From the NCBI GenBank assembly GCA_965279375.1, contig OZ257156.1, positions 1,376,001 through 1,440,000 of the forward strand: 64,000 nt of DNA. Direction: 5' to 3'. Positions 1 through 64,000 of the stretch are shown piece by piece (position 1 is the first letter of the stretch; every line of letters starts with the position of its first letter). Position numbers and translations under genes: made by a program. A model generated the notes under the pieces. The model worked only from the letters and a program-made list of their open reading frames with translations, searched no databases and had not been told where the DNA came from. Source of the DNA: Gemmatimonas sp. Lineage in GTDB: Bacteria > Gemmatimonadota > Gemmatimonadetes > Gemmatimonadales > Gemmatimonadaceae.

Positions 1-2
1 TG

Positions 3-227
3 CACGTCCACGACGCGCTGCATCGGTCGCTCACGCATGCGAGCTACCACGTGGGCCAGCTCGTGTACCTGGCGCACGCTCACCGCGGCCCGGCGTGGGA
101 GTACCTGAGCATTCCGCCCGGGGGGTCGGCGGCCTACAACGCGGCGCCGTCGAGAGAGACCCCGGGGGCGCACATCGCGACGTTGCGGGACCGCCAGTCC
201 GCGGGCGCTGGCGATCCAGCGGTCTAA
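3..227 (+). CDS. DUF1572/DinB-superfamily protein, C-terminal fragment (5' truncated by window)
   Basis: Frame 3 reads HASYHVGQLVYLAH...WEYLSIPPGGSAAYN. Its TAA (225-227) lies inside the R'' box GTCTAAC. Confidence 0.75.
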   Translation, partial: HVHDALHRSLTHASYHVGQLVYLAHAHRGPAWEYLSIPPGGSAAYNAAPSRETPGAHIATLRDRQSAGAGDPAV

Positions 228-331
228 CCTTGCGTTGCTCTTGACGGGTTGCGAAGGATGGCAGCCTGTTCGCTGGCGCTCACTGGCCGCAGGCTATTGC
301 AGGGCCCTGCAAACGTACGCCATGGTTAGGC
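222..331 (+). repeat. attC-like site 1 (intact core boxes)
   Basis: GTCTAAC CTTGC GTTGC ... GGGCCCTGC ... GTTAGGC, 110 bp. Confidence 0.88.
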
Positions 332-343
332 GACAGCACCACG

Positions 344-1633
344 ATGCGATGTCCTAGGATCACCTTCTTCTGCGCCCTATCCATGTGTCAACTGCGTTCG
401 CCGCGCCGTTGGGCGTGCCTCGTGAGTGCGTGGGTGGTGGGTACGATCGCCGGCGCCGGCGCGCTGTCGGCCCAAGCGCCCGCGTTTCGGCTTCCAACGC
501 CGACGGGACGCGACGCGATCGGCACAACCCGGTTCGTCCTCGACGCCGCTCGTCCGCGCCCGCTGGTGGTGACCGCGTGGTACCCGGCGCGCCGACTCGC
601 GAAGACCACCCCGCTTGCGCCGTATCTACGCGAGGAAGCCGCCCTGCGGACGATGGCGGCATGGGGCCAGAATCCCGGCCCAATGCTCCTGCGCAACGCC
701 ACTGTTGTCACGCACAGCCACGTTGACGCGCCCGTGGCGCGCAATGCCCTGCCGGTGGTGGTCTTCTCGCACGGCTATCTGGACCAGCCGAGCAGCTACA
801 CGGCGTTGATGGAGGAACTCGCCAGTCACGGCTACGCTGTGTTCAGCGTGGCGCATACGGGTGAGACGATGGCGGTCACCCTGCCCGGCGGTCGCGTGTC
901 GTCGATCTTTCAGGAAACGGGTGGGCTCCAACCAGTGCCTGCCGCGGTGTCGGTGGAATGGCGTGCCGAGGATTCCGTCGCCACGGCCATCACGACCGCG
1001 CCGACCGCCGCGACAGCGGAGGCATTGCTCCGCGCATATCTGCGCGGCATCCCGACGGCGACCGCCGCAATGGAGCGCTGGGCGGACGACTTCCGCCGGG
1101 TCGTCGATGCGCTGGGACGTCACAATGCTCCCCGGTCGGGCTCCCCGTTCGCGCAGCGCCTCGACCTCGCGCAGGTGGCGGCGGTGGGGCACTCGATGGG
1201 AGGCGTGGCGAGCGCAACGTTCTGCGCCCGAGACGATCGGTGCCGCGCGGCCATCAACCTCGACGGCTCGCCGCAGTACGGGGATCTGATCGATCGTCCG
1301 TCGCGGACCCCGTTGCTCATGGTGTACGGGTCGCGCGCGGGCCGCATTGGCGTCAGTGACGTCGCGTATGACCGAGGCGCGGAATACTGGCGCGCCGTGA
1401 TTGACGGGGCGCTCCATCTGAACTTTGGAGACTGGATGTACTGGCCGGCCGACTCGCCCGTTGCCGCTTCGTTGGGCGCCCTAAGTGCCGAGGCGTGCAC
1501 CACCGTGGTCCATCGCGTCGTGCGCGAATTTCTCGATCGCACACTGCGCCGCACGCCCGCGCCCTTGTTCGAGGGGCGCGCATCGCTGCCCGCGTTGACC
1601 CTGACCCAACGCACGGGTGGCCGAGGGCCGTGA
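344..1633 (+). CDS. Secreted alpha/beta hydrolase (PAF-acetylhydrolase/dienelactone-hydrolase-like)
   Basis: PVVVFSHG, ELASHGY, GHSMGG nucleophile elbow, INLDG, HLNFGD. Signal-peptide-like N-terminus. Start codon uncertain. Confidence 0.8.
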   Translation: MRCPRITFFCALSMCQLRSPRRWACLVSAWVVGTIAGAGALSAQAPAFRLPTPTGRDAIGTTRFVLDAARPRPLVVTAWYPARRLAKTTPLAPYLREEAALRTMAAWGQNPGPMLLRNATVVTHSHVDAPVARNALPVVVFSHGYLDQPSSYTALMEELASHGYAVFSVAHTGETMAVTLPGGRVSSIFQETGGLQPVPAAVSVEWRAEDSVATAITTAPTAATAEALLRAYLRGIPTATAAMERWADDFRRVVDALGRHNAPRSGSPFAQRLDLAQVAAVGHSMGGVASATFCARDDRCRAAINLDGSPQYGDLIDRPSRTPLLMVYGSRAGRIGVSDVAYDRGAEYWRAVIDGALHLNFGDWMYWPADSPVAASLGALSAEACTTVVHRVVREFLDRTLRRTPAPLFEGRASLPALTLTQRTGGRGP

Positions 1634-1674
1634 GGAGACGCCGGTTCGCCCCGCGCAGCGTCCTCGCGCACTTT

Positions 1675-1785
1675 CCCTAACCTTGCGTTGCGGTAGATTG
1701 GGTTCTCAAGGACTGCCGCCATTGCTCGCTGCGTCGCTGGCCGCATGCTGTGGAAGGGCCGCGCTACGGAACGCGAACGTGAGGT
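1675..1785 (+). repeat. attC-like site 2 (R' = GTGAGGT)
   Basis: CCCTAAC CTTGCGTTGC ... GAACGCGAAC GTGAGGT, 111 bp. Confidence 0.85.
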
Positions 1786-1816
1786 CGCACCGACAACCCT
1801 CGAGAGAGCCTCGTCG

Positions 1817-2263
1817 ATGTCTATCGTGAAGGTCGTGCCTGTGGTGCTGCGCCGTCACGGTGACCGAACGGAGGTGCTCGTGTTCGAGCATCCACAAGCG
1901 GGCACGCAGCTCGTGAAGGGCACCGTCGAAGCGGGGGAAACGATCGCCACCGCCGCCACGCGCGAGTTGGCGGAGGAGTCGGGCATCGTCGACGCCGTCG
2001 CCGTGCGCGACCTCGGCGTCTGGCATCGGGGGCCGCCCGGTCAGGTGTGGCACTTCTGCGAAATGGCCACGTCGTCTTTGCCCAATGCCTGGGACCACAT
2101 CACCGACGACGACGGCGGCCATCGCTTCGCATTCTGGTGGCATCCGATCGCTGAGCCAGCGCCGTCGAGCTGTCATCCCCTCTTTGCTGACGCGTTAGCG
2201 TTCCTGCAGCCGCGCGTGGCCACCGATCTGGCGTCGTCGCCGTCGCAGCCGTCGCAGCCGTAG
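1817..2263 (+). CDS. NUDIX hydrolase
   Basis: KGTVEAGETIATAATRELAEESG Nudix box. Start moved to ATG 1817 because the track start lies inside the attC. Confidence 0.88.
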   Translation: MSIVKVVPVVLRRHGDRTEVLVFEHPQAGTQLVKGTVEAGETIATAATRELAEESGIVDAVAVRDLGVWHRGPPGQVWHFCEMATSSLPNAWDHITDDDGGHRFAFWWHPIAEPAPSSCHPLFADALAFLQPRVATDLASSPSQPSQP

Positions 2264-2304
2264 CGCGTACGCACTGAATCGCCTCCGTCTCTCGTGGAGC
2301 CCGC

Positions 2305-2880
2305 GTGGACCAGCCGTCGTTGTACACGTCTCGCTTGATCTTGCGCCCGTTCGGGCGCGCAGACGCTCCTGCCGTGCAGCGGCTGGCGGGCGCCGCGGCG
2401 GTCGCGGAGATGACGCTGAACATTCCGCATCCCTACGCCGACGGAATGGCGGAGGCGTGGATCGCAACACTCGGCGAAGCCTGGCGAGCCGGGACCGCGG
2501 TGACGTTTGCGATCACGACCGCGACGGACGGGCTGTGCGGCACCATCGCGCTGCGCATCACGCGCGAGCACGACCGCGGGGAACTCGGCTACTGGATCGG
2601 CCAGCCGTTCTGGGGCCGAGGCTATGCGACGGAGGCGGTTACCGCGGTGCTCGCGTTCGCGTTCGAGACGCTCGCGCTCCATCGCGTCCAAGCCTCGCAT
2701 CTGCCGCGCAATCCGGCGTCAGGGCGCGTGATGCAGAAGGCGGGCATGCAGCGCGAGGGGCTCCATCGGGGACGCTATCGGAAGGAGGCGGCGTACGAGG
2801 ATGTGGAGGAGTACGCGATCCTGCGGTCCGATTGGGACGCGCGCGTTGACCAGCACGCCCGTTCGGGCGGTGCGACCTAA
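2305..2880 (+). CDS. GNAT N-acetyltransferase, RimJ/RimL type
   Basis: ELGYWIGQPFWGRGYATEA and NPASGRVMQKAGM motifs. Stop TAA inside ACCTAAC. Confidence 0.9.
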   Translation: MDQPSLYTSRLILRPFGRADAPAVQRLAGAAAVAEMTLNIPHPYADGMAEAWIATLGEAWRAGTAVTFAITTATDGLCGTIALRITREHDRGELGYWIGQPFWGRGYATEAVTAVLAFAFETLALHRVQASHLPRNPASGRVMQKAGMQREGLHRGRYRKEAAYEDVEEYAILRSDWDARVDQHARSGGAT

Positions 2881-2986
2881 CCTTGCGTTGCCTCTGGCAG
2901 GGCTTCCACGGACTGCCGCCATGACTCGCTCCCCTCGCTGGTCGCAACTTGCTGAAGGGCCCTGGAGCACAACGCGAACGTTCGGC
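2875..2986 (+). repeat. attC-like site 3 (R' = GTTCGGC)
   Basis: ACCTAAC CTTGCGTTGC ... GAAGGGCCCTG ... AACGCGAAC GTTCGGC, 112 bp. Confidence 0.85.
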
Positions 2987-3350
2987 AGCGGCGGCCCTCG
3001 AGGAGTGCCGACTGTGAGAGCCGCAGTGCGAGCGTACGCGTCGGTGTCTCCAGTACATCACGCGCCGCATCCGCGATCACTCAGGGAACTTGACGGAGTG
3101 TATCGCGCGAATGGCGCGCTCTCCCTGTGGTCGTTCGTCGACGGGGGATGTCAGGTCGAGACAACGCGGTGGTGAAGTGCTGCCTCGACGGCTTCCCGGT
3201 TCAGCGCGTCGTCTCAGCGTAGAACCACGCGCTCGGCGAGTGTGGGGAGAGCGCGGCCCTGCGCGATACGCTCGGTCTCTTCGAACGCGCTAACTTCGAG
3301 CGGCATCCCCAACCCCTCGCGCTCCCGAGCCACAGCCCCGCGCTAACGCC

Positions 3351-5317
3351 ATGTACCCAAGGCTGATTCTTGCAACTCTGTTCGCGGCCGTTGCCGTCTC
3401 CGAGGCGCACGCGCAGGTTGCGCGCTTCACCGCGAAGCCGAGCGTGGTGGATGCGGGCGGCTACTACGCCATCCAATACACGTTCACCGCGGGTGCGGGT
3501 GGCTTCGCGCCGGGCGGCGGCGTCCGCATCGAGATCCCGGTTGCGTACGCGGAGACAGAGTCGTTGCTCTGGAGCGCACCGCAGACGATGACAGCGACGG
3601 CGCCGGGCTATGTCACCGCCAGTGCGTCGAACAGCGCACGCGTTCGCGTGCAGATCGCCGGACTGCTACGCGGGATCATCGAGGCGAACTTCGAAGACGC
3701 GATCCCCGCTGGCACCACGGTGTCGATCCGCTATCAGGGGCAGGTGCAGGGGATCGCCGGTGAGATCGATGCGCGCTATCAGTCACGCGCGACTGCACGT
3801 CAACCATGGGCGACGCCGGCACGCGTTCCGCGCATGACGGTGCGCCCGGCGCGCGCCGAACTAGTCTCCGTCAGCTATCCGTCGGACATCGTGCGCGGCG
3901 CCCCGTTCGCGTTGACGGTCGTCGCGCTGGACCGGTACGGCAACGTCGCCACGCACTTCACGGGTAGTCTACAGCTGCAATCGACGGACACGGCGGCTGC
4001 AATTCCGCGATCGGTCACCTTCCGTGCAGCCGATCACGGCCGAGTCGTCATTCCCGATGCAGTCTTTCGTAGCAACGGCTTCCAGAAGGTCACGGCAACC
4101 GCACGCAACACGATCGCCACCGCGTTCAAGTACGCGATGGTCGGTGAGAGCGCACCGGCGATGCTGCACCTGTTCGGTGACACGCACTTTCACACCGGTA
4201 CGGGAGCACAGAGTCGCGGATTCTTCACGAACGCGACAGGAACTGACGTCAACACGACTGGCACGAGCAACTTCAAGGCGCTCAATCTTGCCGGCGACCA
4301 TCGCGCGAACTTCACGCGCGCTGCGGACGCATACACCTACGCTCGCGATCTCATGCATCTCGACTTCGCCAGCACGGCGGAGCACTCGGCGCCGATCCTC
4401 ACGCCAGCCGCCTGGAGCGGGTCGCAGGATGCGTCCGATGCGTTCGATGTGCCCGGTCTATTCACGACGTTCTATGGCTTTGAATGGACGCCGGACCTGA
4501 ATCACTACGTCGTGCTGTACAAGAACCGATCCGGGCAGCCGATCGGGAATGACAGCCTCCGGGACTTTCCGTCGCTGGCGCGTGCGTTGGAGGCACAGGG
4601 CGTTCCCGTGCTCGCGATTCCGCACGTGTCATGGCCATTCAGCGATCACAACATCTGGCAGGACACGGCGGGTCGTGCATTCCGTCGCGTCGGCGAGATG
4701 TATTCGCTTTGGAACAGCCGACATCTCGTTCAACCCGACGATGATCCACAGCTTTTTGAGTTGGGGGCCGCGAATCGTGGTCCTACCAGCACGCATGGAT
4801 GCGTGGCCTCCGCCTCGGCGTGATCGCTGCAAGCGACAATCACCTCGGTCATCCGGGTGCGAACAATTCGTCCGTGTACGTACGCCACTCGGGTGGACTC
4901 GCCGGCGTGTTGGCCCGCGGCAATGACCGTGAGCAAGTCTGGCGGAGCATGAGTGGGCGCATGACGTACGCGACCACGGGCACGCAGATCTACCTGGATT
5001 TCGCGAGCGACGGGCACGTGATGGGGAGCGAATATGAATCCACAATGCCGCCGCGGCTCACCGGACGCATCGCCGGTACGAATCGACTCGCGTCGGTGGA
5101 AGTCGTGCGTCTCGCTGCAGGGCGCTACGAAACGATCTTCAGCGCAAGCCCGGATCGAGAGACGTTCGCCTTCGATTTCGTGGACACGAGCGTTGTCGGA
5201 CCTGTGATGTACTATCTGCGCGTGAAGCAGGTCGAGGAATACCCGGGTCGATTGTATTCTCACTCCACCGCCGAGATGGCGTGGTCAAGTCCAATCTGGA
5301 TCGACATTCCCAGGTAG
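3351..5317 (+). pseudogene. DUF3604-like (PHP-type metal-binding) secreted protein, split by a 1-nt frameshift at ~4760-4778
   Basis: The first ORF has a signal peptide, GDTHFHT, EHS and GFEWT. The second frame continues WSYQHAW..LGVIAASDNHLGHPG..GGLAGVLA..YATTG..AWSSPIW. Pseudogene or assembly error. Confidence 0.7.
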
Positions 5318-5335
5318 CACGGTCCGCCTGTCCCC

Positions 5336-5445
5336 GCCTAACCTTGCGTTGCGCTTGGCAGGGCTTTCACGGATTGCTCCCGGTTCGCTGCACTCATTGG
5401 TCGCATCCTATTGCAGGGACCAGCTGCAGGATCCAATCGTCAGGC
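5336..5445 (+). repeat. attC-like site 4 (R' = GTCAGGC)
   Basis: GCCTAAC CTTGCGTTGC ... CGCATCCTATTGCAGGG ... GTCAGGC, 110 bp. Confidence 0.82.
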
Positions 5446-5665
5446 GTCGTCATCGAAGACGTGGCGTGACGGGAACTCCGCGGTCGCCCGTCCCCGGATC
5501 GAGCCCGTCGGTGCGCGGGCGATCGACCGTGCCGGCCGAGACGGACCACTGGTCGTGGTGGGGTCGTCCGGGCCGGGAGGCCCGGGAATCCCCGACCCGC
5601 GGCGCGTCAGCATCGACGATCGTCTGCTCGTTGCCAGCGTCGTGTCGTCTTCCACCGCGTTCGTG

Positions 5666-6121
5666 ATGACCGCTCGGGATGCCTTTCGTCAGTGGTCGTG
5701 GTTCCGCCGCCCGTGGCGGCTCGAGATCATCGTGCTCTTCGCAGTGCTCTGGCAGGAAGCGCTGCGGCTGGAATGGCGCACCGCGCATCGGGTGCTGCCG
5801 CTCTCCCCACGCCTGACGGCGCTGTACTACTACCAAGCCGGCGACTTCGTGAATGGGTACCTGAACGCCTTTCTCATCGACGGAGTCACCGCGGTCGTGC
5901 GCCAGTCCCGGGCCGGGCGTGCGTCGCTGACGCGTGCGGCGTTCGTCCGACAGGCGCTGGTCGCGAGCGGACTGTCAATCGCGAGCATCGTGGTGATCGA
6001 ACTCGGGCAATCCGCGCTCAATCATCCGGATGTCGCCGACATCCCCGCGGGGGTGGTGGGCGCGCTGCTGTACCTGCTGGTCCGCGTGGCTGCGCTGCGG
6101 GCGGCGCGGCCGGACGCGTAA
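5666..6121 (+). CDS. Hypothetical membrane protein
   Basis: Hydrophobic segments and C-terminal DVADIPAGVVGALLY. Start chosen downstream of the attC and is uncertain. Confidence 0.6.
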   Translation: MTARDAFRQWSWFRRPWRLEIIVLFAVLWQEALRLEWRTAHRVLPLSPRLTALYYYQAGDFVNGYLNAFLIDGVTAVVRQSRAGRASLTRAAFVRQALVASGLSIASIVVIELGQSALNHPDVADIPAGVVGALLYLLVRVAALRAARPDA

Positions 6122-6147
6122 TGGGCGGGCGCGGGTGTAAGGATGAC

Positions 6148-6260
6148 GCCTAACCTCGCGTTGCGGTAGACAGGGCCTGTCCGGAGTGCGGCCTATTGCT
6201 CGCTGCGTTCGCTGGCCGCATCCTTTGACAGGGCCCTGCCATAGAACGCGAGCGCTGGCG
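6148..6260 (+). repeat. attC-like site 5 (degenerate R' GCTGGCG)
   Basis: GCCTAAC CTCGCGTTGC ... internal TGCGGCC/GGCCGCA hairpin ... GGGCCCTGCC ATAGAACGCG. Confidence 0.82.
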
Positions 6261-6296
6261 AGGGCGCGGCCGCCGAATCCTGTTCCGCATTCGTCG

Positions 6297-6785
6297 ATGA
6301 GCACACCCGAGATCAAGGCAGAAGCCGAGCGGCTACTAACAATCTTGTCGGAGTCGCCACAGCTGATCGCGCGCCTCGCGCACGGATGCGACGACGACCA
6401 GCTGCACCGGACGCCCGCACCGGACGCGTGGTCTGCACGCGACATTCTTGCGCACCTGCGCGCGTGCGCCGTGGTCTGGGGGCGCAGCATAGACCGGATG
6501 CTCGCGGAGGACCATCCTACGCTGCGATACGTCTCGCCCCGGAGTTGGATCAAGCGCACGGACTTCCTCGCGCAGGACTTTCAGCACTCGTTACGGGCGT
6601 TCGCCGCGGAACGAACCGTACTCCTCGGGACGCTGCGTGCCATCGACGCGCACGACTGGATCCGCGGCGCGACGTTCACTGGCACGACCGCCGGAAGGGA
6701 GGCGACGGTGCTCACTCTCGCTCGACGCATCGCCGATCACGAGGTGGGCCATTGGGAACAGCTTCGGCGAACGCTCGGGAGATGA
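6297..6785 (+). CDS. DinB-family protein
   Basis: WSARDILAHL and IADHEVGHWEQL His motifs. Confidence 0.85.
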   Translation: MSTPEIKAEAERLLTILSESPQLIARLAHGCDDDQLHRTPAPDAWSARDILAHLRACAVVWGRSIDRMLAEDHPTLRYVSPRSWIKRTDFLAQDFQHSLRAFAAERTVLLGTLRAIDAHDWIRGATFTGTTAGREATVLTLARRIADHEVGHWEQLRRTLGR

Positions 6786-6988
6786 CATCCGCCGCACGGG
6801 TGGACCGGTCGACGATCCGCTGTTCAGTGCGGAGAACGCCCTTCCCATTCGAAGCGCCTGTGTGAACCCTGCCGTCTCGTCAACCCTCGATACGTCGACA
6901 GGATCCTGACCGTCCTCACGTGGGTCATCCGCCGCGAGGCCGCGTCCGCGTGACGGCGGGAGCGCGGCCCACTACATCGAGAGGCGCT

Positions 6989-7100
6989 GACTAACCTTGC
7001 GTTGCGGTAGTCACGGATTCCAAGGACTGTCGCCATTGCTCGCTGCGCTCGATGGCCGCATCCTATGACCGGGCCCTGCCGCCGAACGCGAACGTTGTCC
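6989..7100 (+). repeat. attC-like site 6 (R' = GTTGTCC)
   Basis: GACTAAC CTTGCGTTGC ... GGGCCCTGCCGCCGAACGCGAAC GTTGTCC, 112 bp. Confidence 0.83.
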
Positions 7101-7449
7101 AGCAAGTCCATGGCATCTGCATGCCATCGTCACGTCCTCATCGGTGGGCAGTTGCACAGCAGTCTGCCGTGCACTTCCCAACAGCCGACGAGCGAATTGG
7201 CTCGCGACGCGTGCGGGCGATCTCCCGTGCGGTGTGGAGGAATCGTCCCGTCGTCGGGCGCTCCTGCGTCGGGAGTGTCCATGTGCGTTTGCGATCCGGT
7301 GCTGCTCGCGCACACCGGCGCGCAGGAGTGTTTGCGCCCACGGCCCAGCTGCAGCGTAATTTGAGGCGCCGATTCCTGATCGCCGCCCACGCCTGCGGAA
7401 GCGCGGGAGGAGGTGCGTCGCTGGCTGACCAATCGCTTCGGAGCAGCGT

Positions 7450-7971
7450 ATGGATCCCAATGCCGTCTCCGCTGCCGCGGCCGTCGCGGCCGCGCTCTTC
7501 GCCTTCGGGGCGTTCTTCGTCGCCCAGGTGCAGCTCAAGTCCGGGTGGCGTGCGGCACGGGGGGAGGCCACTAGCAGACAAATCGCCGAGCTGGATCGCG
7601 TGAGAGCGAGTCGCCACGTGGTGTACGCGCTCGGCGACGACTACACGCAGTGGACTGAGTTTGAGTTGCAACATGTCGAGAGCGTGATTCGCGCGTTTGA
7701 CATCTACGGTTTCATGGATCAGCAGCAGTACGTGCCGAGACGGCTCTTGCAGGCGATCTTTGCCACCCCCACGGTGAAACTCTGGGAGAAATGCGCGGGG
7801 TACGTGCATCACCAGCGGACGTTGCGAGGCGAACCCGGGCACATGTGGGAGTTCGAGCAGCTTGCGCGCCGCGCGGCGGTCTTGCTGAGCGAGCATCCTG
7901 CTCGGTCAGGTGGACGTACCTTTCCTCCCAAACCGGATGATCCCCATCCACTGATCGACGCGAGCGTCTAG
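7450..7971 (+). CDS. Hypothetical protein with N-terminal TM helix, DUF4760-like
   Basis: GGAG RBS upstream. TM helix followed by the VIRAFD..G....W....YV...R.....WEFEQLA pattern. Confidence 0.6.
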   Translation: MDPNAVSAAAAVAAALFAFGAFFVAQVQLKSGWRAARGEATSRQIAELDRVRASRHVVYALGDDYTQWTEFELQHVESVIRAFDIYGFMDQQQYVPRRLLQAIFATPTVKLWEKCAGYVHHQRTLRGEPGHMWEFEQLARRAAVLLSEHPARSGGRTFPPKPDDPHPLIDASV

Positions 7972-7994
7972 CGGCAGTTTCGCCGGCGCTCGCG

Positions 7995-8104
7995 GCCTAA
8001 CCTTGCGTTGCGGAAAGCATGGTCATCGCGGAGTGCAGGCTTGCTCTCTCCGGTCGCTGCCTGCAATCCATTTGAGGGCTCGCGAGCGAACGCGCCCGTT
8101 AGGT
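7995..8104 (+). repeat. attC-like site 7 (intact core boxes)
   Basis: GCCTAAC CTTGCGTTGC ... GAGCGAACGCGCCC GTTAGGT, 110 bp. Confidence 0.88.
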
Positions 8105-8345
8105 GGCAGCATTCAGGAGAGTGAGGGAGGGGTTGCGACAGGCGACAGTATCGCGCGTCCAACAACGGATCCCGCGGGCGGCGACCCGCCGTCCGCGAGT
8201 CCGGAGGCGGCGAGGCGGCTGCGTCCCGGGCTTGCTTGACACGCTCTGGCGCGGCATCCTCTGCGATCGTCACGATGGCCCCACTCGCGGCTGGTGGCTG
8301 CCTCATCTCCCCGCGGGCTACCCCACCCTGGACCCAACGCCGATC

Positions 8346-8771
8346 ATGCGCTTCCCGCCGTTGACGCTCGTCGCCGCAGTCACCGCCGTCGCGCTGTCGC
8401 CGTCGGTGTCCCGCCTCGCGCAAGCGCCGCGACCCCACGTGGTCAGCGTCGATTTCGTGAAGGCGCGGCCCGGTGAGCGGAGCCGCCTCATCCGGTACTA
8501 CCAGTTGAACTGGACGCGGGCGCGAGTCACGGTGCTCGCCCGCGGCGAGATCGTGGACTTTCGCATGTTGGTAAGGGCCGATACGGGTACGAGATGGGAC
8601 GTCGCACTCGAGACCACCTACGCGGACTCCAGCGCGTATGCGCGCGCGGAAGCGATCTTTCAACCCGTGCTCGCGGCGCAGGGCGTCACGCTCGTGGACG
8701 GCAAGCGTCGGGCGGACATCGCGGATATCGTGGAGTCCCGGATCGTGACGGTGGCCCCGCGCGCGCCGTAG
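8346..8771 (+). CDS. Secreted hypothetical protein (possible NIPSNAP-like alpha/beta barrel)
   Basis: Signal peptide MRFPPLTLVAAVTAVALS, then a VDFVKARPG...WDVALETTYAD pattern. Confidence 0.6.
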   Translation: MRFPPLTLVAAVTAVALSPSVSRLAQAPRPHVVSVDFVKARPGERSRLIRYYQLNWTRARVTVLARGEIVDFRMLVRADTGTRWDVALETTYADSSAYARAEAIFQPVLAAQGVTLVDGKRRADIADIVESRIVTVAPRAP

Positions 8772-8844
8772 GGCGTCCGATGGCACGTCGTCGCGCGGAT
8801 GCACGAGGTAGAGCCGGGACGGGCCCGCTGCCCGCAGGGCGATC

Positions 8845-8955
8845 GCCTAACCTCGCGTTGCTGCTGACGGCGGCATCACGGACTGCCGCCCTGGCTCCCT
8901 CCGGTCGCAGCCTGCCACCTATTCAGGGCCCTGCGAGCGAACGCCACCGTTAGAC
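8845..8955 (+). repeat. attC-like site 8 (intact core boxes)
   Basis: GCCTAAC CTCGC GTTGCTGCTGACG ... GGGCCCTGCGAGCGAACGCCACC GTTAGAC, 111 bp. Confidence 0.9.
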
Positions 8956-9153
8956 GGCACAGGACGCCGCTGCGCAGGCTCGAGCGAGTTCATCGAAGCG
9001 GCGGTCCCGAACAAGCGAACAGAAGCTGACGCGCTGCGGACGCAGAGGGCACCTCGTGTCGCGAGGTACTCGACGCGAACCGTCGTCCACCGCTTTCGCC
9101 GCACACACCACGCGTGTTCGTGGCGCCCTGATAGTGGCCGACGGCGCCGAGAT

Positions 9154-9756
9154 CTATCGCGTCACCAGAACGCTGCGCTCGATCGCGCGACACGCACTCG
9201 AGAAGTCAGTGTCCGGGAGGTGCAAGAGCGCGCTCATGCCCCACAGACTGGCCACGATGGCGAGGCTGAGGGCACGAGGCTCTACATCGCTTCGGAAGAC
9301 GCCAGCGTCTATGCCCGCACTCAGCACGCGTTCAACGGAACCTGTCCAGTGCTGGTGCAGCGGAGCGATGAGTCGGGCGACTTCTTCGTCCCGTTGCGCG
9401 CGCAGCGTGAGTTCGAGCGTAGCGCTCAAGATATCGGGGAACTCCGCGCGATAAAACGCCGCATCCGCGAACTCCTGCCGCAACAGGCGGAGCGAATCCG
9501 GTACGTCCGGTTCGCGAGGCAGCGTCGGGGCTCGGTGCGCGCCGTAAAAGCGAGCGAGGTGCGATGCAACGCCCTCGACGAGGTCTTGCTTGGAAGCGAA
9601 GTAGTGGTGAAGGGTCGCGCTGTTGATGCCGACTCGGGTTGCGACGTCCCGAATTCGCAGTCCTTCGAATCCCTTCTCCGCGAGCAACTGCAAGGCGCAG
9701 TCGAGTACCTGCTGTCGACGCTCATCTGCCGGTAGGCGCGTTGCACGGGTGGCCAC
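9154..9756 (-). CDS. TetR/AcrR-family transcriptional regulator
   Basis: RRQQVLDCALQLLAEKGF..IRDVATRVGINSATLHHYFASKQDL HTH. Confidence 0.92.
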   Translation of the reverse strand: MATRATRLPADERRQQVLDCALQLLAEKGFEGLRIRDVATRVGINSATLHHYFASKQDLVEGVASHLARFYGAHRAPTLPREPDVPDSLRLLRQEFADAAFYRAEFPDILSATLELTLRAQRDEEVARLIAPLHQHWTGSVERVLSAGIDAGVFRSDVEPRALSLAIVASLWGMSALLHLPDTDFSSACRAIERSVLVTR

Positions 9757-9765
9757 TAGGCCATC

Positions 9766-10125
9766 CTAGGATGTGGCGTACAGTCGTACGTCGTTTCCAT
9801 CAGGATCGGAGATGGTGCTGATACGCGGGCCACCGCCCAGCTCGATTGGACGGTGCAGCGGTCGAATGCCGCGTCCCTCAAGGTCCGCAAGAAATGCATC
9901 CAAGTCGTGAACCTGAAACGACGGAGTGATGCACTGCGCTCTGCCCGCGATGCCTTTGAGAATGGCGAAATGTATGCCCGCAACGTCGCACTCATAGTGT
10001 TGCGGTAACTCACCGTGCTGGCTGAGCACATACGGGATTCCAAGAACCTCTCGGTAGAACGCTGCCGCTCGATCTGGATCAGGAGACGTCATGATGATAC
10101 CGGTCAACTGGGCCGCTACGGTCAC
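9766..10125 (-). CDS. VOC/glyoxalase-family protein
   Basis: DPDRAAAFYREVLG, FQVHDLDA and DPDGN motifs. Confidence 0.88.
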   Translation of the reverse strand: MTVAAQLTGIIMTSPDPDRAAAFYREVLGIPYVLSQHGELPQHYECDVAGIHFAILKGIAGRAQCITPSFQVHDLDAFLADLEGRGIRPLHRPIELGGGPRISTISDPDGNDVRLYATS

Positions 10126-10160
10126 GGAAACCTCTTGTTCTGGGGGTTAGGGTGAGAATG

Positions 10161-10184
10161 TATCTATCAAGCAGATGATAGATA
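10161..10184. promoter_or_regulatory. Putative TetR operator
   Basis: Perfect inverted repeat TATCTATCA-N6-TGATAGATA, 36 bp upstream of the VOC-TetR operon. Confidence 0.7.
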
Positions 10185-10371
10185 GAGTCCAAGCCGACCA
10201 CCGTCAAGCCATCGACGGAGAACACCAGTGCAGAAGCTTCGTCCCTTGGACGTCGACGCGGCATCGAAATACCGCGTCGAATTCAGTGCCTACGACTCAA
10301 GCCTCGCGACCGCGTACACGCTCGTCCGGAGGATCATTCGTCGCGCCGCTGGTCCTCTGCGCGTCGAACAC

Positions 10372-10794
10372 TCACGGCGCGTCCGCGGCCCACTGTGCAC
10401 GGACCTGGCGCAAGAACTTTGCGCGCTGGCCCCGCATGAACGCGATCGTGGCGGCCGGCGCCTCCGTCTGTTCGTGGTCCGCCGACCAGAGCACCAGTTC
10501 GGTCATCATCGGCGCCAAGGCGATGCCCTTAGCCGTCAGACGATAGACGAAGCGGCGGCCATCCGCGCGGTCGCGAGTCTTCGTGAGAAGACCTGCCAGC
10601 TCGAGACGTTCCAAGCGGTCGCTCAAGATGTTGCTGGCGATGCCCTCCCCCGCTTCGAGGAAGCCGCCGAAGGTCTTGATACCCTTGAACATCAGATCGC
10701 GGACGATCAGGAGCGACCACGGGTCGCCAAAGAGTTCGAGCGCGAGGCTGATCGGGCATCCGGAGCGCGGCTGCGACGACGATGTACGAGGCAT
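10372..10794 (-). CDS. HxlR-family winged-helix regulator
   Basis: SGCPISLALELFGDPWSLLIVRDL, IASNILSDRL, YRLTAKG. Start set at ATG 10794. Confidence 0.9.
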   Translation of the reverse strand: MPRTSSSQPRSGCPISLALELFGDPWSLLIVRDLMFKGIKTFGGFLEAGEGIASNILSDRLERLELAGLLTKTRDRADGRRFVYRLTAKGIALAPMMTELVLWSADHEQTEAPAATIAFMRGQRAKFLRQVRAQWAADAP

Positions 10795-10813
10795 GAAAGA
10801 CTCCGGAAAAACA

Positions 10814-10832
10814 TACTTGCACGGTGCAAGTA
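10814..10832. promoter_or_regulatory. Putative HxlR operator / divergent promoter
   Basis: Perfect palindrome TACTTGCAC-G-GTGCAAGTA between the divergent HxlR gene and the membrane gene. It contains TTGCAC on both strands. Confidence 0.7.
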
Positions 10833-10881
10833 ATATGGTAGCTTGGGCGACCATTGTCGGACCCTCACCCTGGAGTCGTCT

Positions 10882-11289
10882 ATGGGTCGCCCCTTCTGGC
10901 TGGCCGTTGCGGCGTATCTCGTGCCCACCTTCCCGCTTGGGTACTTCTGGCACCTCACCACCTTTCGGGCGCAATACGACCGGCTTGCAATGTATCGAGA
11001 GCCGGTCCTCATACCGCTCGGACTGAGTTCCATGTTGATCCAGGCGGTGCTGTTTGCGTGGCTCTATCCCCGCGTCTTCAGCACCAGCCGCGACCTCTGG
11101 CTCCAGAGCGCGGGCGGGTTCGCACTCGTGGTGGGCGTATTGGCGTGGTCCTTCACGACGCTCCCGGTTGCCGCCAAGTATCGCATGACGTCCGTGTCGC
11201 AGTTCCTCCTCCTGGAGTCGGCGTTCACGGTGGTCCAGTTTCTGGTGGTCGCCCCGCTCATCGCGCTGGCGTGGCGGGATCCGGCGTAG
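10882..11289 (+). CDS. Four-TM membrane protein (DUF1761-like)
   Basis: GGAG RBS, four hydrophobic helices, LGYFWHL..F motif. Confidence 0.7.
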   Translation: MGRPFWLAVAAYLVPTFPLGYFWHLTTFRAQYDRLAMYREPVLIPLGLSSMLIQAVLFAWLYPRVFSTSRDLWLQSAGGFALVVGVLAWSFTTLPVAAKYRMTSVSQFLLLESAFTVVQFLVVAPLIALAWRDPA

Positions 11290-11308
11290 TTGCAGCGCCG
11301 ACTGGTCC

Positions 11309-11445
11309 GGCTAACCATGCGCTGCTGTTGGCAGGGCCTTCAATGATTGCCGCCTTGTTCGTTGCACCGCGCCGGCGCGGACTCCCTCCCGTGCTTGCGC
11401 GCGCTCCTTCGCGCCCACCTAATTGTGGAGGAACGCGGTGCAGGC
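11309..11445 (+). repeat. attC-like site 9 (left arm clear, right arm degenerate)
   Basis: GGCTAAC CATGCGCTGCTGTTGGCAGGGCC. Right end poorly defined (GAACGCGGTGCAGGC). Confidence 0.65.
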
Positions 11446-11474
11446 ACGCATGGACGACATCCTAGGACCTCTCT

Positions 11475-11747
11475 ATGGACTCTCGACTGACCCTTGGTTT
11501 CGTCGCGACGTGGTTTCTCTTCGGCATGGCGCGCATCGTGTTCTCGTCCGCGATGGTCCACCATCGCATTGACCATCCGGACCCCACCCAGGCGATCGCG
11601 TTCACCCGAGAGGCAGCGAAGGCACGGGTAAGCGCCGCGAACTACGATGCGCGGGGCCGGGGACTCCTCCCGTGGTATCGGGCGGTCACCACGACCTATT
11701 GGGTCATCGTGGCCTGCACAGTCGGGGTCGCCGTCTTGGTTGACTGA
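11475..11747 (+). CDS. Small two-TM hypothetical protein
   Basis: AGGA RBS, two hydrophobic segments, 90 aa. Confidence 0.55.
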   Translation: MDSRLTLGFVATWFLFGMARIVFSSAMVHHRIDHPDPTQAIAFTREAAKARVSAANYDARGRGLLPWYRAVTTTYWVIVACTVGVAVLVD

Positions 11748-11789
11748 GGTCCTCTCGCGCCGCGCTCCGTTCCGGAGGGCACGCGCCGT

Positions 11790-12773
11790 GTGCTTAGCGA
11801 GCAGGTGCTCCGGTGCGCCGTCCATTTCGCGCGGTACAGCGCCGCCACGCCGCACCATTACGTGTTCTTCCGGCACGAGCACGAGCGCATCGCGGACACG
11901 AACTTTCTCCATCACCCCAGCATCGACGGCGCCCAACTCACGTTCACCTGGCGGGAGCTGGAGCCAACGCCCGATCACTACGCCTTCGGCGCGATTCGTG
12001 AGCGGCTGGCCTTCCTGACGGCGCGCGACAAGCGGCTCTTCCTGCAACTCCAAGACGTGTCGTTCAGTGAGACGGTGGTGACGCCGGACTATCTGCAGGC
12101 AGACACGGCGTATCACGGAGGGATCGCGCGGAAGTACGAAGTCAGCGCCGACGGCGTCGCGCACTTTGACGGGTGGGTGGCGCGTCGGTGGGACCCGGCG
12201 GTGCGCGCCCGCTTTGCGCGGTTGCTCGCTGCGCTCGGACGGGAGTGCGATGGGCAGATCGAGGGGATCGTGCTGGCCGAGACCGCGATCGGCTTCGACG
12301 ATCCGACGCGACGGCCATCGGGGCTTGCCGCCGACAGCTACGCCGGCATACGAGAGATCCTCACGGCAGCGCGCGGGGCGTTTCGGCAGTCGTGCGTCAT
12401 CCTCTACGCCAACTTCATGCCGGGCGAGTCGCTGCCCGGTAACGACCACGGGTACCTGCGGGGCGTGCATGCGCACGCGGCCGCGATCGGGGTGGGCGTG
12501 GGCGGGCCTGATGTCTTGCCGTATCGTCCCCTTCAGCGCAGCCACAGCCTCGCCCTGATCGAGCAACGGGCAGCGGGCGTGATTGCAGGCATGGCGGTCC
12601 AAGACGGCAATCTCGCCGACCGGAACCGCAGCACGGGGCAGCGGATTACAGTCGCCGATCTCTATGCGTTCGCTGCGACGCGGCTCCACCTCACCTATCT
12701 GTTCTGGGGCACGGAAGAGCCATACTTCACCACCGACGTGCTGCCGTTTCTTCGCGCCCTTCACCGTCGGTAA
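11790..12773 (+). CDS. Hypothetical glycoside-hydrolase-like TIM-barrel protein
   Basis: TWRELEP..DHYAF, RWDPAVRARF, IVLAETA and GGPD motifs reminiscent of clan GH-A-like barrels. Start uncertain. Confidence 0.6.
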   Translation: MLSEQVLRCAVHFARYSAATPHHYVFFRHEHERIADTNFLHHPSIDGAQLTFTWRELEPTPDHYAFGAIRERLAFLTARDKRLFLQLQDVSFSETVVTPDYLQADTAYHGGIARKYEVSADGVAHFDGWVARRWDPAVRARFARLLAALGRECDGQIEGIVLAETAIGFDDPTRRPSGLAADSYAGIREILTAARGAFRQSCVILYANFMPGESLPGNDHGYLRGVHAHAAAIGVGVGGPDVLPYRPLQRSHSLALIEQRAAGVIAGMAVQDGNLADRNRSTGQRITVADLYAFAATRLHLTYLFWGTEEPYFTTDVLPFLRALHRR

Positions 12774-12793
12774 AGGCGCCTGGCGCCTGCTCT

Positions 12794-12903
12794 ACCTAAC
12801 CTTACGTTGCCATCAATGGCACCGCGAAGGATCGCGAACTCTTCGCTGGCGCTCGCTGGCCGCAACCGAGTGAAGGGCCCTGCGACAGCACGCGCTGTTG
12901 GAT
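12794..12903 (+). repeat. attC-like site 10 (R' = GTTGGAT)
   Basis: ACCTAAC CTTACGTTGC ... GAAGGGCCCTGCG ... GTTGGAT, 110 bp. Confidence 0.85.
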
Positions 12904-12940
12904 GGCACTCGCGCCTGCGCATGGGGTACGGCCCGATCGC

Positions 12941-13249
12941 ATGCTACCGAATCGCATCCTGGTCTCCACGTACGTGGGGCGTCACCTACGCCTGTGGGCA
13001 CTGCTCCGAGTCGGACTGAGTGGCGTGTTTCTGCTCGCCGGGACCAATCCGCTGCACATCACGCCTTGGACGGCGTGCGCCGTGGTGGTGCTCTGCGCCG
13101 CGGTCAGCGTAGTCGAAGTGCGCGTGCGCCACGAACGTGCACTCCTCGGCAACTTGGGCGTCGATGCGTTCGCCCTCAGTGTCCTGCTGATCGCACCGCC
13201 GCTCGCCGGGGAACTGGTGGTGCGTGGGCTTGGCGCACTCCGCGGATGA
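12941..13249 (+). CDS. Small membrane protein
   Basis: Three hydrophobic segments. The stop overlaps the next start (ATGA). Confidence 0.65.
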   Translation: MLPNRILVSTYVGRHLRLWALLRVGLSGVFLLAGTNPLHITPWTACAVVVLCAAVSVVEVRVRHERALLGNLGVDAFALSVLLIAPPLAGELVVRGLGALRG

Positions 13250-13962
13250 CCGCCCTCCTTCGCGTCGAGAGCGTGGCCAAGTCCTATGAGGGGCGCCGCG
13301 TGTTGTCGTCGGCCTCGCTGCGCGCCGTGCCAGGCGAACTGCGCGTGCTCTTTGGTCGCAACGGCATCGGGAAGTCCACGCTGCTCAAGATCGCGGCCGG
13401 ATGCGTCGCGCCCGACGGCGGGACCGTGCACTTCGGGGCGCGCGCGTACTTGCACGCGCGTCTCCACACGTTGGCGTCGGCCGGCTTGTTCAATCTCCCG
13501 GACGCGGACCTCTTGTCGTCGGCGTTCACGGTGCGGCAGCAGCTCACGTTGTTTCAGTGCCAGTACGGCGGTGGCACGATCGACGAGGCAGCGGCGCGCG
13601 TCGGCATTGGCGCCCGCCTGGATCAGCGTCCCGACACGTTGTCGGGCGGGGAGAAGCGGCGCGCCGAGTTGGCCGCGGTGCTGGTGCGACACCCCACGTG
13701 TCTGTTGGCCGACGAGCCGTATCGCGGGCTCGCGCCGCACGACGCCGAGGTGCTTACCGGCGTCCTGCGAGGGCTCGCGGCCGAGGGCGTGGCGGTGCTC
13801 GTTAGCGGCCACGAGGTGCCGACGCTCCTCGACGCCGCGGATCACATCACATGGTGTACGAGCGGCACGACCTACGAACTCGGGCCGCCGGCGGTCGCTG
13901 TGCAACACGCGGCGTTTCGGAGCGAGTACTTGGGTCCGTGGCGCGTGCCGCCTACCGTCTAA
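13246..13962 (+). CDS. ABC transporter ATP-binding protein (LptB-like)
   Basis: Walker A GRNGIGKST, LSGGE, LLADEP and H-loop. Stop TAA inside GTCTAAC. Confidence 0.88.
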   Translation: MTALLRVESVAKSYEGRRVLSSASLRAVPGELRVLFGRNGIGKSTLLKIAAGCVAPDGGTVHFGARAYLHARLHTLASAGLFNLPDADLLSSAFTVRQQLTLFQCQYGGGTIDEAAARVGIGARLDQRPDTLSGGEKRRAELAAVLVRHPTCLLADEPYRGLAPHDAEVLTGVLRGLAAEGVAVLVSGHEVPTLLDAADHITWCTSGTTYELGPPAVAVQHAAFRSEYLGPWRVPPTV

Positions 13963-14070
13963 CCTCCCGTTGGTGTAGATGGTCGCTCTGCGGCGCGGCG
14001 TGTAACTCGGCTGCTCGCGGTGACGCGCTCACGGCTTCCACGTTGGGCCGCCGAAGCGAAATGGTCAGGC
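13957..14070 (+). repeat. attC-like site 11 (divergent interior, R' = GTCAGGC)
   Basis: GTCTAAC CTCCCGTTGG ... GTCAGGC, 114 bp. Its right flank is complementary to the left flank of site 12. Confidence 0.75.
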
Positions 14071-14191
14071 ACCTTTGCCCAGTGTGTGGTGTAGGTCACC
14101 GCGGAGCCGCTCCCCTGCCTGCTGCTCACTCCGTTCGGGCCGCGAGGTGACCCGGCGCCGACCCCTTCCGACCGTTCCCCGGAGCCATGCC

Positions 14192-14785
14192 ATGCGTCTC
14201 ATCCGGCAGTCCACCGTGCGCGCTCTCGCCCTGCTCAGCAGCCTTGCCCTCCCTGCGATGGCGCAAGAGCGCGCGGCCCGCACCCATACGACCGGATTGT
14301 TGCTCGGGTATGGGACCGAAGCGAACGTGGTTACGAGCCAGCCGGGCGTCCCGAGTACCGCGAACGAGCACGTGGTCGGGCAGGGACTTACCCTCGGCTA
14401 TGGTTTCACTCGGCACTGGGCCGCCTACATCAACGCGGGCTGGGGCGGCTTCGAGACGACGCGGGCCAACCGGACGGGCGTCGGCTCGGTGGACCTTGGC
14501 GCGCGCTACCATGCGCCGACGGTCTTCCGCGTGATCACCCCGTTTCTGCAAGGCGGGCTCTCCAGCCGCACGCTCAGTCGGGATCGCGTCGAGGCCTCCA
14601 CGGGCCTCGTGCAGAACGGGATGGCGTGGCGCACGATGGCGGCGTTTGGCGGTGGCGCGAACGTCCATGTCACGCGGAGCCTCGCGGTCACCGGCATGTC
14701 GACCTGGGGCGCGACGTCCGGCGGGATTGCGAGCCCGCGTCTGCATGTGGGCGTGCTTCTCCTGCCGGGTGCCTGGCGCCGGTGA
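14192..14785 (+). CDS. Outer-membrane beta-barrel protein (OmpA/OmpW-like 8-strand)
   Basis: Signal peptide ending AMA-Q, then alternating beta strands (GLTLGYGF, VDLGARY, PFLQGGL, FGGGANV). Confidence 0.75.
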   Translation: MRLIRQSTVRALALLSSLALPAMAQERAARTHTTGLLLGYGTEANVVTSQPGVPSTANEHVVGQGLTLGYGFTRHWAAYINAGWGGFETTRANRTGVGSVDLGARYHAPTVFRVITPFLQGGLSSRTLSRDRVEASTGLVQNGMAWRTMAAFGGGANVHVTRSLAVTGMSTWGATSGGIASPRLHVGVLLLPGAWRR

Positions 14786-14819
14786 ACGCCAGCGGGTCCG
14801 CGATCGGGAGGGCAAAAGT

Positions 14820-14938
14820 GCCTAACAGTGCGTTGCTGTTGCCTACTGCTTGACGAATTGCGGACGGTTCGCCGCGCGCACTGCGCTCGCCGGCCGCAAC
14901 AGATTGAAGGCCGCTGCAGCGGAACGCAGTCGCCAGGC
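14820..14938 (+). repeat. attC-like site 12 (R' = GCCAGGC)
   Basis: GCCTAAC AGTGC GTTGCTGTTGC ... GCAGCGGAACGC AGTC GCCAGGC. The L boxes pair with one bulged base. 119 bp. Confidence 0.82.
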
Positions 14939-15084
14939 AGCCTCTGACGTGTGAGTGCAACAACCGAAATGACCCGGCGGTAGGCTCCATCGGCCTGCGA
15001 CGCGTCTGTCGGTGCATGGCGATGAAAGCGCGGCACCCGAACGGGACGCGCCATATGCGAAGCTCAATGCAGACGGAGCGACGG

Positions 15085-15663
15085 ATGCGGACCTCACGCG
15101 TGTGGGGCGGGCTCGGGTTGGTGGTGATGCTTACGCCGCCAGTGTCGGCGCAAGACACCAATGGCGAGGGCAAGGCGGTGACGGATGCGCGAGTCCGGTT
15201 CTCGCTCGCCGATATTCAGAGTCTCGAGGCGTGGACGACGCGGCACACGACCCTCACGGGGACCGTGCAGCCGTCCGAGCCGCCCACGACGCTGCGTGTC
15301 CGCGTCCGAACGACGCCCGATTCGGCCTATCGCACTATCGTGCGCGTGCTGACGGAGCGAGGGTACTCCGTGCGGGACGGACTCCCGCATGCGTTGTCCA
15401 CGAGCGATCACTACGTCGCCGGGGTGGGCATGGTGCGCGTCCATGTGCGCGTGCTTCCCGACAGCCTCGGATCCGTTGTACACGTCTCCGGCGAATGGCG
15501 CCGGTTGCGCCGGCTGTTGATCGTGTCCGCGATGTCAAAGGACTCCGTCGTCATTGCCGCCGGCGCAGGTGGCGCGCGTGGCGCGCAGGCGTGGCAGGAA
15601 CTGTCGGCGATCGGCGAGGAGCTTGGCGGGGTGGTGCTGGATGAGACGGACCTCCACCGTTGA
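15085..15663 (+). CDS. Secreted hypothetical protein
   Basis: GGAG RBS before ATG 15085, signal peptide ending VSA-Q, no recognisable family. Confidence 0.55.
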   Translation: MRTSRVWGGLGLVVMLTPPVSAQDTNGEGKAVTDARVRFSLADIQSLEAWTTRHTTLTGTVQPSEPPTTLRVRVRTTPDSAYRTIVRVLTERGYSVRDGLPHALSTSDHYVAGVGMVRVHVRVLPDSLGSVVHVSGEWRRLRRLLIVSAMSKDSVVIAAGAGGARGAQAWQELSAIGEELGGVVLDETDLHR

Positions 15664-15698
15664 TTCTGTCGGAGAGTCTGCGGTGTTGGTTGGTCGCG

Positions 15699-15810
15699 GC
15701 CTAACCTTGCGTTGTGGCGGTCAAGGCCTGTTCGGATGGAGGCCTATTGCTCGCTTCGCTCATTGCGGAATCCCACTGAAGGGCCCTGCAAGCGAACGAA
15801 TTCGTATCGT
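15699..15810 (+). repeat. attC-like site 13 (degenerate R')
   Basis: GCCTAAC CTTGCGTTG ... GAAGGGCCCTGCAAGCGAACG AATTC GTATCGT. Confidence 0.8.
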
Positions 15811-16052
15811 ACCCGCCTCCGCCCTGCTGCTGTTCACGCGTTGCACGCCGAACGGCAATGTGGCAGCCGAGACGTGTCGTTCGGCGAGCGGAGAATAGAC
15901 AGGTCCGGGCTTCGCGAGTATTCGTGCGGTGACGTATTCTGTAGCTTCGATGAATACGCGCACTCCATTCTCGGGGAACCATTCTTGTCACGCATGCTTC
16001 GCGAACGAAAGGACGACGGCAGGTGCGGTCCGAATTGCAGCCCCGCGCGCGC

Positions 16053-16775
16053 ATGAGTGAGCCGGTTCAATCGACACGGTATCGGCTGCTCGTCGACCAC
16101 CTCGGTACGGGGCTTACGCTGAGCTACCTCGTTCTGGTGGCGATCGGCATGTTCCACAGTGTCCTCGGATATCGCCACTTCGGGATAAACATTCTGGACT
16201 ATGCCGAGGCCAGCGACTTCCTGCTCGCGCCGTTTCGGGACCCCATGGTGATGGTCGTGACGGTTCTTCCCGCCGTCCTCGCGTGGGCGTATCTGCGATT
16301 CGTCGAACGGTACTCCACGCGCGTGCGGGAGCGGCGTCGCGCCGAAGGGAAAGCACTCGCCTGGTGGGAAAGCAGCGACGCCACGCTGGCGCGCACGAAG
16401 CCACTGGGGCCGTTCCTCGTAGTCGGGATGGCGATGTTCTGGGTGTTCACGAGCGCGAACGCCTACCAACGCATTCGCGCCGCACAGGTGATGCGGGGGG
16501 AGGGACACAACGTCATCATCGAACTGACGAACGGAACACTCGATGGCGGTACTCCCCGTCGTCCGTTGGTCATGGTCGGGGCGACGAGTCGCTACTTCAT
16601 TTTCTTCCGCACGGCGGACTGGCGGACGGAAGTGATGCCAACCGATAACGTGTTGCGGATCCTTCCCGACGGATCGCTACCCGAGTCCAGTGTGTCGCGC
16701 CGTGAGCGCAGTTGGCAGCGGCTCGATGCACGTCCACTCCCGCCAAGCGGCGCGGACTCGACGAAAGGGCGCTGA
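16053..16775 (+). CDS. Hypothetical membrane protein
   Basis: TM helices with YRHFGINILDYAEASDFLL and a C-terminal VGATSRYFIF soluble domain. Confidence 0.7.
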   Translation: MSEPVQSTRYRLLVDHLGTGLTLSYLVLVAIGMFHSVLGYRHFGINILDYAEASDFLLAPFRDPMVMVVTVLPAVLAWAYLRFVERYSTRVRERRRAEGKALAWWESSDATLARTKPLGPFLVVGMAMFWVFTSANAYQRIRAAQVMRGEGHNVIIELTNGTLDGGTPRRPLVMVGATSRYFIFFRTADWRTEVMPTDNVLRILPDGSLPESSVSRRERSWQRLDARPLPPSGADSTKGR

Positions 16776-16779
16776 GTAG

Positions 16780-16827
16780 GCCGGCTGCAACTTGTTGATT
16801 TGAAATGCAGTCGCGCGAACGTCAGGT
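16780..16827 (+). repeat. attC right-arm-only remnant
   Basis: GCGAAC GTCAGGTCGCA matches the right arm of site 2 and is complementary to the left flank of site 14. No TAAC left arm. Confidence 0.7.
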
Positions 16828-16853
16828 CGCATCACACACTCTTCTCACATGCA

Positions 16854-17408
16854 ATGAACGCTGGTTCTACGAGCGTCGCTGACGCACAACGCGACATGCG
16901 CGCGGGGTACTACGGTGGGGCGCCGGGAATGTTCGCGTCCGCGCTGGTCTGGCTGGTCGCGGGCGTCGTCGCGACCACGAGCGCGCCGCCGCGCGCGATC
17001 CTGGCGCTGTTCGTCGGAGGCATGGTCATTCACCCGCTCGGCGTGGCGCTCACAAAGGCGCTCGGCCGCTCGGGTGCGCACACGCGGGGCAATCCGCTCG
17101 GCGCGTTGGCACTCGAAAGCACCGTCATCCTGCTGCTCGGCTTCCCGCTCGCGTTCGTGGTGTCGCAGACCCACGTGACGTGGTTCTTTCCCGCCATGTT
17201 GCTGGTCATCGGCGGACGCTACCTCACGTTCTCGACGCTGTATGGGATGCGGGTGTACTGGGCCGGTGGCGCGATGCTCGCCGTCGCCGGGTTTCTGCTG
17301 GTGGCGATGGACGCGCCGTTCCATGTGGGGGCGTTTGTCGGCGCTGCGATCGAAGGCGCGTTTGCCCTGCTCATCTTCCGTCTGATCCGGGGAGCGGATA
17401 GCGTGTGA
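16854..17408 (+). CDS. Multi-TM membrane protein (DUF7010-like)
   Basis: AQRDMR..Y.GGAPG, NPLGALA and WFFPAMLLVIGGRYL.F.TLYG motifs. Confidence 0.75.
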   Translation: MNAGSTSVADAQRDMRAGYYGGAPGMFASALVWLVAGVVATTSAPPRAILALFVGGMVIHPLGVALTKALGRSGAHTRGNPLGALALESTVILLLGFPLAFVVSQTHVTWFFPAMLLVIGGRYLTFSTLYGMRVYWAGGAMLAVAGFLLVAMDAPFHVGAFVGAAIEGAFALLIFRLIRGADSV

Positions 17409-17463
17409 TGTGCGGGCTCGTCGACAATCGGGAGGCATCCAATGGACCGGTGCAGACGACGCG

Positions 17464-17520
17464 ACCTAACCTTGCGTTGCGGCAGATGAGGCTTGCACGG
17501 ACTGACACGGTGCTCGCTAC
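17464..17520 (+). repeat. attC-like site 14, left half only
   Basis: ACCTAAC CTTGCGTTGC ... GGACTG ... TGCTCGCT, after which similarity stops. No R'. Confidence 0.75.
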
Positions 17521-17566
17521 CTGATCGACGAGTTCCAGCCAAACAATTCTTCTCGGTGGAGCGACG

Positions 17567-17995
17567 ATGCCCCTGCAGGTTGTGGAGACGATTGTCGTGG
17601 CGGTCACGCCAGAGCCCGTGTGGCGTGCGGTGACGGATCCGGCGGAGCTCATCCAGTGGTATGCGCCTGGCTGTCGCTGGGAGATCCCCGAGCTCGCGGT
17701 GGGCGCACCGGTGCGCTTCTTCAACAGCGAGACGGATGTGCAGCCCGCAGAGATCATCGCGCTCGTGCCTGCGCGTCGCTTGGCGCTCCGCTGGCGACCG
17801 GATCCCACGCTGCCGACCGCAACGCTGTGCACCACGTACGAACTGGTGCCGACCGGGACGGGGACGACAATCACGCTCCGGCACGACGAGTACGAGTCGG
17901 TGCCGGAGGCGCAGCGCGCGGATTGGCTGGCGGCGGATCAGGGCGCGGTGCCGGCGATTCTCGCGGCGCTCGCCCACCACGTCGCGCCCGTATGA
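17567..17995 (+). CDS. SRPBCC/AHSA1 domain protein
   Basis: PEPVWRAVTDPAELIQWY and GTTITLRH motifs. Confidence 0.85.
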   Translation: MPLQVVETIVVAVTPEPVWRAVTDPAELIQWYAPGCRWEIPELAVGAPVRFFNSETDVQPAEIIALVPARRLALRWRPDPTLPTATLCTTYELVPTGTGTTITLRHDEYESVPEAQRADWLAADQGAVPAILAALAHHVAPV

Positions 17996-18043
17996 GAGCG
18001 GCTGCTTCGTACGTGATACCCTGATGGCGACGGAGCGCAATCA

Positions 18044-18634
18044 ATGGATGTAACCCCGCTGGTGTTTCTGCCGTTCTTCGGCGTCGTCGCTGTGCTGGGG
18101 ATTGGCGTGCCAACCGCGGCCGTGCTTGCCCTGCGCTGGCGCCGGGCGGCCGCACGCCGGACCAGCGTCGGCGGCTGCGGTCGGTGCGCGGCTCCGATGT
18201 CGGTCGCCGACGAGCAGTTCCTGGTGCTCGGTCGGCCAGTCTGTCGCGCGTGCGCGAACACGCTGCGCCGACGCGTCGGCGGGAGCATGATGGCCGTCGC
18301 ACTCACGATCACCGCATTGTTGACGGTATCCACAGGGGCGGTTCTCGTGGATCTGGTCGTCGATGGCGCCCCGTCGTGGCGGTGGTGGACGAAGAACGCG
18401 CGGCTCGCAGTCGTGGTATTGCCGACCGTCGCTCTGCTGACCGCGTCGGTGCTTGCCATTCGCGTAGGAGCGCTCGCGAATCGCCTCGGTGCGTCACGCG
18501 TAATGGGGGCCGGCGGCGGCCGTCCTCGCCTCCCGCTGCTCGCGCGCCTTCTGGCCACGTTCGAGCTGCCCGAGGAAGGGCACGACCGGGCCATACCGAT
18601 GCGCGTTCGCGCGCGTGACGACAAGACGTCGTAG
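18044..18634 (+). CDS. Hypothetical membrane protein with CxxC...CxxC zinc ribbon
   Basis: TM helix, CGRC...VCRAC, then two more TM helices. Confidence 0.6.
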   Translation: MDVTPLVFLPFFGVVAVLGIGVPTAAVLALRWRRAAARRTSVGGCGRCAAPMSVADEQFLVLGRPVCRACANTLRRRVGGSMMAVALTITALLTVSTGAVLVDLVVDGAPSWRWWTKNARLAVVVLPTVALLTASVLAIRVGALANRLGASRVMGAGGGRPRLPLLARLLATFELPEEGHDRAIPMRVRARDDKTS

Positions 18635-18697
18635 GTTGAATGCATAGGTGACGTGAGGAACGCTAAATGGAGGGCGACCCCACAGCGATCTGGTGCC

Positions 18698-18735
18698 AGC
18701 TAACCTTGCGTTGCTGGGGAACGCGAGCGTCAGGC
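18698..18735 (+). repeat. attC-like site 15, internally collapsed (38 bp)
   Basis: AGCTAAC CTTGC GTTGCTGGGGAAC GCGAGC GTCAGGC. Confidence 0.78.
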
Positions 18736-18774
18736 CTCACCCCATTCTTGAACGCATTCCTGGAGCGGGTTGCC

Positions 18775-19524
18775 TTGGACGCACGGACGCAGGAGTTCTT
18801 AACCGCGTGTGAAGTCCATTCCGTTGCGCGCCTGCGCGCCGTGCTCGCCGCGGGCTTCGACGTGCACGCCCCGATCGCTGGCCTGAGCCCGGTCACGACG
18901 CTCGTCGAGATGTACTACCGATCGAATGCCTTCGCCGAGTGCCTCGCTCTGCTGCTCGACGCCGGCGGGACCCTGGACGATCCGCGACTCGCGCCGGTGC
19001 TCCGGAATGACCCGGACCGACTCCGCGTCGCGCTCGCGGCGGATCCTGGGTTGGTGGACCATCGCACGTCGCTCCGCTGCGCGTTCACTCCGCTCGACGG
19101 GGCCACACTCTTGCACGTGGCTGCGGAGTACGGCCATGTCGAGGTGGCGGAGGTTCTTATCGCGCACGGTGCCGACGTGAATGCCCGGGCGGCGGTCGAT
19201 CGGGACGGGTTGAACGGGCAGACGCCGATCTTCCACACCGTCAATGCGCACGCCAACCACGCAGCGCCGGTACTGGCTCTGCTGTTGGCGCATGGGGCGC
19301 GGACGGACGTGTTGCTCTCGGGGATCACCTGGGGGCGCGGCTTTCCGTGGGCGACCACCTGCTTCGACGTGACACCGATCGCGTACGCGCAGCTCGGCGC
19401 CCTGCCGCAGTTTCAGCGCAACGAGGTCCATCTCGCCGCGAACGTGACGGCGATGCTCACGGCCGCCGGGCGTCCCGTCCCCGAACACCGAAACGTCCCG
19501 AACCAGTATCTGCGTGAGGAGTGA
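18775..19524 (+). CDS. Ankyrin-repeat protein
   Basis: GATLLHVAAEYGHVEVAEVLIAHGADVNA and GQTPIFH. TTG start after GGAG. Confidence 0.85.
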   Translation: MDARTQEFLTACEVHSVARLRAVLAAGFDVHAPIAGLSPVTTLVEMYYRSNAFAECLALLLDAGGTLDDPRLAPVLRNDPDRLRVALAADPGLVDHRTSLRCAFTPLDGATLLHVAAEYGHVEVAEVLIAHGADVNARAAVDRDGLNGQTPIFHTVNAHANHAAPVLALLLAHGARTDVLLSGITWGRGFPWATTCFDVTPIAYAQLGALPQFQRNEVHLAANVTAMLTAAGRPVPEHRNVPNQYLREE

Positions 19525-19525
19525 T

Positions 19526-19549
19526 GCCTAACTTTGCGTTGCGGCAGGC
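19526..19549 (+). repeat. attC-like site 16, left arm only
   Basis: GCCTAAC TTTGCGTTGCGGCAG, with the next ATG a few bases later. Confidence 0.72.
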
Positions 19550-19555
19550 AAACTA

Positions 19556-20110
19556 ATGCGTAGTCAACTTCTCTTCGTGCAGGGCGGTGGCGCCGACACG
19601 CATGACGCGTGGGACCACAGGCTCGTGCAGAGCCTGCAGACGGCGTTGGGTCCGCACTACGAGATACGCTACCCGCGCATGCCGGACGAAGCCGATCCCC
19701 ACTACGCAGCGTGGAAGGCGGCGCTGTACGAGGAGCTTCACAAGCTCCGCGATGGGGCGATCCTCGTGGGGCACTCCATCGGCGGAACGGTGCTGCTGCA
19801 TGCCCTCGCCGAGCTGAAACCCATGCGAACATTTGGGGCAATCATCCTGCTCGCGGCGCCGTTTGTGGGCGAGGGCGGGTGGCCGAGCGACGAGATGCCG
19901 TCGGCGCCGGAATTTGCGAAGACGCTGCCGTCCGACGTTCCTGTCGTGCTGTATCAGGGGCTCGCGGATGACACCGTCCCACTCACGCATCTCGATCTGT
20001 ACACGAAGGCGATCCCCACGGCCCGCGTGCATCGACTCCCGGGCCGAGATCATCAGTTCAACGACGATCTGTCAGATGTCGCCCAGATGATCCGAACCCT
20101 GGGATCTTGA
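19556..20110 (+). CDS. Alpha/beta hydrolase (YdeN/RBBP9-like)
   Basis: LVGHSIGG, DDTVP and DHQF catalytic triad motifs. Confidence 0.85.
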   Translation: MRSQLLFVQGGGADTHDAWDHRLVQSLQTALGPHYEIRYPRMPDEADPHYAAWKAALYEELHKLRDGAILVGHSIGGTVLLHALAELKPMRTFGAIILLAAPFVGEGGWPSDEMPSAPEFAKTLPSDVPVVLYQGLADDTVPLTHLDLYTKAIPTARVHRLPGRDHQFNDDLSDVAQMIRTLGS

Positions 20111-20118
20111 CGAGTTCC

Positions 20119-22782
20119 TCAACGCGCCGGCGCGAGCCCCGCCGACAGCATATTCACCAGCAGGCGTGCCGCACCGGGATGAGCCGCGTCAAGCTGCAGA
20201 TCGAGCGAGAGCGATGTGTAGATGATCGTGCCTTTGCCAAGCCGAGTCACGAGGATTCCGCCGCTGAGCGGCGTCTGTCCCGGGTCGTCGATTGCAATTG
20301 GCGCCGCGAAGCGTGGGTCGAAGGATGCAGGTACGCCGCGCGCGCGATAGCCGAACCATCGTTCGAAATCCTTCGCGGTCAGCACGTTGGGCCAGTTGAG
20401 CAGTGGTGACTTAGGCTCCAAAACGCGCACGATCGCCGCAGGATCGTTCACGCGTCGCGGTGAGTCTCCAAAGCTCACGTTGTAGTTAAAGAGTCCACTG
20501 CGCGCCACCTCATCGCCACCCGGCAGTACAACCACGGTCCCGCCATCGCGAACGAAGCTCTGCAGCCTGGGCACCACGACCGCGCCATTCTCGCCGCTCA
20601 GCGCGCCAGCGCCCACCAGGATCGTGGTGAACTGACGCAAGTTCACGACTGCCAGCAGCAGCGGCGAAAACATCTGGGCGTTCACCTTCAACTGTGATAA
20701 CGGTTCGCGCAAATCCTCGAGTCCGCGAACGTATGCCACCCTCAAGGTCGGCGGCACGCGGAGATTCACCGCCTCCAGTCGATCTTCCGCAATGCGAATG
20801 AAGTTCTGCGAGGGGATGTGAGGATAGTCTCGCACCACTACGCCAGCGCCGACTTCAGGCGGTGGGTTGGGCGACGGCTTGAGATTGGCAACCGTCTGCG
20901 CCGTTGCCGACAATACGTGTTCGCCGGTTGGCAACGACCCTTGCACCCGAAAGAACACATTGCGCGCGCCGAACGGTGGCAACGCAACCCGCCGAACGAC
21001 CGAATCGACTCGGAGTCCGGTCGGCACAATGAGTCTCACCAACAGCGTGTCGGCGGCATCGCGCGCGGAGGAGACGTAGACGCGAAACACGCGATCGATC
21101 GGTGTCGCCGCCCATTCGTATTCGGCGCTACGATCGAGCAGCACCGATGTGCGCTGCACACCAATCAACGGTCGACTGACATCACCACGCAGCATGGTTG
21201 GGGTGCGATAGCTGAGTGGTCGTACGATGATCGGGACCTCAACATCGTCCAGGGCAATCGTTGCCTTCACGCCACTCGTGGCAATGCGATCCTCGCCGCT
21301 GATCAGTCGCGGAATGACTGGACTACGCATGCTGGTGCGAAAATCGTGAACGCGCGTTCCCTCGAGCAGCCCGTAGATCTGCCACCAGAAGTACGTCGGT
21401 GCCGGCATCCGGACACTCGTCGACCACGACGCGGCGCTATCCTGTAACACGGCGATACTCGTGTCGCGGACGATCACCGAAAGCCGTCCCGAAGCAAACG
21501 TGGCAAGTCGTCGAAGGCCAACGGTACGGGTACCGCCGTTGAACAGTGTCAACGACACAGGGACTGTGTCTCCCGCAGCGACGACTTGTCGATCGACAAC
21601 GCCATCGATCACGATGCCGGCCGCGCCCAGCATGGCCTGCGTCGCGCGTTCGCGAATCGAGTTGAGCGCGACGGCGAAATCACCATGGAGGTTTGCGCAC
21701 GCCGGTACGCCGGACTCGTCGCGGCACGGAAACGCGAGACGGACCACGCTCGCGCGCCGCGCCACGCGCGCAAAGCGGACCGCAAGGTCGGCAGACGAAC
21801 CTTGCGATGCGGCGACAACCGCGTCGATTTCACTGCGCAGCGAGTCCAGCTGCGTGGTGAGCTCCGGCTGCGAGGGCATGCGGAATCTGGCGAGCGTGGT
21901 ATCGAGGCTTCCGAAGAGCGATGGACCAGTCCCCACTCGTGAGCTATCCAATCGCAAGCGACGAGTGATGACGCCGATCGGAGGCGACACCACCCCGCCT
22001 TGCGTTCGCTGGACCTTCCGAATCTCGGCGCCGACCTCGGCGAAACTTCTTCCCGTCGAGACGTCATACTCACCGACGTTGAGACTGACTGTGCCCGGCG
22101 TCGTCGCCGCGTCCGTTCGCGCATCCGCTCGCGTGAACAGTCGCGACGGCGACCAGACGGACAATCGCGACGTGCTTGCCGGAGGCATGCGCAGCGAGTC
22201 CGCCGCCAATGCGAACGCTTCCGCAGCGAGACGAGCGGTCATTCGACGAGTCGCATCGCGTTCGCCGATCTCCGACGCCAACACAATGATGACGTGCGGC
22301 CTGTAGGCACGGATGACCGACACCACGTCGCGCAGCAGCGAGTCCTTGGGCCACATCACCGCAGCAACTGAATCAGAATTGGTAAAGCCAAAGTCGTACG
22401 CGCGCGAAAAGTACTGATGCGCGTGATCGCGACCGCGCGAGCCGAGCAGTTCGGCGGTGCGGACGCTCCCCAGCGGAAACTCATTCTCGGCGCCGATCGC
22501 GTTGACGCCGCTTTCTCCGCGCGTCATCGACAGAAACGCTGTCTCGACGTGGCGGCCGAGGGACAGCCATGCGACCAGTGCATTGTCATCATCTTCGGGG
22601 CGCGTACCAATGAGCAGTACACGCGCCGACGAGCCGAGGTGTGGTGCTGCTGCTCGCCAGTCGGTTGTCGATGTCACGGACTGCGCGTACGCGGGCGGGG
22701 CAGCGACGTGCGCAGCGAGGGCGAAGGTGACAGCAAGCAGTGCTGTGCGCCGTCGCCACAAACCCTTGATGTTCAAGCTCAT
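20119..22782 (-). CDS. PIG-L/LmbE-family multidomain secreted protein with degenerate metal site
   Basis: MTRGE.G.N.IG, R..EL and YFSRAYDFGF motifs plus a C-terminal GATase-like domain. AHPDDE reads TRPEDD. Confidence 0.85.
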   Translation of the reverse strand: MSLNIKGLWRRRTALLAVTFALAAHVAAPPAYAQSVTSTTDWRAAAPHLGSSARVLLIGTRPEDDDNALVAWLSLGRHVETAFLSMTRGESGVNAIGAENEFPLGSVRTAELLGSRGRDHAHQYFSRAYDFGFTNSDSVAAVMWPKDSLLRDVVSVIRAYRPHVIIVLASEIGERDATRRMTARLAAEAFALAADSLRMPPASTSRLSVWSPSRLFTRADARTDAATTPGTVSLNVGEYDVSTGRSFAEVGAEIRKVQRTQGGVVSPPIGVITRRLRLDSSRVGTGPSLFGSLDTTLARFRMPSQPELTTQLDSLRSEIDAVVAASQGSSADLAVRFARVARRASVVRLAFPCRDESGVPACANLHGDFAVALNSIRERATQAMLGAAGIVIDGVVDRQVVAAGDTVPVSLTLFNGGTRTVGLRRLATFASGRLSVIVRDTSIAVLQDSAASWSTSVRMPAPTYFWWQIYGLLEGTRVHDFRTSMRSPVIPRLISGEDRIATSGVKATIALDDVEVPIIVRPLSYRTPTMLRGDVSRPLIGVQRTSVLLDRSAEYEWAATPIDRVFRVYVSSARDAADTLLVRLIVPTGLRVDSVVRRVALPPFGARNVFFRVQGSLPTGEHVLSATAQTVANLKPSPNPPPEVGAGVVVRDYPHIPSQNFIRIAEDRLEAVNLRVPPTLRVAYVRGLEDLREPLSQLKVNAQMFSPLLLAVVNLRQFTTILVGAGALSGENGAVVVPRLQSFVRDGGTVVVLPGGDEVARSGLFNYNVSFGDSPRRVNDPAAIVRVLEPKSPLLNWPNVLTAKDFERWFGYRARGVPASFDPRFAAPIAIDDPGQTPLSGGILVTRLGKGTIIYTSLSLDLQLDAAHPGAARLLVNMLSAGLAPAR

Positions 22783-24116
22783 TTCGGTGAGATGACCACG
22801 TCGATCGTGCGAATGGCGGAGGACGGTGTCACCGATGCGCCCTTTGTTCCAGCGATCTTGAACAGAAAGTTGATCTGCACGAGCTGCTTCACGCGCCGCG
22901 CACTGACCCGCGCGGGATTGAACTCCAGATCCGCGAGCGCGACTCGGATCGCGTCAACCAGCCGCGCATCTGTGCTGCTCAGAACCTTGAGCGTCGGAGG
23001 TTGGACGCGACCCATCGTGTCCACGACCATCTGTGCTGTCACACTGCCGCTGACCTTTTGCTGGCGCAGGTCATCCGGATACGCCGGGAGTGGGGAACCC
23101 GCCAGCAAGGTGGCTTGGGAGTCCACTTGGAATTCGCGCAGAGGTCTTTGCGGCGGCGCGCTCTGTGGTGCGTACTGCAGCGCGAGCTTGGGTACGCGCA
23201 CCGCGCTCAACTCACGCGCCAGCACGGGCGACGCGGCGAACGATGTGCAGGCGAGGCAGATCGCGCCGAATGTGATCGTGAATCGCATACGATTGGTTGG
23301 CGCTTCGGTGTGCATCACGTTGATACGCTCCTCTAGCATCGACGGGAATCCAGCGATGAATGCGGTTATGGTGGTTTGCCGCTGCTGCTGCGCCGTGAGC
23401 AACAGCAAGCGTGCATAGCGTGTCGCATCCGCGCCGGTGCGCAGCACGCGTGCATCACAATCGACTTCGATGGCGAGACGCAGCCGCTGCACGATCCACC
23501 AGACGCCCACGTTCCACGGCATGAGCGCGCGCAGCAGAGTGGCGACCAACAGCAGCGCCGGATCAGCAGCTCGTATGTGCGCTTCTTCGTGGCGCAGCAC
23601 GAGGTCGCAATCGGTCTCTGCTAAGTCGAAGGCCCAGGCTGGGAGAATGATCCGCGGTCGTACAATGCCGAATACCGCGGGCCCGATGTTTGGCGACCCA
23701 AGTACAGCACGACCGACTGCGGTCCTGACGATGGCATTGCTGCGCATCCGATGAAGCACGCCGGCCGTACGCGCGGCGCGAACGAGAAGACATGTTGTTG
23801 CGATCGCCCAGACCATCAGGAGCAGCGAGTCGAATTGCGCGAGGCGTTCGCGCCACTGTCGCCGTGCATCGATCGCGATTGGTGCGGGGTTGGTCGAGGC
23901 AGCCTGTACGCTGGTCGCCGATGTCGTTGCCGGCTCACTGCGTGCCGCGCGAAGAATCGGCGAGGCAATCGGCCACAGACTCGCGACGAGAAGCGCCACC
24001 AGCCAGATACCGCGCGACTGCTTCTGGAACAGACGCAACAATCGATCGACGGCGAATGCCGCCGCGCCCACCGTCAGCGCGAAGGCGCAGGCGCTCAACA
24101 TCCAGAGCGCAATCAT
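22779..24116 (-). CDS. M56 (BlaR1/MecR1) peptidase fused to TonB C-terminal domain
   Basis: GPAVFG..RPRIILP, HEEAH, PWN..W, EVDCD, then PAYP..L...VSGSV...VVDTMG TonB_C. Confidence 0.9.
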   Translation of the reverse strand: MIALWMLSACAFALTVGAAAFAVDRLLRLFQKQSRGIWLVALLVASLWPIASPILRAARSEPATTSATSVQAASTNPAPIAIDARRQWRERLAQFDSLLLMVWAIATTCLLVRAARTAGVLHRMRSNAIVRTAVGRAVLGSPNIGPAVFGIVRPRIILPAWAFDLAETDCDLVLRHEEAHIRAADPALLLVATLLRALMPWNVGVWWIVQRLRLAIEVDCDARVLRTGADATRYARLLLLTAQQQRQTTITAFIAGFPSMLEERINVMHTEAPTNRMRFTITFGAICLACTSFAASPVLARELSAVRVPKLALQYAPQSAPPQRPLREFQVDSQATLLAGSPLPAYPDDLRQQKVSGSVTAQMVVDTMGRVQPPTLKVLSSTDARLVDAIRVALADLEFNPARVSARRVKQLVQINFLFKIAGTKGASVTPSSAIRTIDVVISPK

Positions 24117-24496
24117 GACGTGCCCCGTTTGCGCGGAGTGCTCGCCGATATACGCGCTGCCATGGCTCGCAGGTCATCCGCGTCAATGCATTCGTCGTCG
24201 ACAAGCCGTAGCAGCAAGGCTTCGGGCGAACCGCCAAAGAAGCCGCTCAGGATGCGCCGCATGGCCGAGCGCTGTGCGGTGCGCTGAGCGATCCGGGGTG
24301 AGTATCGGTGACCTCGCCCTTCGACCACGCGCTTGAGCAGCTTCTTGCTTTCGAGCTTGCGAAGAATCGCGAGGACCGTGGTGTACGCCACGTCGGCGTC
24401 GAGCCATTCATGCACCTCGGCCACCGTCCCGCTGCCATGCTCCCAGAGCACGGCCATGACGTCCAATTCTCGACTACCGAGTGAAAGCTCGTCCAT
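24113..24496 (-). CDS. BlaI/MecI/CopY-family repressor
   Basis: RELDVMAVLWEHG, AYTTVLAILRKLESK and FFGGS motifs. Confidence 0.92.
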   Translation of the reverse strand: MDELSLGSRELDVMAVLWEHGSGTVAEVHEWLDADVAYTTVLAILRKLESKKLLKRVVEGRGHRYSPRIAQRTAQRSAMRRILSGFFGGSPEALLLRLVDDECIDADDLRAMAARISASTPRKRGTS

Positions 24497-24522
24497 GTAT
24501 GACCAGTCCGAGGCCAGTGTGA

Positions 24523-24571
24523 GCTACTACGGTGATAGTAGCACGCTATCTCCGCCTGGACGTGTCGTCAA
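24523..24571 (-). promoter_or_regulatory. Sigma70-like promoter and BlaI-type operator
   Basis: Minus-strand TTGACG (24571-24566)-N17-TAGCGT (24548-24543), directly followed by the palindrome GCTACTA-N6-TAGTAGC (24523-24542). Confidence 0.7.
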
Positions 24572-24707
24572 CTCTGGCGTTGTGGTTTCGCGCGGAGCGA
24601 CCGACGGTGCACGACGCCGTGCGGACAGGGTCGGTGGAACCGTTCGCATGGGCTCGCGTATGGCAAAAGCAGTCTGACCATCACTGAACGCACGAGAGGA
24701 GCGCGAC

Positions 24708-25187
24708 ATGAACTGGCGTCATCGCGTACGCGGCATCGCGGGCCTCGCAGGCACGTGGGGGCTGGCGCTCTCAGCGCTGGCGACGGCGTCGGTTGTCGTC
24801 GGACTCGCGCTGGGCGTGGTGCCGTCCGAGTTCTTCGGTCCTCGCGAAGTCGGTGCGATTGCCCTCCGCGGATTCGCGGCCGGAGCGATCTCGGGCGCGC
24901 TGTTCGGTTGGATCATGGCGTCGCGTGAGCGCGGCCGCCTCCTGTCTGCGCTGTCGCGTCGCCGAGTGGCGCTGTGGGGGTTCGCCGCAGCCGGGGGCGT
25001 GATTCCCGTCGCGGCCCTCGCGGTGCTCGCGACGAGTGGACTCGCGCTGCCGATGGGCGTGCTCGCGGCGGCGACCGGGCTGGCAGGCGCTGGCGGAAGT
25101 CTCTTCAGCGTCGGCCTGCTTTGGAGTGCGCAGCGCGCGCCAGACCGAGTGTTGGACCACGCGGAGGCGAAGCGCTTGAAGTCGTGA
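24708..25187 (+). CDS. Hypothetical membrane protein
   Basis: GAGGAG RBS, four hydrophobic Gly/Ala-rich helices. Confidence 0.7.
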   Translation: MNWRHRVRGIAGLAGTWGLALSALATASVVVGLALGVVPSEFFGPREVGAIALRGFAAGAISGALFGWIMASRERGRLLSALSRRRVALWGFAAAGGVIPVAALAVLATSGLALPMGVLAAATGLAGAGGSLFSVGLLWSAQRAPDRVLDHAEAKRLKS

Positions 25188-25283
25188 CCCCTCCGCCCGG
25201 GCGCCCCAGAAACGTCGAGCGCGCTGCGCACGTATGCCTGAGGTCGAGACGTACTGGCACATGACGAACCCTCCGGGCAGACG

Positions 25284-26528
25284 ATGAAGCGAGTGTTAGT
25301 GGCGGCGGTAGCGATTCTCGTGTGGACCGGTGTCGCCGGCTACGGCGCGATCGAAGGCTGGTGGCTCCGTCCGATTGCGCCCCGGGGCGATGCGCAGGCG
25401 TTCATGCAGGCTGCAACGGCGATGGCCAACGCCGAGAGCAAGGGCAATTTCGCCCTCGTCCTGATGCGCCAAGGCGCGGTGTACGCGGAGCAATACACGC
25501 CCTCGATCGATCCGGTGAATCGGGACACCCGTTTTCCCTTGGCGTCGATGAGCAAGTGGTTCACCGCCTACGCCGTGATGCAACTCGCGCAGTCCAGTCG
25601 AGTGGATCTGGATGCGCCGGTGTCGACATATCTCACGCAGTGGCAGCTCCCCGCAGGCGCGTTTGACGCCAAGCAGGTCACGATCCGTCGGCTATTGTCG
25701 CACACTGCCGGTTTGACGGATGGGCTGGGGTTTGGCGACTACCTGCCCAGCGAATCGCTGCCCTCGATTGGAGAAACGCTACGGCATCCGCGGGCGTCTT
25801 CCGACTCCGCCGTCACCATCGCGGTGGGCCGCGCGCCGGGCGGCGAGTTTCAGTACTCGGGCGGCGGCTATCTGATGCTCCAAGCGTTGCTGGAGGACGT
25901 GACCGGCACGCCCTTCGCGACGTGGATGCAGGACTCGGTCTTTCGTCCGATCGGCATGCCGCGCGCGACCTACGAGTATCTCGGCTCGCTCGACAACGTA
26001 TCGCGGTCATTCGACGCGCGCGGGGCGCTCGTTCCGACCTATCGATACGCGGCGGCCGGCGCCACCGGGCTCTCGGCGTCGGCGCGTGACCTGATCGCGT
26101 TTGCGCAGGCGCAGGCGCAGGTGGATCAGCGTGCGGGTGCGCCGCTGCGACGCGCGACCCTCGAGCGCATGCGGGAGCCACACGGCCGCCGACTGGGCCT
26201 CGAGATCTGGGGACTCGGCGTTGCACTCTACGCGCCGACGGCGAGCGGCGCGTACGTCTATGGCCACGATGGAGCGAATACGCCTGCGATCAATACGTCG
26301 ATGCGGATCAACCCGGACAACGGCGATGCGGTGATCGTGCTGGTCACGGGGCACCCGGCATTGGCCAGCGCGATCGGTTCCGAGTGGACGCTCTGGCAAA
26401 CGGGCGTGGTCGACTTCCTGTCGATCAAGCGCGCCCTCCGCTCGGCGCTGGTGCCGTGGCTCCTTGGTCTCGCGACGATGGCGGCACTGTGGACATGGCG
26501 GACGAAGCGTCGGTACCGCGCGACCTGA
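25284..26528 (+). CDS. Serine hydrolase, beta-lactamase/class C-like family
   Basis: SMSK (SxxK), LLSHTAG, YSGGGY and GHDG motifs. Confidence 0.88.
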   Translation: MKRVLVAAVAILVWTGVAGYGAIEGWWLRPIAPRGDAQAFMQAATAMANAESKGNFALVLMRQGAVYAEQYTPSIDPVNRDTRFPLASMSKWFTAYAVMQLAQSSRVDLDAPVSTYLTQWQLPAGAFDAKQVTIRRLLSHTAGLTDGLGFGDYLPSESLPSIGETLRHPRASSDSAVTIAVGRAPGGEFQYSGGGYLMLQALLEDVTGTPFATWMQDSVFRPIGMPRATYEYLGSLDNVSRSFDARGALVPTYRYAAAGATGLSASARDLIAFAQAQAQVDQRAGAPLRRATLERMREPHGRRLGLEIWGLGVALYAPTASGAYVYGHDGANTPAINTSMRINPDNGDAVIVLVTGHPALASAIGSEWTLWQTGVVDFLSIKRALRSALVPWLLGLATMAALWTWRTKRRYRAT

Positions 26529-26707
26529 AGTCGAATTGATGCGGTCGACGTAACAGCAGTTCCCCGTTCAGCTCGCGCACTGGCGAGCGCTCGTGCACGG
26601 CTTCCTATTCCGAGCGACCGCTGTCAGTGCACGCGTTGGATCGTGCGCGATGACGGACCGATTGATGTTCTGATTGCAACTTCTCTGGCACCGGAGTCGA
26701 CCGCCTC

Positions 26708-27634
26708 ATGATCCGACGCATCGCGCACGTGCTCCTCGTCCTGAGCGGACTGACCAGCGTGCCCTCGCTTCGCGCCCAACGCGCCCCAGACAGCGTGACG
26801 GTCCCGCTCATGGTGGAAGGGAATCGGCCGTATGTGCTCGTCACGATTCAACGGCCCGATGGCGCCACGCGAACGGCGCGCATGCTGCTGGATACCGGGG
26901 GCGGCGGGTTCTTGCTCACCGATCCCCTCGCGCGCGACCTCGGCCTGACGAGAGGTCCGACGACGCGCGAAGAAGGGCAAGACTTTGCGTCGGTCACCTC
27001 ACCCGTGATCGCACGCATTGGTACCGTGTCGCTCACGCTCAACCCGGAACGGATCTCGGTCGAGGTGGGCCGGGACAACGTCTTGCCGACCGCGGCTGCC
27101 GGGCACGCCGAGGGGATGATCCCCGGACATGTGCTCTCGCAGTACCACGTCGTCTTCGACTACCTCGCGCGCGCGTTCACAATCGCCGCACCGGGAGTTC
27201 TCACGCCGCGTGGCACGTCGCTGCCGATGCGGGTCGGTAACAAGTCGGGCTTCCCGCGCACCGAATGGCAGGTCGATGGCACGACGTACTCGATGCTGCT
27301 CGACAGCGGCGCGTCGTTCACGATGGTGTCGGAAGTGGTGCTCAAGGCACTGGGGCAGCGCCACCCTGAGTGGCCGCGTTACCCGGGGGCGTACGGCGAG
27401 GCGGCGACGCTGGGCGGACAAACGCTCGAAACGATGATCCTCCCGCAGGGCCAGTGGGGGCCGTTCGCCCTGGGCGAGGTCGGCATAACCTCGCAGCGTG
27501 AGGGCACGTTCGAACGCTTCATGAGCGGCATCATGCGAGGACCAGTCGTGGGCTCGTTGGCGGGGAACGTTCTCAAAGGGTTCCGCGTCGAGTTGGACTA
27601 CGCGCACGAGAAGCTGTATCTCTCGCGGCCATGA
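26708..27634 (+). CDS. Secreted retropepsin-like aspartyl protease (two domains)
   Basis: LLDTGG and LLDSGA motifs, signal peptide. Confidence 0.85.
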   Translation: MIRRIAHVLLVLSGLTSVPSLRAQRAPDSVTVPLMVEGNRPYVLVTIQRPDGATRTARMLLDTGGGGFLLTDPLARDLGLTRGPTTREEGQDFASVTSPVIARIGTVSLTLNPERISVEVGRDNVLPTAAAGHAEGMIPGHVLSQYHVVFDYLARAFTIAAPGVLTPRGTSLPMRVGNKSGFPRTEWQVDGTTYSMLLDSGASFTMVSEVVLKALGQRHPEWPRYPGAYGEAATLGGQTLETMILPQGQWGPFALGEVGITSQREGTFERFMSGIMRGPVVGSLAGNVLKGFRVELDYAHEKLYLSRP

Positions 27635-28155
27635 GTGCCATCGACCCCGCGAATCCCTTGCCAACGTCTGCGGCATTGCACGCAGCCGACGACGTCATCC
27701 GACATAGCCTGGCGACGCTCGCCTACCGCGCGTCAAAAGCAGTTCACGGCTGCCCCGCGGACTTTGCGACGCTGCGTGTTGGGCCGAGCTCGCGGACACC
27801 GGGCGAGATCCTGGCGCACATGGGTGACCTGATGGAGTGGGCGCTCACGATGGCTCAGGCGCGGACTGTGTGGCGCGACCAGCCGCCGCAAGACTGGGAC
27901 GCGGATGTGGCGCGTCTGTTCGTTGGTATTCGTGGCCTCGATGAGTTTCTCGAACGCGCCGCGCCACTCGAGTTCGCGGTGTTGTTGCAGCTGCTCCAGG
28001 GTCCCATCGCCGACGCACTGACGCATACGGGGCAGCTGACCTATCTCCGCCGGCTCGCGCATGTCCCCGTGCGCGGGGAGAGCTACCAACGGGCGCTCAT
28101 CGCGGTCGGACAGACAGGGATTGAGCAGCCTGCACCACAGCGCGAGTTCGACTGA
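27631..28155 (+). CDS. DinB-like protein
   Basis: EILAHMGD and ADALTHTGQL..LRRL motifs. Confidence 0.75.
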   Translation: MSAIDPANPLPTSAALHAADDVIRHSLATLAYRASKAVHGCPADFATLRVGPSSRTPGEILAHMGDLMEWALTMAQARTVWRDQPPQDWDADVARLFVGIRGLDEFLERAAPLEFAVLLQLLQGPIADALTHTGQLTYLRRLAHVPVRGESYQRALIAVGQTGIEQPAPQREFD

Positions 28156-28180
28156 ACTACGCTGCCAATCCCGCTTGTCC

Positions 28181-28930
28181 ATGACGTCGAGCATCGTCGG
28201 TGGCCCATTCCTGACGCGCGTTGGCCTGCGCGCAGATCGTGTCCAATCTGACGTACATCCGTTCACGCTGCCCATTCTCTCGGGCGGGCTGTCGCTCGAG
28301 TTCACGACGCCTGTGACCTTCCTCGTTGGCGAGAATGGATCGGGCAAGTCGTCGATTCTCGAGGCGCTCGCGTGGAGTGTCGGGTTCGGCTCGCAGGGTG
28401 GCAATCGTGATCATCAGTTCGTGGAGTCGGCAGAGGGACATGCACTGGGTCGCGCGCTGGCGCTGTCGTGGCGACAGCGTTCGACCGATGGGTTCTTCCT
28501 ACGCGCCGAAACGTTTCACCAGTTCGCGTCGCAACTGGAGGAGAGCGGAAGCACGTTCGCGCGATACGGCGGACGTTCATTGAATGAGCGATCACATGGT
28601 GAGGCGTTCCTCGCCCTGTTCGAGCATCGCTTCGAAGATGGACTCTACCTGCTCGATGAGCCTGAAGCCGCGCTGTCGCCGCAGCGACAGCTCGCATTCC
28701 TCAGCATCATGCACGAGCTCGCCCATCGGAGAGTGGCGCAGTTCATCGTCGCGACGCATTCGCCGATGCTCCTCTGTCTGCCGGGTGCGCGCGTGCTGAG
28801 TTTCGACGAGGACCGGATCACCGAGGTGCGCTACGACGAAACCGAGCACTTCCAGCTCACGCGCCGATTCCTGAACGATCCCGAGCGCTATTTCCGGCAT
28901 CTGCTGGACGATACCGGCGATCGCGGATAG
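28181..28930 (+). CDS. ABC/AAA-type ATPase (predicted ATPase)
   Basis: GENGSGKS, FFLRAE, SHGEAF, LLDEPE and ATHSP motifs. Confidence 0.88.
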   Translation: MTSSIVGGPFLTRVGLRADRVQSDVHPFTLPILSGGLSLEFTTPVTFLVGENGSGKSSILEALAWSVGFGSQGGNRDHQFVESAEGHALGRALALSWRQRSTDGFFLRAETFHQFASQLEESGSTFARYGGRSLNERSHGEAFLALFEHRFEDGLYLLDEPEAALSPQRQLAFLSIMHELAHRRVAQFIVATHSPMLLCLPGARVLSFDEDRITEVRYDETEHFQLTRRFLNDPERYFRHLLDDTGDRG

Positions 28931-29006
28931 GCCGCCGCTCGGCGTGAGGAGAGATCGCCGACGCTTGTGCTCTTCCGCCGTGCCGCCGTCGCACCGACAT
29001 TCGAGC

Positions 29007-30431
29007 ATGCCTACCTTCCCATCTTCCGCGCCCGGGTTCGCCGTACGCGCGCGAGCTGTTCGCAGAGTGTTCTTGAGCGCGTCGGCCGCATTGCTGCTCA
29101 CAGCATCCGGCCCATCACCACTGCGCGCACAGTCGTCGGCCTGGCGCTCACTGTTCGACGGCAAGACGCTGGCAGGATGGACGCCCTGCAACGGCTCGGC
29201 GCCCTACACCGTCGAAGACGGCGCGATCGTCGGTCGAACGGTGGTCAAGTCGCCCAACAGCTTCCTTTGTTCGACGGAGCGGTTCGGCGACTTCATCCTC
29301 GAGTACGAGGTGTGGGTTGGTCCCGACTTCAACAGCGGCGTGCAGATCCGCAGCGCGGTGGATCCCGCGGTTCGCGGCGGACGCGTGCACGGCTATCAGG
29401 TGGAAGTGGATCCGTCGCCGCGCGCGTGGAGTGGCGGTTTGTACGATGAGTCCCGACGCGGGTGGCTGCACACACTCGATGGCAAGCCGGCATCGCAACG
29501 TGCGTTCAAGGTGAATGCGTGGAATCGATTCCGCGTGGAGGCGATCGGTCCGTCGATCCGCACGTGGGTGAATGGCGTTCCCGCCGCGAACGTGCTCGAC
29601 GACGAGAGTCCCAGCGGCATTCTCGCGCTGCAGGTACACGGCATCGGGAACGATGCGTCGAAGGCGGGACAGATGGTCCGCTTTCGCAACCTGCGCATTC
29701 GAACCACGGCGCTGGCTGCGGTGCGTACGCCCGATCGCGCCGAAGTACCGCAGTACAACTACGTCCCCAACACCGTCTCGCCGCTCGAGGCCAAGACGGG
29801 ATGGGCGCTCTTATGGGATGGCAAGACGAATGCGGGATGGCGCGGCGCAAAGCTCTCGACGTTCCCCACAACGGGCTGGGGCATGGCCAATGGTGAGTTG
29901 AGCGTTGCGGAGACGGAGGGAAAGGAGGCCGCGGCTGCCGGTGACATCGTCACGACGAAGCAGTACACCAACTTCGAGCTGATTGCGGAGTATCGCATCA
30001 CGCGTGGCGCGAACAGCGGCATCAAGTACTTCGTGGATACGGAGCTCAACAAGGGCGAGGGTTCGTCGATCGGATGCGAGTTTCAAGTGCTCGACGATGC
30101 CGTGCATCCCGACGCGAAGCTGGGCGTGAAAGGCAACCGTACCAACGGCGGACTCTACGACCTCATCCCGCCGCAGAACGTGCGCTTCAATGGCGTCGGC
30201 GAGTGGAATCGAGCGCGCATCGTCGTCCGTGGTGCGCACGTCGAGCATTGGCTCAACGGCTTCAAGACGGTGGAGTACGAGCGCGGCACACAGATGTGGC
30301 GCGCGCTGGTGGACAAGAGCAAGTACACGGTGTGGCCGAAGTTCGGCGAAGCGAAGTCGGGACACATTCTGCTGCAGGACCATGGCAACAGTGTCTCGTT
30401 CCGTTCGATCAAGCTGCGCGAACTCCCCTGA
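29007..30431 (+). CDS. Tandem DUF1080 (3-keto-disaccharide hydrolase-like) protein
   Basis: Two repeats of LFDGKT..GW / NSG / WN / G.I.LQ.HG / FR.I. Start uncertain. Confidence 0.9.
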   Translation: MPTFPSSAPGFAVRARAVRRVFLSASAALLLTASGPSPLRAQSSAWRSLFDGKTLAGWTPCNGSAPYTVEDGAIVGRTVVKSPNSFLCSTERFGDFILEYEVWVGPDFNSGVQIRSAVDPAVRGGRVHGYQVEVDPSPRAWSGGLYDESRRGWLHTLDGKPASQRAFKVNAWNRFRVEAIGPSIRTWVNGVPAANVLDDESPSGILALQVHGIGNDASKAGQMVRFRNLRIRTTALAAVRTPDRAEVPQYNYVPNTVSPLEAKTGWALLWDGKTNAGWRGAKLSTFPTTGWGMANGELSVAETEGKEAAAAGDIVTTKQYTNFELIAEYRITRGANSGIKYFVDTELNKGEGSSIGCEFQVLDDAVHPDAKLGVKGNRTNGGLYDLIPPQNVRFNGVGEWNRARIVVRGAHVEHWLNGFKTVEYERGTQMWRALVDKSKYTVWPKFGEAKSGHILLQDHGNSVSFRSIKLRELP

Positions 30432-30455
30432 CGCACCGACGCCGGAGACCACTCG

Positions 30456-31865
30456 ATGTCCTCACGACGCGACTTCTTCAAACACTCGCTCGCTGGTTCG
30501 GCGGCGATCATGGCGCCGACCTTCATTCCGCGTACGTACCTGTTCGGCGACGCGCTGCCACCCAGTCGCGTCGTCAACGTGGCGCAGATCGGCTGCGGAC
30601 GGATGGGCATGGAGGACCTGCGCGGTACGATGGCGCACGATCTCTGTCGCATGGTCGCGGTCTGTGATCTGGATGAGAAGCGACTCGCGGCGGCACGCAC
30701 TGAGATGGAGCAGTTCTACACCGCCAAGGGCGAGCGCAACGTGAGTGTGATCGCCACGCGCGACTATCGCGAGTTGCTTGCGCGTCCGGATATCGACGCG
30801 GTGCTGGTGACGCCGCCCGATCACTGGCACGCCATCATCGCGGTGGAAGCGCTGCTCGCCGGCAAAGACGTGCACGTGCAGAAGCCGATCACGTACGACA
30901 TCGCCGAGTCGATTGCGCTGCGCACGGCGGTGCGTGCGAAGGGGCGTATTCTGCAAGTGGGCAGTCAGCAGCGCTCCTCGACGCCCTGGAACACGTTCCG
31001 CATCGCCAGCGAAGCCGTGCGCAACGGACGCATCGGCAAACTGCAGACTGTTCGCATTGGCATCGGGCAGGACCAGCCGCTGGGTAGGCCGGCACAGGTG
31101 CAGTCGATTCCCTCGACATTCGACTACGAGACGTGGCTTGGCCCCGCGCCTGAACAGGCCTACATGGAGGAGCGCGTGCATCCACAGTCCGGTTACGGTC
31201 GGCCGGGGTGGATCACCACCGAAGACTTTGGGCTTGGCATGATCACCAATTGGGGCGCGCATCACATGGACATCGCGCAGTGGGCGATGGGCATGGAGCT
31301 CGGCGGACCGAAGACGGTGGAAGGACACGCGACATTCATGCGCAACGACGCGTGGACCGTGCATCACACGTATCACGTGGAGATGCAGTACCCGAACGGC
31401 GTGCAGCTCATTCTCGATCAGTCGTACCCGAACGGCATTCGCTTTGAAGGGAGTGATGGCTGGGTGTTCTGCGCACGCGGTTCGGCGCAGGTGACGAGCA
31501 GCGACCCCAGCGCAAAGGCGTCTGCTGACGGGAAGGCTTCACTCGACGCGAGCCGGTATGCGTTGCTGACAGAGCCGTATGGCGCGCGCGATGTGCGCTG
31601 GATGCCGAGCGAGAATCACTATCGCAACTGGCTGGAGGCGATTGCGTCGCGCAAGGATCCGATTGCGCCGGTGGAGCAGGCTGTGAAAAGCCTGCAGGCG
31701 TGCGCCACCGGGTGGATTGCGATGAAGCTCGATCGCAAGCTGACGTGGGATGCCGCGCGCGAAACATTTGTCGGAGACGCCGAGGCGAACAAGTTGCGTG
31801 CGCGCGCGCCACGGTCGTCGCGCTATGACATTCAGCGTGTGATGCGCGAGGCGGGGTTGGCGTGA
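30456..31865 (+). CDS. Tat-exported Gfo/Idh/MocA oxidoreductase
   Basis: SRRDFFK Tat motif, IGCGRMG, PPDHWH, QKP, GSQQRS, WGAHHMD. Confidence 0.92.
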   Translation: MSSRRDFFKHSLAGSAAIMAPTFIPRTYLFGDALPPSRVVNVAQIGCGRMGMEDLRGTMAHDLCRMVAVCDLDEKRLAAARTEMEQFYTAKGERNVSVIATRDYRELLARPDIDAVLVTPPDHWHAIIAVEALLAGKDVHVQKPITYDIAESIALRTAVRAKGRILQVGSQQRSSTPWNTFRIASEAVRNGRIGKLQTVRIGIGQDQPLGRPAQVQSIPSTFDYETWLGPAPEQAYMEERVHPQSGYGRPGWITTEDFGLGMITNWGAHHMDIAQWAMGMELGGPKTVEGHATFMRNDAWTVHHTYHVEMQYPNGVQLILDQSYPNGIRFEGSDGWVFCARGSAQVTSSDPSAKASADGKASLDASRYALLTEPYGARDVRWMPSENHYRNWLEAIASRKDPIAPVEQAVKSLQACATGWIAMKLDRKLTWDAARETFVGDAEANKLRARAPRSSRYDIQRVMREAGLA

Positions 31866-34045
31866 AGTCTGTCGTGCGAGCGCTGTGTGCGGCAGTGGTG
31901 GTGTGCTCGCATGCAGCGCTGGTGCCGCTGGCGTCTGCGCAGACAGTCGCATCATCGAGGGGGCAAGCGGCGTCTCTGCTGATGCCGACTCCTGCCTCGG
32001 CACGCTTCGACGCGGATTCACCAACGGTGTTTGGTCGGATCAGCACGGCGCTGCCGCAGGATGCCGGACCGATCCTGCGTAGTGCGTCGCTGCGATTGGT
32101 ACAGCGACTGCACGCTATGGCCGCGCCCCAGTCTGCGGTGGCATCCGCTCTGGCACTGTTGCAGGTGCAGGTGATTTGTGTCTGCGCACGTGGCTCGGGA
32201 CTCGCACTGCACGGCGACGAAAGCTCGACGATTCGTCTGACAAAGCGCGGCGCTGAGATTCGCGCCAACACCGAAGTGGGCGTGCTGCGCGCCTTCGCCA
32301 CGATCACGCAGCTCGCGCAACCGGCGGTGGACGGCTTCACACTGCCAACGGGCGAGATCACCGATCGTCCGCGCTTTCCGTGGCGCGGACTCATGATCGA
32401 CGTCGCACGGCACTTTCAGTCCGTCGCGGCGATCAAGCGCCAGATCGATGCGATGGAGCTCGTCAAGCTCAACGTGCTGCACCTGCATCTGAGCGACAAC
32501 GAAGGCTTTCGACTCGAGAGCCGACGCTTTCCGAAGTTGCACACGATCGCCTCCAACGGCGAGTACTACACGCAGGCACAGATCCGTGAGCTTGTCGCCT
32601 ACGCAGCGAATCGCGGTGTGCGTGTCGTGCCGGAGATCGATCTGCCGGGGCACAGTCGCGCGATCACGGCTGCGTATCCGTTTCTGTCGAGCGATACGAC
32701 AGGAGCACGCACCGCCGAGATCGACCCCACGCGCGAGAGTACGTATGCGTTCGTGAGCGACTTGCTCACAGAAGTTGCTACGCTCTTCCCCGATCCCTAC
32801 CTCCACGTCGGCGCTGATGAAGTGAACGCGGCGCAGTGGAACAGGAATCCGGCGATTCAGCGCTACATGCGTGCCAACAACCTCCCCAACGCACACGCAT
32901 TGCAGGCGCGCTTCACCACACGTGTGCACGGCATCGTGCAGCGACTCGGCAAAACGATGATCGGATGGGACGAGATTCTGGCGCCCGATCTCCCGTCCAG
33001 CGTGGTCGTACAGAGTTGGCGCAGTTCGACGCAGTCGGCGCGCGCGGCGCAGCACGGGCATCAGGTGATCGTGTCGGCGGGGAACTACCTCGACTGGCTC
33101 ACGCCGTCCGACAGTCTGCACCGCATGGATCCGTTCGACATGCGCGCGTTTGGGCTGGCGGCGAGCGATCGCGACGTGCTGCGCGGCACGCGTCTCGAGA
33201 CGGCGATTCCCGAGGGATTCGTCACCGATCTGCAGGCGCGGCTGACGGCGGACGATGAACGGAAGATTCTGGGCGGCGAGGCCGCGATGTGGACGGAGCT
33301 GGTGACCGAGGAGAAGCTCGATGCCACGATCTGGCCGCGTACGGCGGCGGTCGCCGATCAGTTGTGGGCACCGCGAGGCACCGTGACGGCACCGCTCGAC
33401 GAGCGGATTGCTGCGGTCGCCGCTGGTTTGGAGCGCATCGGCCTGCAACATCGTCGCTCACCCGTCGCGATGCGTCGTCGCTTGGCGCCCGAAGGTGGCG
33501 AGCCTCTGGAGGTAATCGCGCAGGCGCTCGAACCGGTCAAGTTCTACGCGCACAACCACAAGGCACGCGGGCAGGGAAGTCCGCCACAGCAGTTCACGGC
33601 GCTGGCCGATGCGCTGTCGCCCGAAAGTGCTACCGCCGTTCGATTCAACCGCTTAGCGCGGGAATGGAGTCCGAGCGCGCGCGGCGCGGGCGACGAGCTA
33701 CGCGCGTTGCTCGTGCAGTGGCGCGACCAGCAGGCGGCGATGGAGACGCTGATCGATCGCTATCCCGCGCTGGCTGATGCCCGTGAGGCGTCGCGGGATC
33801 TCGCCGTCCTCGCCGGGGGAGCGCTCGACGCCATGGACCAGATCGAGCGAGGCACGCTGCCCAGTGCGCAGTGGCGCGCGCGGCTTCAGCCCGTACTCGA
33901 TCGGCAGGCCAGCTACGTGACGGCGGCGAAGAACTTCGTGCAGTCCTTCGTTACACCCCAGCCACCGGGCGACTTGCTGCTGGCCCCACTGGCGGGACTT
34001 CGCCGACTGATAGAGGCCGCTTCGGAGCGCCGGCCGCAGCCCTGA
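31862..34045 (+). CDS. GH20 beta-N-acetylhexosaminidase
   Basis: PRFPWRGLMIDVARHF, PEIDLPGH, HVGADE and GGEAAMWTE motifs. Confidence 0.92.
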   Translation: MKSVVRALCAAVVVCSHAALVPLASAQTVASSRGQAASLLMPTPASARFDADSPTVFGRISTALPQDAGPILRSASLRLVQRLHAMAAPQSAVASALALLQVQVICVCARGSGLALHGDESSTIRLTKRGAEIRANTEVGVLRAFATITQLAQPAVDGFTLPTGEITDRPRFPWRGLMIDVARHFQSVAAIKRQIDAMELVKLNVLHLHLSDNEGFRLESRRFPKLHTIASNGEYYTQAQIRELVAYAANRGVRVVPEIDLPGHSRAITAAYPFLSSDTTGARTAEIDPTRESTYAFVSDLLTEVATLFPDPYLHVGADEVNAAQWNRNPAIQRYMRANNLPNAHALQARFTTRVHGIVQRLGKTMIGWDEILAPDLPSSVVVQSWRSSTQSARAAQHGHQVIVSAGNYLDWLTPSDSLHRMDPFDMRAFGLAASDRDVLRGTRLETAIPEGFVTDLQARLTADDERKILGGEAAMWTELVTEEKLDATIWPRTAAVADQLWAPRGTVTAPLDERIAAVAAGLERIGLQHRRSPVAMRRRLAPEGGEPLEVIAQALEPVKFYAHNHKARGQGSPPQQFTALADALSPESATAVRFNRLAREWSPSARGAGDELRALLVQWRDQQAAMETLIDRYPALADAREASRDLAVLAGGALDAMDQIERGTLPSAQWRARLQPVLDRQASYVTAAKNFVQSFVTPQPPGDLLLAPLAGLRRLIEAASERRPQP

Positions 34046-34126
34046 CACCAGCGAAGGTGATATTCTTCGGAGATCGCCCGTCGCTCATCGCTGCTCGGCT
34101 CGCTCCCGGTCTTTTTCCGTCTTCGC

Positions 34127-35749
34127 GTGACCCTTCTCTCCGTATCGAACGTCGGCCTCTCCTTTGGCGCGACTGAGCTGTTCAAGAACATCACCTTCAC
34201 CGTCGCCGAAGGTGAGCGGTGGGGGATCATCGGTCGCAACGGCGCCGGCAAGTCGTCGATCTTCAAGATCATCATCGGCGAGCACGAGCCCACCGTCGGC
34301 AGCGTGGCACGCAAGCCGGGACTTCGGCACGCGCTGCTCGACCAGCACCGGGCGTTCGAGGGTGCGACGACGGTGTGGGAGGCTGGCGCAGCGGCGTGGC
34401 GCGAAGTCATCGACCTCGAGAAGCGCATCGCGGCGCAGGCCATTGAACTTGGTGAGCTTGGCGAGAAGGTCACCGATGAATTTCTCGAACGATTCGGACG
34501 CGATCAGGAGCGCTTCGCCGACATCGGCGGATACGTGTACCACGCGCGCGTGGACGCCGTGTTGCAAGGCCTGGGCTTTGACGCCGAAGAATCGAAGACG
34601 CGACTCGTGTCCACGCTGTCGGGCGGCGAACGCGGACGCGTCGGACTCGCGGCGCAGCTCATCGCGCCTGCCGATCTGTTGCTGCTCGACGAACCGACCA
34701 ATCACCTGGATCTCGATACGACCACCTGGCTTCAGGAGTGGCTGAGTGAGGCGGACGAAACGGTGATTGTCGTATCGCACGATCGTGCGTTCATGGATGC
34801 TGTCTGCACGAACATCCTGCACATCGAAGCGAAGACCAGCGAGTCGTACAAGGGCAACTACAGCCAGTTCGTGCCGCAGCGTGCAGAACGACGACTCACG
34901 CGCGAGCGCGAGCTGGAGAAGCAGCGTGCGTACGTGAAAAAGGAAGAGGAGTACATCCGTCGGAACCTCGCGGGCGTCAACTCGTTCCAGGCGAAGGGCA
35001 AGCGCAAGCGACTCGAGCGTCTGCCGCGTCTCGCGCCACCGCCGGGCGATCCGGCCGCGATGTCCCTGCGCTTTGACGTCGCGGATCGTGGCGGCGATCA
35101 GGTGACGTCGATCCAGGATCTCCGTGTGGAGGTGCCGGGACGAGTGCTCGTGGAGGGTTTCACCGCGACACTGCGACGCAACGACTTCGTGGCACTCGTG
35201 GGTCCCAACGGCGCAGGCAAGTCCTCATTCATCTCCACGATTCTTGGCGATCGCGCGCCGGCGCATGGCGAAGCGCGCGTGGGCAAATCGATCACGCCGG
35301 CCTGGTTCCGGCAGGACCTGTCGGATCTGCCGCTGCGCATTTCGATGTTCGATGCGATCCAGAATCAGCGCCCGCTCTGGAGCCGCGGCAACGTGCAGAA
35401 TCACCTCGGCGCGTTCGGCTTCAGCGGCGACGACGTACTGCGCGAGATTCATACGCTGAGCGGCGGTGAACGCGCGCGCATGGCGTTGGCACTGATGACG
35501 CTCGCGCAGGCGAACCTGCTGGTGCTCGACGAGCCCACCAATCACCTCGACGTCGAAAACATCGAGGTGCTCGAGGACGCGCTCGCCGAGTATGAGGGCA
35601 CGGTGTTGTTGGTGAGTCACGATCGCGCGTTCCTGCGTGAAGTCGCCACGCGCGTGTGGGCGTTCGACGGGACGCGGCTGGTTGATTTCGACGGCCCGTT
35701 CGAAGAGTGGGAAGCGGATCGCGCGCGCAGGGCCGCAGCCGCGCGTTAA
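34127..35749 (+). CDS. ABC-F family ATP-binding protein
   Basis: Two ABC domains (GRNGAGKS / GPNGAGKS, LSGGE, LDEPTNHLD twice), no TM segments. Confidence 0.93.
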   Translation: MTLLSVSNVGLSFGATELFKNITFTVAEGERWGIIGRNGAGKSSIFKIIIGEHEPTVGSVARKPGLRHALLDQHRAFEGATTVWEAGAAAWREVIDLEKRIAAQAIELGELGEKVTDEFLERFGRDQERFADIGGYVYHARVDAVLQGLGFDAEESKTRLVSTLSGGERGRVGLAAQLIAPADLLLLDEPTNHLDLDTTTWLQEWLSEADETVIVVSHDRAFMDAVCTNILHIEAKTSESYKGNYSQFVPQRAERRLTRERELEKQRAYVKKEEEYIRRNLAGVNSFQAKGKRKRLERLPRLAPPPGDPAAMSLRFDVADRGGDQVTSIQDLRVEVPGRVLVEGFTATLRRNDFVALVGPNGAGKSSFISTILGDRAPAHGEARVGKSITPAWFRQDLSDLPLRISMFDAIQNQRPLWSRGNVQNHLGAFGFSGDDVLREIHTLSGGERARMALALMTLAQANLLVLDEPTNHLDVENIEVLEDALAEYEGTVLLVSHDRAFLREVATRVWAFDGTRLVDFDGPFEEWEADRARRAAAAR

Positions 35750-35798
35750 ACGTTGGGCGTAGGTCGTGTGTTGCCGTCTCATTCAATGCCCGAGTCCA

Positions 35799-36461
35799 AT
35801 GCGATATCGGCTTCTGCTGGTGCTGAGTGTCGTCCTGCCTCGTCTGACGGCTGCGCAGTATGTTGGCGTATCCGTCGGGCGTTCGGTGTCCACCGTTGAT
35901 TGGCAGTATCCACCGCCACCGGCGGATTGTGGCAACTGTATCTCCGATGCGTATCCCACCGCATCGCGCCACGCGACGACATCGGCCGTCACGGCGCAGT
36001 GGCGCCCGACGTGCACGCTCGGCGTCGTCACCGAGCTCCGGCTGGCGCCCAAGGGCTACGCGGTCACGCAGCCCACGCCGCGCGTGGACTATCTGCAAGT
36101 ACCGTTGTTGCTGCGTGTGGGGCGCATCGCAGGACCACGCGCGTCGCTGCGGCCGTATCTCGAAGCAGGGCCGGCGTTGGCGGTGCGTGTGCGCTGTCGA
36201 GTGTTCTACAACAGCGCCAGTGATCCATGTGTGCGTGGCGCGGTGTTCGGGCAGGACTGGGAGCTGCGGCGCGTTGACCTGTCAGCAATCGGCGGCGCGG
36301 GTCTCGCGTTCCATGCACGGCGCACGATGGTGCAGGTGGGCGGCCGAGTGGATTGGGGGCTGCGGGACATGGGTGGGCCGGAGCGGTTTCCGACTAAACA
36401 CCGCGCGGCGTTGTGGTATGTTGGGGCGCTGATGCCGATTGGTCCGGTGTCGCGGCAGTAG
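35799..36461 (+). CDS. Outer-membrane beta-barrel (porin-family-like) protein
   Basis: Signal peptide, KG..., DYLQVPLLLR and PYLEAGP motifs. Confidence 0.75.
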   Translation: MRYRLLLVLSVVLPRLTAAQYVGVSVGRSVSTVDWQYPPPPADCGNCISDAYPTASRHATTSAVTAQWRPTCTLGVVTELRLAPKGYAVTQPTPRVDYLQVPLLLRVGRIAGPRASLRPYLEAGPALAVRVRCRVFYNSASDPCVRGAVFGQDWELRRVDLSAIGGAGLAFHARRTMVQVGGRVDWGLRDMGGPERFPTKHRAALWYVGALMPIGPVSRQ

Positions 36462-36486
36462 CACTTCAACACGTGTGAGGTCACCG

Positions 36487-36720
36487 GTGTCGACGAAGCC
36501 CGAGATTACTCATCCAAATGCGAAGGCATTTCCGGCCGGCCTCAGCGGACCTGCGTTGCGCGCGCTCGCACGCGCGGGCATCCGATCGATGGATGACCTT
36601 GCGGGTTGGTCATCGGGAGACCTCGCAGCGCTTCACGGCATGGGTCCCAAAGCGATGCGCCAACTGACCGACGCAGAGCGTGAGCGCGTCGGCGAACGCG
36701 GTGTGTCAACCGACGGTTAA
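36487..36720 (+). CDS. Small helix-hairpin-helix DNA-binding protein (RNAP alpha-CTD-like)
   Basis: LSGPALRAL..AGI...DL......L..LHGMGPKA. GTG start after GAGG. Confidence 0.8.
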   Translation: MSTKPEITHPNAKAFPAGLSGPALRALARAGIRSMDDLAGWSSGDLAALHGMGPKAMRQLTDAERERVGERGVSTDG

Positions 36721-36789
36721 GGTCGATGCACACTTCACGTATCAGATCGGCCGCTGGAAACTCGAGGCAGTAATCACACTTTACCAACA

Positions 36790-37287
36790 ATGACCATGCG
36801 AATTCCCTCAGTCCTCGTCGCCATCGCCGCAGTCATCGTCGTACGAGGCACGCTGCACGCACAGGTGCCGCAGCTGGATCCCATGCAACGCGCCGCCATG
36901 CAGGAGGTGGCGGGTCAAATCAACAGACCCGCCGAGTTCGTGCTGCAGCATCGCGATGACCTTGCGCTCACCGGCGCGCAGGTGACTGCGGTGCAAGCGC
37001 TCGTGGTGGCACAGCGCGACTCCGCGCAGGCGCGGCAGCGGCGTACCGTTAACAAGATGCGGGCGAATGCGACTGGCACGGTGATGTCGGCCATCGTGCA
37101 ATGGACGGGTCCGGTGGACGAGGCTAGTGTGCGCGAAACCCTCTGTCAGCAGTCAGCCAGTCAGGTGGATGTGATGCTTGGACTCGCCCTGGATCGACGA
37201 GCGGTCGCGGCAGTCCTCACACCCGATCAAGTCGGGCAACTGATGCGCCTTCAGACCGGTGACCTCCTGAAAGCCATCAGGAAGTAG
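36790..37287 (+). CDS. Periplasmic Spy/CpxP-like helical protein
   Basis: Signal peptide, L.LT.AQ and VLTPDQ (LTxxQ) motifs. Confidence 0.65.
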   Translation: MTMRIPSVLVAIAAVIVVRGTLHAQVPQLDPMQRAAMQEVAGQINRPAEFVLQHRDDLALTGAQVTAVQALVVAQRDSAQARQRRTVNKMRANATGTVMSAIVQWTGPVDEASVRETLCQQSASQVDVMLGLALDRRAVAAVLTPDQVGQLMRLQTGDLLKAIRK

Positions 37288-37300
37288 TAACTATGTCTGC

Positions 37301-37690
37301 ATGAACTCATCTCTCGTCGTGGCAGCGATACTCGCCGTGCTTGTTGGCGCCGTGCACTCCGCCATGGGCGAGCTGGTCATCTTCGCCAAGCTGCGACAGG
37401 GCGGCGTCGTACCAACGCTCGGCGGCGGCGTCATCCCGTCGCGACAGCTCCGCATTCTCTGGGCGAGCTGGCACCTGCTCACGCTCTTCGGTTGGGCGAT
37501 CGCCGCGGTGTTGTGGCTGCTCGCCGCGGAACCATCGGGCGGCAGTCTGCGCGCGTCCATCCTGTACACAGTGGCCGGTGGCATGCTCTCGGGAGCGGTC
37601 GTGGTGGGCGGCGCCACCCGCGGACGACACCTCGGCTGGCTCGGCCTCCTTGGCGTCGCGGTGCTCACCGCATGGGGCGCGTCTCACTAG
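37301..37690 (+). CDS. Hypothetical membrane protein
   Basis: Four TM helices with VHS..GE, WASWH and RHLGW. Confidence 0.7.
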   Translation: MNSSLVVAAILAVLVGAVHSAMGELVIFAKLRQGGVVPTLGGGVIPSRQLRILWASWHLLTLFGWAIAAVLWLLAAEPSGGSLRASILYTVAGGMLSGAVVVGGATRGRHLGWLGLLGVAVLTAWGASH

Positions 37691-37800
37691 CGCGTCGCCT
37701 GTGGGTATTGACGAGACGAGCGCCGCGCGCGACATCGTACGCTGTCGAGTTCATCGCGCTCCGCCTCCCGCCGTCTCACGCCATGTACTGGCCTCGGACC

Positions 37801-39633
37801 ATGCGACGCATCGCCTCTCTCCTGCTGACCCTCCTCGCGTTGACGAACGCCGAGCAGGTGGGTGCGCAGGCGACCACGCGTACAGCGACACCACGTCCAG
37901 CGCGTCAGCGCACGTACGCGAATCCGATCGACATCGACTATCGCTACAACTTCGAGCAACTGAACCAAGGGATCTCGTATCGCTCGGGCGCCGACCCGGT
38001 CATCGTGGTGCAGGGAGGCAAGTACTATCTCTTTGAGACGCTTGGTGGCGGATACTGGGAGTCGAGCGATCTGGGCACGTGGCGACACATCACGCCGTCG
38101 CGCTGGCCGATCAACGACATCGTCGCGCCGTCTGCGCTGTCGGTGCGTGATACGATCTATTTGTTGCCGAGTACGACGAGTCCGCTGCCGATCATGATGC
38201 TGACGCAGCCGACGACCGGCCGCGTGGAGTTCTACAATCGGTTGATGCCTTGGCTACCGATGGCGCGTGATCGCGAAGGACTCACGCTCGCCAAGCCCGA
38301 CTCGGTGCAACCGGGCCCGTGGGATGCGCAGTTCTTTCACGATGCGGATACCGAGCGATGGTTTCTGTACTGGAATTCGTCGAACGCGTATCCGCTCCAC
38401 GGCATCGAGTTGGACAAGAGCAAGCGGCTCGTCTACAAGGGCACGCCCAAGTGGCTCTTCGGACTCGAGCCTGCGAAGCACGGGTGGGAACGCTTCGGGC
38501 GCGATCACCGTGACAGCACGATCACGCCGTTCATCGAAGGCGCGTGGATGACGAAGCACAACGGCACGTACTATCTGCAGTACGGCGCGCCCGGTACGGA
38601 GTACAACGGCTATGCCACCGGCGTCTATCTCGGGAAGGATCCGCTTGGACCGTTCACCTACGCACCCTACAATCCCGTTGCGTACAAGCCCGGTGGATTT
38701 GTTCAGGGCGCGGGTCATGGCAACACGTTTCAGGATGTGCACGGGAATTGGTGGAACACGGGCACGCCGTGGATTGGCGTGAACTGGAACTTCGAGCGCC
38801 GCATTGGACTGCATCCCACCGGTTTCGATGCGGATGGGCAGATGTATGTGGACACGCGCTTTGGTGATTATCCGCATTGGCTGCCAAGCAAGCGGTGGCA
38901 GTCGAGCGATGAGCTGTTCACCGGTTGGATGCTGCTGTCGTATCGCAAACCAGTGACGGCGTCCTCCGCGCGCGACAGCTTTCCCGCAGCGAGCATCACC
39001 GACGAGAATCCACGCACCTTTTGGGTAGCGAAGCAGAATCGCGCTGGTGAGTGGCTCACGGTCGATCTTGGTGCGCCGTACGACGTCAAGGCGATTCAGG
39101 TCAACTATGCCGACTACAAGTCGGGGCTCTTTGGCACCGACTCGACTGGTGTCACGCAGATTCGACTACACACATCGATGGACGGCAAGCGCTGGCGTCT
39201 CGCGGCCGATCTTTCGCGTGAACGCCGCGATCGCCCGAATGCGTACGTCGAGCTGTCTGCGCCAGCGCGCGCACGTTACGTGCGCTACGAACATGTGCAG
39301 GTGGGCGCTGCCAATCTCGCCATCAGCGACATTCGCGTGTTCGGCAACGGCGCAGGTCCATCACCCGCGACGCCGGCGGGTCTCACCGCTCGAGTGGAGC
39401 GCGATGCACGCAACGCGACGATCTCATGGCAGTCGGTACCCGACGCCGTTGGCTACAACGTGCGGTGGGGTGTCGCGCCGACCAAACTGTATCAGACCTA
39501 TCAGCGCTTTGTGGATGACGGCACGACGCTCGAGCTGCGCGCACTCTCGCTGGATGTGAACTACTGGGTCGCGATCGAAAGCTTCAATGAGCAGGGCGTG
39601 TCGTCGTTGAGTGCGCCAATTGCGATTCGATAG
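37801..39633 (+). CDS. GH43 glycoside hydrolase with F5/8 type C (CBM32-like) and FN3 domains
   Basis: GADPVI, FIEGAWM, YYLQY and GAGHG motifs, followed by DENPRTFW/WLTVDLG discoidin domain. Confidence 0.88.
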   Translation: MRRIASLLLTLLALTNAEQVGAQATTRTATPRPARQRTYANPIDIDYRYNFEQLNQGISYRSGADPVIVVQGGKYYLFETLGGGYWESSDLGTWRHITPSRWPINDIVAPSALSVRDTIYLLPSTTSPLPIMMLTQPTTGRVEFYNRLMPWLPMARDREGLTLAKPDSVQPGPWDAQFFHDADTERWFLYWNSSNAYPLHGIELDKSKRLVYKGTPKWLFGLEPAKHGWERFGRDHRDSTITPFIEGAWMTKHNGTYYLQYGAPGTEYNGYATGVYLGKDPLGPFTYAPYNPVAYKPGGFVQGAGHGNTFQDVHGNWWNTGTPWIGVNWNFERRIGLHPTGFDADGQMYVDTRFGDYPHWLPSKRWQSSDELFTGWMLLSYRKPVTASSARDSFPAASITDENPRTFWVAKQNRAGEWLTVDLGAPYDVKAIQVNYADYKSGLFGTDSTGVTQIRLHTSMDGKRWRLAADLSRERRDRPNAYVELSAPARARYVRYEHVQVGAANLAISDIRVFGNGAGPSPATPAGLTARVERDARNATISWQSVPDAVGYNVRWGVAPTKLYQTYQRFVDDGTTLELRALSLDVNYWVAIESFNEQGVSSLSAPIAIR

Positions 39634-39684
39634 ACGATCGCGTCTCGCACGACGATCACCAACGCTTCACGTGACGATACTCGC

Positions 39685-40101
39685 ATGACCGATCCTGCAG
39701 CCACTACAACGGCACCCGCTGCGAGTGCCCGACGCTTCTATCACGGAACGAAGGCATCGCTTCAGCGCGATGACTTCATTCAACCGGGCTATGCGTCCAA
39801 CTACACCGACCGCCGATCACCGTGGGTCTACTTCAGCGAGACCATCCACGCGGCAACGTGGGGCGCGGAATTGGCGAGAGGAGACGGCATGCCTCGCATC
39901 TACATCGTCGAGCCGACTGGCTCCTTCATGGACGATCCGAACCTGACCGACAAGAAGTTTCCCGGCAATCCGACCAAGTCGTACCGTTCGCACGATCCGC
40001 TTCGCGTGGTGGAGGAGCTGATGGGATGGCAGGGGCACTCCGCTGCGGAGATTCAGGCCATGCGCGATGGTCTCGCGGGGAAGGAGCCTATCGATGACTG
40101 A
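39685..40101 (+). CDS. arr: NAD(+)--rifampin ADP-ribosyltransferase
   Basis: FYHGTKA, SNY, VYF, WGAELA, IYIVEPTG and DDPNLTDKKFPGNPTKSYRS. Confidence 0.92.
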   Translation: MTDPAATTTAPAASARRFYHGTKASLQRDDFIQPGYASNYTDRRSPWVYFSETIHAATWGAELARGDGMPRIYIVEPTGSFMDDPNLTDKKFPGNPTKSYRSHDPLRVVEELMGWQGHSAAEIQAMRDGLAGKEPIDD

Positions 40102-40585
40102 CGTGCAGATCAGACTCGCGAGCGATCATGATCGCTCAGCGATTGCGGCGCTCATACTCCCGGTGATTCGCGAAGGCACCACGTACACGCTCGACACGCA
40201 CATGACCGAGGATGCGGCGCTGGCGTACTGGATGGCGTCGGACCGGACCACCTTTGTGGCTGAAGCAGATGGCGTGCTCGTGGGCACCTACTTCCTGCGC
40301 ACCAATCAGGCAGGGGGCGGACAGCACGTATGCAACTGCGGCTACATCACCAGCGCGGCAGCGCGCGGTCGCGGCGTTGCTCGGTCAATGTGTGCGCACT
40401 CACTCGCGTATGCTGCTGAACGCGGATACCGCGCAATGCAGTTCAACTTCGTGGTCAGCACGAACGAGCGCGCCGTGCGGCTCTGGACGTCGCTCGGCTT
40501 CGAGACAGTAGGCCGCCTTCCGGGCGCGTTTCAGCATCCGGTGCATGGCTATGTCGATGCGCTGGTGATGTATCGCACGTTGTAA
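40094..40585 (+). CDS. GNAT N-acetyltransferase
   Basis: NQAGGG.HVCNCGY, ARGRGVA, MQFNFVVSTN and GFETVGRLPGAF motifs. Confidence 0.88.
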   Translation: MTDVQIRLASDHDRSAIAALILPVIREGTTYTLDTHMTEDAALAYWMASDRTTFVAEADGVLVGTYFLRTNQAGGGQHVCNCGYITSAAARGRGVARSMCAHSLAYAAERGYRAMQFNFVVSTNERAVRLWTSLGFETVGRLPGAFQHPVHGYVDALVMYRTL

Positions 40586-40632
40586 CTACCACGCGCCAAC
40601 CAGCATCGCTGACGCATCATTCTGGAGCTGAC

Positions 40633-41502
40633 ATGTTCGCCTCTTTCGCGCGACGTCGAGTCGTCATTGCTGGACTGCTTGCGTTGCTGGCGGCATGCGA
40701 TCGCGCTGAACGCACGAGTGATCGCGCGAGTGATCGTGCCACCGATCGAATGTCGGATGTCGCATCAGCGACGCTTTTCGCGAAGGTCGGTCGTGGCGCG
40801 ATCTCTGCACCAGATTCGATTTCCTCCGGCTGGACGCGCGTGCATATCGAAGAACTCGAAGACACGCACATCGTCGTGGTCTTTCGTTTGCCCGCCACGA
40901 CGACGTTCGCCGAGCAGGCTGCGTTTGTCTCGGCGCTCGATGCGGCGCCGGGCACGCCCGAACCCGGCGTTGCCATCGGCGGACCGGAGGTTGGCTCGCG
41001 TGGCGATGTGATCGTCAACCTGACACCCGGCGTGTATGTGCTCGCGTGCGTGCGACGTGGCGAAGACGGCCATCGTCACGCGATCGCCGGTGAGTCGCGC
41101 ATGCTGCGCGTGACTGCAAGGCCATCGGCCGATTCTTCGCTGACCGCATCGTTGCACACTGCGACGCCGGTACGGATGGTGGACTTTGCGTACGTCGGTG
41201 AAGAGCATTGGAACGCGGGTGCGCAGTTGTTGCGTATCGAGAACACCGGAGCGCAGGATCACCAGTTGCGATTGGCACGACTCCGAGACGGCGCGACGCT
41301 GCAGTCGTGGATCAATGCTGATAACCCCGACACAGTCGCCACGACGGTGGCGGGCATGGCACGCGTGGGTCCCGGTCAGGTCGCCTATCTGCCAGTCGAG
41401 CTGTCAGCAGGGACGTACATCGCCTATTGCCTCGTCGCCGACGCGACGTCAAAGCGACCGCATGTCGAACTGGGCATGCTGCGCGCGATTCGGGTGCCGT
41501 AG
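40633..41502 (+). CDS. Lipoprotein with two cupredoxin-like repeats
   Basis: LAAC lipobox. PGVYVLAC...H and AGTYIAYC...H...GM motifs. Confidence 0.7.
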   Translation: MFASFARRRVVIAGLLALLAACDRAERTSDRASDRATDRMSDVASATLFAKVGRGAISAPDSISSGWTRVHIEELEDTHIVVVFRLPATTTFAEQAAFVSALDAAPGTPEPGVAIGGPEVGSRGDVIVNLTPGVYVLACVRRGEDGHRHAIAGESRMLRVTARPSADSSLTASLHTATPVRMVDFAYVGEEHWNAGAQLLRIENTGAQDHQLRLARLRDGATLQSWINADNPDTVATTVAGMARVGPGQVAYLPVELSAGTYIAYCLVADATSKRPHVELGMLRAIRVP

Positions 41503-41518
41503 CGCTACTGACGTGTCG

Positions 41519-41566
41519 CGCTACGACTCGCGCTGCGACTTGCGCTACAACTTTCGCTACACGTCG
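41519..41566. repeat. Degenerate 12-bp tandem repeat (4 units)
   Basis: cgctacgactcg / cgctgcgacttg / cgctacaacttt / cgctacacgtcg. Confidence 0.55.
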
Positions 41567-43320
41567 CGCGCAGCATCATGCGGTGCATCGCTCTTTGAGT
41601 TGCTCTGTGCATCGCGCCATTGCTCCAGTGCGGCCACACGCCGCTCGAGTGCAGACACGGTGGTCGTCGCGGGAGTGGTCTCGGTGTTGGTGCGCGGCGC
41701 GGGAGGCGACGTGAGCGTTCGTTCGTACGTTGACGTGACCGCACGCGGAGGTGTGGCCATGCGACCGCCGTTCGGTACGTCAGCGTGGTCCGCCGCGCGC
41801 ACGCCGATGGCGAGGAAGGCGCGTCCCGGTGCGCGCAGCAACGTCTGCCGAAAGACCCATTCCGCGATGGGCATCCGGAAGGGCGACCGCGACAGGCTGA
41901 CCAGACTGAAGCCGATCAACGAGAAGGATACGAGAATGAGTGCGGCCGCCGGCTTCTCGTTGGGCGGCGGGCCCGGGTTCCGCACTCGCCGGACGCTGTC
42001 GGCAGTTGCCGGCGCCGATTGCGTCCCCTTTGCACGAGAGGCGGCATCCTGCCGAGGCGGCACGACTACGACCACGGCGAGATAGAGCGCCAGCAGGCCA
42101 AGCGGAAGGCTGATCAGCGCGGTGCGGACGGCGCGACGTCGCCGGGTCACCACGCGCGCGACCTGACGGGCTTCGTCGCGCACGGTTGCCTGTTCATCCA
42201 CGACGCCTCGCAGGCCGCGCATCAGGTCATCGAGCGTGTATCCCATCTCGGCCATGCGTCGCACTTCGGACAAGCTTTGCCAGATACGCGCCACGCCAAC
42301 GGCCAGGAACAGCGACGCTGGTAGCAGGCGAACGTACAGAGGCATGAAGGTCGGCATGTCCCGCACCACGAACACGGCCATGCCAAGCACCAGCGTCAAC
42401 AGCAGCAGTAGCGTGGAGAGCTCCTGAACCAGACTGCGGATCTGCAACGGGATCTCGCGTGGCGCGAGTTGCGTCGCATCGATCGCTTCCACCAGAGACT
42501 CGGCGCTCTGAAAGCGCACGGCGGGATCCTTCTGGACGCAGCGATCGACGGCAGAGGTCAGCGACGCGGGGAGATCCGGGCGCAACAGCGCGAGTGATGT
42601 TGGCAGCTCCGTGAGCTGGCGGACGATGACGCTGCGTGGCGTGTCGGCCTCCATTGCCGTTCGACCGGTCGCTGCGAAGAGGGCGATGAGTCCGAGCGAG
42701 TAGACATCGCTGCGTCCGTCGAGCTTATCGGCGGTGGCTTGCTCGGGACTCATGTACTCTGGAGTGCCGACCACTTCGCCAATGCGCGTGAGTCCAGCCC
42801 GTGACGAGGTGACACCCGTGTCGATCGGACGGGCGATGCCGAAGTCCATGAGCAACGCACGGCCGGTCGCTCGTTCGATCATCACGTTGTCAGGCTTGAG
42901 ATCGCGATGCACGACGCCGCGTCCATGTGCGTACGCGAGTGCGTAGCCAAGATCCTGCAGCAGGCGAACGAGTTCGCGCATCCCGAACGGACCGGCGCGT
43001 CGGACACGCTCGGTTAGACTCTCGCCCTCCACGTAGCCCATCGCGAAGGCGAGGATGTCATCGGTCTCCTCGATCGCGTGCACCGGCACGATGTTTGGAT
43101 GCGAGAACGACGCCGACGTCCGTGTTTCACGCAGGAACCGCTCGCGGAGCGCGGGTTGGGCCGAGAACTCCGGTGGCAGCACCTTGAGCGCCACGGCGCG
43201 ATCGAGGCGCAGGTCCCGCGCCAGGTACACGGCGCCCATCCCGCCGCGACCGAGCTCGCGCTCGATCGCGTACTTGGAGCCCAGACAGGCGCGTACGTGC
43301 TCGATGTCGGTCGTGCTCAT
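41557..43320 (-). CDS. Hanks-type Ser/Thr protein kinase with C-terminal TM region
   Basis: LGRGGMGAVY, VALK, HRDLKPDN, DFG, GTPEYMSPEQ and DVYSLG motifs. Confidence 0.95.
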   Translation of the reverse strand: MSTTDIEHVRACLGSKYAIERELGRGGMGAVYLARDLRLDRAVALKVLPPEFSAQPALRERFLRETRTSASFSHPNIVPVHAIEETDDILAFAMGYVEGESLTERVRRAGPFGMRELVRLLQDLGYALAYAHGRGVVHRDLKPDNVMIERATGRALLMDFGIARPIDTGVTSSRAGLTRIGEVVGTPEYMSPEQATADKLDGRSDVYSLGLIALFAATGRTAMEADTPRSVIVRQLTELPTSLALLRPDLPASLTSAVDRCVQKDPAVRFQSAESLVEAIDATQLAPREIPLQIRSLVQELSTLLLLLTLVLGMAVFVVRDMPTFMPLYVRLLPASLFLAVGVARIWQSLSEVRRMAEMGYTLDDLMRGLRGVVDEQATVRDEARQVARVVTRRRRAVRTALISLPLGLLALYLAVVVVVPPRQDAASRAKGTQSAPATADSVRRVRNPGPPPNEKPAAALILVSFSLIGFSLVSLSRSPFRMPIAEWVFRQTLLRAPGRAFLAIGVRAADHADVPNGGRMATPPRAVTSTYERTLTSPPAPRTNTETTPATTTVSALERRVAALEQWRDAQSNSKSDAPHDAARDV

Positions 43321-43614
43321 GGGCGGAGTGGGCTAGAAGCGTCGGGATGCATCGCGGTGACAAGCAGTCGGATCACCACAACCAGTACACCTCAATGGCG
43401 GCTGACCACGCGTCGGCCCGAAGGTCCGGCGATACCCCGAGCTCACCGTGGAACATTGGAACCCGCGCCGCAGTAGGCACCCACGGCCCGCGAGTCTCGC
43501 GTGTGCCTTGGACGAATGCTGGGGGCGAATGTTAGGGACGAGTGTTGGCAGCGAGGGGGCGCGGACTCGGACGGGACGCGTTGTGGGCGAATCCCAATGT
43601 GGGCGGAGGGTGTG

Positions 43615-44127
43615 ATGCGGCTATCGAACGGGGCGTGGGGCCTTGGACTGGTGACGCTCCTGGCGTTGCCGGCGGCGGCGCAGGAGTCGGGCAACGACGG
43701 CGGGGTGGCGCCGGGTGCGCGAGTGCGATTCACCGTGGTGGATCTGCAGAGTCCGGAGGACTGGGCGGCGCGACGCATGACGCTCAAGGGCACCGTGCTC
43801 AGCGCGCAGGCGGATTCGCTGGTGATTCGCTACGGCGGCGCCTCGCAGCTCACCGTCCGGCGAGGCGCAATTGCCGATCTCGCCGTCAGTCGCGGCACCG
43901 AGCCAGGCTGGCGTGCGCGTCCGGGTCGCACTGCCTTGCAGGCGGCAATCACCGCGGCAGGGGGCTTCATTCTCGCGCGGTCCATGCAGACGCGGCGCAG
44001 CGCCACAGGGGTGGAGCGCCGGTCATCCTTGGTACCGCTCATGGCAGGCTCGTTCGTGTTGCAGTCCGCGCTGACGGCGAAGGTCGCGTTCGGACGCACC
44101 GAACGGTGGGAACCCGTGCTTCCCTGA
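43615..44127 (+). CDS. Secreted/membrane hypothetical protein
   Basis: GGAGG RBS, signal peptide, PGARVR...GT...ADSL and terminal ERWE motif. Confidence 0.65.
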   Translation: MRLSNGAWGLGLVTLLALPAAAQESGNDGGVAPGARVRFTVVDLQSPEDWAARRMTLKGTVLSAQADSLVIRYGGASQLTVRRGAIADLAVSRGTEPGWRARPGRTALQAAITAAGGFILARSMQTRRSATGVERRSSLVPLMAGSFVLQSALTAKVAFGRTERWEPVLP

Positions 44128-44294
44128 GGAGTCGGAGAAGGGCTGACGACGGACGCGGGCTGTTGCGTGGAACGCCGCTCTCCACCTACCGTGGACGCGC
44201 GTGCGCTGCGGTCCCGCCGTCGCATGCCGCGCACCCCGGGTGCAGCGAATTCCGAGCCCGCAGCGGCCCTTCCGAGAGCGAAACAGACCATCCC

Positions 44295-44711
44295 ATGGCA
44301 CAGCAACGAACGCCGCACTCGACACCGGCCGATTCGTCCACGGCGGTCGAGCAGTTCATGGCCGAGCTCACGCATCCGCACAAAGCCGAGGTTCAGCTGC
44401 TGCGAGAAGTCATCCTCGGCGCGTCGGCGGAGATCGCGGAAGGGATCAAGTGGAAGTCGCCGAGCTTTCGTACGCACGAGTACTTCGCGACGGTCAATCT
44501 GCGCGAGAAGAAGGGCGTCGGGGTCATACTCCACTTGGGCGCCAAGGTCAGGGAGCTTGCATCCGGTGGATTGGCGATAGCGGACCCGGCGAAGCTGCTG
44601 GACTGGCTCGCCGCGGATCGGGCGTGTGTGCGCTTCGGCAATCGCGAGGAGATCGATGCCGCGAGGCCGGCATTCCAGGAGCTCATTCGCGAATGGATAC
44701 GGCATGTCTAA
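44295..44711 (+). CDS. DUF1801 domain protein
   Basis: L.HPHK, LREVIL and EGIKWKSPSF motifs. Stop TAA inside GTCTAAC. Confidence 0.85.
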   Translation: MAQQRTPHSTPADSSTAVEQFMAELTHPHKAEVQLLREVILGASAEIAEGIKWKSPSFRTHEYFATVNLREKKGVGVILHLGAKVRELASGGLAIADPAKLLDWLAADRACVRFGNREEIDAARPAFQELIREWIRHV

Positions 44712-44825
44712 CGTTGCGTCGCAGGCGCGTCTGGTGTGCCGACGTCGCGGTTTCTGTTCACGAACCATGTCGCGTGCCCTATCCATCTCGCGTGTGTCGG
44801 GCGTAGAATCGCCGTCCGGCTAGGC
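44706..44825 (+). repeat. Isolated degenerate attC-like site
   Basis: GTCTAAC GTTGCGTCGCAG (cf. CTAAC CTTGCGTTGC) overlaps the stop codon; GTAGAATCGCC...GCTAGGC closes a 120-bp span. Confidence 0.5.
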
Positions 44826-44881
44826 AGCGGAGTGCATCTTCGCGTCTACCTGCGTTCACGCTCCCATTCCCGAGATGTTGG

Positions 44882-46117
44882 ATGAAAGAAGGCACACGTG
44901 TGTTCGTCGCCCTGGGCGCCGCGATCGTCATCGGCGCCCTCATCGCGGCGTCGGGTAGCGAGCAGGCGTTGCGGGTTGCAGATGCGGTTGCGCCACTCGG
45001 TGCGCTGTGGGTCACCGCGATTCGCATGACGGTCATTCCGCTCATTACGGCGCTGATCGTCACCGGCGTCGCATCCGCGGCGAGCGTGAAGGACATCGGC
45101 AGACTTGGCGTACGTACGATGCTGGTTTTCGTGAGCCTGCTGCTCGGTGCGGCGACCGTGATGGCATTCGTGGCTCCGCTGATGTTCACGATGCTGCCCG
45201 ATGGTGCGCGGCCGGAGTTGCCACCGGGGGCGGCCGATGCCGCCCGTGAGCTCACGACGGGCGCCCAGTCACAAACGATCGCGTCGTTCGTCACGTCGCT
45301 GCTGCCGAGTAATCCGGTTGGCGCGGCGGCCAACGGTGCGATGGTGGCGTATGTGCTCTTCGTGCTGCTGTTTGCCATCGCCGTTGCGAATAGCAGCAGC
45401 GAAACGCGCACCACCCTCGTCGGGTTCTTTCGAGCGCTGGGTGATGCGATGATGACGATGGTGCGCGGCGTGATTTGGCTGGCACCGATTGGCATCTTCG
45501 CGACGATGCTGCCACTCGCAGCGCATGCTGGTGCATCGATGGTAGGCGCCATCGGCCTGTACATCCTCGCCTACTCGGCGCTCTCGATGCTCATGGTCGC
45601 GCTGGCGTATCCGACGGTGGCTGTGTTCGGGGGTATTCCCATGCGACAGTTTGCGCGCGCCGCGCTCCCGGGGCAGCTGATCGCATTCAGCTCGAGTTCG
45701 TCGATTGCTGCGCTGCCGGCGCTCGTTACGGCGGCCGAAGTCGATCTCGCACTACCCAAGCGTGTGACCGGCTTCGCACTCCCACTTGCGGGTGCGATGT
45801 TCAAGCTGGCAGGCCCCAGTTCCTGGATGGCCGGAGCGTTGTTCATCAGCTGGTTCTACAACGTGCCGTTACACACGCCGCAGGTTGTCTTGCTCGCGAT
45901 CGCGTCCGCGTTTCTGGGCTTTGCGTCACCGGGCATTCCACGCGGCGCGTTTATCATGCTCGCGCCGCTGCTCTTGGCGGTGGGCCTGCCGGCGGAAGGC
46001 GTCGGCATTCTGATCGCGGTCGATGCGATTCCCGATACGTTCGCGACCGTGTTGAACGCGACGGGCAATCTGGCGGCGACGGCGATTGTTGCGCGCCGGA
46101 CTTCCAGCGAGTCCTAG
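44882..46117 (+). CDS. Dicarboxylate/amino acid:cation symporter (DAACS, GltP-like)
   Basis: IRMTVIPLI, LAPIGIFA, AFSSSSSIAALP and IAVDAIPDTFATVLN motifs. Confidence 0.9.
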   Translation: MKEGTRVFVALGAAIVIGALIAASGSEQALRVADAVAPLGALWVTAIRMTVIPLITALIVTGVASAASVKDIGRLGVRTMLVFVSLLLGAATVMAFVAPLMFTMLPDGARPELPPGAADAARELTTGAQSQTIASFVTSLLPSNPVGAAANGAMVAYVLFVLLFAIAVANSSSETRTTLVGFFRALGDAMMTMVRGVIWLAPIGIFATMLPLAAHAGASMVGAIGLYILAYSALSMLMVALAYPTVAVFGGIPMRQFARAALPGQLIAFSSSSSIAALPALVTAAEVDLALPKRVTGFALPLAGAMFKLAGPSSWMAGALFISWFYNVPLHTPQVVLLAIASAFLGFASPGIPRGAFIMLAPLLLAVGLPAEGVGILIAVDAIPDTFATVLNATGNLAATAIVARRTSSES

Positions 46118-46228
46118 GTCGATCCGCGTGCTTGCACATTGGCCAGCTGCCGGCAATGTTCGCTCCGAAACTCGCGCTGACCTAGGTTGACCGTTGTTCC
46201 CCTGTCGAGCCCTCTTCTCTGATCGTCC

Positions 46229-47641
46229 ATGACTGCATGGCGTCCGACCGTCGCCGTGATCGGTGCCGGGTTCAGTGGTACCATCGTCGCGACCCATCTG
46301 CTGCGCAGTTCCGCAACGCATCCGGTGCGCGTGCTGTTGATCGATCGTACCGGGCAGGTTGGGCGAGGTGTCGCGTACGGAACGACGTCAGACGCACATT
46401 TGCTCAATGTGCCGGCGGGTCGCATGAGCGCCTTTGTCGGCGACGAAGACCATTTTCTGCGGTTCGCGCAGGCGCGTGATGCGCGAGTCACCGGCGGTTC
46501 GTTCGTGTCGCGCCAGTTGTATGGGAGCTATCTGGCTGCGACGCTCGATGACGCGGTGGCGACGGCGGCCCAGCACGGCAGCAGTCTGGAGCGGATACAC
46601 GCGCAGGTAACGGACATCGAGATGCCGACGGATGCCGCGCGCGCCGCGTTGCTTTTTGCCGACGGTACGCGCACCGAGGTCGACCGCATCGTGCTCGCCG
46701 CCGGCAACTTCTCGCCGTCGGATCCGTGGGTGGCGAAAGGGCGCGAGCTGTACGCGAGTGGGCACTACATTCGCGATCCATGGGCGCCGGGCGCGCTCGA
46801 CGCAGTGCGCGACGACGCACCCGTGCTGCTGCTCGGCACCGGCCTCACCATGCTCGATCTGGCCGTTCAGCTCGAGGAGCGCGGGCGATCGGCGCCGATG
46901 TACGCGCTGTCGCGGCGCGGGCTGGTGCCGCTGCCGCATCGACCGCATGGAGCACCGCCGTCGTACGGCCATCTGCCTCCGGAATTGATCGCGTGCGAAG
47001 CATCGGCGGCATCGTACCTTCGCGCCATTCGCCGGCACGCGCGTGACCTCGCGAGCGCTGGCATCGACTGGCGCGAAGTGGTGGCATCGCTACGTCCAGT
47101 CACTCCGCGACTGTGGGAGACGCTCTCGGCGAAGGAGCGCGAGCGATTTCTCCGGCATGCGCGACCATACTGGGACACACATCGACATCGTGTTGCACCG
47201 GAACTCTACGCGCAGTTCGAGGCGATGCAGGCAAGCGGCGCGCTCACGCTCCGTGCCGGCCGCGTACTGTCGTTCTCGCAGCGCGATGGAGGCGTCGACG
47301 TCGCGGTTCGCTCGCGCGGAAGCCATGACGTGTACTCGCTGCAGGTGGGAATGGTCATCAACTGCACCGGACCGGAAAGCGACGTGCGCCGTGTCGGCGA
47401 TCCGCTGATCGACGCGCTGCTGCAGCGCAGTGTGCTGCGCACAGACGTCCTGGGGCTCGGCCTCGACACGTCGCACGATCGGCGTCTGCTTGATGCGGAC
47501 GGTCGCGCGCACGATCATTTGTGGCTCGTCGGGCCGTTGCTCAAGGGGCGGTTCTGGGAAGCCACGGCGGTGCCGGAACTTCGCGGACACGCCGCGCATG
47601 TGGCGCGTAGCGTCCTCGGTTCATTGCACGCCGAGGCCTAG
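46229..47641 (+). CDS. FAD/NAD(P)-binding protein
   Basis: IGAGFSG, GRGVAY, LLNVPAGRMS, GTGLT and WEATAVPEL motifs. Confidence 0.88.
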   Translation: MTAWRPTVAVIGAGFSGTIVATHLLRSSATHPVRVLLIDRTGQVGRGVAYGTTSDAHLLNVPAGRMSAFVGDEDHFLRFAQARDARVTGGSFVSRQLYGSYLAATLDDAVATAAQHGSSLERIHAQVTDIEMPTDAARAALLFADGTRTEVDRIVLAAGNFSPSDPWVAKGRELYASGHYIRDPWAPGALDAVRDDAPVLLLGTGLTMLDLAVQLEERGRSAPMYALSRRGLVPLPHRPHGAPPSYGHLPPELIACEASAASYLRAIRRHARDLASAGIDWREVVASLRPVTPRLWETLSAKERERFLRHARPYWDTHRHRVAPELYAQFEAMQASGALTLRAGRVLSFSQRDGGVDVAVRSRGSHDVYSLQVGMVINCTGPESDVRRVGDPLIDALLQRSVLRTDVLGLGLDTSHDRRLLDADGRAHDHLWLVGPLLKGRFWEATAVPELRGHAAHVARSVLGSLHAEA

Positions 47642-47707
47642 TCAACCACTCCACGCGAATTCACTCGTCGATTCGCGCACGCCGGACTCAACAGCGCGTA
47701 CCAGCAC

Positions 47708-48058
47708 ATGCAAAAACATCGAATCTTCACGACGGCTTTTGCGAGCGTGTATCCCCACTATGTCCAGAAGGCGGTCAAGAAGGGCCGCACGCAGCAGGAA
47801 GTGGACGAAGTGATTTGCTGGTTGACTGGTTACAGCGCGCAAGCGCTGGCGAAGCACATCGCAGAGCGTACGGACTTCGAGATGTTCTTCGAGAAGGCCC
47901 CCGCGTTGCACCCCAACGCGAGCAAGATCACCGGCGTGATCTGCGGCGTGCGCATCGAGGAGATCGAGGATCCGTTGATGCAGAAGATCCGCTATATGGA
48001 CAAATTGGTGGACGAGTTGGCGAAGGGCCGAAGGATGGAGAAGATTCTACGCTCGTAG
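47708..48058 (+). CDS. DUF2200 family protein
   Basis: [21 protein letters not shown] and [14 protein letters not shown] motifs. Confidence 0.9.
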
Positions 48059-48067
48059 GGGGTTCAC

Positions 48068-48532
48068 ATGCCCGAGTCGCCGTATGTCGTCAGGGAAACG
48101 CAGGTTGCCGCGCGCGCCGTTGCTGGCGTACGCGCGCAGGTGCCGCGAGGGCAGGTGGCGCGGCATTTTGGCGCAGCGCTCGATCAGGTGTACGCAGCAG
48201 CGCGCGCGGGCGTGGTGTCGCTCGATGGACAGAACATCTTCATCTACCGCGCCGCGACCGCCGATATGTTGACCGTGGACTTCTGCGTCGGCATCAAGGC
48301 GCCGTTCGAAGCGACCGGATCTGTTCTGCCGATGGAAACGCCCCACGGAATCGCAGCGATGACGACGCACATGGGTGACTACGGTCGCCTGGGTGAAGCG
48401 AATGCCGCCATCATCGCCTGGTGTCGCGACAGCGGGCGCGAACGCGCGGGACCCTCGTGGGAGATCTACGGTCACTGGCACGACGATCCCGCGAAGCTAC
48501 GCACCGACGTGTATTGGCTGCTGAAGTCATAG
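48068..48532 (+). CDS. GyrI-like small-molecule-binding protein
   Basis: H.GDY..L..A...I..W and WEIY motifs. Confidence 0.8.
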   Translation: MPESPYVVRETQVAARAVAGVRAQVPRGQVARHFGAALDQVYAAARAGVVSLDGQNIFIYRAATADMLTVDFCVGIKAPFEATGSVLPMETPHGIAAMTTHMGDYGRLGEANAAIIAWCRDSGRERAGPSWEIYGHWHDDPAKLRTDVYWLLKS

Positions 48533-48566
48533 GCTTTCACCTCCCGTCTTCAACTTTGGAGCGACG

Positions 48567-48953
48567 ATGAAACGTGTCACCGGTATCGGCGGAATCTTCT
48601 TCAAATCGAAAGATCCCAAGGCCCTCGGCGCGTGGTACAAGGCGCACCTGGGAATCGACGTTGGCGACTGGGGCGGTTTTGCCTTTCAGTGGAAGGGACC
48701 GGACAATCCTGACGGCGTTGGCTCGACGATCTGGAGTCCGTTCAAGGCGGAGACTCAATACTTCGCGCCGAGTACCGCGAGCTTCATGATCAACTACCGC
48801 GTCGATGATCTCCACGCACTGCTGGCAGTGCTGCGCGAGGAAGGCGTGAAGGTCGAGGAGAAGGTTGAGGAGTCCGACTACGGCAAGTTCGGATGGGTGA
48901 TCGATCCCGACGGCAACAAGCTCGAGCTGTGGCAACCACCAGCAGGTCAGTGA
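48567..48953 (+). CDS. VOC/glyoxalase-family protein
   Basis: RVTGIGGIFFK and YGKFGWVIDPDGNKLELWQP motifs. Confidence 0.9.
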   Translation: MKRVTGIGGIFFKSKDPKALGAWYKAHLGIDVGDWGGFAFQWKGPDNPDGVGSTIWSPFKAETQYFAPSTASFMINYRVDDLHALLAVLREEGVKVEEKVEESDYGKFGWVIDPDGNKLELWQPPAGQ

Positions 48954-48960
48954 GGCACTG

Positions 48961-49440
48961 ATGCGCGCCAAGAACACGATCTGCCTGTGGTTCAACCGTG
49001 ACGCGGAAGAAGCAGCGCTGTTCTACGCGGCAACCTTTCCCGACTCAGCGGTCCACGCGGTGCACCGTGCGCCGGGCGATTTTCCGAGTGGCAAGCAGGG
49101 CGACGTACTGACCGTCGAATTCACGGTCATGGGTATCCCCTGTCTCGGGCTCAATGGCGGACCTGCCCTCAAGCACAGCGATGCGTTCTCGTTTCAAGTC
49201 GCGACGGTCGATCAGGAAGAAACGGATCGCTACTGGAACGCGATCGTGGACAACGGCGGAAAGGCCAGTCGCTGCGGATGGTGCAAGGACAAGTGGGGAC
49301 TGTCGTGGCAGATCACGCCGCTCGCGCTGTCGGAGGCGATGACCGGTCCCGACCGTGCCGCGGCCAAGCGCGTGTTTGATGCAATGATGACAATGGACAA
49401 GGTCGACATCGCGGCGATCGAGGCCGCGCGCCGAGGCTGA
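48961..49440 (+). CDS. VOC-family (PhnB / 3-demethylubiquinone methyltransferase-like) protein
   Basis: CLWF...AEEAA.FY, LNGGP and CGWCKDKWGLSWQI motifs. Confidence 0.9.
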   Translation: MRAKNTICLWFNRDAEEAALFYAATFPDSAVHAVHRAPGDFPSGKQGDVLTVEFTVMGIPCLGLNGGPALKHSDAFSFQVATVDQEETDRYWNAIVDNGGKASRCGWCKDKWGLSWQITPLALSEAMTGPDRAAAKRVFDAMMTMDKVDIAAIEAARRG

Positions 49441-49454
49441 CAAACCGGCTCCGC

Positions 49455-49503
49455 TTGACAATCGGAGCTTGAGTTTCAATATTCACCCATATGGATGAAT
49501 ATT
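49455..49503 (+). promoter_or_regulatory. Promoter with ArsR operator overlapping the start codon
   Basis: TTGACA (49455)-N17-AATATT (49478). Near-perfect palindrome AATATTCACCCAT|ATGGATGAATATT centred on the ATG. Confidence 0.75.
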
Positions 49504-49862
49504 CTTCTGCAGCGCACTCGGCCCATCTCGACGCCGTCTTCGGGGCGGTGGCAGACGCGACACGGCGCGCGATCCTCGCGCAGCTTGCCACGGGCGATGC
49601 GCGTGTGACGGACATCGCCGCGGCCTATCCGATTTCGCTCAACTCGGTCTCCAAGCACGTGCGCGTGCTCGAGCGTGCGGGGCTGGTGGAACGCACCATC
49701 TTCGGGCGCGATCACGTGCTCTCGCTGAATGCGCAGGCGATGGCCGAGGCCGACGAGTGGATGACGTACTACCGACAGTTCTGGACCGACCGACTCGAAG
49801 CGCTCGACCGCATGGTGCAACGCAAACGCCGCAACACTCACAAAAAGGGGACCAAGCCATGA
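49491..49862 (+). CDS. ArsR/SmtB-family regulator
   Basis: LDAVFGAVADATRRAIL and VSKHVRVLERAGLV motifs. Confidence 0.9.
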   Translation: MDEYSSAAHSAHLDAVFGAVADATRRAILAQLATGDARVTDIAAAYPISLNSVSKHVRVLERAGLVERTIFGRDHVLSLNAQAMAEADEWMTYYRQFWTDRLEALDRMVQRKRRNTHKKGTKP

Positions 49863-50350
49863 CCCAGACACATGCAGGGCCGCCAGCCACGCAGTTGACA
49901 GTGCGCCGCGAGATTGCGGCAACGGCGGAAGAACTGTTCGACGCGTTTCTCGACGCCGATTCACTGGCGGAGTTCATGCGACCGGGGAGCGATCGCAACT
50001 CGGACGTGACTGTCGATCCCCGCGTGGGCGGCGCGTTCTCGATCGGCATGCATGTCAACGACGGCGTGGTAGCGCACACGGGTGTGTATCGCGAGATCGA
50101 CCGTCCGCGGAAGCTCGTCTTCACGTGGGTGTCCAAGAACACCAATCATGAGGATTCCGAGGTAACCGTGCACTTCCTCGCGGTGCCTGGCTCGAAGACG
50201 CGCACGGAAGTGGTGCTGACGCAGGTGCTCTTGCCTGAGGCGCAGGTGAAAGGACATCTGGGCGGCTGGACGCGCATCGTCGAGATTCTCGACGAGAATG
50301 TCGAACGCGCACGCCTGCATCGAAACGATACAGCGCATCGCGTGATGTGA
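49859..50350 (+). CDS. SRPBCC/AHSA1 domain protein
   Basis: DPRVGGAF, GVYREIDRPRKLVFTW and H.GGW motifs. ATGA overlap with the ArsR gene. Confidence 0.88.
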   Translation: MTQTHAGPPATQLTVRREIAATAEELFDAFLDADSLAEFMRPGSDRNSDVTVDPRVGGAFSIGMHVNDGVVAHTGVYREIDRPRKLVFTWVSKNTNHEDSEVTVHFLAVPGSKTRTEVVLTQVLLPEAQVKGHLGGWTRIVEILDENVERARLHRNDTAHRVM

Positions 50351-50536
50351 TACGTGTGGCCGTACTCATCTAAATGAGAGGTTTGGTTAACCCGTTGTTG
50401 CATAGCGCGTTAGCCACCGCTGCACCTCATCGGACCGAGCCCTGGGGCGGGCATGCGATGTGCACCCCCAGGCCGGCAGCTGGCGCAACGTCTCCCGACG
50501 ATCTGCGCCGCGTTCACACTCGCTCCGGTGCCCTCC

Positions 50537-51325
50537 ATGTCCCGTTCCATTCGTCTTGTCGTCGGTGGCGTCATCGCCGTCGGTTTCCTCAGCGCCTGCA
50601 GTCACGACGCCGCATCGCCCGATAGCCTCACTGCTCCGCGCTTCTCCGGCGGGAGTAACTCGGGTGGAGGCGGCTCGGCCGGTGGCGGTTCGGCCGGCGG
50701 TGGCGGCGGTGGGAAGGCAGCGTGCACGCCCTCGCTCTCCGTGATCGGATCCGCCACCGAGGCGCTCTCCGGCAATGCGTTCTCTGCCACGTACGTCTTC
50801 AACTCGTGTCAGTCCAAGAACCGCGTGAACATGACCGCGACCGATTTGGCCACCGGACAGGTGGTCTGGCAGTCCGTGCCGGATCTCGCCGGCACTATCG
50901 CGATCTGGACGCTCCCCTACAAGCTCACGTCGTATCGCATCGATGCGCGCGCCTATTCGGGCTCCGCGTTCACCTTGGCCGCCACTGCGTCCACCATCAT
51001 CAACACGCTCGATCCGATTCCGTGCACTCCCTTCGTGCACGAGACCGCGACCGTCGGATACTGGGGCATCTATCCGGCCATCTGGGCGGCGACGGACTCG
51101 CAAGATTGCGGAATGGGTGGCACGGTCAGCCTCGAGATCACCAATCTCAGCAACGGAAAGGTTGAGCTGAGCTATCCAAGCATCGGCTTCTCCTCGTTCA
51201 TCGACTTCGAAGGGTCGATCGTTTCCTACGACACGCCCTACCGCCTGCACGCCGAGCTGCACTCCTCGAGCGGCGCGATGCTCGACTCCTCCACGACGAA
51301 CGTGCGCTCGCCGGTGCTCAAGTAG
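50537..51325 (+). CDS. Lipoprotein with Gly-rich linker and two related beta-rich domains
   Basis: FLSAC lipobox, SGGGGSAGGGSAGGGGGG linker, two CTP...C repeats. Confidence 0.7.
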   Translation: MSRSIRLVVGGVIAVGFLSACSHDAASPDSLTAPRFSGGSNSGGGGSAGGGSAGGGGGGKAACTPSLSVIGSATEALSGNAFSATYVFNSCQSKNRVNMTATDLATGQVVWQSVPDLAGTIAIWTLPYKLTSYRIDARAYSGSAFTLAATASTIINTLDPIPCTPFVHETATVGYWGIYPAIWAATDSQDCGMGGTVSLEITNLSNGKVELSYPSIGFSSFIDFEGSIVSYDTPYRLHAELHSSSGAMLDSSTTNVRSPVLK

Positions 51326-51438
51326 CAGTGGCACGGCAGTAAGCCAAACGCACGCCCTCTCCCCTTCGATGGATGACACGCTTCGGCGCAGATGCCACTA
51401 TTCATCTGCGCCTGAAGCGTACCGACACTGGGGGAGCG

Positions 51439-51924
51439 ATGAGCAACACTGCGAACGGCACTGGGGCAATCGACGTCCACGAATCCGGTGCCGGGTTGGC
51501 GATAATGCTGATGATCGTGGGTGCTCTGTCGATCACACCCATCGCGATACGCGGCTACTGGCTTCCTGCGATTGGAGTCGGTGCCATACTCGGCGCGAGT
51601 GCGCTCGTCTTCTCGTCGCTTCGCATTCGCACGGTGGCTGGCCGACTTGTTGTCCGCCTGGGCGGCGTGTGGACGGTGCGCGATGTCCCGCTGACGTCGA
51701 TCAGTTCGGTTCGCAGAGCACCGGTGTCGGCGCTGGCGGGCATCGGCATTCGCCTTTTGCCGACGGGCACGCTCTACAACGTGGGCTTCGGTGACGCGGT
51801 GGAAGTAGTGCTTCGCGACGGATCGCGATTCTTTGTTGGCGTGACGAGGCCCGATTCGTTGTGCGAGCAGCTCGAGCCCCTGCTATCGGCGCCATCGCGT
51901 GACGCGGTTGCCGCGAGGCTGTGA
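51439..51924 (+). CDS. Hypothetical membrane protein (bacterial PH-like C-terminus)
   Basis: GGAG RBS, two TM helices, GIGIR....GTLYNV and P..L motifs. Confidence 0.7.
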   Translation: MSNTANGTGAIDVHESGAGLAIMLMIVGALSITPIAIRGYWLPAIGVGAILGASALVFSSLRIRTVAGRLVVRLGGVWTVRDVPLTSISSVRRAPVSALAGIGIRLLPTGTLYNVGFGDAVEVVLRDGSRFFVGVTRPDSLCEQLEPLLSAPSRDAVAARL

Positions 51925-52095
51925 TGCGCTGAGCGGGTTGGAGTTCAAAAGTCGGTATGGTCCTTGCCTCTCATAATGGCATTCGCGGTCTCTTGGATCG
52001 CTTCACGCCTTTGGGAGCTTGTCGTGCACAATTTCGGTTCCGTCGTCGCCAGGTTCGCGCTGCACACCGACGCGCGGTAGAAGGCGGCACATCGC

Positions 52096-53532
52096 ATGGT
52101 GCACGTAACGCCCGCGCCCGGAGTGACGGCGCTTGAAGCAGCGCCACCCGTGTCCACGCAACCGGTCGCCGAACCACCGGTGAAGACACCACTCGCGGCA
52201 TCCCCGCTCGCAGCCCAGCAGGGCGTCGCGGCGACCACTGGCACCGTTGCCTCGCTTCCCGTTCCGTCAACAGGCGCTACGCTCGCGCTCGTGCGGAAGA
52301 CCGCAAAGAAACGTTCGCGCCGACGATGGATCGTCGCGGCTGGCATTGCCGCTGTGGTCCTCGCGTGGTTTGTCGGACGACCGATCATTCTTGGCCCGGT
52401 CGTCGCGGTCGCGCCGATCATGCGCGCCGACCTCGTGCAGACGCTCGTGGCCAGCGGGCACATCGAAACGCCATATCGCGTCTCCATCGGCAGCCAGATC
52501 ACCGGCGTGGTGTCGCGCATTCCGGTGAGCGAAGGTCAGGCTGTACAGCAAGGCGATACGCTGCTCCTTCTCGATGCCACGGAAGCGCGTGCGCTGGATG
52601 TACAAGCCGGTGGGCAACTGGCACAGGCAGCAGCGCGTCTGCGACAACTGCGTGAAGTCGCACTCCCGACGGCGATGCAATCACTGGCAGAGGCAAAGGC
52701 CACGCTGCTCGGCACGCAACAGGCCTTCGACCGCAACCTGGCCGTTGCCGGATTTGACACGCCCGCATCGCGCGATGCCGCGCAAGCAAATCTCGACGTT
52801 GCACGCGCGCGTGTACGGAGCGCGCAACTGCAAGTGACGACGAACGCCGCGGGTGGAAGTGACTATCAGGTCGCGCAAACGCAGTTCAGTCAGGCCAGCG
52901 CCAATCTCGATGCGGCGCGATCTCGCTCGGGGTATCGTGTGGTCACGGCTCCGCGCGCTGGCGTGTTGTTGTCACGCTCTGTAGAAGTCGGCGATGTGGT
53001 GCAGCCGGGTAAGGAGTTGATGCTGCTGTCGCCGAAGGGTGACGTGGACATTGTCGTACAGATCGATGAGCGCAATCTCGGACTGATTGCGACGGGACAA
53101 TCGGCGCTGGCGTCTGCCGACGCATATGCAAAGCAATCGTTTCCAGCCACGGTCGTCTTCATCAACCCGGCCGTGGACATGCTGCGCGCGTCGGTGGAAG
53201 TGAAGCTGCGCGTCCCGGTACCGCCGCCGTATCTGCGACAAGACATGACGATGTCGGTGGACATCGAGGCCAAACGGCATCCGCAGACGTTGGTGGTTGC
53301 GGCGTCCGACGTTCACGAGGCCAACACAACGCATCCTTGGCTGATGATCGCCAAGGGCAGTCGTGCGCGAAGACAGGAGGTGACGCTCGGCATTGTGAGC
53401 GGCGGGAAGGCGGAGATCCTGAGCGGTGCGGCGGCGGGCGATCTTGTGGTGACAGCCACGGCGAAATCAGTCACCGATGGACATCGCATCAGGGCACGCG
53501 AAAGCCCGGCTCCGACGCCGACTTCACCGTGA
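52096..53532 (+). CDS. Efflux periplasmic adaptor (HlyD/MacA-type membrane fusion protein)
   Basis: GSQITG.V..I.V.EGQ.V..G and APRAG...SVEVGDVVQPG lipoyl motifs, coiled hairpin. Confidence 0.9.
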   Translation: MVHVTPAPGVTALEAAPPVSTQPVAEPPVKTPLAASPLAAQQGVAATTGTVASLPVPSTGATLALVRKTAKKRSRRRWIVAAGIAAVVLAWFVGRPIILGPVVAVAPIMRADLVQTLVASGHIETPYRVSIGSQITGVVSRIPVSEGQAVQQGDTLLLLDATEARALDVQAGGQLAQAAARLRQLREVALPTAMQSLAEAKATLLGTQQAFDRNLAVAGFDTPASRDAAQANLDVARARVRSAQLQVTTNAAGGSDYQVAQTQFSQASANLDAARSRSGYRVVTAPRAGVLLSRSVEVGDVVQPGKELMLLSPKGDVDIVVQIDERNLGLIATGQSALASADAYAKQSFPATVVFINPAVDMLRASVEVKLRVPVPPPYLRQDMTMSVDIEAKRHPQTLVVAASDVHEANTTHPWLMIAKGSRARRQEVTLGIVSGGKAEILSGAAAGDLVVTATAKSVTDGHRIRARESPAPTPTSP

Positions 53533-54758
53533 AGCCTTGGGTCCCATTCGAGTGGATTGCCGCGCTGCGATTCCTGCGCGAAGGACGGGTGCAGACGCTG
53601 TTCATCGTCAGCGGCATCGCGTTGGGTGTTGCGGTCATCGTCTTCATGTCGGCGCTTCTCACGTCGCTGCAGTCGAACTTCATCACGCGCGTGCTGGCGT
53701 CGCAGCCGCACATCCAGATTCTTCCGCCTGACGAGATCTCGCGCCCGCTGCGCTTGTCGGCGGCCGGGGTGATACAGGCGCCGCAAGTGCAGCAGCCCAC
53801 CCAGCGACTGCGTTCGATCGATCAATGGCAGAGCATCGTCGCCGAGCTTAGTACGCATGGCAACATCACCAATGTCACGCCAACCGTGACTGCTGCCGCG
53901 CTTGCGGTGCGTGGCGACGCGACGCGTTCGGTTTCAATGACGGGCATCGAGCCGGACGCGTACTTCAACATTGTGCGCATTCCGGACTACATGGTGCTTG
54001 GGCAGTCCGGCCTGACGAGCGAGCAGATCATCATTGGGTCGGAGCTCGCGCGCGATCTTGGCGTCACGGTAGGCGACAAGTTGAACGTGACGGCCGCGAA
54101 CCTCACCGTCCGCGCGTTGACTGTGAGCGGCATCTTCGATCTGGGCAACAAGGGGGCGAACGAGCGGTCGACGTACGTCGCGCTGCGCACGGCGCAGTCG
54201 CTGGCCAACCTGCCCGGCGGCGCGACGTCGATCGACATCACCGTGGCAGACCTGTACACCGCGGAGACGATCGCGCAGGTGGTCTCCGCCTCAACCGGCA
54301 TGCAGGCGGATAGCTGGATCAAGACCAACGCGCAGCTCTTCAGCGCACTCAGCACGCAGGCGATGTCGTTCACGACCATCGAGGTGTTCGTCGGGCTGTC
54401 CGTCGCATTTGGCGTCGCGAGCGTACTGAGTGTGTCGGTGATTCAGCGATCGAAGGACATCGGCATCCTGCGCGCGATGGGCGCATCGCAACAACAGATG
54501 CTGCGGGTGTTTCTCCTCCAGGGCGGACTACTCGGCATGGTGGGAGCGGTCGTTGGCTCGGTGCTTGGTGGTGGCGGGCTCACGCTCTTTCACACGCTGG
54601 TGCGTGCGTCCGATGGCAAGGAGATCTTTCCGCTGGAGCTACCCCCGTCGATTTTTGTCGCGGCGATCGCACTCGCGGGTGTCACTGGTGTGCTTGCCGC
54701 CGCACTTCCGGCGCTCAACGCAGCACGTCTCGATCCGGTCGTGGCGATCCGTGGCTGA
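53529..54758 (+). CDS. ABC transporter permease (MacB/FtsX/LolE type)
   Basis: [19 protein letters not shown] and [15 protein letters not shown] motifs. GTG start overlaps the upstream stop. Confidence 0.9.
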
Positions 54759-55437
54759 CCGTGAGCAGGTGCTGCGGCTCGCGAAGGTGTGCAAGTCATA
54801 CAACGTCGGCCAGCCGTCCGAAGTGGAGGTGCTGCACAGCGTTGACCTCGTGCTCGAGCGCCAGGAGTTCGTCGCGCTCATAGGTCCGTCAGGCTCGGGG
54901 AAGAGCACGCTGCTGAACATTGTCGGCCTGCTCGACCGTCCAACGTCCGGCACACTGTTCATCAACGGACAGGAAACAGATCGACTGAGCGACGCGGAAC
55001 TCACGGAGCTGCGCAGTCGCAGCATCGGCTTCGTGTTTCAGCAGAGTCTGCTGCTCTCCGCGTTCACCGCCATCGAGAACGTGATGATGCCGATGCTCGT
55101 GGGAAAGCACTTTCCCGACGAGCATATGCACCAGCGAGCGCACGACCTCCTGACCGAGATGGGACTCGGCGACTGGGAGGACAACCTGGCGAACAACATG
55201 TCGGGTGGTCAGCAACAGCGCGTGGCCATCGCGCGGGCGCTCGCCATGAACCCGACCATCATCCTTGCCGACGAGCCGACGGGAAATCTCGACTCTCAAT
55301 CGGCCGACGTGGTTTTCGAGTTGATGCGCAAGGCCAACCGGGAAAACGGCACGACGTTCTTGATCGTCACGCACAACAACGAGCTGGCGGCGCGCTGCGA
55401 TCGAATCGTGGAAGTGGTGGACGGGCGGGTGGCCTAG
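54751..55437 (+). CDS. ABC transporter ATP-binding protein (LolD/MacB type)
   Basis: [26 protein letters not shown] and ADEPTGNLD motifs. Confidence 0.93.
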
Positions 55438-55901
55438 CGCGTGCGCGACTGCGTCGGCGACTGCGTTGCTGGATCGGTCGCCACCGATGGCAGCCACCCG
55501 CTCTCGAGCAGATGCCTGATGGGCAGGAACAACGGTATAGGTAAAGCGTCCCAGCGGCACCACCGCCACTCTGCGCTCTTGTCCGGCTCCATCGCCCGCG
55601 GCTCGCCTTCGGGCGCGATGGCCAGCACGAACAGCGTGACGTAGTGCCGCGATGACTCAACGAACAGGTCGTTGGTCCACGGTCCTCGCGCGATCACCTG
55701 CACCGAAAGCCCGGTTTCCTCCAGCGCCTCGCGAACGGCGCACGCTTCCACTGTTTCCCCGAACTCGAGATGTCCGCCGGGGAACTGCCACACGCCATCA
55801 CCGTGCGTTGCGCTGCGACGGAGGCCAAGCAGCACGCGATTGTCGCGCTGAATGATGACGGCCACGCCGATACGCGGAACTTGCGCGGCAGCCTCGCTCA
55901 A
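55434..55901 (-). CDS. NUDIX hydrolase (NUDT15/MutT-like)
   Basis: [28 protein letters not shown] and MEPDK motifs. Confidence 0.9.
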
Positions 55902-58600
55902 CGCGGCCCGCTGACGTACAGCTCGTTGAAGAGCAACTTGAACGTGCCATGTGGCTGCGCGCGCTGTGTGATCTGCGGGCCATAGAGCACAACGCGACCC
56001 TTACCAACCGTTGCTTCGACCGCGGCGACGCCATCCTTGAGCAGCTCCTGCCCCCATGCCCAGCCGCTGCGCAGCGAGGCTGCGCTGACAAACCACGCGA
56101 TCGGGCGCACACCTTTGCTCGCCGCATCGGCACTCAGGCGAAACACCGGACTCGCGTCGAAGAACACATCCGTGGCACCGCGCATGCCGAATGCGCTGCT
56201 GCGTGTGGTGTCCACGCGCACCTCCAGTACGCTGCCCGGCACATAGAACTGCGTGCGCGGATACGCGGTGCCGTCCTTGGCGAGATGGTTGCCGATGGGC
56301 AGTTGCAGATACGCCGCGAGATTCACCGCTGAGTTACCCACGGCCACCACGGTTCCACCCGCTTCGATGAACGCCTTGAGCGACGGCAGGCTCTTCTCCG
56401 CGCTCATGCGACCGAATTGCCCCTTGTACTCGGCGGGGAGATTCGCCGGTTCGTCTAGCACACCGCCGCCCGTGTTGCTGCGAGCACCGCCCTGCGTGCC
56501 AGGAATGGCGCCCTCCACAAACACCAGCACGTCGAAGCGCGCGCGCAGGTTGCCTGCATCGATCTCCGGCGCGAACACGCGTGAGAATGGAAACGCGAAC
56601 TGTTCGAGAATGAAGCGTGTCCATCCCGATGGCATCGATCCGCCGTACGTGTCCCACAAGCCCACGCGCGCCACGCGCAGCGGTGCGCTCGAGGTGGACG
56701 ACTTCGAACTGCCGATGGCGCTCACGCCAAGCTCCGTCGCCGATGCGCGCAGCGTGGTGAGCGCCGCGCCGCCATTCGCAATCCAGAAGGCGCCGGCCGG
56801 AAGCGTCGTTGATCCCACCGTGACTGCCTGTGGTGCGCGCGAGACCTTGGCACCGGCCGCCAACGCGCGGTTGACGACGGTGAACGCATCGTTGACGCGC
56901 GGATCCAGCCAGTAGCCCTTGGCGCCCGATGCGTTGGCGATGACTCCGGCCGGTGGCGCGACGTTCCAGTCGATCACGTTCTCGAAGGGGCCACTGAACG
57001 CATCGAGCACGCGATCGAAGCGAATGCCCATCTGAAAGGCCCACGTCCAACCGGCGTTGTCGTAGGGCGGCGTTGGTGCCGAACCGGGATACGGAAAGAC
57101 ATCGGGGTGCACCTGCGGTTCGAACATGTCGATCACGTGCGGGCGAAAGGCCTGCGCCGCTGGCACGATGAACGACCCGGCCGGATACGACTTGCCGTTC
57201 ACACTGAACGCGCGTGTGGCCCGCTGCACGGTGATGCCCGTCTCGCGCAATCCATTGATGAACTTGATCGCAGTGAGAAAATCCGCCTGATCGCTGGGAA
57301 TGATGAAGCCGCGCGGATCGCGGTAGTCAGGCGCATGCTGTGAAGCCCAGATCAGCGAATCCGCCCCCTTCACACGCTTCGCGACCTCGGCGTCGCGGCG
57401 TGGGTTTGGCGTCCACGTGTCGCGACTACCGCGCTCGATGGAGTTCTTCCCCATGCGATAGATGTTGTACTGCAGGTCCTCGCGCAGGCGTGACGCGTGA
57501 TCGAGTACCGCACGATTGAGCGAGACGGAGTACTCGATGGACTGCCGCAGATGCCATTCCTGCGGCGCGATCGGCATGGCGAGGTCGCCGCGCGGAATCT
57601 GTCGATCGGCGATCAACGGAATGCGCATCGGAGTGGGGCTGCCGATCATTTCGGTGAGCACTGCGATGGTGTTGTGAAACGTGGCGGTGTTGCGAATGCC
57701 GCCGTTCCACCAGCCGTCGTAGGGGCCGCCGGCGCGCATGGTGGCACCGGGCTTGTTCTCGATGGCGAGACGCGTGTGCATCGCCGTGCCGAGTGCCTGG
57801 ATGCCGAGCAGCATCGCAGGGTCGAGGTTGTAGTTGTACGGATCGCGGAACGGCGGCGAGTAGACGACCGTGCCTGCCGGTCCACTCTGGTGATGATTGT
57901 AGAGCAGCTGTGGAAACCACTGGTGATACAACGCGCGATTGATGTTCTCCGTCTCCTTTTGCGTGGAGGTGAAGAACTCGCGGTTGTTGTCGTGGCCGAT
58001 ATACTTCTGGTACAGTCGCGGCAAGCCAGTGAGTGTGCGCGCCTTCGGATCCTTCTCACGCATGTACCAGTCGGCCACGAGATCGTTGCCGTCGGGATTG
58101 GCGTGCACGAACAGGATGATCACGTCGTCAAGAAATCGCATCGTCTCGGGATCGGTCTGGCTAACCATCCGATACACCGTCTCTCCCAACTGCTGCGCAC
58201 CGAGTGTTTCCGTCGCGTGCAGACCGCCATCGATCCAGACGATCGCTTTGCCTTCCTTGGCGAGTGCACGCGCGTCGTCGTCGGAGAGTCCCTCTGCCTT
58301 GGCCAGTCGCTCGGCGATGCGACGGTACTTCTCGAGGTTCTTGTGATTTTCCGGTGAGGTGACGATGGCCATGAGCTGGTCTCGCCCTTCGGCGGTCTTG
58401 CCCATGACCTGCACCTTGATGCGCGGAGACTGTTGTTCGAGCGTGCGCCAGTAGTCGCTGATCTGCCGGTAGTTCGCGAGAAAGTAGTCGTCGCCGAAGT
58501 TGGCGCCGAACGCTTCACGCGGTGTCGTGATCCGCGACTGCGCGTGAAGCGTCGCGGTGGCGAGGAGGAGAGCGGAGGCGAGTACGCAGCGACGCAGCAT
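55898..58600 (-). CDS. M14 zinc carboxypeptidase-family secreted protein
   Basis: GLHATE (HxxE), NPDG, HDNNR and NHHQ motifs, C-terminal GATase-like domain. Confidence 0.9.
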   Translation of the reverse strand: MLRRCVLASALLLATATLHAQSRITTPREAFGANFGDDYFLANYRQISDYWRTLEQQSPRIKVQVMGKTAEGRDQLMAIVTSPENHKNLEKYRRIAERLAKAEGLSDDDARALAKEGKAIVWIDGGLHATETLGAQQLGETVYRMVSQTDPETMRFLDDVIILFVHANPDGNDLVADWYMREKDPKARTLTGLPRLYQKYIGHDNNREFFTSTQKETENINRALYHQWFPQLLYNHHQSGPAGTVVYSPPFRDPYNYNLDPAMLLGIQALGTAMHTRLAIENKPGATMRAGGPYDGWWNGGIRNTATFHNTIAVLTEMIGSPTPMRIPLIADRQIPRGDLAMPIAPQEWHLRQSIEYSVSLNRAVLDHASRLREDLQYNIYRMGKNSIERGSRDTWTPNPRRDAEVAKRVKGADSLIWASQHAPDYRDPRGFIIPSDQADFLTAIKFINGLRETGITVQRATRAFSVNGKSYPAGSFIVPAAQAFRPHVIDMFEPQVHPDVFPYPGSAPTPPYDNAGWTWAFQMGIRFDRVLDAFSGPFENVIDWNVAPPAGVIANASGAKGYWLDPRVNDAFTVVNRALAAGAKVSRAPQAVTVGSTTLPAGAFWIANGGAALTTLRASATELGVSAIGSSKSSTSSAPLRVARVGLWDTYGGSMPSGWTRFILEQFAFPFSRVFAPEIDAGNLRARFDVLVFVEGAIPGTQGGARSNTGGGVLDEPANLPAEYKGQFGRMSAEKSLPSLKAFIEAGGTVVAVGNSAVNLAAYLQLPIGNHLAKDGTAYPRTQFYVPGSVLEVRVDTTRSSAFGMRGATDVFFDASPVFRLSADAASKGVRPIAWFVSAASLRSGWAWGQELLKDGVAAVEATVGKGRVVLYGPQITQRAQPHGTFKLLFNELYVSGPR

Positions 58601-58824
58601 CGATCGACAGGGCTGAGGGCGGACGGTGACAGCCAGACCAGCCCCATTCTACCGTCCACCGAACCATGCCGCTCGCTTTGGTGCGCGCGGGCCGAATCGG
58701 CGTCCGGCGCGCTTGCTGTCCGGCACGCCTCTGTTCGCACATCTTTCTGCCGGCGCGCCGAAGCCAATCGCAACGCACTCGCCGCGCGCGCCATGCCGCT
58801 CATCTCAGACCACCGGAGTGCGCC

Positions 58825-59343
58825 GTGGATATTCGCCTCGTGGTTGTCGATGCACTGGCGCAGCCGGTCCGGCTCGAGCAGCTGCGCGGCCTCATGCGCG
58901 AGTACGCGGCCATGCCGCATACGGTCGGACGCTGGGACAGTGCGGCGGCAGACATCGCCGCGATGCCGGAGCCCTTTGTCGTGCCCACCGGGCTGCTGCT
59001 GATGGCGCTGCGTGACGAGGAGGCGCTCGCTTGCGGTGCCCTGCTCGCGATGGATGCCGAGGTCGTCGAGATCAAGCGCTTGTATGTTCGTCCGGCTGCG
59101 CGTGGCGCCGGGTTGGGGGCGCGCATGACGACGGCGCTCATGCAGCACGCCAAGCGACTCGGCTACGCGACCGTTCGTCTCGATACCGCGCCTGAGCTTT
59201 TGGCGGCGCGTGCACTGTACGAGCGACTTGGCTTCCATTCCATTTCGCCGTACAAGAGCGGCCTCCTGCTCGAGGCGCTGTTCTTCGAGCGGCACCTCGA
59301 CGATGTGCCACTCGTCGCGTCGGAGCGCGACTGGGCGGACTGA
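58825..59343 (+). CDS. GNAT N-acetyltransferase
   Basis: EIKRLYVRPAARGAGLG, RLDT and ALYERLGF motifs. GTG start after GGAG. Confidence 0.88.
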   Translation: MDIRLVVVDALAQPVRLEQLRGLMREYAAMPHTVGRWDSAAADIAAMPEPFVVPTGLLLMALRDEEALACGALLAMDAEVVEIKRLYVRPAARGAGLGARMTTALMQHAKRLGYATVRLDTAPELLAARALYERLGFHSISPYKSGLLLEALFFERHLDDVPLVASERDWAD

Positions 59344-59533
59344 TAGCGGGCGGACCGCCTGCAGATGGTGCTTGGCGCAGCCGCGTCGATTGGTGGTATC
59401 GTATGGGTCGAGCCTGAGGTCGGTATCGGACCTCAGGTCGCGATGTGGCTGCCGATCGACGGGAGTCTTCAGCGGAAATCTTCAGCAGGAATTGCTCATG
59501 GGATCTGCGACGGACGGGAAGGAGCACGCCGCG

Positions 59534-60127
59534 ATGGCTTCTGCTGCGTTGCTGGTGATCGACGTGCAGCGCGCGCTCTTTGAACCGACGCCGCGGCCCT
59601 GGGAGGCAGACGAGGTGCTCTCGCGCATCAATGCGTTGGCGGCGCGCGCGCGCGCTGCGGATGCACCGGTGGTCTTCGTGCAACACGAGCGTGCCGACAC
59701 GTCGCTGGCACATGGCAGCGATGGGTGGCAATTGGCCACCGCGCTCGAGCTGACGGACACCGATCTCATCGTGCGCAAGACGACGCCGGATTCGTTTCAC
59801 GGCACGGACCTGCAGGCGCGACTCGACGCGCTGTCGGTTCGAGAGCTCGTCATCGTGGGCTACGCCTGCGAGTTCTGCGTGGATACGACGACTCGGCGCG
59901 CTGCATCGCTTGGTTATGCCGTGACGCTCGCCGCCGATGCACACACGACACACGAGAAAGCGCACGCGTCTGCCGAGCGGATTCGCGCACACGCGAACGC
60001 CACGCTGCCCGAGCTCACCAGCTTTGCCGCACCGATTCGCGCGATCGCATCGAACGCGGTGCGTTTCATGGCTGATGGTGCCGCAGCGTCCACGTCATCC
60101 GCGTCATTCGCGGCGCAGGAGGTCTAG
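59534..60127 (+). CDS. Isochorismatase-like cysteine hydrolase
   Basis: ALLVIDVQ, KTTPDSF, EFCVDTT and DAHTT motifs. AAGGAG RBS. Confidence 0.9.
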   Translation: MASAALLVIDVQRALFEPTPRPWEADEVLSRINALAARARAADAPVVFVQHERADTSLAHGSDGWQLATALELTDTDLIVRKTTPDSFHGTDLQARLDALSVRELVIVGYACEFCVDTTTRRAASLGYAVTLAADAHTTHEKAHASAERIRAHANATLPELTSFAAPIRAIASNAVRFMADGAAASTSSASFAAQEV

Positions 60128-60131
60128 GCGC

Positions 60132-60584
60132 ATGGCCCCGACACCGCGCAAGCGAACAGTGTCCGCGAAGGCTACGCCCGTGATGCTCTCGGGAGGCAAC
60201 CCGCAGATTCCCATGGGCGACGGCGACGCGCCCGTGCAGGCCTACATCGGGGCTCTCTCGGGCTGGAAGCGCGATCTCGTGCAGCAGCTCGACCGGCTCA
60301 TCGAGCGGCACGTTCCGCACGTGCAGAAGGCGGTGAAGTGGAACTCCCCTCTGTATGGAGTCCGCGGGCAGGGTTGGTTCGTTGGCATGCATGTCTTCAC
60401 GCAGTACGTGAAGGTGACTTTCTTTCGCGCGACGCTGATGCAGAACCCGCCAGACGGCGGTACCAGCGAAGACGCGCGATGGATCAATGTCCGCGAGGGT
60501 GCGTTGGATGAGGCGCAGATGACAGCGTGGATCGTGGAAGCGGCCAGCCTTCCGGGCTGGTTGATGGGTGGAAAGTCCAAGTGA
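60132..60584 (+). CDS. DUF1801 domain protein
   Basis: LSGGNPQI..GDGDAPVQAYI and KAVKWNSPLYG motifs. Confidence 0.88.
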   Translation: MAPTPRKRTVSAKATPVMLSGGNPQIPMGDGDAPVQAYIGALSGWKRDLVQQLDRLIERHVPHVQKAVKWNSPLYGVRGQGWFVGMHVFTQYVKVTFFRATLMQNPPDGGTSEDARWINVREGALDEAQMTAWIVEAASLPGWLMGGKSK

Positions 60585-61405
60585 TGAGATATTCGATGAG
60601 ATTCGCGCTGATGGCGGTGGCTGTGAGTGCTGGTGTGCTGGCGGCGCAGGAGCCCGTGCGACCGGAGCGCGCAGCGCAGCCGCGTCGCGGCGACGAGATC
60701 GTCGGCTGGGTGGTGGACGCGGCGGGCAAGCCGATGTCGCAAGCCGAGGTATTGATCGCGGGGACAGAACGCACGACCCGCAGTGACGAGCGCGGCTTTT
60801 GGCGGTTCGCCAATCCACCGTCGGGACCCCACGTGGTGTTGGCGCGCGAGATCGGCTACGTGCCCTATGTGCGCGAACTGATCATCGGTCGCGCGTCGAG
60901 TGACACGCTGACGCTGCTCCTGCGCAGGTATCCGCGCACGTTGTCGGCCGTGGAGATCACGGCGCGCTACAAGTCGGTCTCCGCGAGCGCCATGATGCAG
61001 GGAGAGCGGTTGATTCAGATGCGCGTGGGTGCGGGTCGCTTGTATACGCGCGAATACATCCTCGAGACGCGACCATACTCGATCGCCGAGCTGATTCAGG
61101 GGATCCCGGGGGTCTCCGTGCAGCGCGAGCGGGGGAACGGATCGGAAGGCAACGTCGTCGCGACCATCTCTCGCAATCGAGGTGGGGCGAGTGGTACGCA
61201 GGGTGTGGGGAACGATGGCTTCTCCAACCCGTGTCCCATGCAGTTCTTCCTCAACACGACGCCGATCGAAGGCGATCAGGTCGGGCGACTCGATCCGGCG
61301 AGTTTCCGCAGTGTTGAGGTATATCCGATGAACGTGGTGATTCCCGGTCTTCCGCAGCGCGGCGATCGCTGCGGCGCGATCGTCATCAATACGATGAATC
61401 GTTAG
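60584..61405 (+). CDS. Carboxypeptidase-regulatory-like domain + TonB plug-like domain protein (no barrel)
   Basis: IVG.VVD..GKP...AEV, SDERG.W, L..IPGV and VEVY...CGAIVI.T motifs. Confidence 0.75.
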   Translation: MRYSMRFALMAVAVSAGVLAAQEPVRPERAAQPRRGDEIVGWVVDAAGKPMSQAEVLIAGTERTTRSDERGFWRFANPPSGPHVVLAREIGYVPYVRELIIGRASSDTLTLLLRRYPRTLSAVEITARYKSVSASAMMQGERLIQMRVGAGRLYTREYILETRPYSIAELIQGIPGVSVQRERGNGSEGNVVATISRNRGGASGTQGVGNDGFSNPCPMQFFLNTTPIEGDQVGRLDPASFRSVEVYPMNVVIPGLPQRGDRCGAIVINTMNR

Positions 61406-61515
61406 AGCGCGCATTCCGCGGAGGCGTGCGTCTGGCGCGTCGGTGGCAGGAACGGTACAATGGCACGTCCGGACGGCAGCTCCCCAGTCTCCGCCTGAAT
61501 CCCCGTCTTATGCCA

Positions 61516-64000
61516 ATGCGCCAACGACTCCTGCACCTTGCGGTGCTCGCCGCCGCTGCTGTCGCCCTTCGCCCTGAGGCAGCTCTCGCGCAGTCCGCCG
61601 CTGCCTCGCAAACCCAGGGGCGTGCGCGCATCGTCGGTACCGTGATCGACGTCGCGACCAAACAACCGCTGGCTGGTGTCAACATTTTTCTTGTGGGCAC
61701 CCCCATCACGTCGAGCACCGGGCCCGATGGTCGCTTCATCATCCCGAGCGCACCGGCGGGACTGTACAACATCGATGCCCGGCGGCTTGGCTACGGCCCG
61801 CAGCGCATCAATAACGTCCGCCTGATCGCTGACAGCCTGATCACGGTGAACGTGTCGCTGAGCGTGACGTCCACCCGTCTCGACGAAGTGACCGTCTCGG
61901 GCAGCATGGATGCGCAGTCGGTGGCCAAGTCCACGATCACGGTCGACAAGATCACCACCGAGAATATCCCGGTCATGCCGACGGGCTCGGCCGCCGGCCT
62001 CATCGCCGGCAAGGTGGCTGGCGTGGCGATCACGCGTCCGAGCGGGAAGCCGGGCAGTGGCGTCAACATCGTGCTCCGTACGCCCATTTCGGGCATTACG
62101 GAAGGCGGTGCACCACCGTCACCGCTGTTCGTGGTCGACGGTGTGTTCTTGAATCAGGCGCAATCGGTCACCACGCAGGATATCGAGTCGATGGACATCG
62201 AGTCGATCGAGGTGATCAAGGGCGCAGCGGCGGCATCGCTCTATGGATCGCGGGCAGCCGCTGGCGTCATTGCCATTACCACCAGGCGCGGTAAGGGCCT
62301 CGCACTCGGCAGCACGCAGTTTCAGGCTCGCAGCGAAACGGGCACCGACCAGTTCCAAACCAATCTGAAAAAGAATCAGCACCATGCATTCCGTCAGGAC
62401 GCCAACGGCAACTGGTTGAACGCACAAGATCAAATCGTCCCACGGTCGCAGCGCGCGCTCAAGCCGCTCGGCATCATGGACGCGCCGTTCACGTCCAAGA
62501 CCTACGATCACCCGGCGCTCTTTTTCAATCCGGGCAGCACGAACATTCAGAGCTTAGGGGTTCAGGGCAACGCGGCCTCCACCAACTACAACCTGGCCTA
62601 CACCCGCAACGGGTTCGGCGGCGTGCTGGAGAACAACGAGGGCTACCGACGGCAAACGCTGCGCGTGAACCTCGACTCGCGGTTGAACGAAAAGCTCAAC
62701 GTCGGCGTGTCGGTGAACCACACGCGCGGTCAGGATGACGCGTCAAGCCCGAGCTTCAACAATTTCTATCGCATCGATACCGACGTGAACCTGCGGGAGC
62801 CTGATCCGTTTCCCAAGATCGGCTTCCCTTACGTAATCGTCCCCGATTCGGTCACGCTGTATACGAATCCGCTGTATACGCAGTACATCGCCGACAATGT
62901 CATCCGGCGCGCGCGCACGTTGCTCAACGCAAACGCCAGCTACCGTCCTTTCAGCTGGCTGTCGGTCGCGGGTGACGCCAACTACGATCGCGGCGATTTC
63001 GCTCAGTCGGTCTACACGGCGCGCGGGACGCCGCTCGTGACCACCAGCGGCGGCCTCAGTCCCAGCATTGGCAGCCTGCAGGAGATCAATCAGGTCACCG
63101 ACGGCTATATCATGACCGGCACAGTCTCCGCCACGAAGTCGCTCGGTGACCTCACGGCGCGCCTGTCGCAGCGCGGTGAAACACGGCGTGAGTATTCGCC
63201 AAGCCTAACGACGACCGGCACCGACTTCGGCACCGAAGGGCTCAAGGCCATGTCGCAGGCGCGTGTCCGCACCACGGCCAACAGCATCACCGACTATCGC
63301 GTGCTTGGCGCGATCACCAACCTTGGACTCAGCTTCAAGGAACGCTACATCGGCGATTTCCTCTGGCGTCGTGAAGGCAACTCGCTGTTTGGCGCCGCCA
63401 ACCGCTGGAACACCTTCGGGCGCGCCTCGGCCGCCTGGATTCTGAGTGAAGAGAGCTGGTTCCCGATGCCGGCCTTCAACCAGTTCAAACTGCGCTACAG
63501 CTATGGCGTGACCGGCGTGAGCCCAAGCTTCAGCGATCAGTACGAAGCGATGACCAACGACGGGACCGGCGCCATTCGTCGGAGCAACCTCGGCAACGTC
63601 AACATCACGCCGACGTTCACCAAGGAACAGGAAATTGGTCTCGACCTCGCGTACAAGTCGCGTTTGTCGGCCACGGTCACGTATGTGCGCAACGACAGTA
63701 AGGACGTGTTCGTGAACGTGCCGGCGCCGGCCGTGTCCGGGTATCAGCTGGTGCGTACCAACCCGGCCTATATCGGCGGCAACGTGCTCGAGCTCACCCT
63801 GCAGGGCGCGCTGCTCACCAACGCCAAGGGTTTGCGCTGGGACGTGCTGGTGACGGGCGACAATCAGAAGCAGTTCACCCGCAGCTTTGGGCGCACCTGC
63901 TTCGACGACGGCCTGCAGTACAAGTGCGACGGCATCCCGCTCAGCGAGATGTGGGGCAACCAGAACATTCGAGACAAGTCGCAGTTGGCCGCCATTCACC
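61516..64000 (+). CDS. SusC/RagA-family TonB-dependent receptor (3' truncated by window)
   Basis: Open frame 1 to the window end, absent from the ORF track because it has no stop. Signal peptide, PLFVVDGV and IESIEVIKGAAAASLYGSRAAAGVIAITT. Alternative ATG at 61510. Confidence 0.92.
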   Translation, partial: MRQRLLHLAVLAAAAVALRPEAALAQSAAASQTQGRARIVGTVIDVATKQPLAGVNIFLVGTPITSSTGPDGRFIIPSAPAGLYNIDARRLGYGPQRINNVRLIADSLITVNVSLSVTSTRLDEVTVSGSMDAQSVAKSTITVDKITTENIPVMPTGSAAGLIAGKVAGVAITRPSGKPGSGVNIVLRTPISGITEGGAPPSPLFVVDGVFLNQAQSVTTQDIESMDIESIEVIKGAAAASLYGSRAAAGVIAITTRRGKGLALGSTQFQARSETGTDQFQTNLKKNQHHAFRQDANGNWLNAQDQIVPRSQRALKPLGIMDAPFTSKTYDHPALFFNPGSTNIQSLGVQGNAASTNYNLAYTRNGFGGVLENNEGYRRQTLRVNLDSRLNEKLNVGVSVNHTRGQDDASSPSFNNFYRIDTDVNLREPDPFPKIGFPYVIVPDSVTLYTNPLYTQYIADNVIRRARTLLNANASYRPFSWLSVAGDANYDRGDFAQSVYTARGTPLVTTSGGLSPSIGSLQEINQVTDGYIMTGTVSATKSLGDLTARLSQRGETRREYSPSLTTTGTDFGTEGLKAMSQARVRTTANSITDYRVLGAITNLGLSFKERYIGDFLWRREGNSLFGAANRWNTFGRASAAWILSEESWFPMPAFNQFKLRYSYGVTGVSPSFSDQYEAMTNDGTGAIRRSNLGNVNITPTFTKEQEIGLDLAYKSRLSATVTYVRNDSKDVFVNVPAPAVSGYQLVRTNPAYIGGNVLELTLQGALLTNAKGLRWDVLVTGDNQKQFTRSFGRTCFDDGLQYKCDGIPLSEMWGNQNIRDKSQLAAIH

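Follow-up and report, generated by a model that had tools for sequence, protein, structure and literature searches.

The 64,000-nucleotide stretch of Gemmatimonas sp. DNA analysed here (hereafter, the window), whose base 1 corresponds to position 1376001 of the genome (G000), would probably represent the distal and oldest part of a complete chromosomal integron of 148 kb. Its 16 attC sites have lost their fold, the cassettes between them are likely locked in, and their left half-sites have likely been kept by a process that over-represents the motif YTAAC-N5-RYTGC, the 14-base attC left half-site, throughout the chromosome. We count as shown the integrase (IntI), the attI, the 126 co-oriented sites, the rule of cassette junctions, the duplicated cassettes, the gradient of decay, the retention of the left arms, and the excess of the motif. 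The element itself is of a known kind, common among Gemmatimonadota relatives; a review (PMC8618304) already records integrons from this phylum, so that IntegronFinder-type tools would find this one, which an initial annotation of the window expected gene-by-gene annotation to miss. The excess of the half-site stands apart from this as a strong statistical fact, and no description of such an excess across a chromosome was found in the literature searched.

The array and its distal end

All 126 attC sites of the integron lie on one strand, sites 111 to 126 being those of the window (Table 1). This total includes the weak sites 107, 108, 125 and 126, and the sites at 13957 and 18698 were included on the strength of their left arms. 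Open reading frames along the array were picked mechanically, and some shadow frames were scanned.

The 16 left arms read in the initial annotation were all recovered at their positions, every one on the + strand and directly after a gene end, as were the TAA ends at 227, 2880 and 13962. The shared interior that it described holds for 12 sites, in a form of 110-113 nt, and the site at 13957 has instead the interior of a 119-nt subtype. Other parts of that description had to be abandoned. The closing GTTRRRY box is exact in only 3 of the 16 sites, and the right arm is missing from those at 11309, 17464, 18698 and 19526; the supposedly homogeneous family has a mean pairwise identity of 67% (11 full-length window sites) against 79% in 68 proximal sites; and the array, taken to span twenty kilobases, extends over 148 kb, with a further remnant beyond the end given earlier.

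Table 1. Features of the integron (window positions, unless G000 is given)
Feature	Position	Strand	Remarks
intI	G000:C1:1245997-1246980	+	327 aa; outside window, upstream
attI crossover G|TTAGGT, predicted	G000 1247265		outside window, upstream
attC sites 1-110	G000 1248091-1375588		outside window, upstream
3' end of DUF1572/DinB gene of cassette 111	1..227	+	array enters window here
attC 111, decayed	222..331	+	R'' TAA is stop of DUF1572/DinB cassette gene; z -0.03
Cassette gene, PAF-AH-like alpha/beta hydrolase	344..1633	+	
attC 112, decayed	1675..1785	+	R' GTGA
Two-gene cassette, NUDIX + GNAT	1817..2880	+	
attC 113, decayed	2875..2986	+	
DUF3604 gene	3351..5317	+	two overlapping frames, broken near 4800
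attC 114, decayed	5336..5445	+	
attC 115, decayed	6148..6260	+	L'' and L' of different subtypes; z -2.2
attC 116, decayed	6989..7100	+	mismatched L arms
attC 117	7995..8104	+	L stem broken, R boxes intact; z -0.44
attC 118	8845..8955	+	mismatched L arms, R boxes intact; z -1.0
Multi-gene stretch	9157..11289		TetR, glyoxalase, HxlR (-); membrane protein (+); no attC found inside
attC 119, left half only	11309..11366	+	
attC 120, decayed	12794..12903	+	
attC 121, 119-nt subtype, decayed	13957..14070	+	TAA ends ABC-ATPase-like frame; Walker A seen in sequence
attC 122, decayed	14820..14938	+	
attC 123, decayed	15699..15810	+	
attC 124, left half only	17464..17520	+	
attC 125, left arm only	18698..18716	+	
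attC 126, left arm only	19526..19550	+	30 nt before alpha/beta hydrolase ATG (19556-20110)
Further remnant, 119-nt subtype, left arm lost	26524..26641	+	E 1.4e-8

An assembly error in the tail was ruled out, since positions 1-20000 of the window were recovered from Logan contigs with 0 differences, as a single piece in each of three runs; a fourth run gave two pieces. These runs probably derive from the genome's own source sample and would thus be a check on the assembly and not independent biology. Contig joints, considered as a sign of excision, were rejected, as their sides are short and fit other attC copies. At the gathering threshold, Rfam gave no match in the window.

It is very improbable that the window holds an independent CALIN, an option left by the initial annotation, or a REP-like family unrelated to an active integrase. 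In favour of this option, its sites do not fold, none of its three testable junctions obeys the rule described below, and the rest of the genome carries seven strong copies, oriented both ways. However, the window is continuous with the 110 upstream sites that connect it to IntI and attI, successive sites never being more than 3.6 kb apart, the decay is graded along the array, and the integrase reported as absent is missing only inside the window and is linked to the cluster, 129 kb upstream. A solo cassette at G000 923845 retains a matching upstream core.

The integrase platform and the gradient of decay

The search upstream of base 1 suggested by the initial annotation yielded both an integrase with the IntI-specific insertion and a predicted attI. 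IntI is intact, has the catalytic residues, scores 384 bits against TIGR02249 (cut-off 265), and aligns end to end with VchIntI4 (2a3v). Its closest named relatives (63-70%) come from Gemmatimonas and Gemmatimonadaceae, among whose integrases it nests in the tree, which bears out the earlier assignment of the repeats to a sedentary chromosomal integron (SCI) of Gemmatimonadota. The platform is chromosomal, is shared within the lineage and does not sit on a transposon. The intI gene is co-oriented with the array ("inverted") and was found in 44 of the 61 genomes searched, G000 counted; the dctA-arsC-intI locus is common to G025 and absent from the other relatives fetched. The predicted attI has a G|TTRRRY core complementary to the first R'' and is a conserved simple site in relatives; an attC-like hairpin in this region was rejected, as there is no fold. 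In this genome lexA and recA are preceded by the LexA box TTCG-N7-TTCG, and no such box was seen by eye in the 120 nt upstream of intI. The position of dnaA (1.199 Mb) and the skew minimum (around 1.23 Mb) place the attC bottom strands on the leading-strand template, an arrangement given for 25 of 30 SCIs in excerpted text of PMC5371416.

Intact attC sites number 90 of 101 in the proximal part (sites 1-101), 1 of 9 in zone 102-110, and 0 of 16 in the window. L and R pair perfectly in 87 of the 101 proximal sites, and compensatory changes are seen at 18 of 33 consensus pairs (24 proximal sites). The bottom-strand pairing of R and L boxes anticipated by the initial annotation is therefore present upstream and absent within the window, where all 16 sites fold no better than shuffled sequences do (z between -2.3 and +2.1). 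Since these sites no longer fold, the cassettes there are likely locked in, and recombination at window sites 1, 7 and 8 should, judging from the sequence, be near zero. Zone 102-110 has mismatched pairs of known L arms in six of its seven full-length sites, against five sites in the first 101.

The R' tail complements the next R'' at 97 of 103 junctions and its own R'' at 16, the maximum among 10,000 permutations being 31. Six cassette pairs, all within cassettes 10-81, are 100% identical and have different neighbours, duplicates from which the array would apparently be active. Among 86 genomes of the genus (best three candidates each), the tail was matched only by single cassettes and not as a conserved block, and an 84% identical copy of the NUDIX + GNAT cassette lies in the array of the relative G011, flanked by two attC sites.

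In the mechanism that we propose, IntI would insert circular cassettes at attI (G|TT), pushing older ones outward, and the location of the bottom strands on the leading-strand template would limit excision. Recombination between near-identical sites would generate hybrid, non-pairing attC sites such as those of zone 102-110, which point mutation and deletion would then finish, as in the window. The motif would be maintained by a molecular drive, exerted by a factor recognising the double-stranded R''-N5-L'' half-site.

One-sided decay and the chromosome-wide half-site

In 11 window sites, which were also recovered by an interior-only HMM, 1 of 121 positions is changed within the left 16 nt, against 87 of 550 elsewhere (p 3e-7); for A/T columns, the counts are 0 of 55 and 39 of 176. 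The remnant at 26524 is the exception to this retention. TAAC is kept in 13 of 14 distal sites here and in 3 of 11 (p 0.002) in the control G291, whose array of around 50 sites decays symmetrically in a genome without the dispersed motif; this large array without the motif indicates that array size alone is not its cause. G088 has the same attC family and a dispersed motif (173 vs 52), yet its 11 retrieved sites, when read by eye, display no asymmetry, TAAC being lost in three and GTTA in three. In nine other relatives, the decayed sites of the fetched arrays taken together have 43 changes on the left and 47 on the right (32 sites, noisy alignments), a symmetry that fits their lack of the motif and is not a positive test. 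Overlap with stop codons would account for only 3 of the 16 retained left arms, and a role as secondary attI was rejected, with no such junction among the 126 R' boxes. Neither the one-sided decay nor the motif had been noticed in the initial annotation.

Outside the array, the motif occurs 100 times, against 6.3 in phase-matched spacers, and it ranks first there among all 4-mer pairs with gaps of 3-10. Its TAAC half is strict and its L half graded. The sites are balanced between strands, the leading one carrying 65 of 126, evenly distributed round the chromosome, and, for about three quarters of the strong ones, located within mapped ORFs on either strand. Per TAAC, the motif reaches 2/165 in DNA under 62% GC and 312/3617 elsewhere. 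Compared with G062, 44 of 54 changed codons are synonymous, the motif arising mostly through synonymous rare codons; this count is biased towards such a result by the choice of the frame in which differences were fewest, and had an alignable orthologue at only 27 of 314 sites. The sites number a few hundred over 5.3 Mb; an EM run seeded with our own pattern put them at about 770, an upper figure. A 2-6 fold N5/N8 excess was seen in G078, G036, G107, G079, G035, G022 and G026, and may correspond to their own attC sites. In the tally across 261 genomes, the unpublished G244 forms a single row, which supports none of the claims made here.

The motif has several traits of an uptake sequence: over-representation genome-wide, on both strands and in genes, and scarcity in recent DNA. 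It is possible, as a tentative reading, that the drive consists of sequence-biased DNA uptake or recombination (DUS-like). A more doubtful proposal is that the attC left half, in double-stranded form, doubles in this Gemmatimonas lineage as an uptake or recombination tag, DNA with YTAAC-N5-RYTGC being preferentially taken up or fixed. Were this true, cassettes would be fed to an unusually large integron, the motif would have been written into hundreds of genes via synonymous rare codons, the half-site would be preserved even in dead cassettes, and this would be the first instance in which an integron site has remodelled the genome of its host. For an uptake sequence, however, the motif is thinly spread, and comEC is present not only here but also in 10 of 14 control genomes.

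Alternatively, IntI itself could bind the double-stranded R''-N5-L'', and protection, biased repair or decoy selection (IntI being titrated off a very large array) would keep and spread the motif. Even though this would require no coincidence between motif and attC half-site, the strict TAAC and graded L half resemble an R box plus an L box, and the integrases of both clearly motif-dispersed genomes form one small clade with that of G025 (96/91 support), we regard it as rather unlikely. G025, with the sister IntI of G088, has no excess (8 vs 6); the extrahelical G forms part of the motif, and no enrichment is seen for TAAC-N5-GTTC, the version found in the folded site (15 vs 18, 27 and 22); and IntI sites off target should presumably be purged. 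A scar consisting simply of three bases of the cassette would leave the retained L half unexplained.

A mutational sink coupled to a methyltransferase or to repair (HIP1-like), with the attC match being secondary, is improbable. The genome has a type I restriction-modification locus, and the bipartite TAAC-N6-TTGC form presumably resembles a type I site; however, this locus sits in DNA of 56-62% GC, so it is probably recent, and the motif profile is graded instead of strict. Moreover, no one-step parent word is depleted and orthologues differ at varied motif positions, which also led us to reject deamination of a single base or a miscall as the origin of the motif.

Just as improbable would be a chromosome-organising or regulatory host protein that binds the motif and whose sites are kept by selection, the left arms of attC among them (for instance, as promoters of the next cassette). 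The even spread of the sites agrees with it, as do the fit of TAACCT to a TANNNT -10 element and the truncations that put a left arm near the next start (19526 to 19556). However, most strong sites lie within ORFs, the tail has no significant surplus of TAACNT (14/16 vs 74/101 in proximal sites, p 0.35), leaving a -10 element unsupported, and neither the motif nor the left arm is the LexA box of this host. Drive acting on the half-site, linked to uptake or to IntI, remains our preferred reading.

Relation to known systems

The array resembles the SCI of Vibrio cholerae in its size, its long homogeneous attC family, the bottom strand on the leading template, the toxin-antitoxin (TA) and duplicated cassettes, and an IntI that aligned with VchIntI4; for SCIs in this orientation, excerpted text of PMC5371416 gives a median of 100 sites, compared with 126 here. 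It differs in its co-oriented intI, in starting near oriC/parABS and not near ter2 (as part of PMC13108822 places that of V. cholerae), in a first extrahelical base that is a C on the bottom strand, against G16 in VCR (PMC2727003, in part), and in its long tail decaying on one side. Cassette cargo includes anti-phage and toxin-antitoxin functions, so that a little-studied phylum would hold a Vibrio-sized, apparently active cassette bank.

Degenerate attC sites have been proposed as a stage on the way to fixing genes permanently (excerpt of PMC4889954), and attC loss by slippage and insertion at attG appear in a portion of 10.1101/2022.09.11.507474. Contrary to domestication in CALIN/SALIN, the decayed sites here still belong to a complete integron and retain one of their half-sites. 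A single array thus displays the cassette life cycle, from intact to hybrid, decayed and half-site, and makes the proposed route of domestication directly measurable.

As with DUS (Neisseria), USS (Haemophilus) and cyanobacterial HIP1, the motif is short, over-represented on both strands and inside genes, and patchy among relatives; its scarcity in recently acquired DNA is likewise described for uptake-type motifs in part of PMC2817400. Unlike them, it is a bipartite 14-mer identical to an attC half-site and sparsely distributed, with a putative uptake role. The factor behind it, whichever it may be, connects integron sites with the evolution of sequence across the chromosome, and the motif offers a defined 14-base probe with which to look for this factor.

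The inverted-integrase integrons of Treponema spp., from a different phylum, share the position of intI on the attC strand and of attI after the 3' end of intI. Since this group is paraphyletic (excerpt of PMC4889954), the inverted arrangement represents a layout and not a family, and it is also present in the relatives G005, G009, G011, G025, G030, G032, G061-63, G070 and G291.

The superintegron behind the window repeats

The 16 repeats at the start of the window, which spans G000:C1:1376001-1440000, are the last sites (111–126) of a 148-kb array of 126 attC sites. A profile built from the upstream copies finds 124 same-strand sites between positions 1,248,091 and 1,395,526 of the source chromosome (G000), and two more were entered from left arms alone. 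The initial annotation had seen no integrase in the window, had read either a chromosomal integron or a CALIN, and had suggested looking upstream for an integrase and an attI; an intact intI and a candidate attI do lie there (see table), and the sites run back to them with no gap over 3.6 kb.

Integrase, candidate attI and solo attC copies (the latter in both orientations) on G000, contig C1
Feature	Position	Strand	Remark
intI	1,245,997-1,246,980	as attC sites	intact
attI candidate	1,247,265		
Solo attC	109648		
Solo attC	316902-318423		
Solo attC	673928		
Solo attC	904954		
Solo attC	911827		
Solo attC	923845		matching core 1196 bp upstream; fits insertion of a cassette into a secondary site
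Solo attC	3703111-3705221		interior deleted at 3703111

By sequence and predicted pairing, the 101 proximal sites are textbook attC, with L and R boxes perfectly paired in 87 and covariation in 18 of 33 consensus pairs among 24 chosen intact sites. The two extrahelical bases of the bottom strand are C and T, the first standing where the VCR has G16, a change that lowered integration 2.7-fold (PMC2727003). The bases after GTT complement the R'' of the next site in 97 of 103 junctions and that of their own site in 16 (mean 16.4 and maximum 31 under permutation), a hallmark of cassettes having been inserted at G|TT. There are six pairs of 100% identical cassettes whose neighbours differ, and five copies of one HAD cassette, all of them no further out than cassette 97. 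The origin, placed by dnaA position and GC skew, lies just upstream of the array, so that the attC bottom strands are leading-strand templates, an orientation described as stabilising (PMC5371416, PMC13108822). Established IntI chemistry together with the junctions makes the integron interpretation nearly certain. The R''/L'' box names partly follow general usage, as do the DnaA-box and parS motifs. Besides dnaA at 1198767, two more DnaA-like partial matches, one with an internal TGA, are found at G000:C1:3511467-3513314.

Gemmatimonadota are already listed as integron-bearing (PMC8618304, PMC10500605), and inverted integrases, SALINs and erosion have been described (PMC4889954, 10.1101/2022.09.11.507474, 10.1101/2025.06.18.660453). 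We found no account of the G000 array in the open-access listings searched; IntegronFinder survey tables could list the lineage. The 20-kb array first reported is a real feature wrongly framed, being the dead tail of a superintegron that is by itself of an ordinary kind.

One-sided decay at the distal end

Intact sites number 90 of the first 101, one of the next nine and none of the 16 in the window. In zone 102–110, L'' and L' both belong to known subtypes but do not pair in 6 of 7 full-length sites (5 such sites in the first 101); recombination between repeats may have produced these mismatched arms. Point changes and truncations come next, in the window. Fixation via degenerate attC has been proposed before (PMC4889954). 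None of the three window junctions open to testing obeys the junction rule. Every one of the 16 left arms lies where the initial annotation put it, as do the three TAA stops. The rest of the repeat description is only partly borne out: a GTTRRRY box ends only 3 of the 16 sites and the right arm is absent in four; mean identity is 67% (11 full-length sites) against 79% in 68 proximal ones; and no window site clearly folds better on the bottom strand than dinucleotide shuffles (z from -2.3 to +2.1; 30 shuffles per site, four sites repeated with 200). Bases 1-20000 of the window show zero differences in short-read contigs, whose sample is probably identical to the genome's own.

This decay spares the left arm. 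Across 11 full-length main-family window sites, each also found by an interior-only profile, near-invariant columns carry 1 change in 121 within the first 16 nt and 87 in 550 elsewhere (p 3e-7); for A/T columns the counts are 0/55 and 39/176. TAAC is kept in 13 of 14 interior-detected sites, the remnant at 26524 being the sole loss, and GTTA in 3. In the relative G291, distal sites keep TAAC in 3 of 11 (p 0.002 against G000) and GTTA in 3 of 11. The asymmetry is absent from 32 pooled decayed sites of other relatives, in noisy alignments, and from 11 sites of G088, despite a dispersed motif in that genome. G291 (C8:181501-221500, L293-L294) is a further case of a homogeneous array, with about 50 sites, a co-oriented intI and symmetric tail decay.

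A half-site motif across the chromosome

The left-arm motif is in excess throughout G000. In the rest of the chromosome beyond the array, TAAC-N5-GTTG has 126 occurrences where 16 are expected (8–26 for other spacers) and TAAC-N5-GTTGC has 100 against 6.3, a family ranking top in a scan of all 4-mer pairs. Its profile, YTAAC-N5-RYYGC with TAAC strict and the right half graded, is the left-arm profile of genus attC sites. Sites are evenly spread, mostly within ORFs and free of replichore bias (65/126); they are rare in low-GC DNA (2/165 vs 312/3617) and not enriched in cassette bodies. In G062, a relative with no excess (18 vs 15, 19 and 17), 27 of 314 strong sites could be aligned gap-free over 1.6 Mb, and the first T is retained at 7 of these 27 against 220 of 351 control TAAC. 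Changed codons are synonymous in 44 of 54 cases, a count whose choice of frame favours that outcome, and often have TTA for CTG or CTC; 60 of 675 TTA codons fall inside the motif. G000 stands at the extreme of all genomes searched, 63 from the genus and 261 from the phylum. Within its species-tree and IntI clades, G088 has the motif dispersed too (173 vs 52) and G025 has no excess; modest excesses elsewhere may be attC copies. Sequence identity and one control genome suggest that the excess probably explains left-arm retention.

As to its cause, biased DNA uptake or recombination is our lead, though a tentative one, taken from the likeness of the pattern to uptake sequences (PMC2817400) and from the supply of Vibrio integron cassettes by natural transformation (PMC12614218). 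IntI binding comes second and is somewhat less probable. A methylation or repair sink is unlikely; a type I recognition site has a shape of this sort. A type I restriction-modification locus (hsdR, hsdS, two inserted genes, hsdM) occupies low-GC DNA at G000:C1:2171575-2179852. Equally unlikely is a host binding protein or promoter; promoters are described in gene-less cassettes, not in attC, in the account of 10.1101/2023.11.21.568050. A LexA box and a single-base artefact were rejected on test. A direct repeat, TTCG-N7-TTCG, conserved over the lexA and recA promoters of G000 and at some 30 loci of the genus (L190, L175-L209), is likely the Gemmatimonas LexA box. The open-access listings searched held no description of attC decaying on one side, nor of an attC half-site spread over a genome. 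Both the retained half-site and its excess across the chromosome are surprising and directly testable.

Relatives and cargo

A search of 61 genomes turned up an intI in 44, counting G000; the closest named IntIs are from Gemmatimonas/Gemmatimonadaceae (63–70%), with a concordant tree. Array and intI are co-oriented in every relative where both were seen, the attI marker there is the simple site CTAAT-N4-GTTAG, and of the relatives compared, only G025 repeats the dctA-arsC-intI locus. The attC subtypes are common to the relatives, which makes the family a genus-wide pool. Cassettes of the window occur elsewhere one at a time; the NUDIX-GNAT cassette is flanked by two attC sites in G011. An identical terminal sequence and a transposase-like gene right after the attI crossover, just past intI, in L120 (G005) and L073 suggest an IS targeting attI in these two relatives. 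G307 has one partial intI match and seven near-identical integrase N-terminal matches, in eight places across its chromosome.

Upstream (Pfam on 120 ORFs, PADLOC on 48), the first cassette encodes a Shedu-like nuclease; PD-Lambda-2, PARIS AriAB (632 bits), SoFic, TIR, Mrr and GmrSD-HEPN are also present, along with some nine toxin-antitoxin cassettes. Window cargo comprises hydrolases, NUDIX, GNAT, DinB, TetR, HxlR, glyoxalase, AHSA1 and ankyrin proteins, with no defence or toxin-antitoxin match up to 20110 (27 ORFs by Pfam, 10 by PADLOC). GC falls below 62% in 35 of the first 101 cassettes and none of the last 25. The DUF3604 gene at 3351-5317 is split into two frames near 4800, with identical letters in the short-read contigs. 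On the minus strand at 20119-24496, a BlaI/BlaR-M56-TonB pair and a PIG-L deacetylase break the tail before the 26524 remnant; cassette 98 holds a similar BlaI-BlaR-serine hydrolase unit, inverted. Small cassette-like genes without attC (GNAT, GyrI, AHSA1), found at 39-52 kb, are possibly a still older array tail. In that stretch lie a rifampin ADP-ribosyltransferase Arr (39685-40101, above the NCBIfam cut-off) and a paralogue of cassette 21 (43501-44127, 70% DNA identity; resembling the 15016 cassette gene too), followed by a left-arm-like motif at 44709. Cassette 7 (L130:9537-10550, minus strand) holds an inverted class A beta-lactamase-like gene under the family cut-off.
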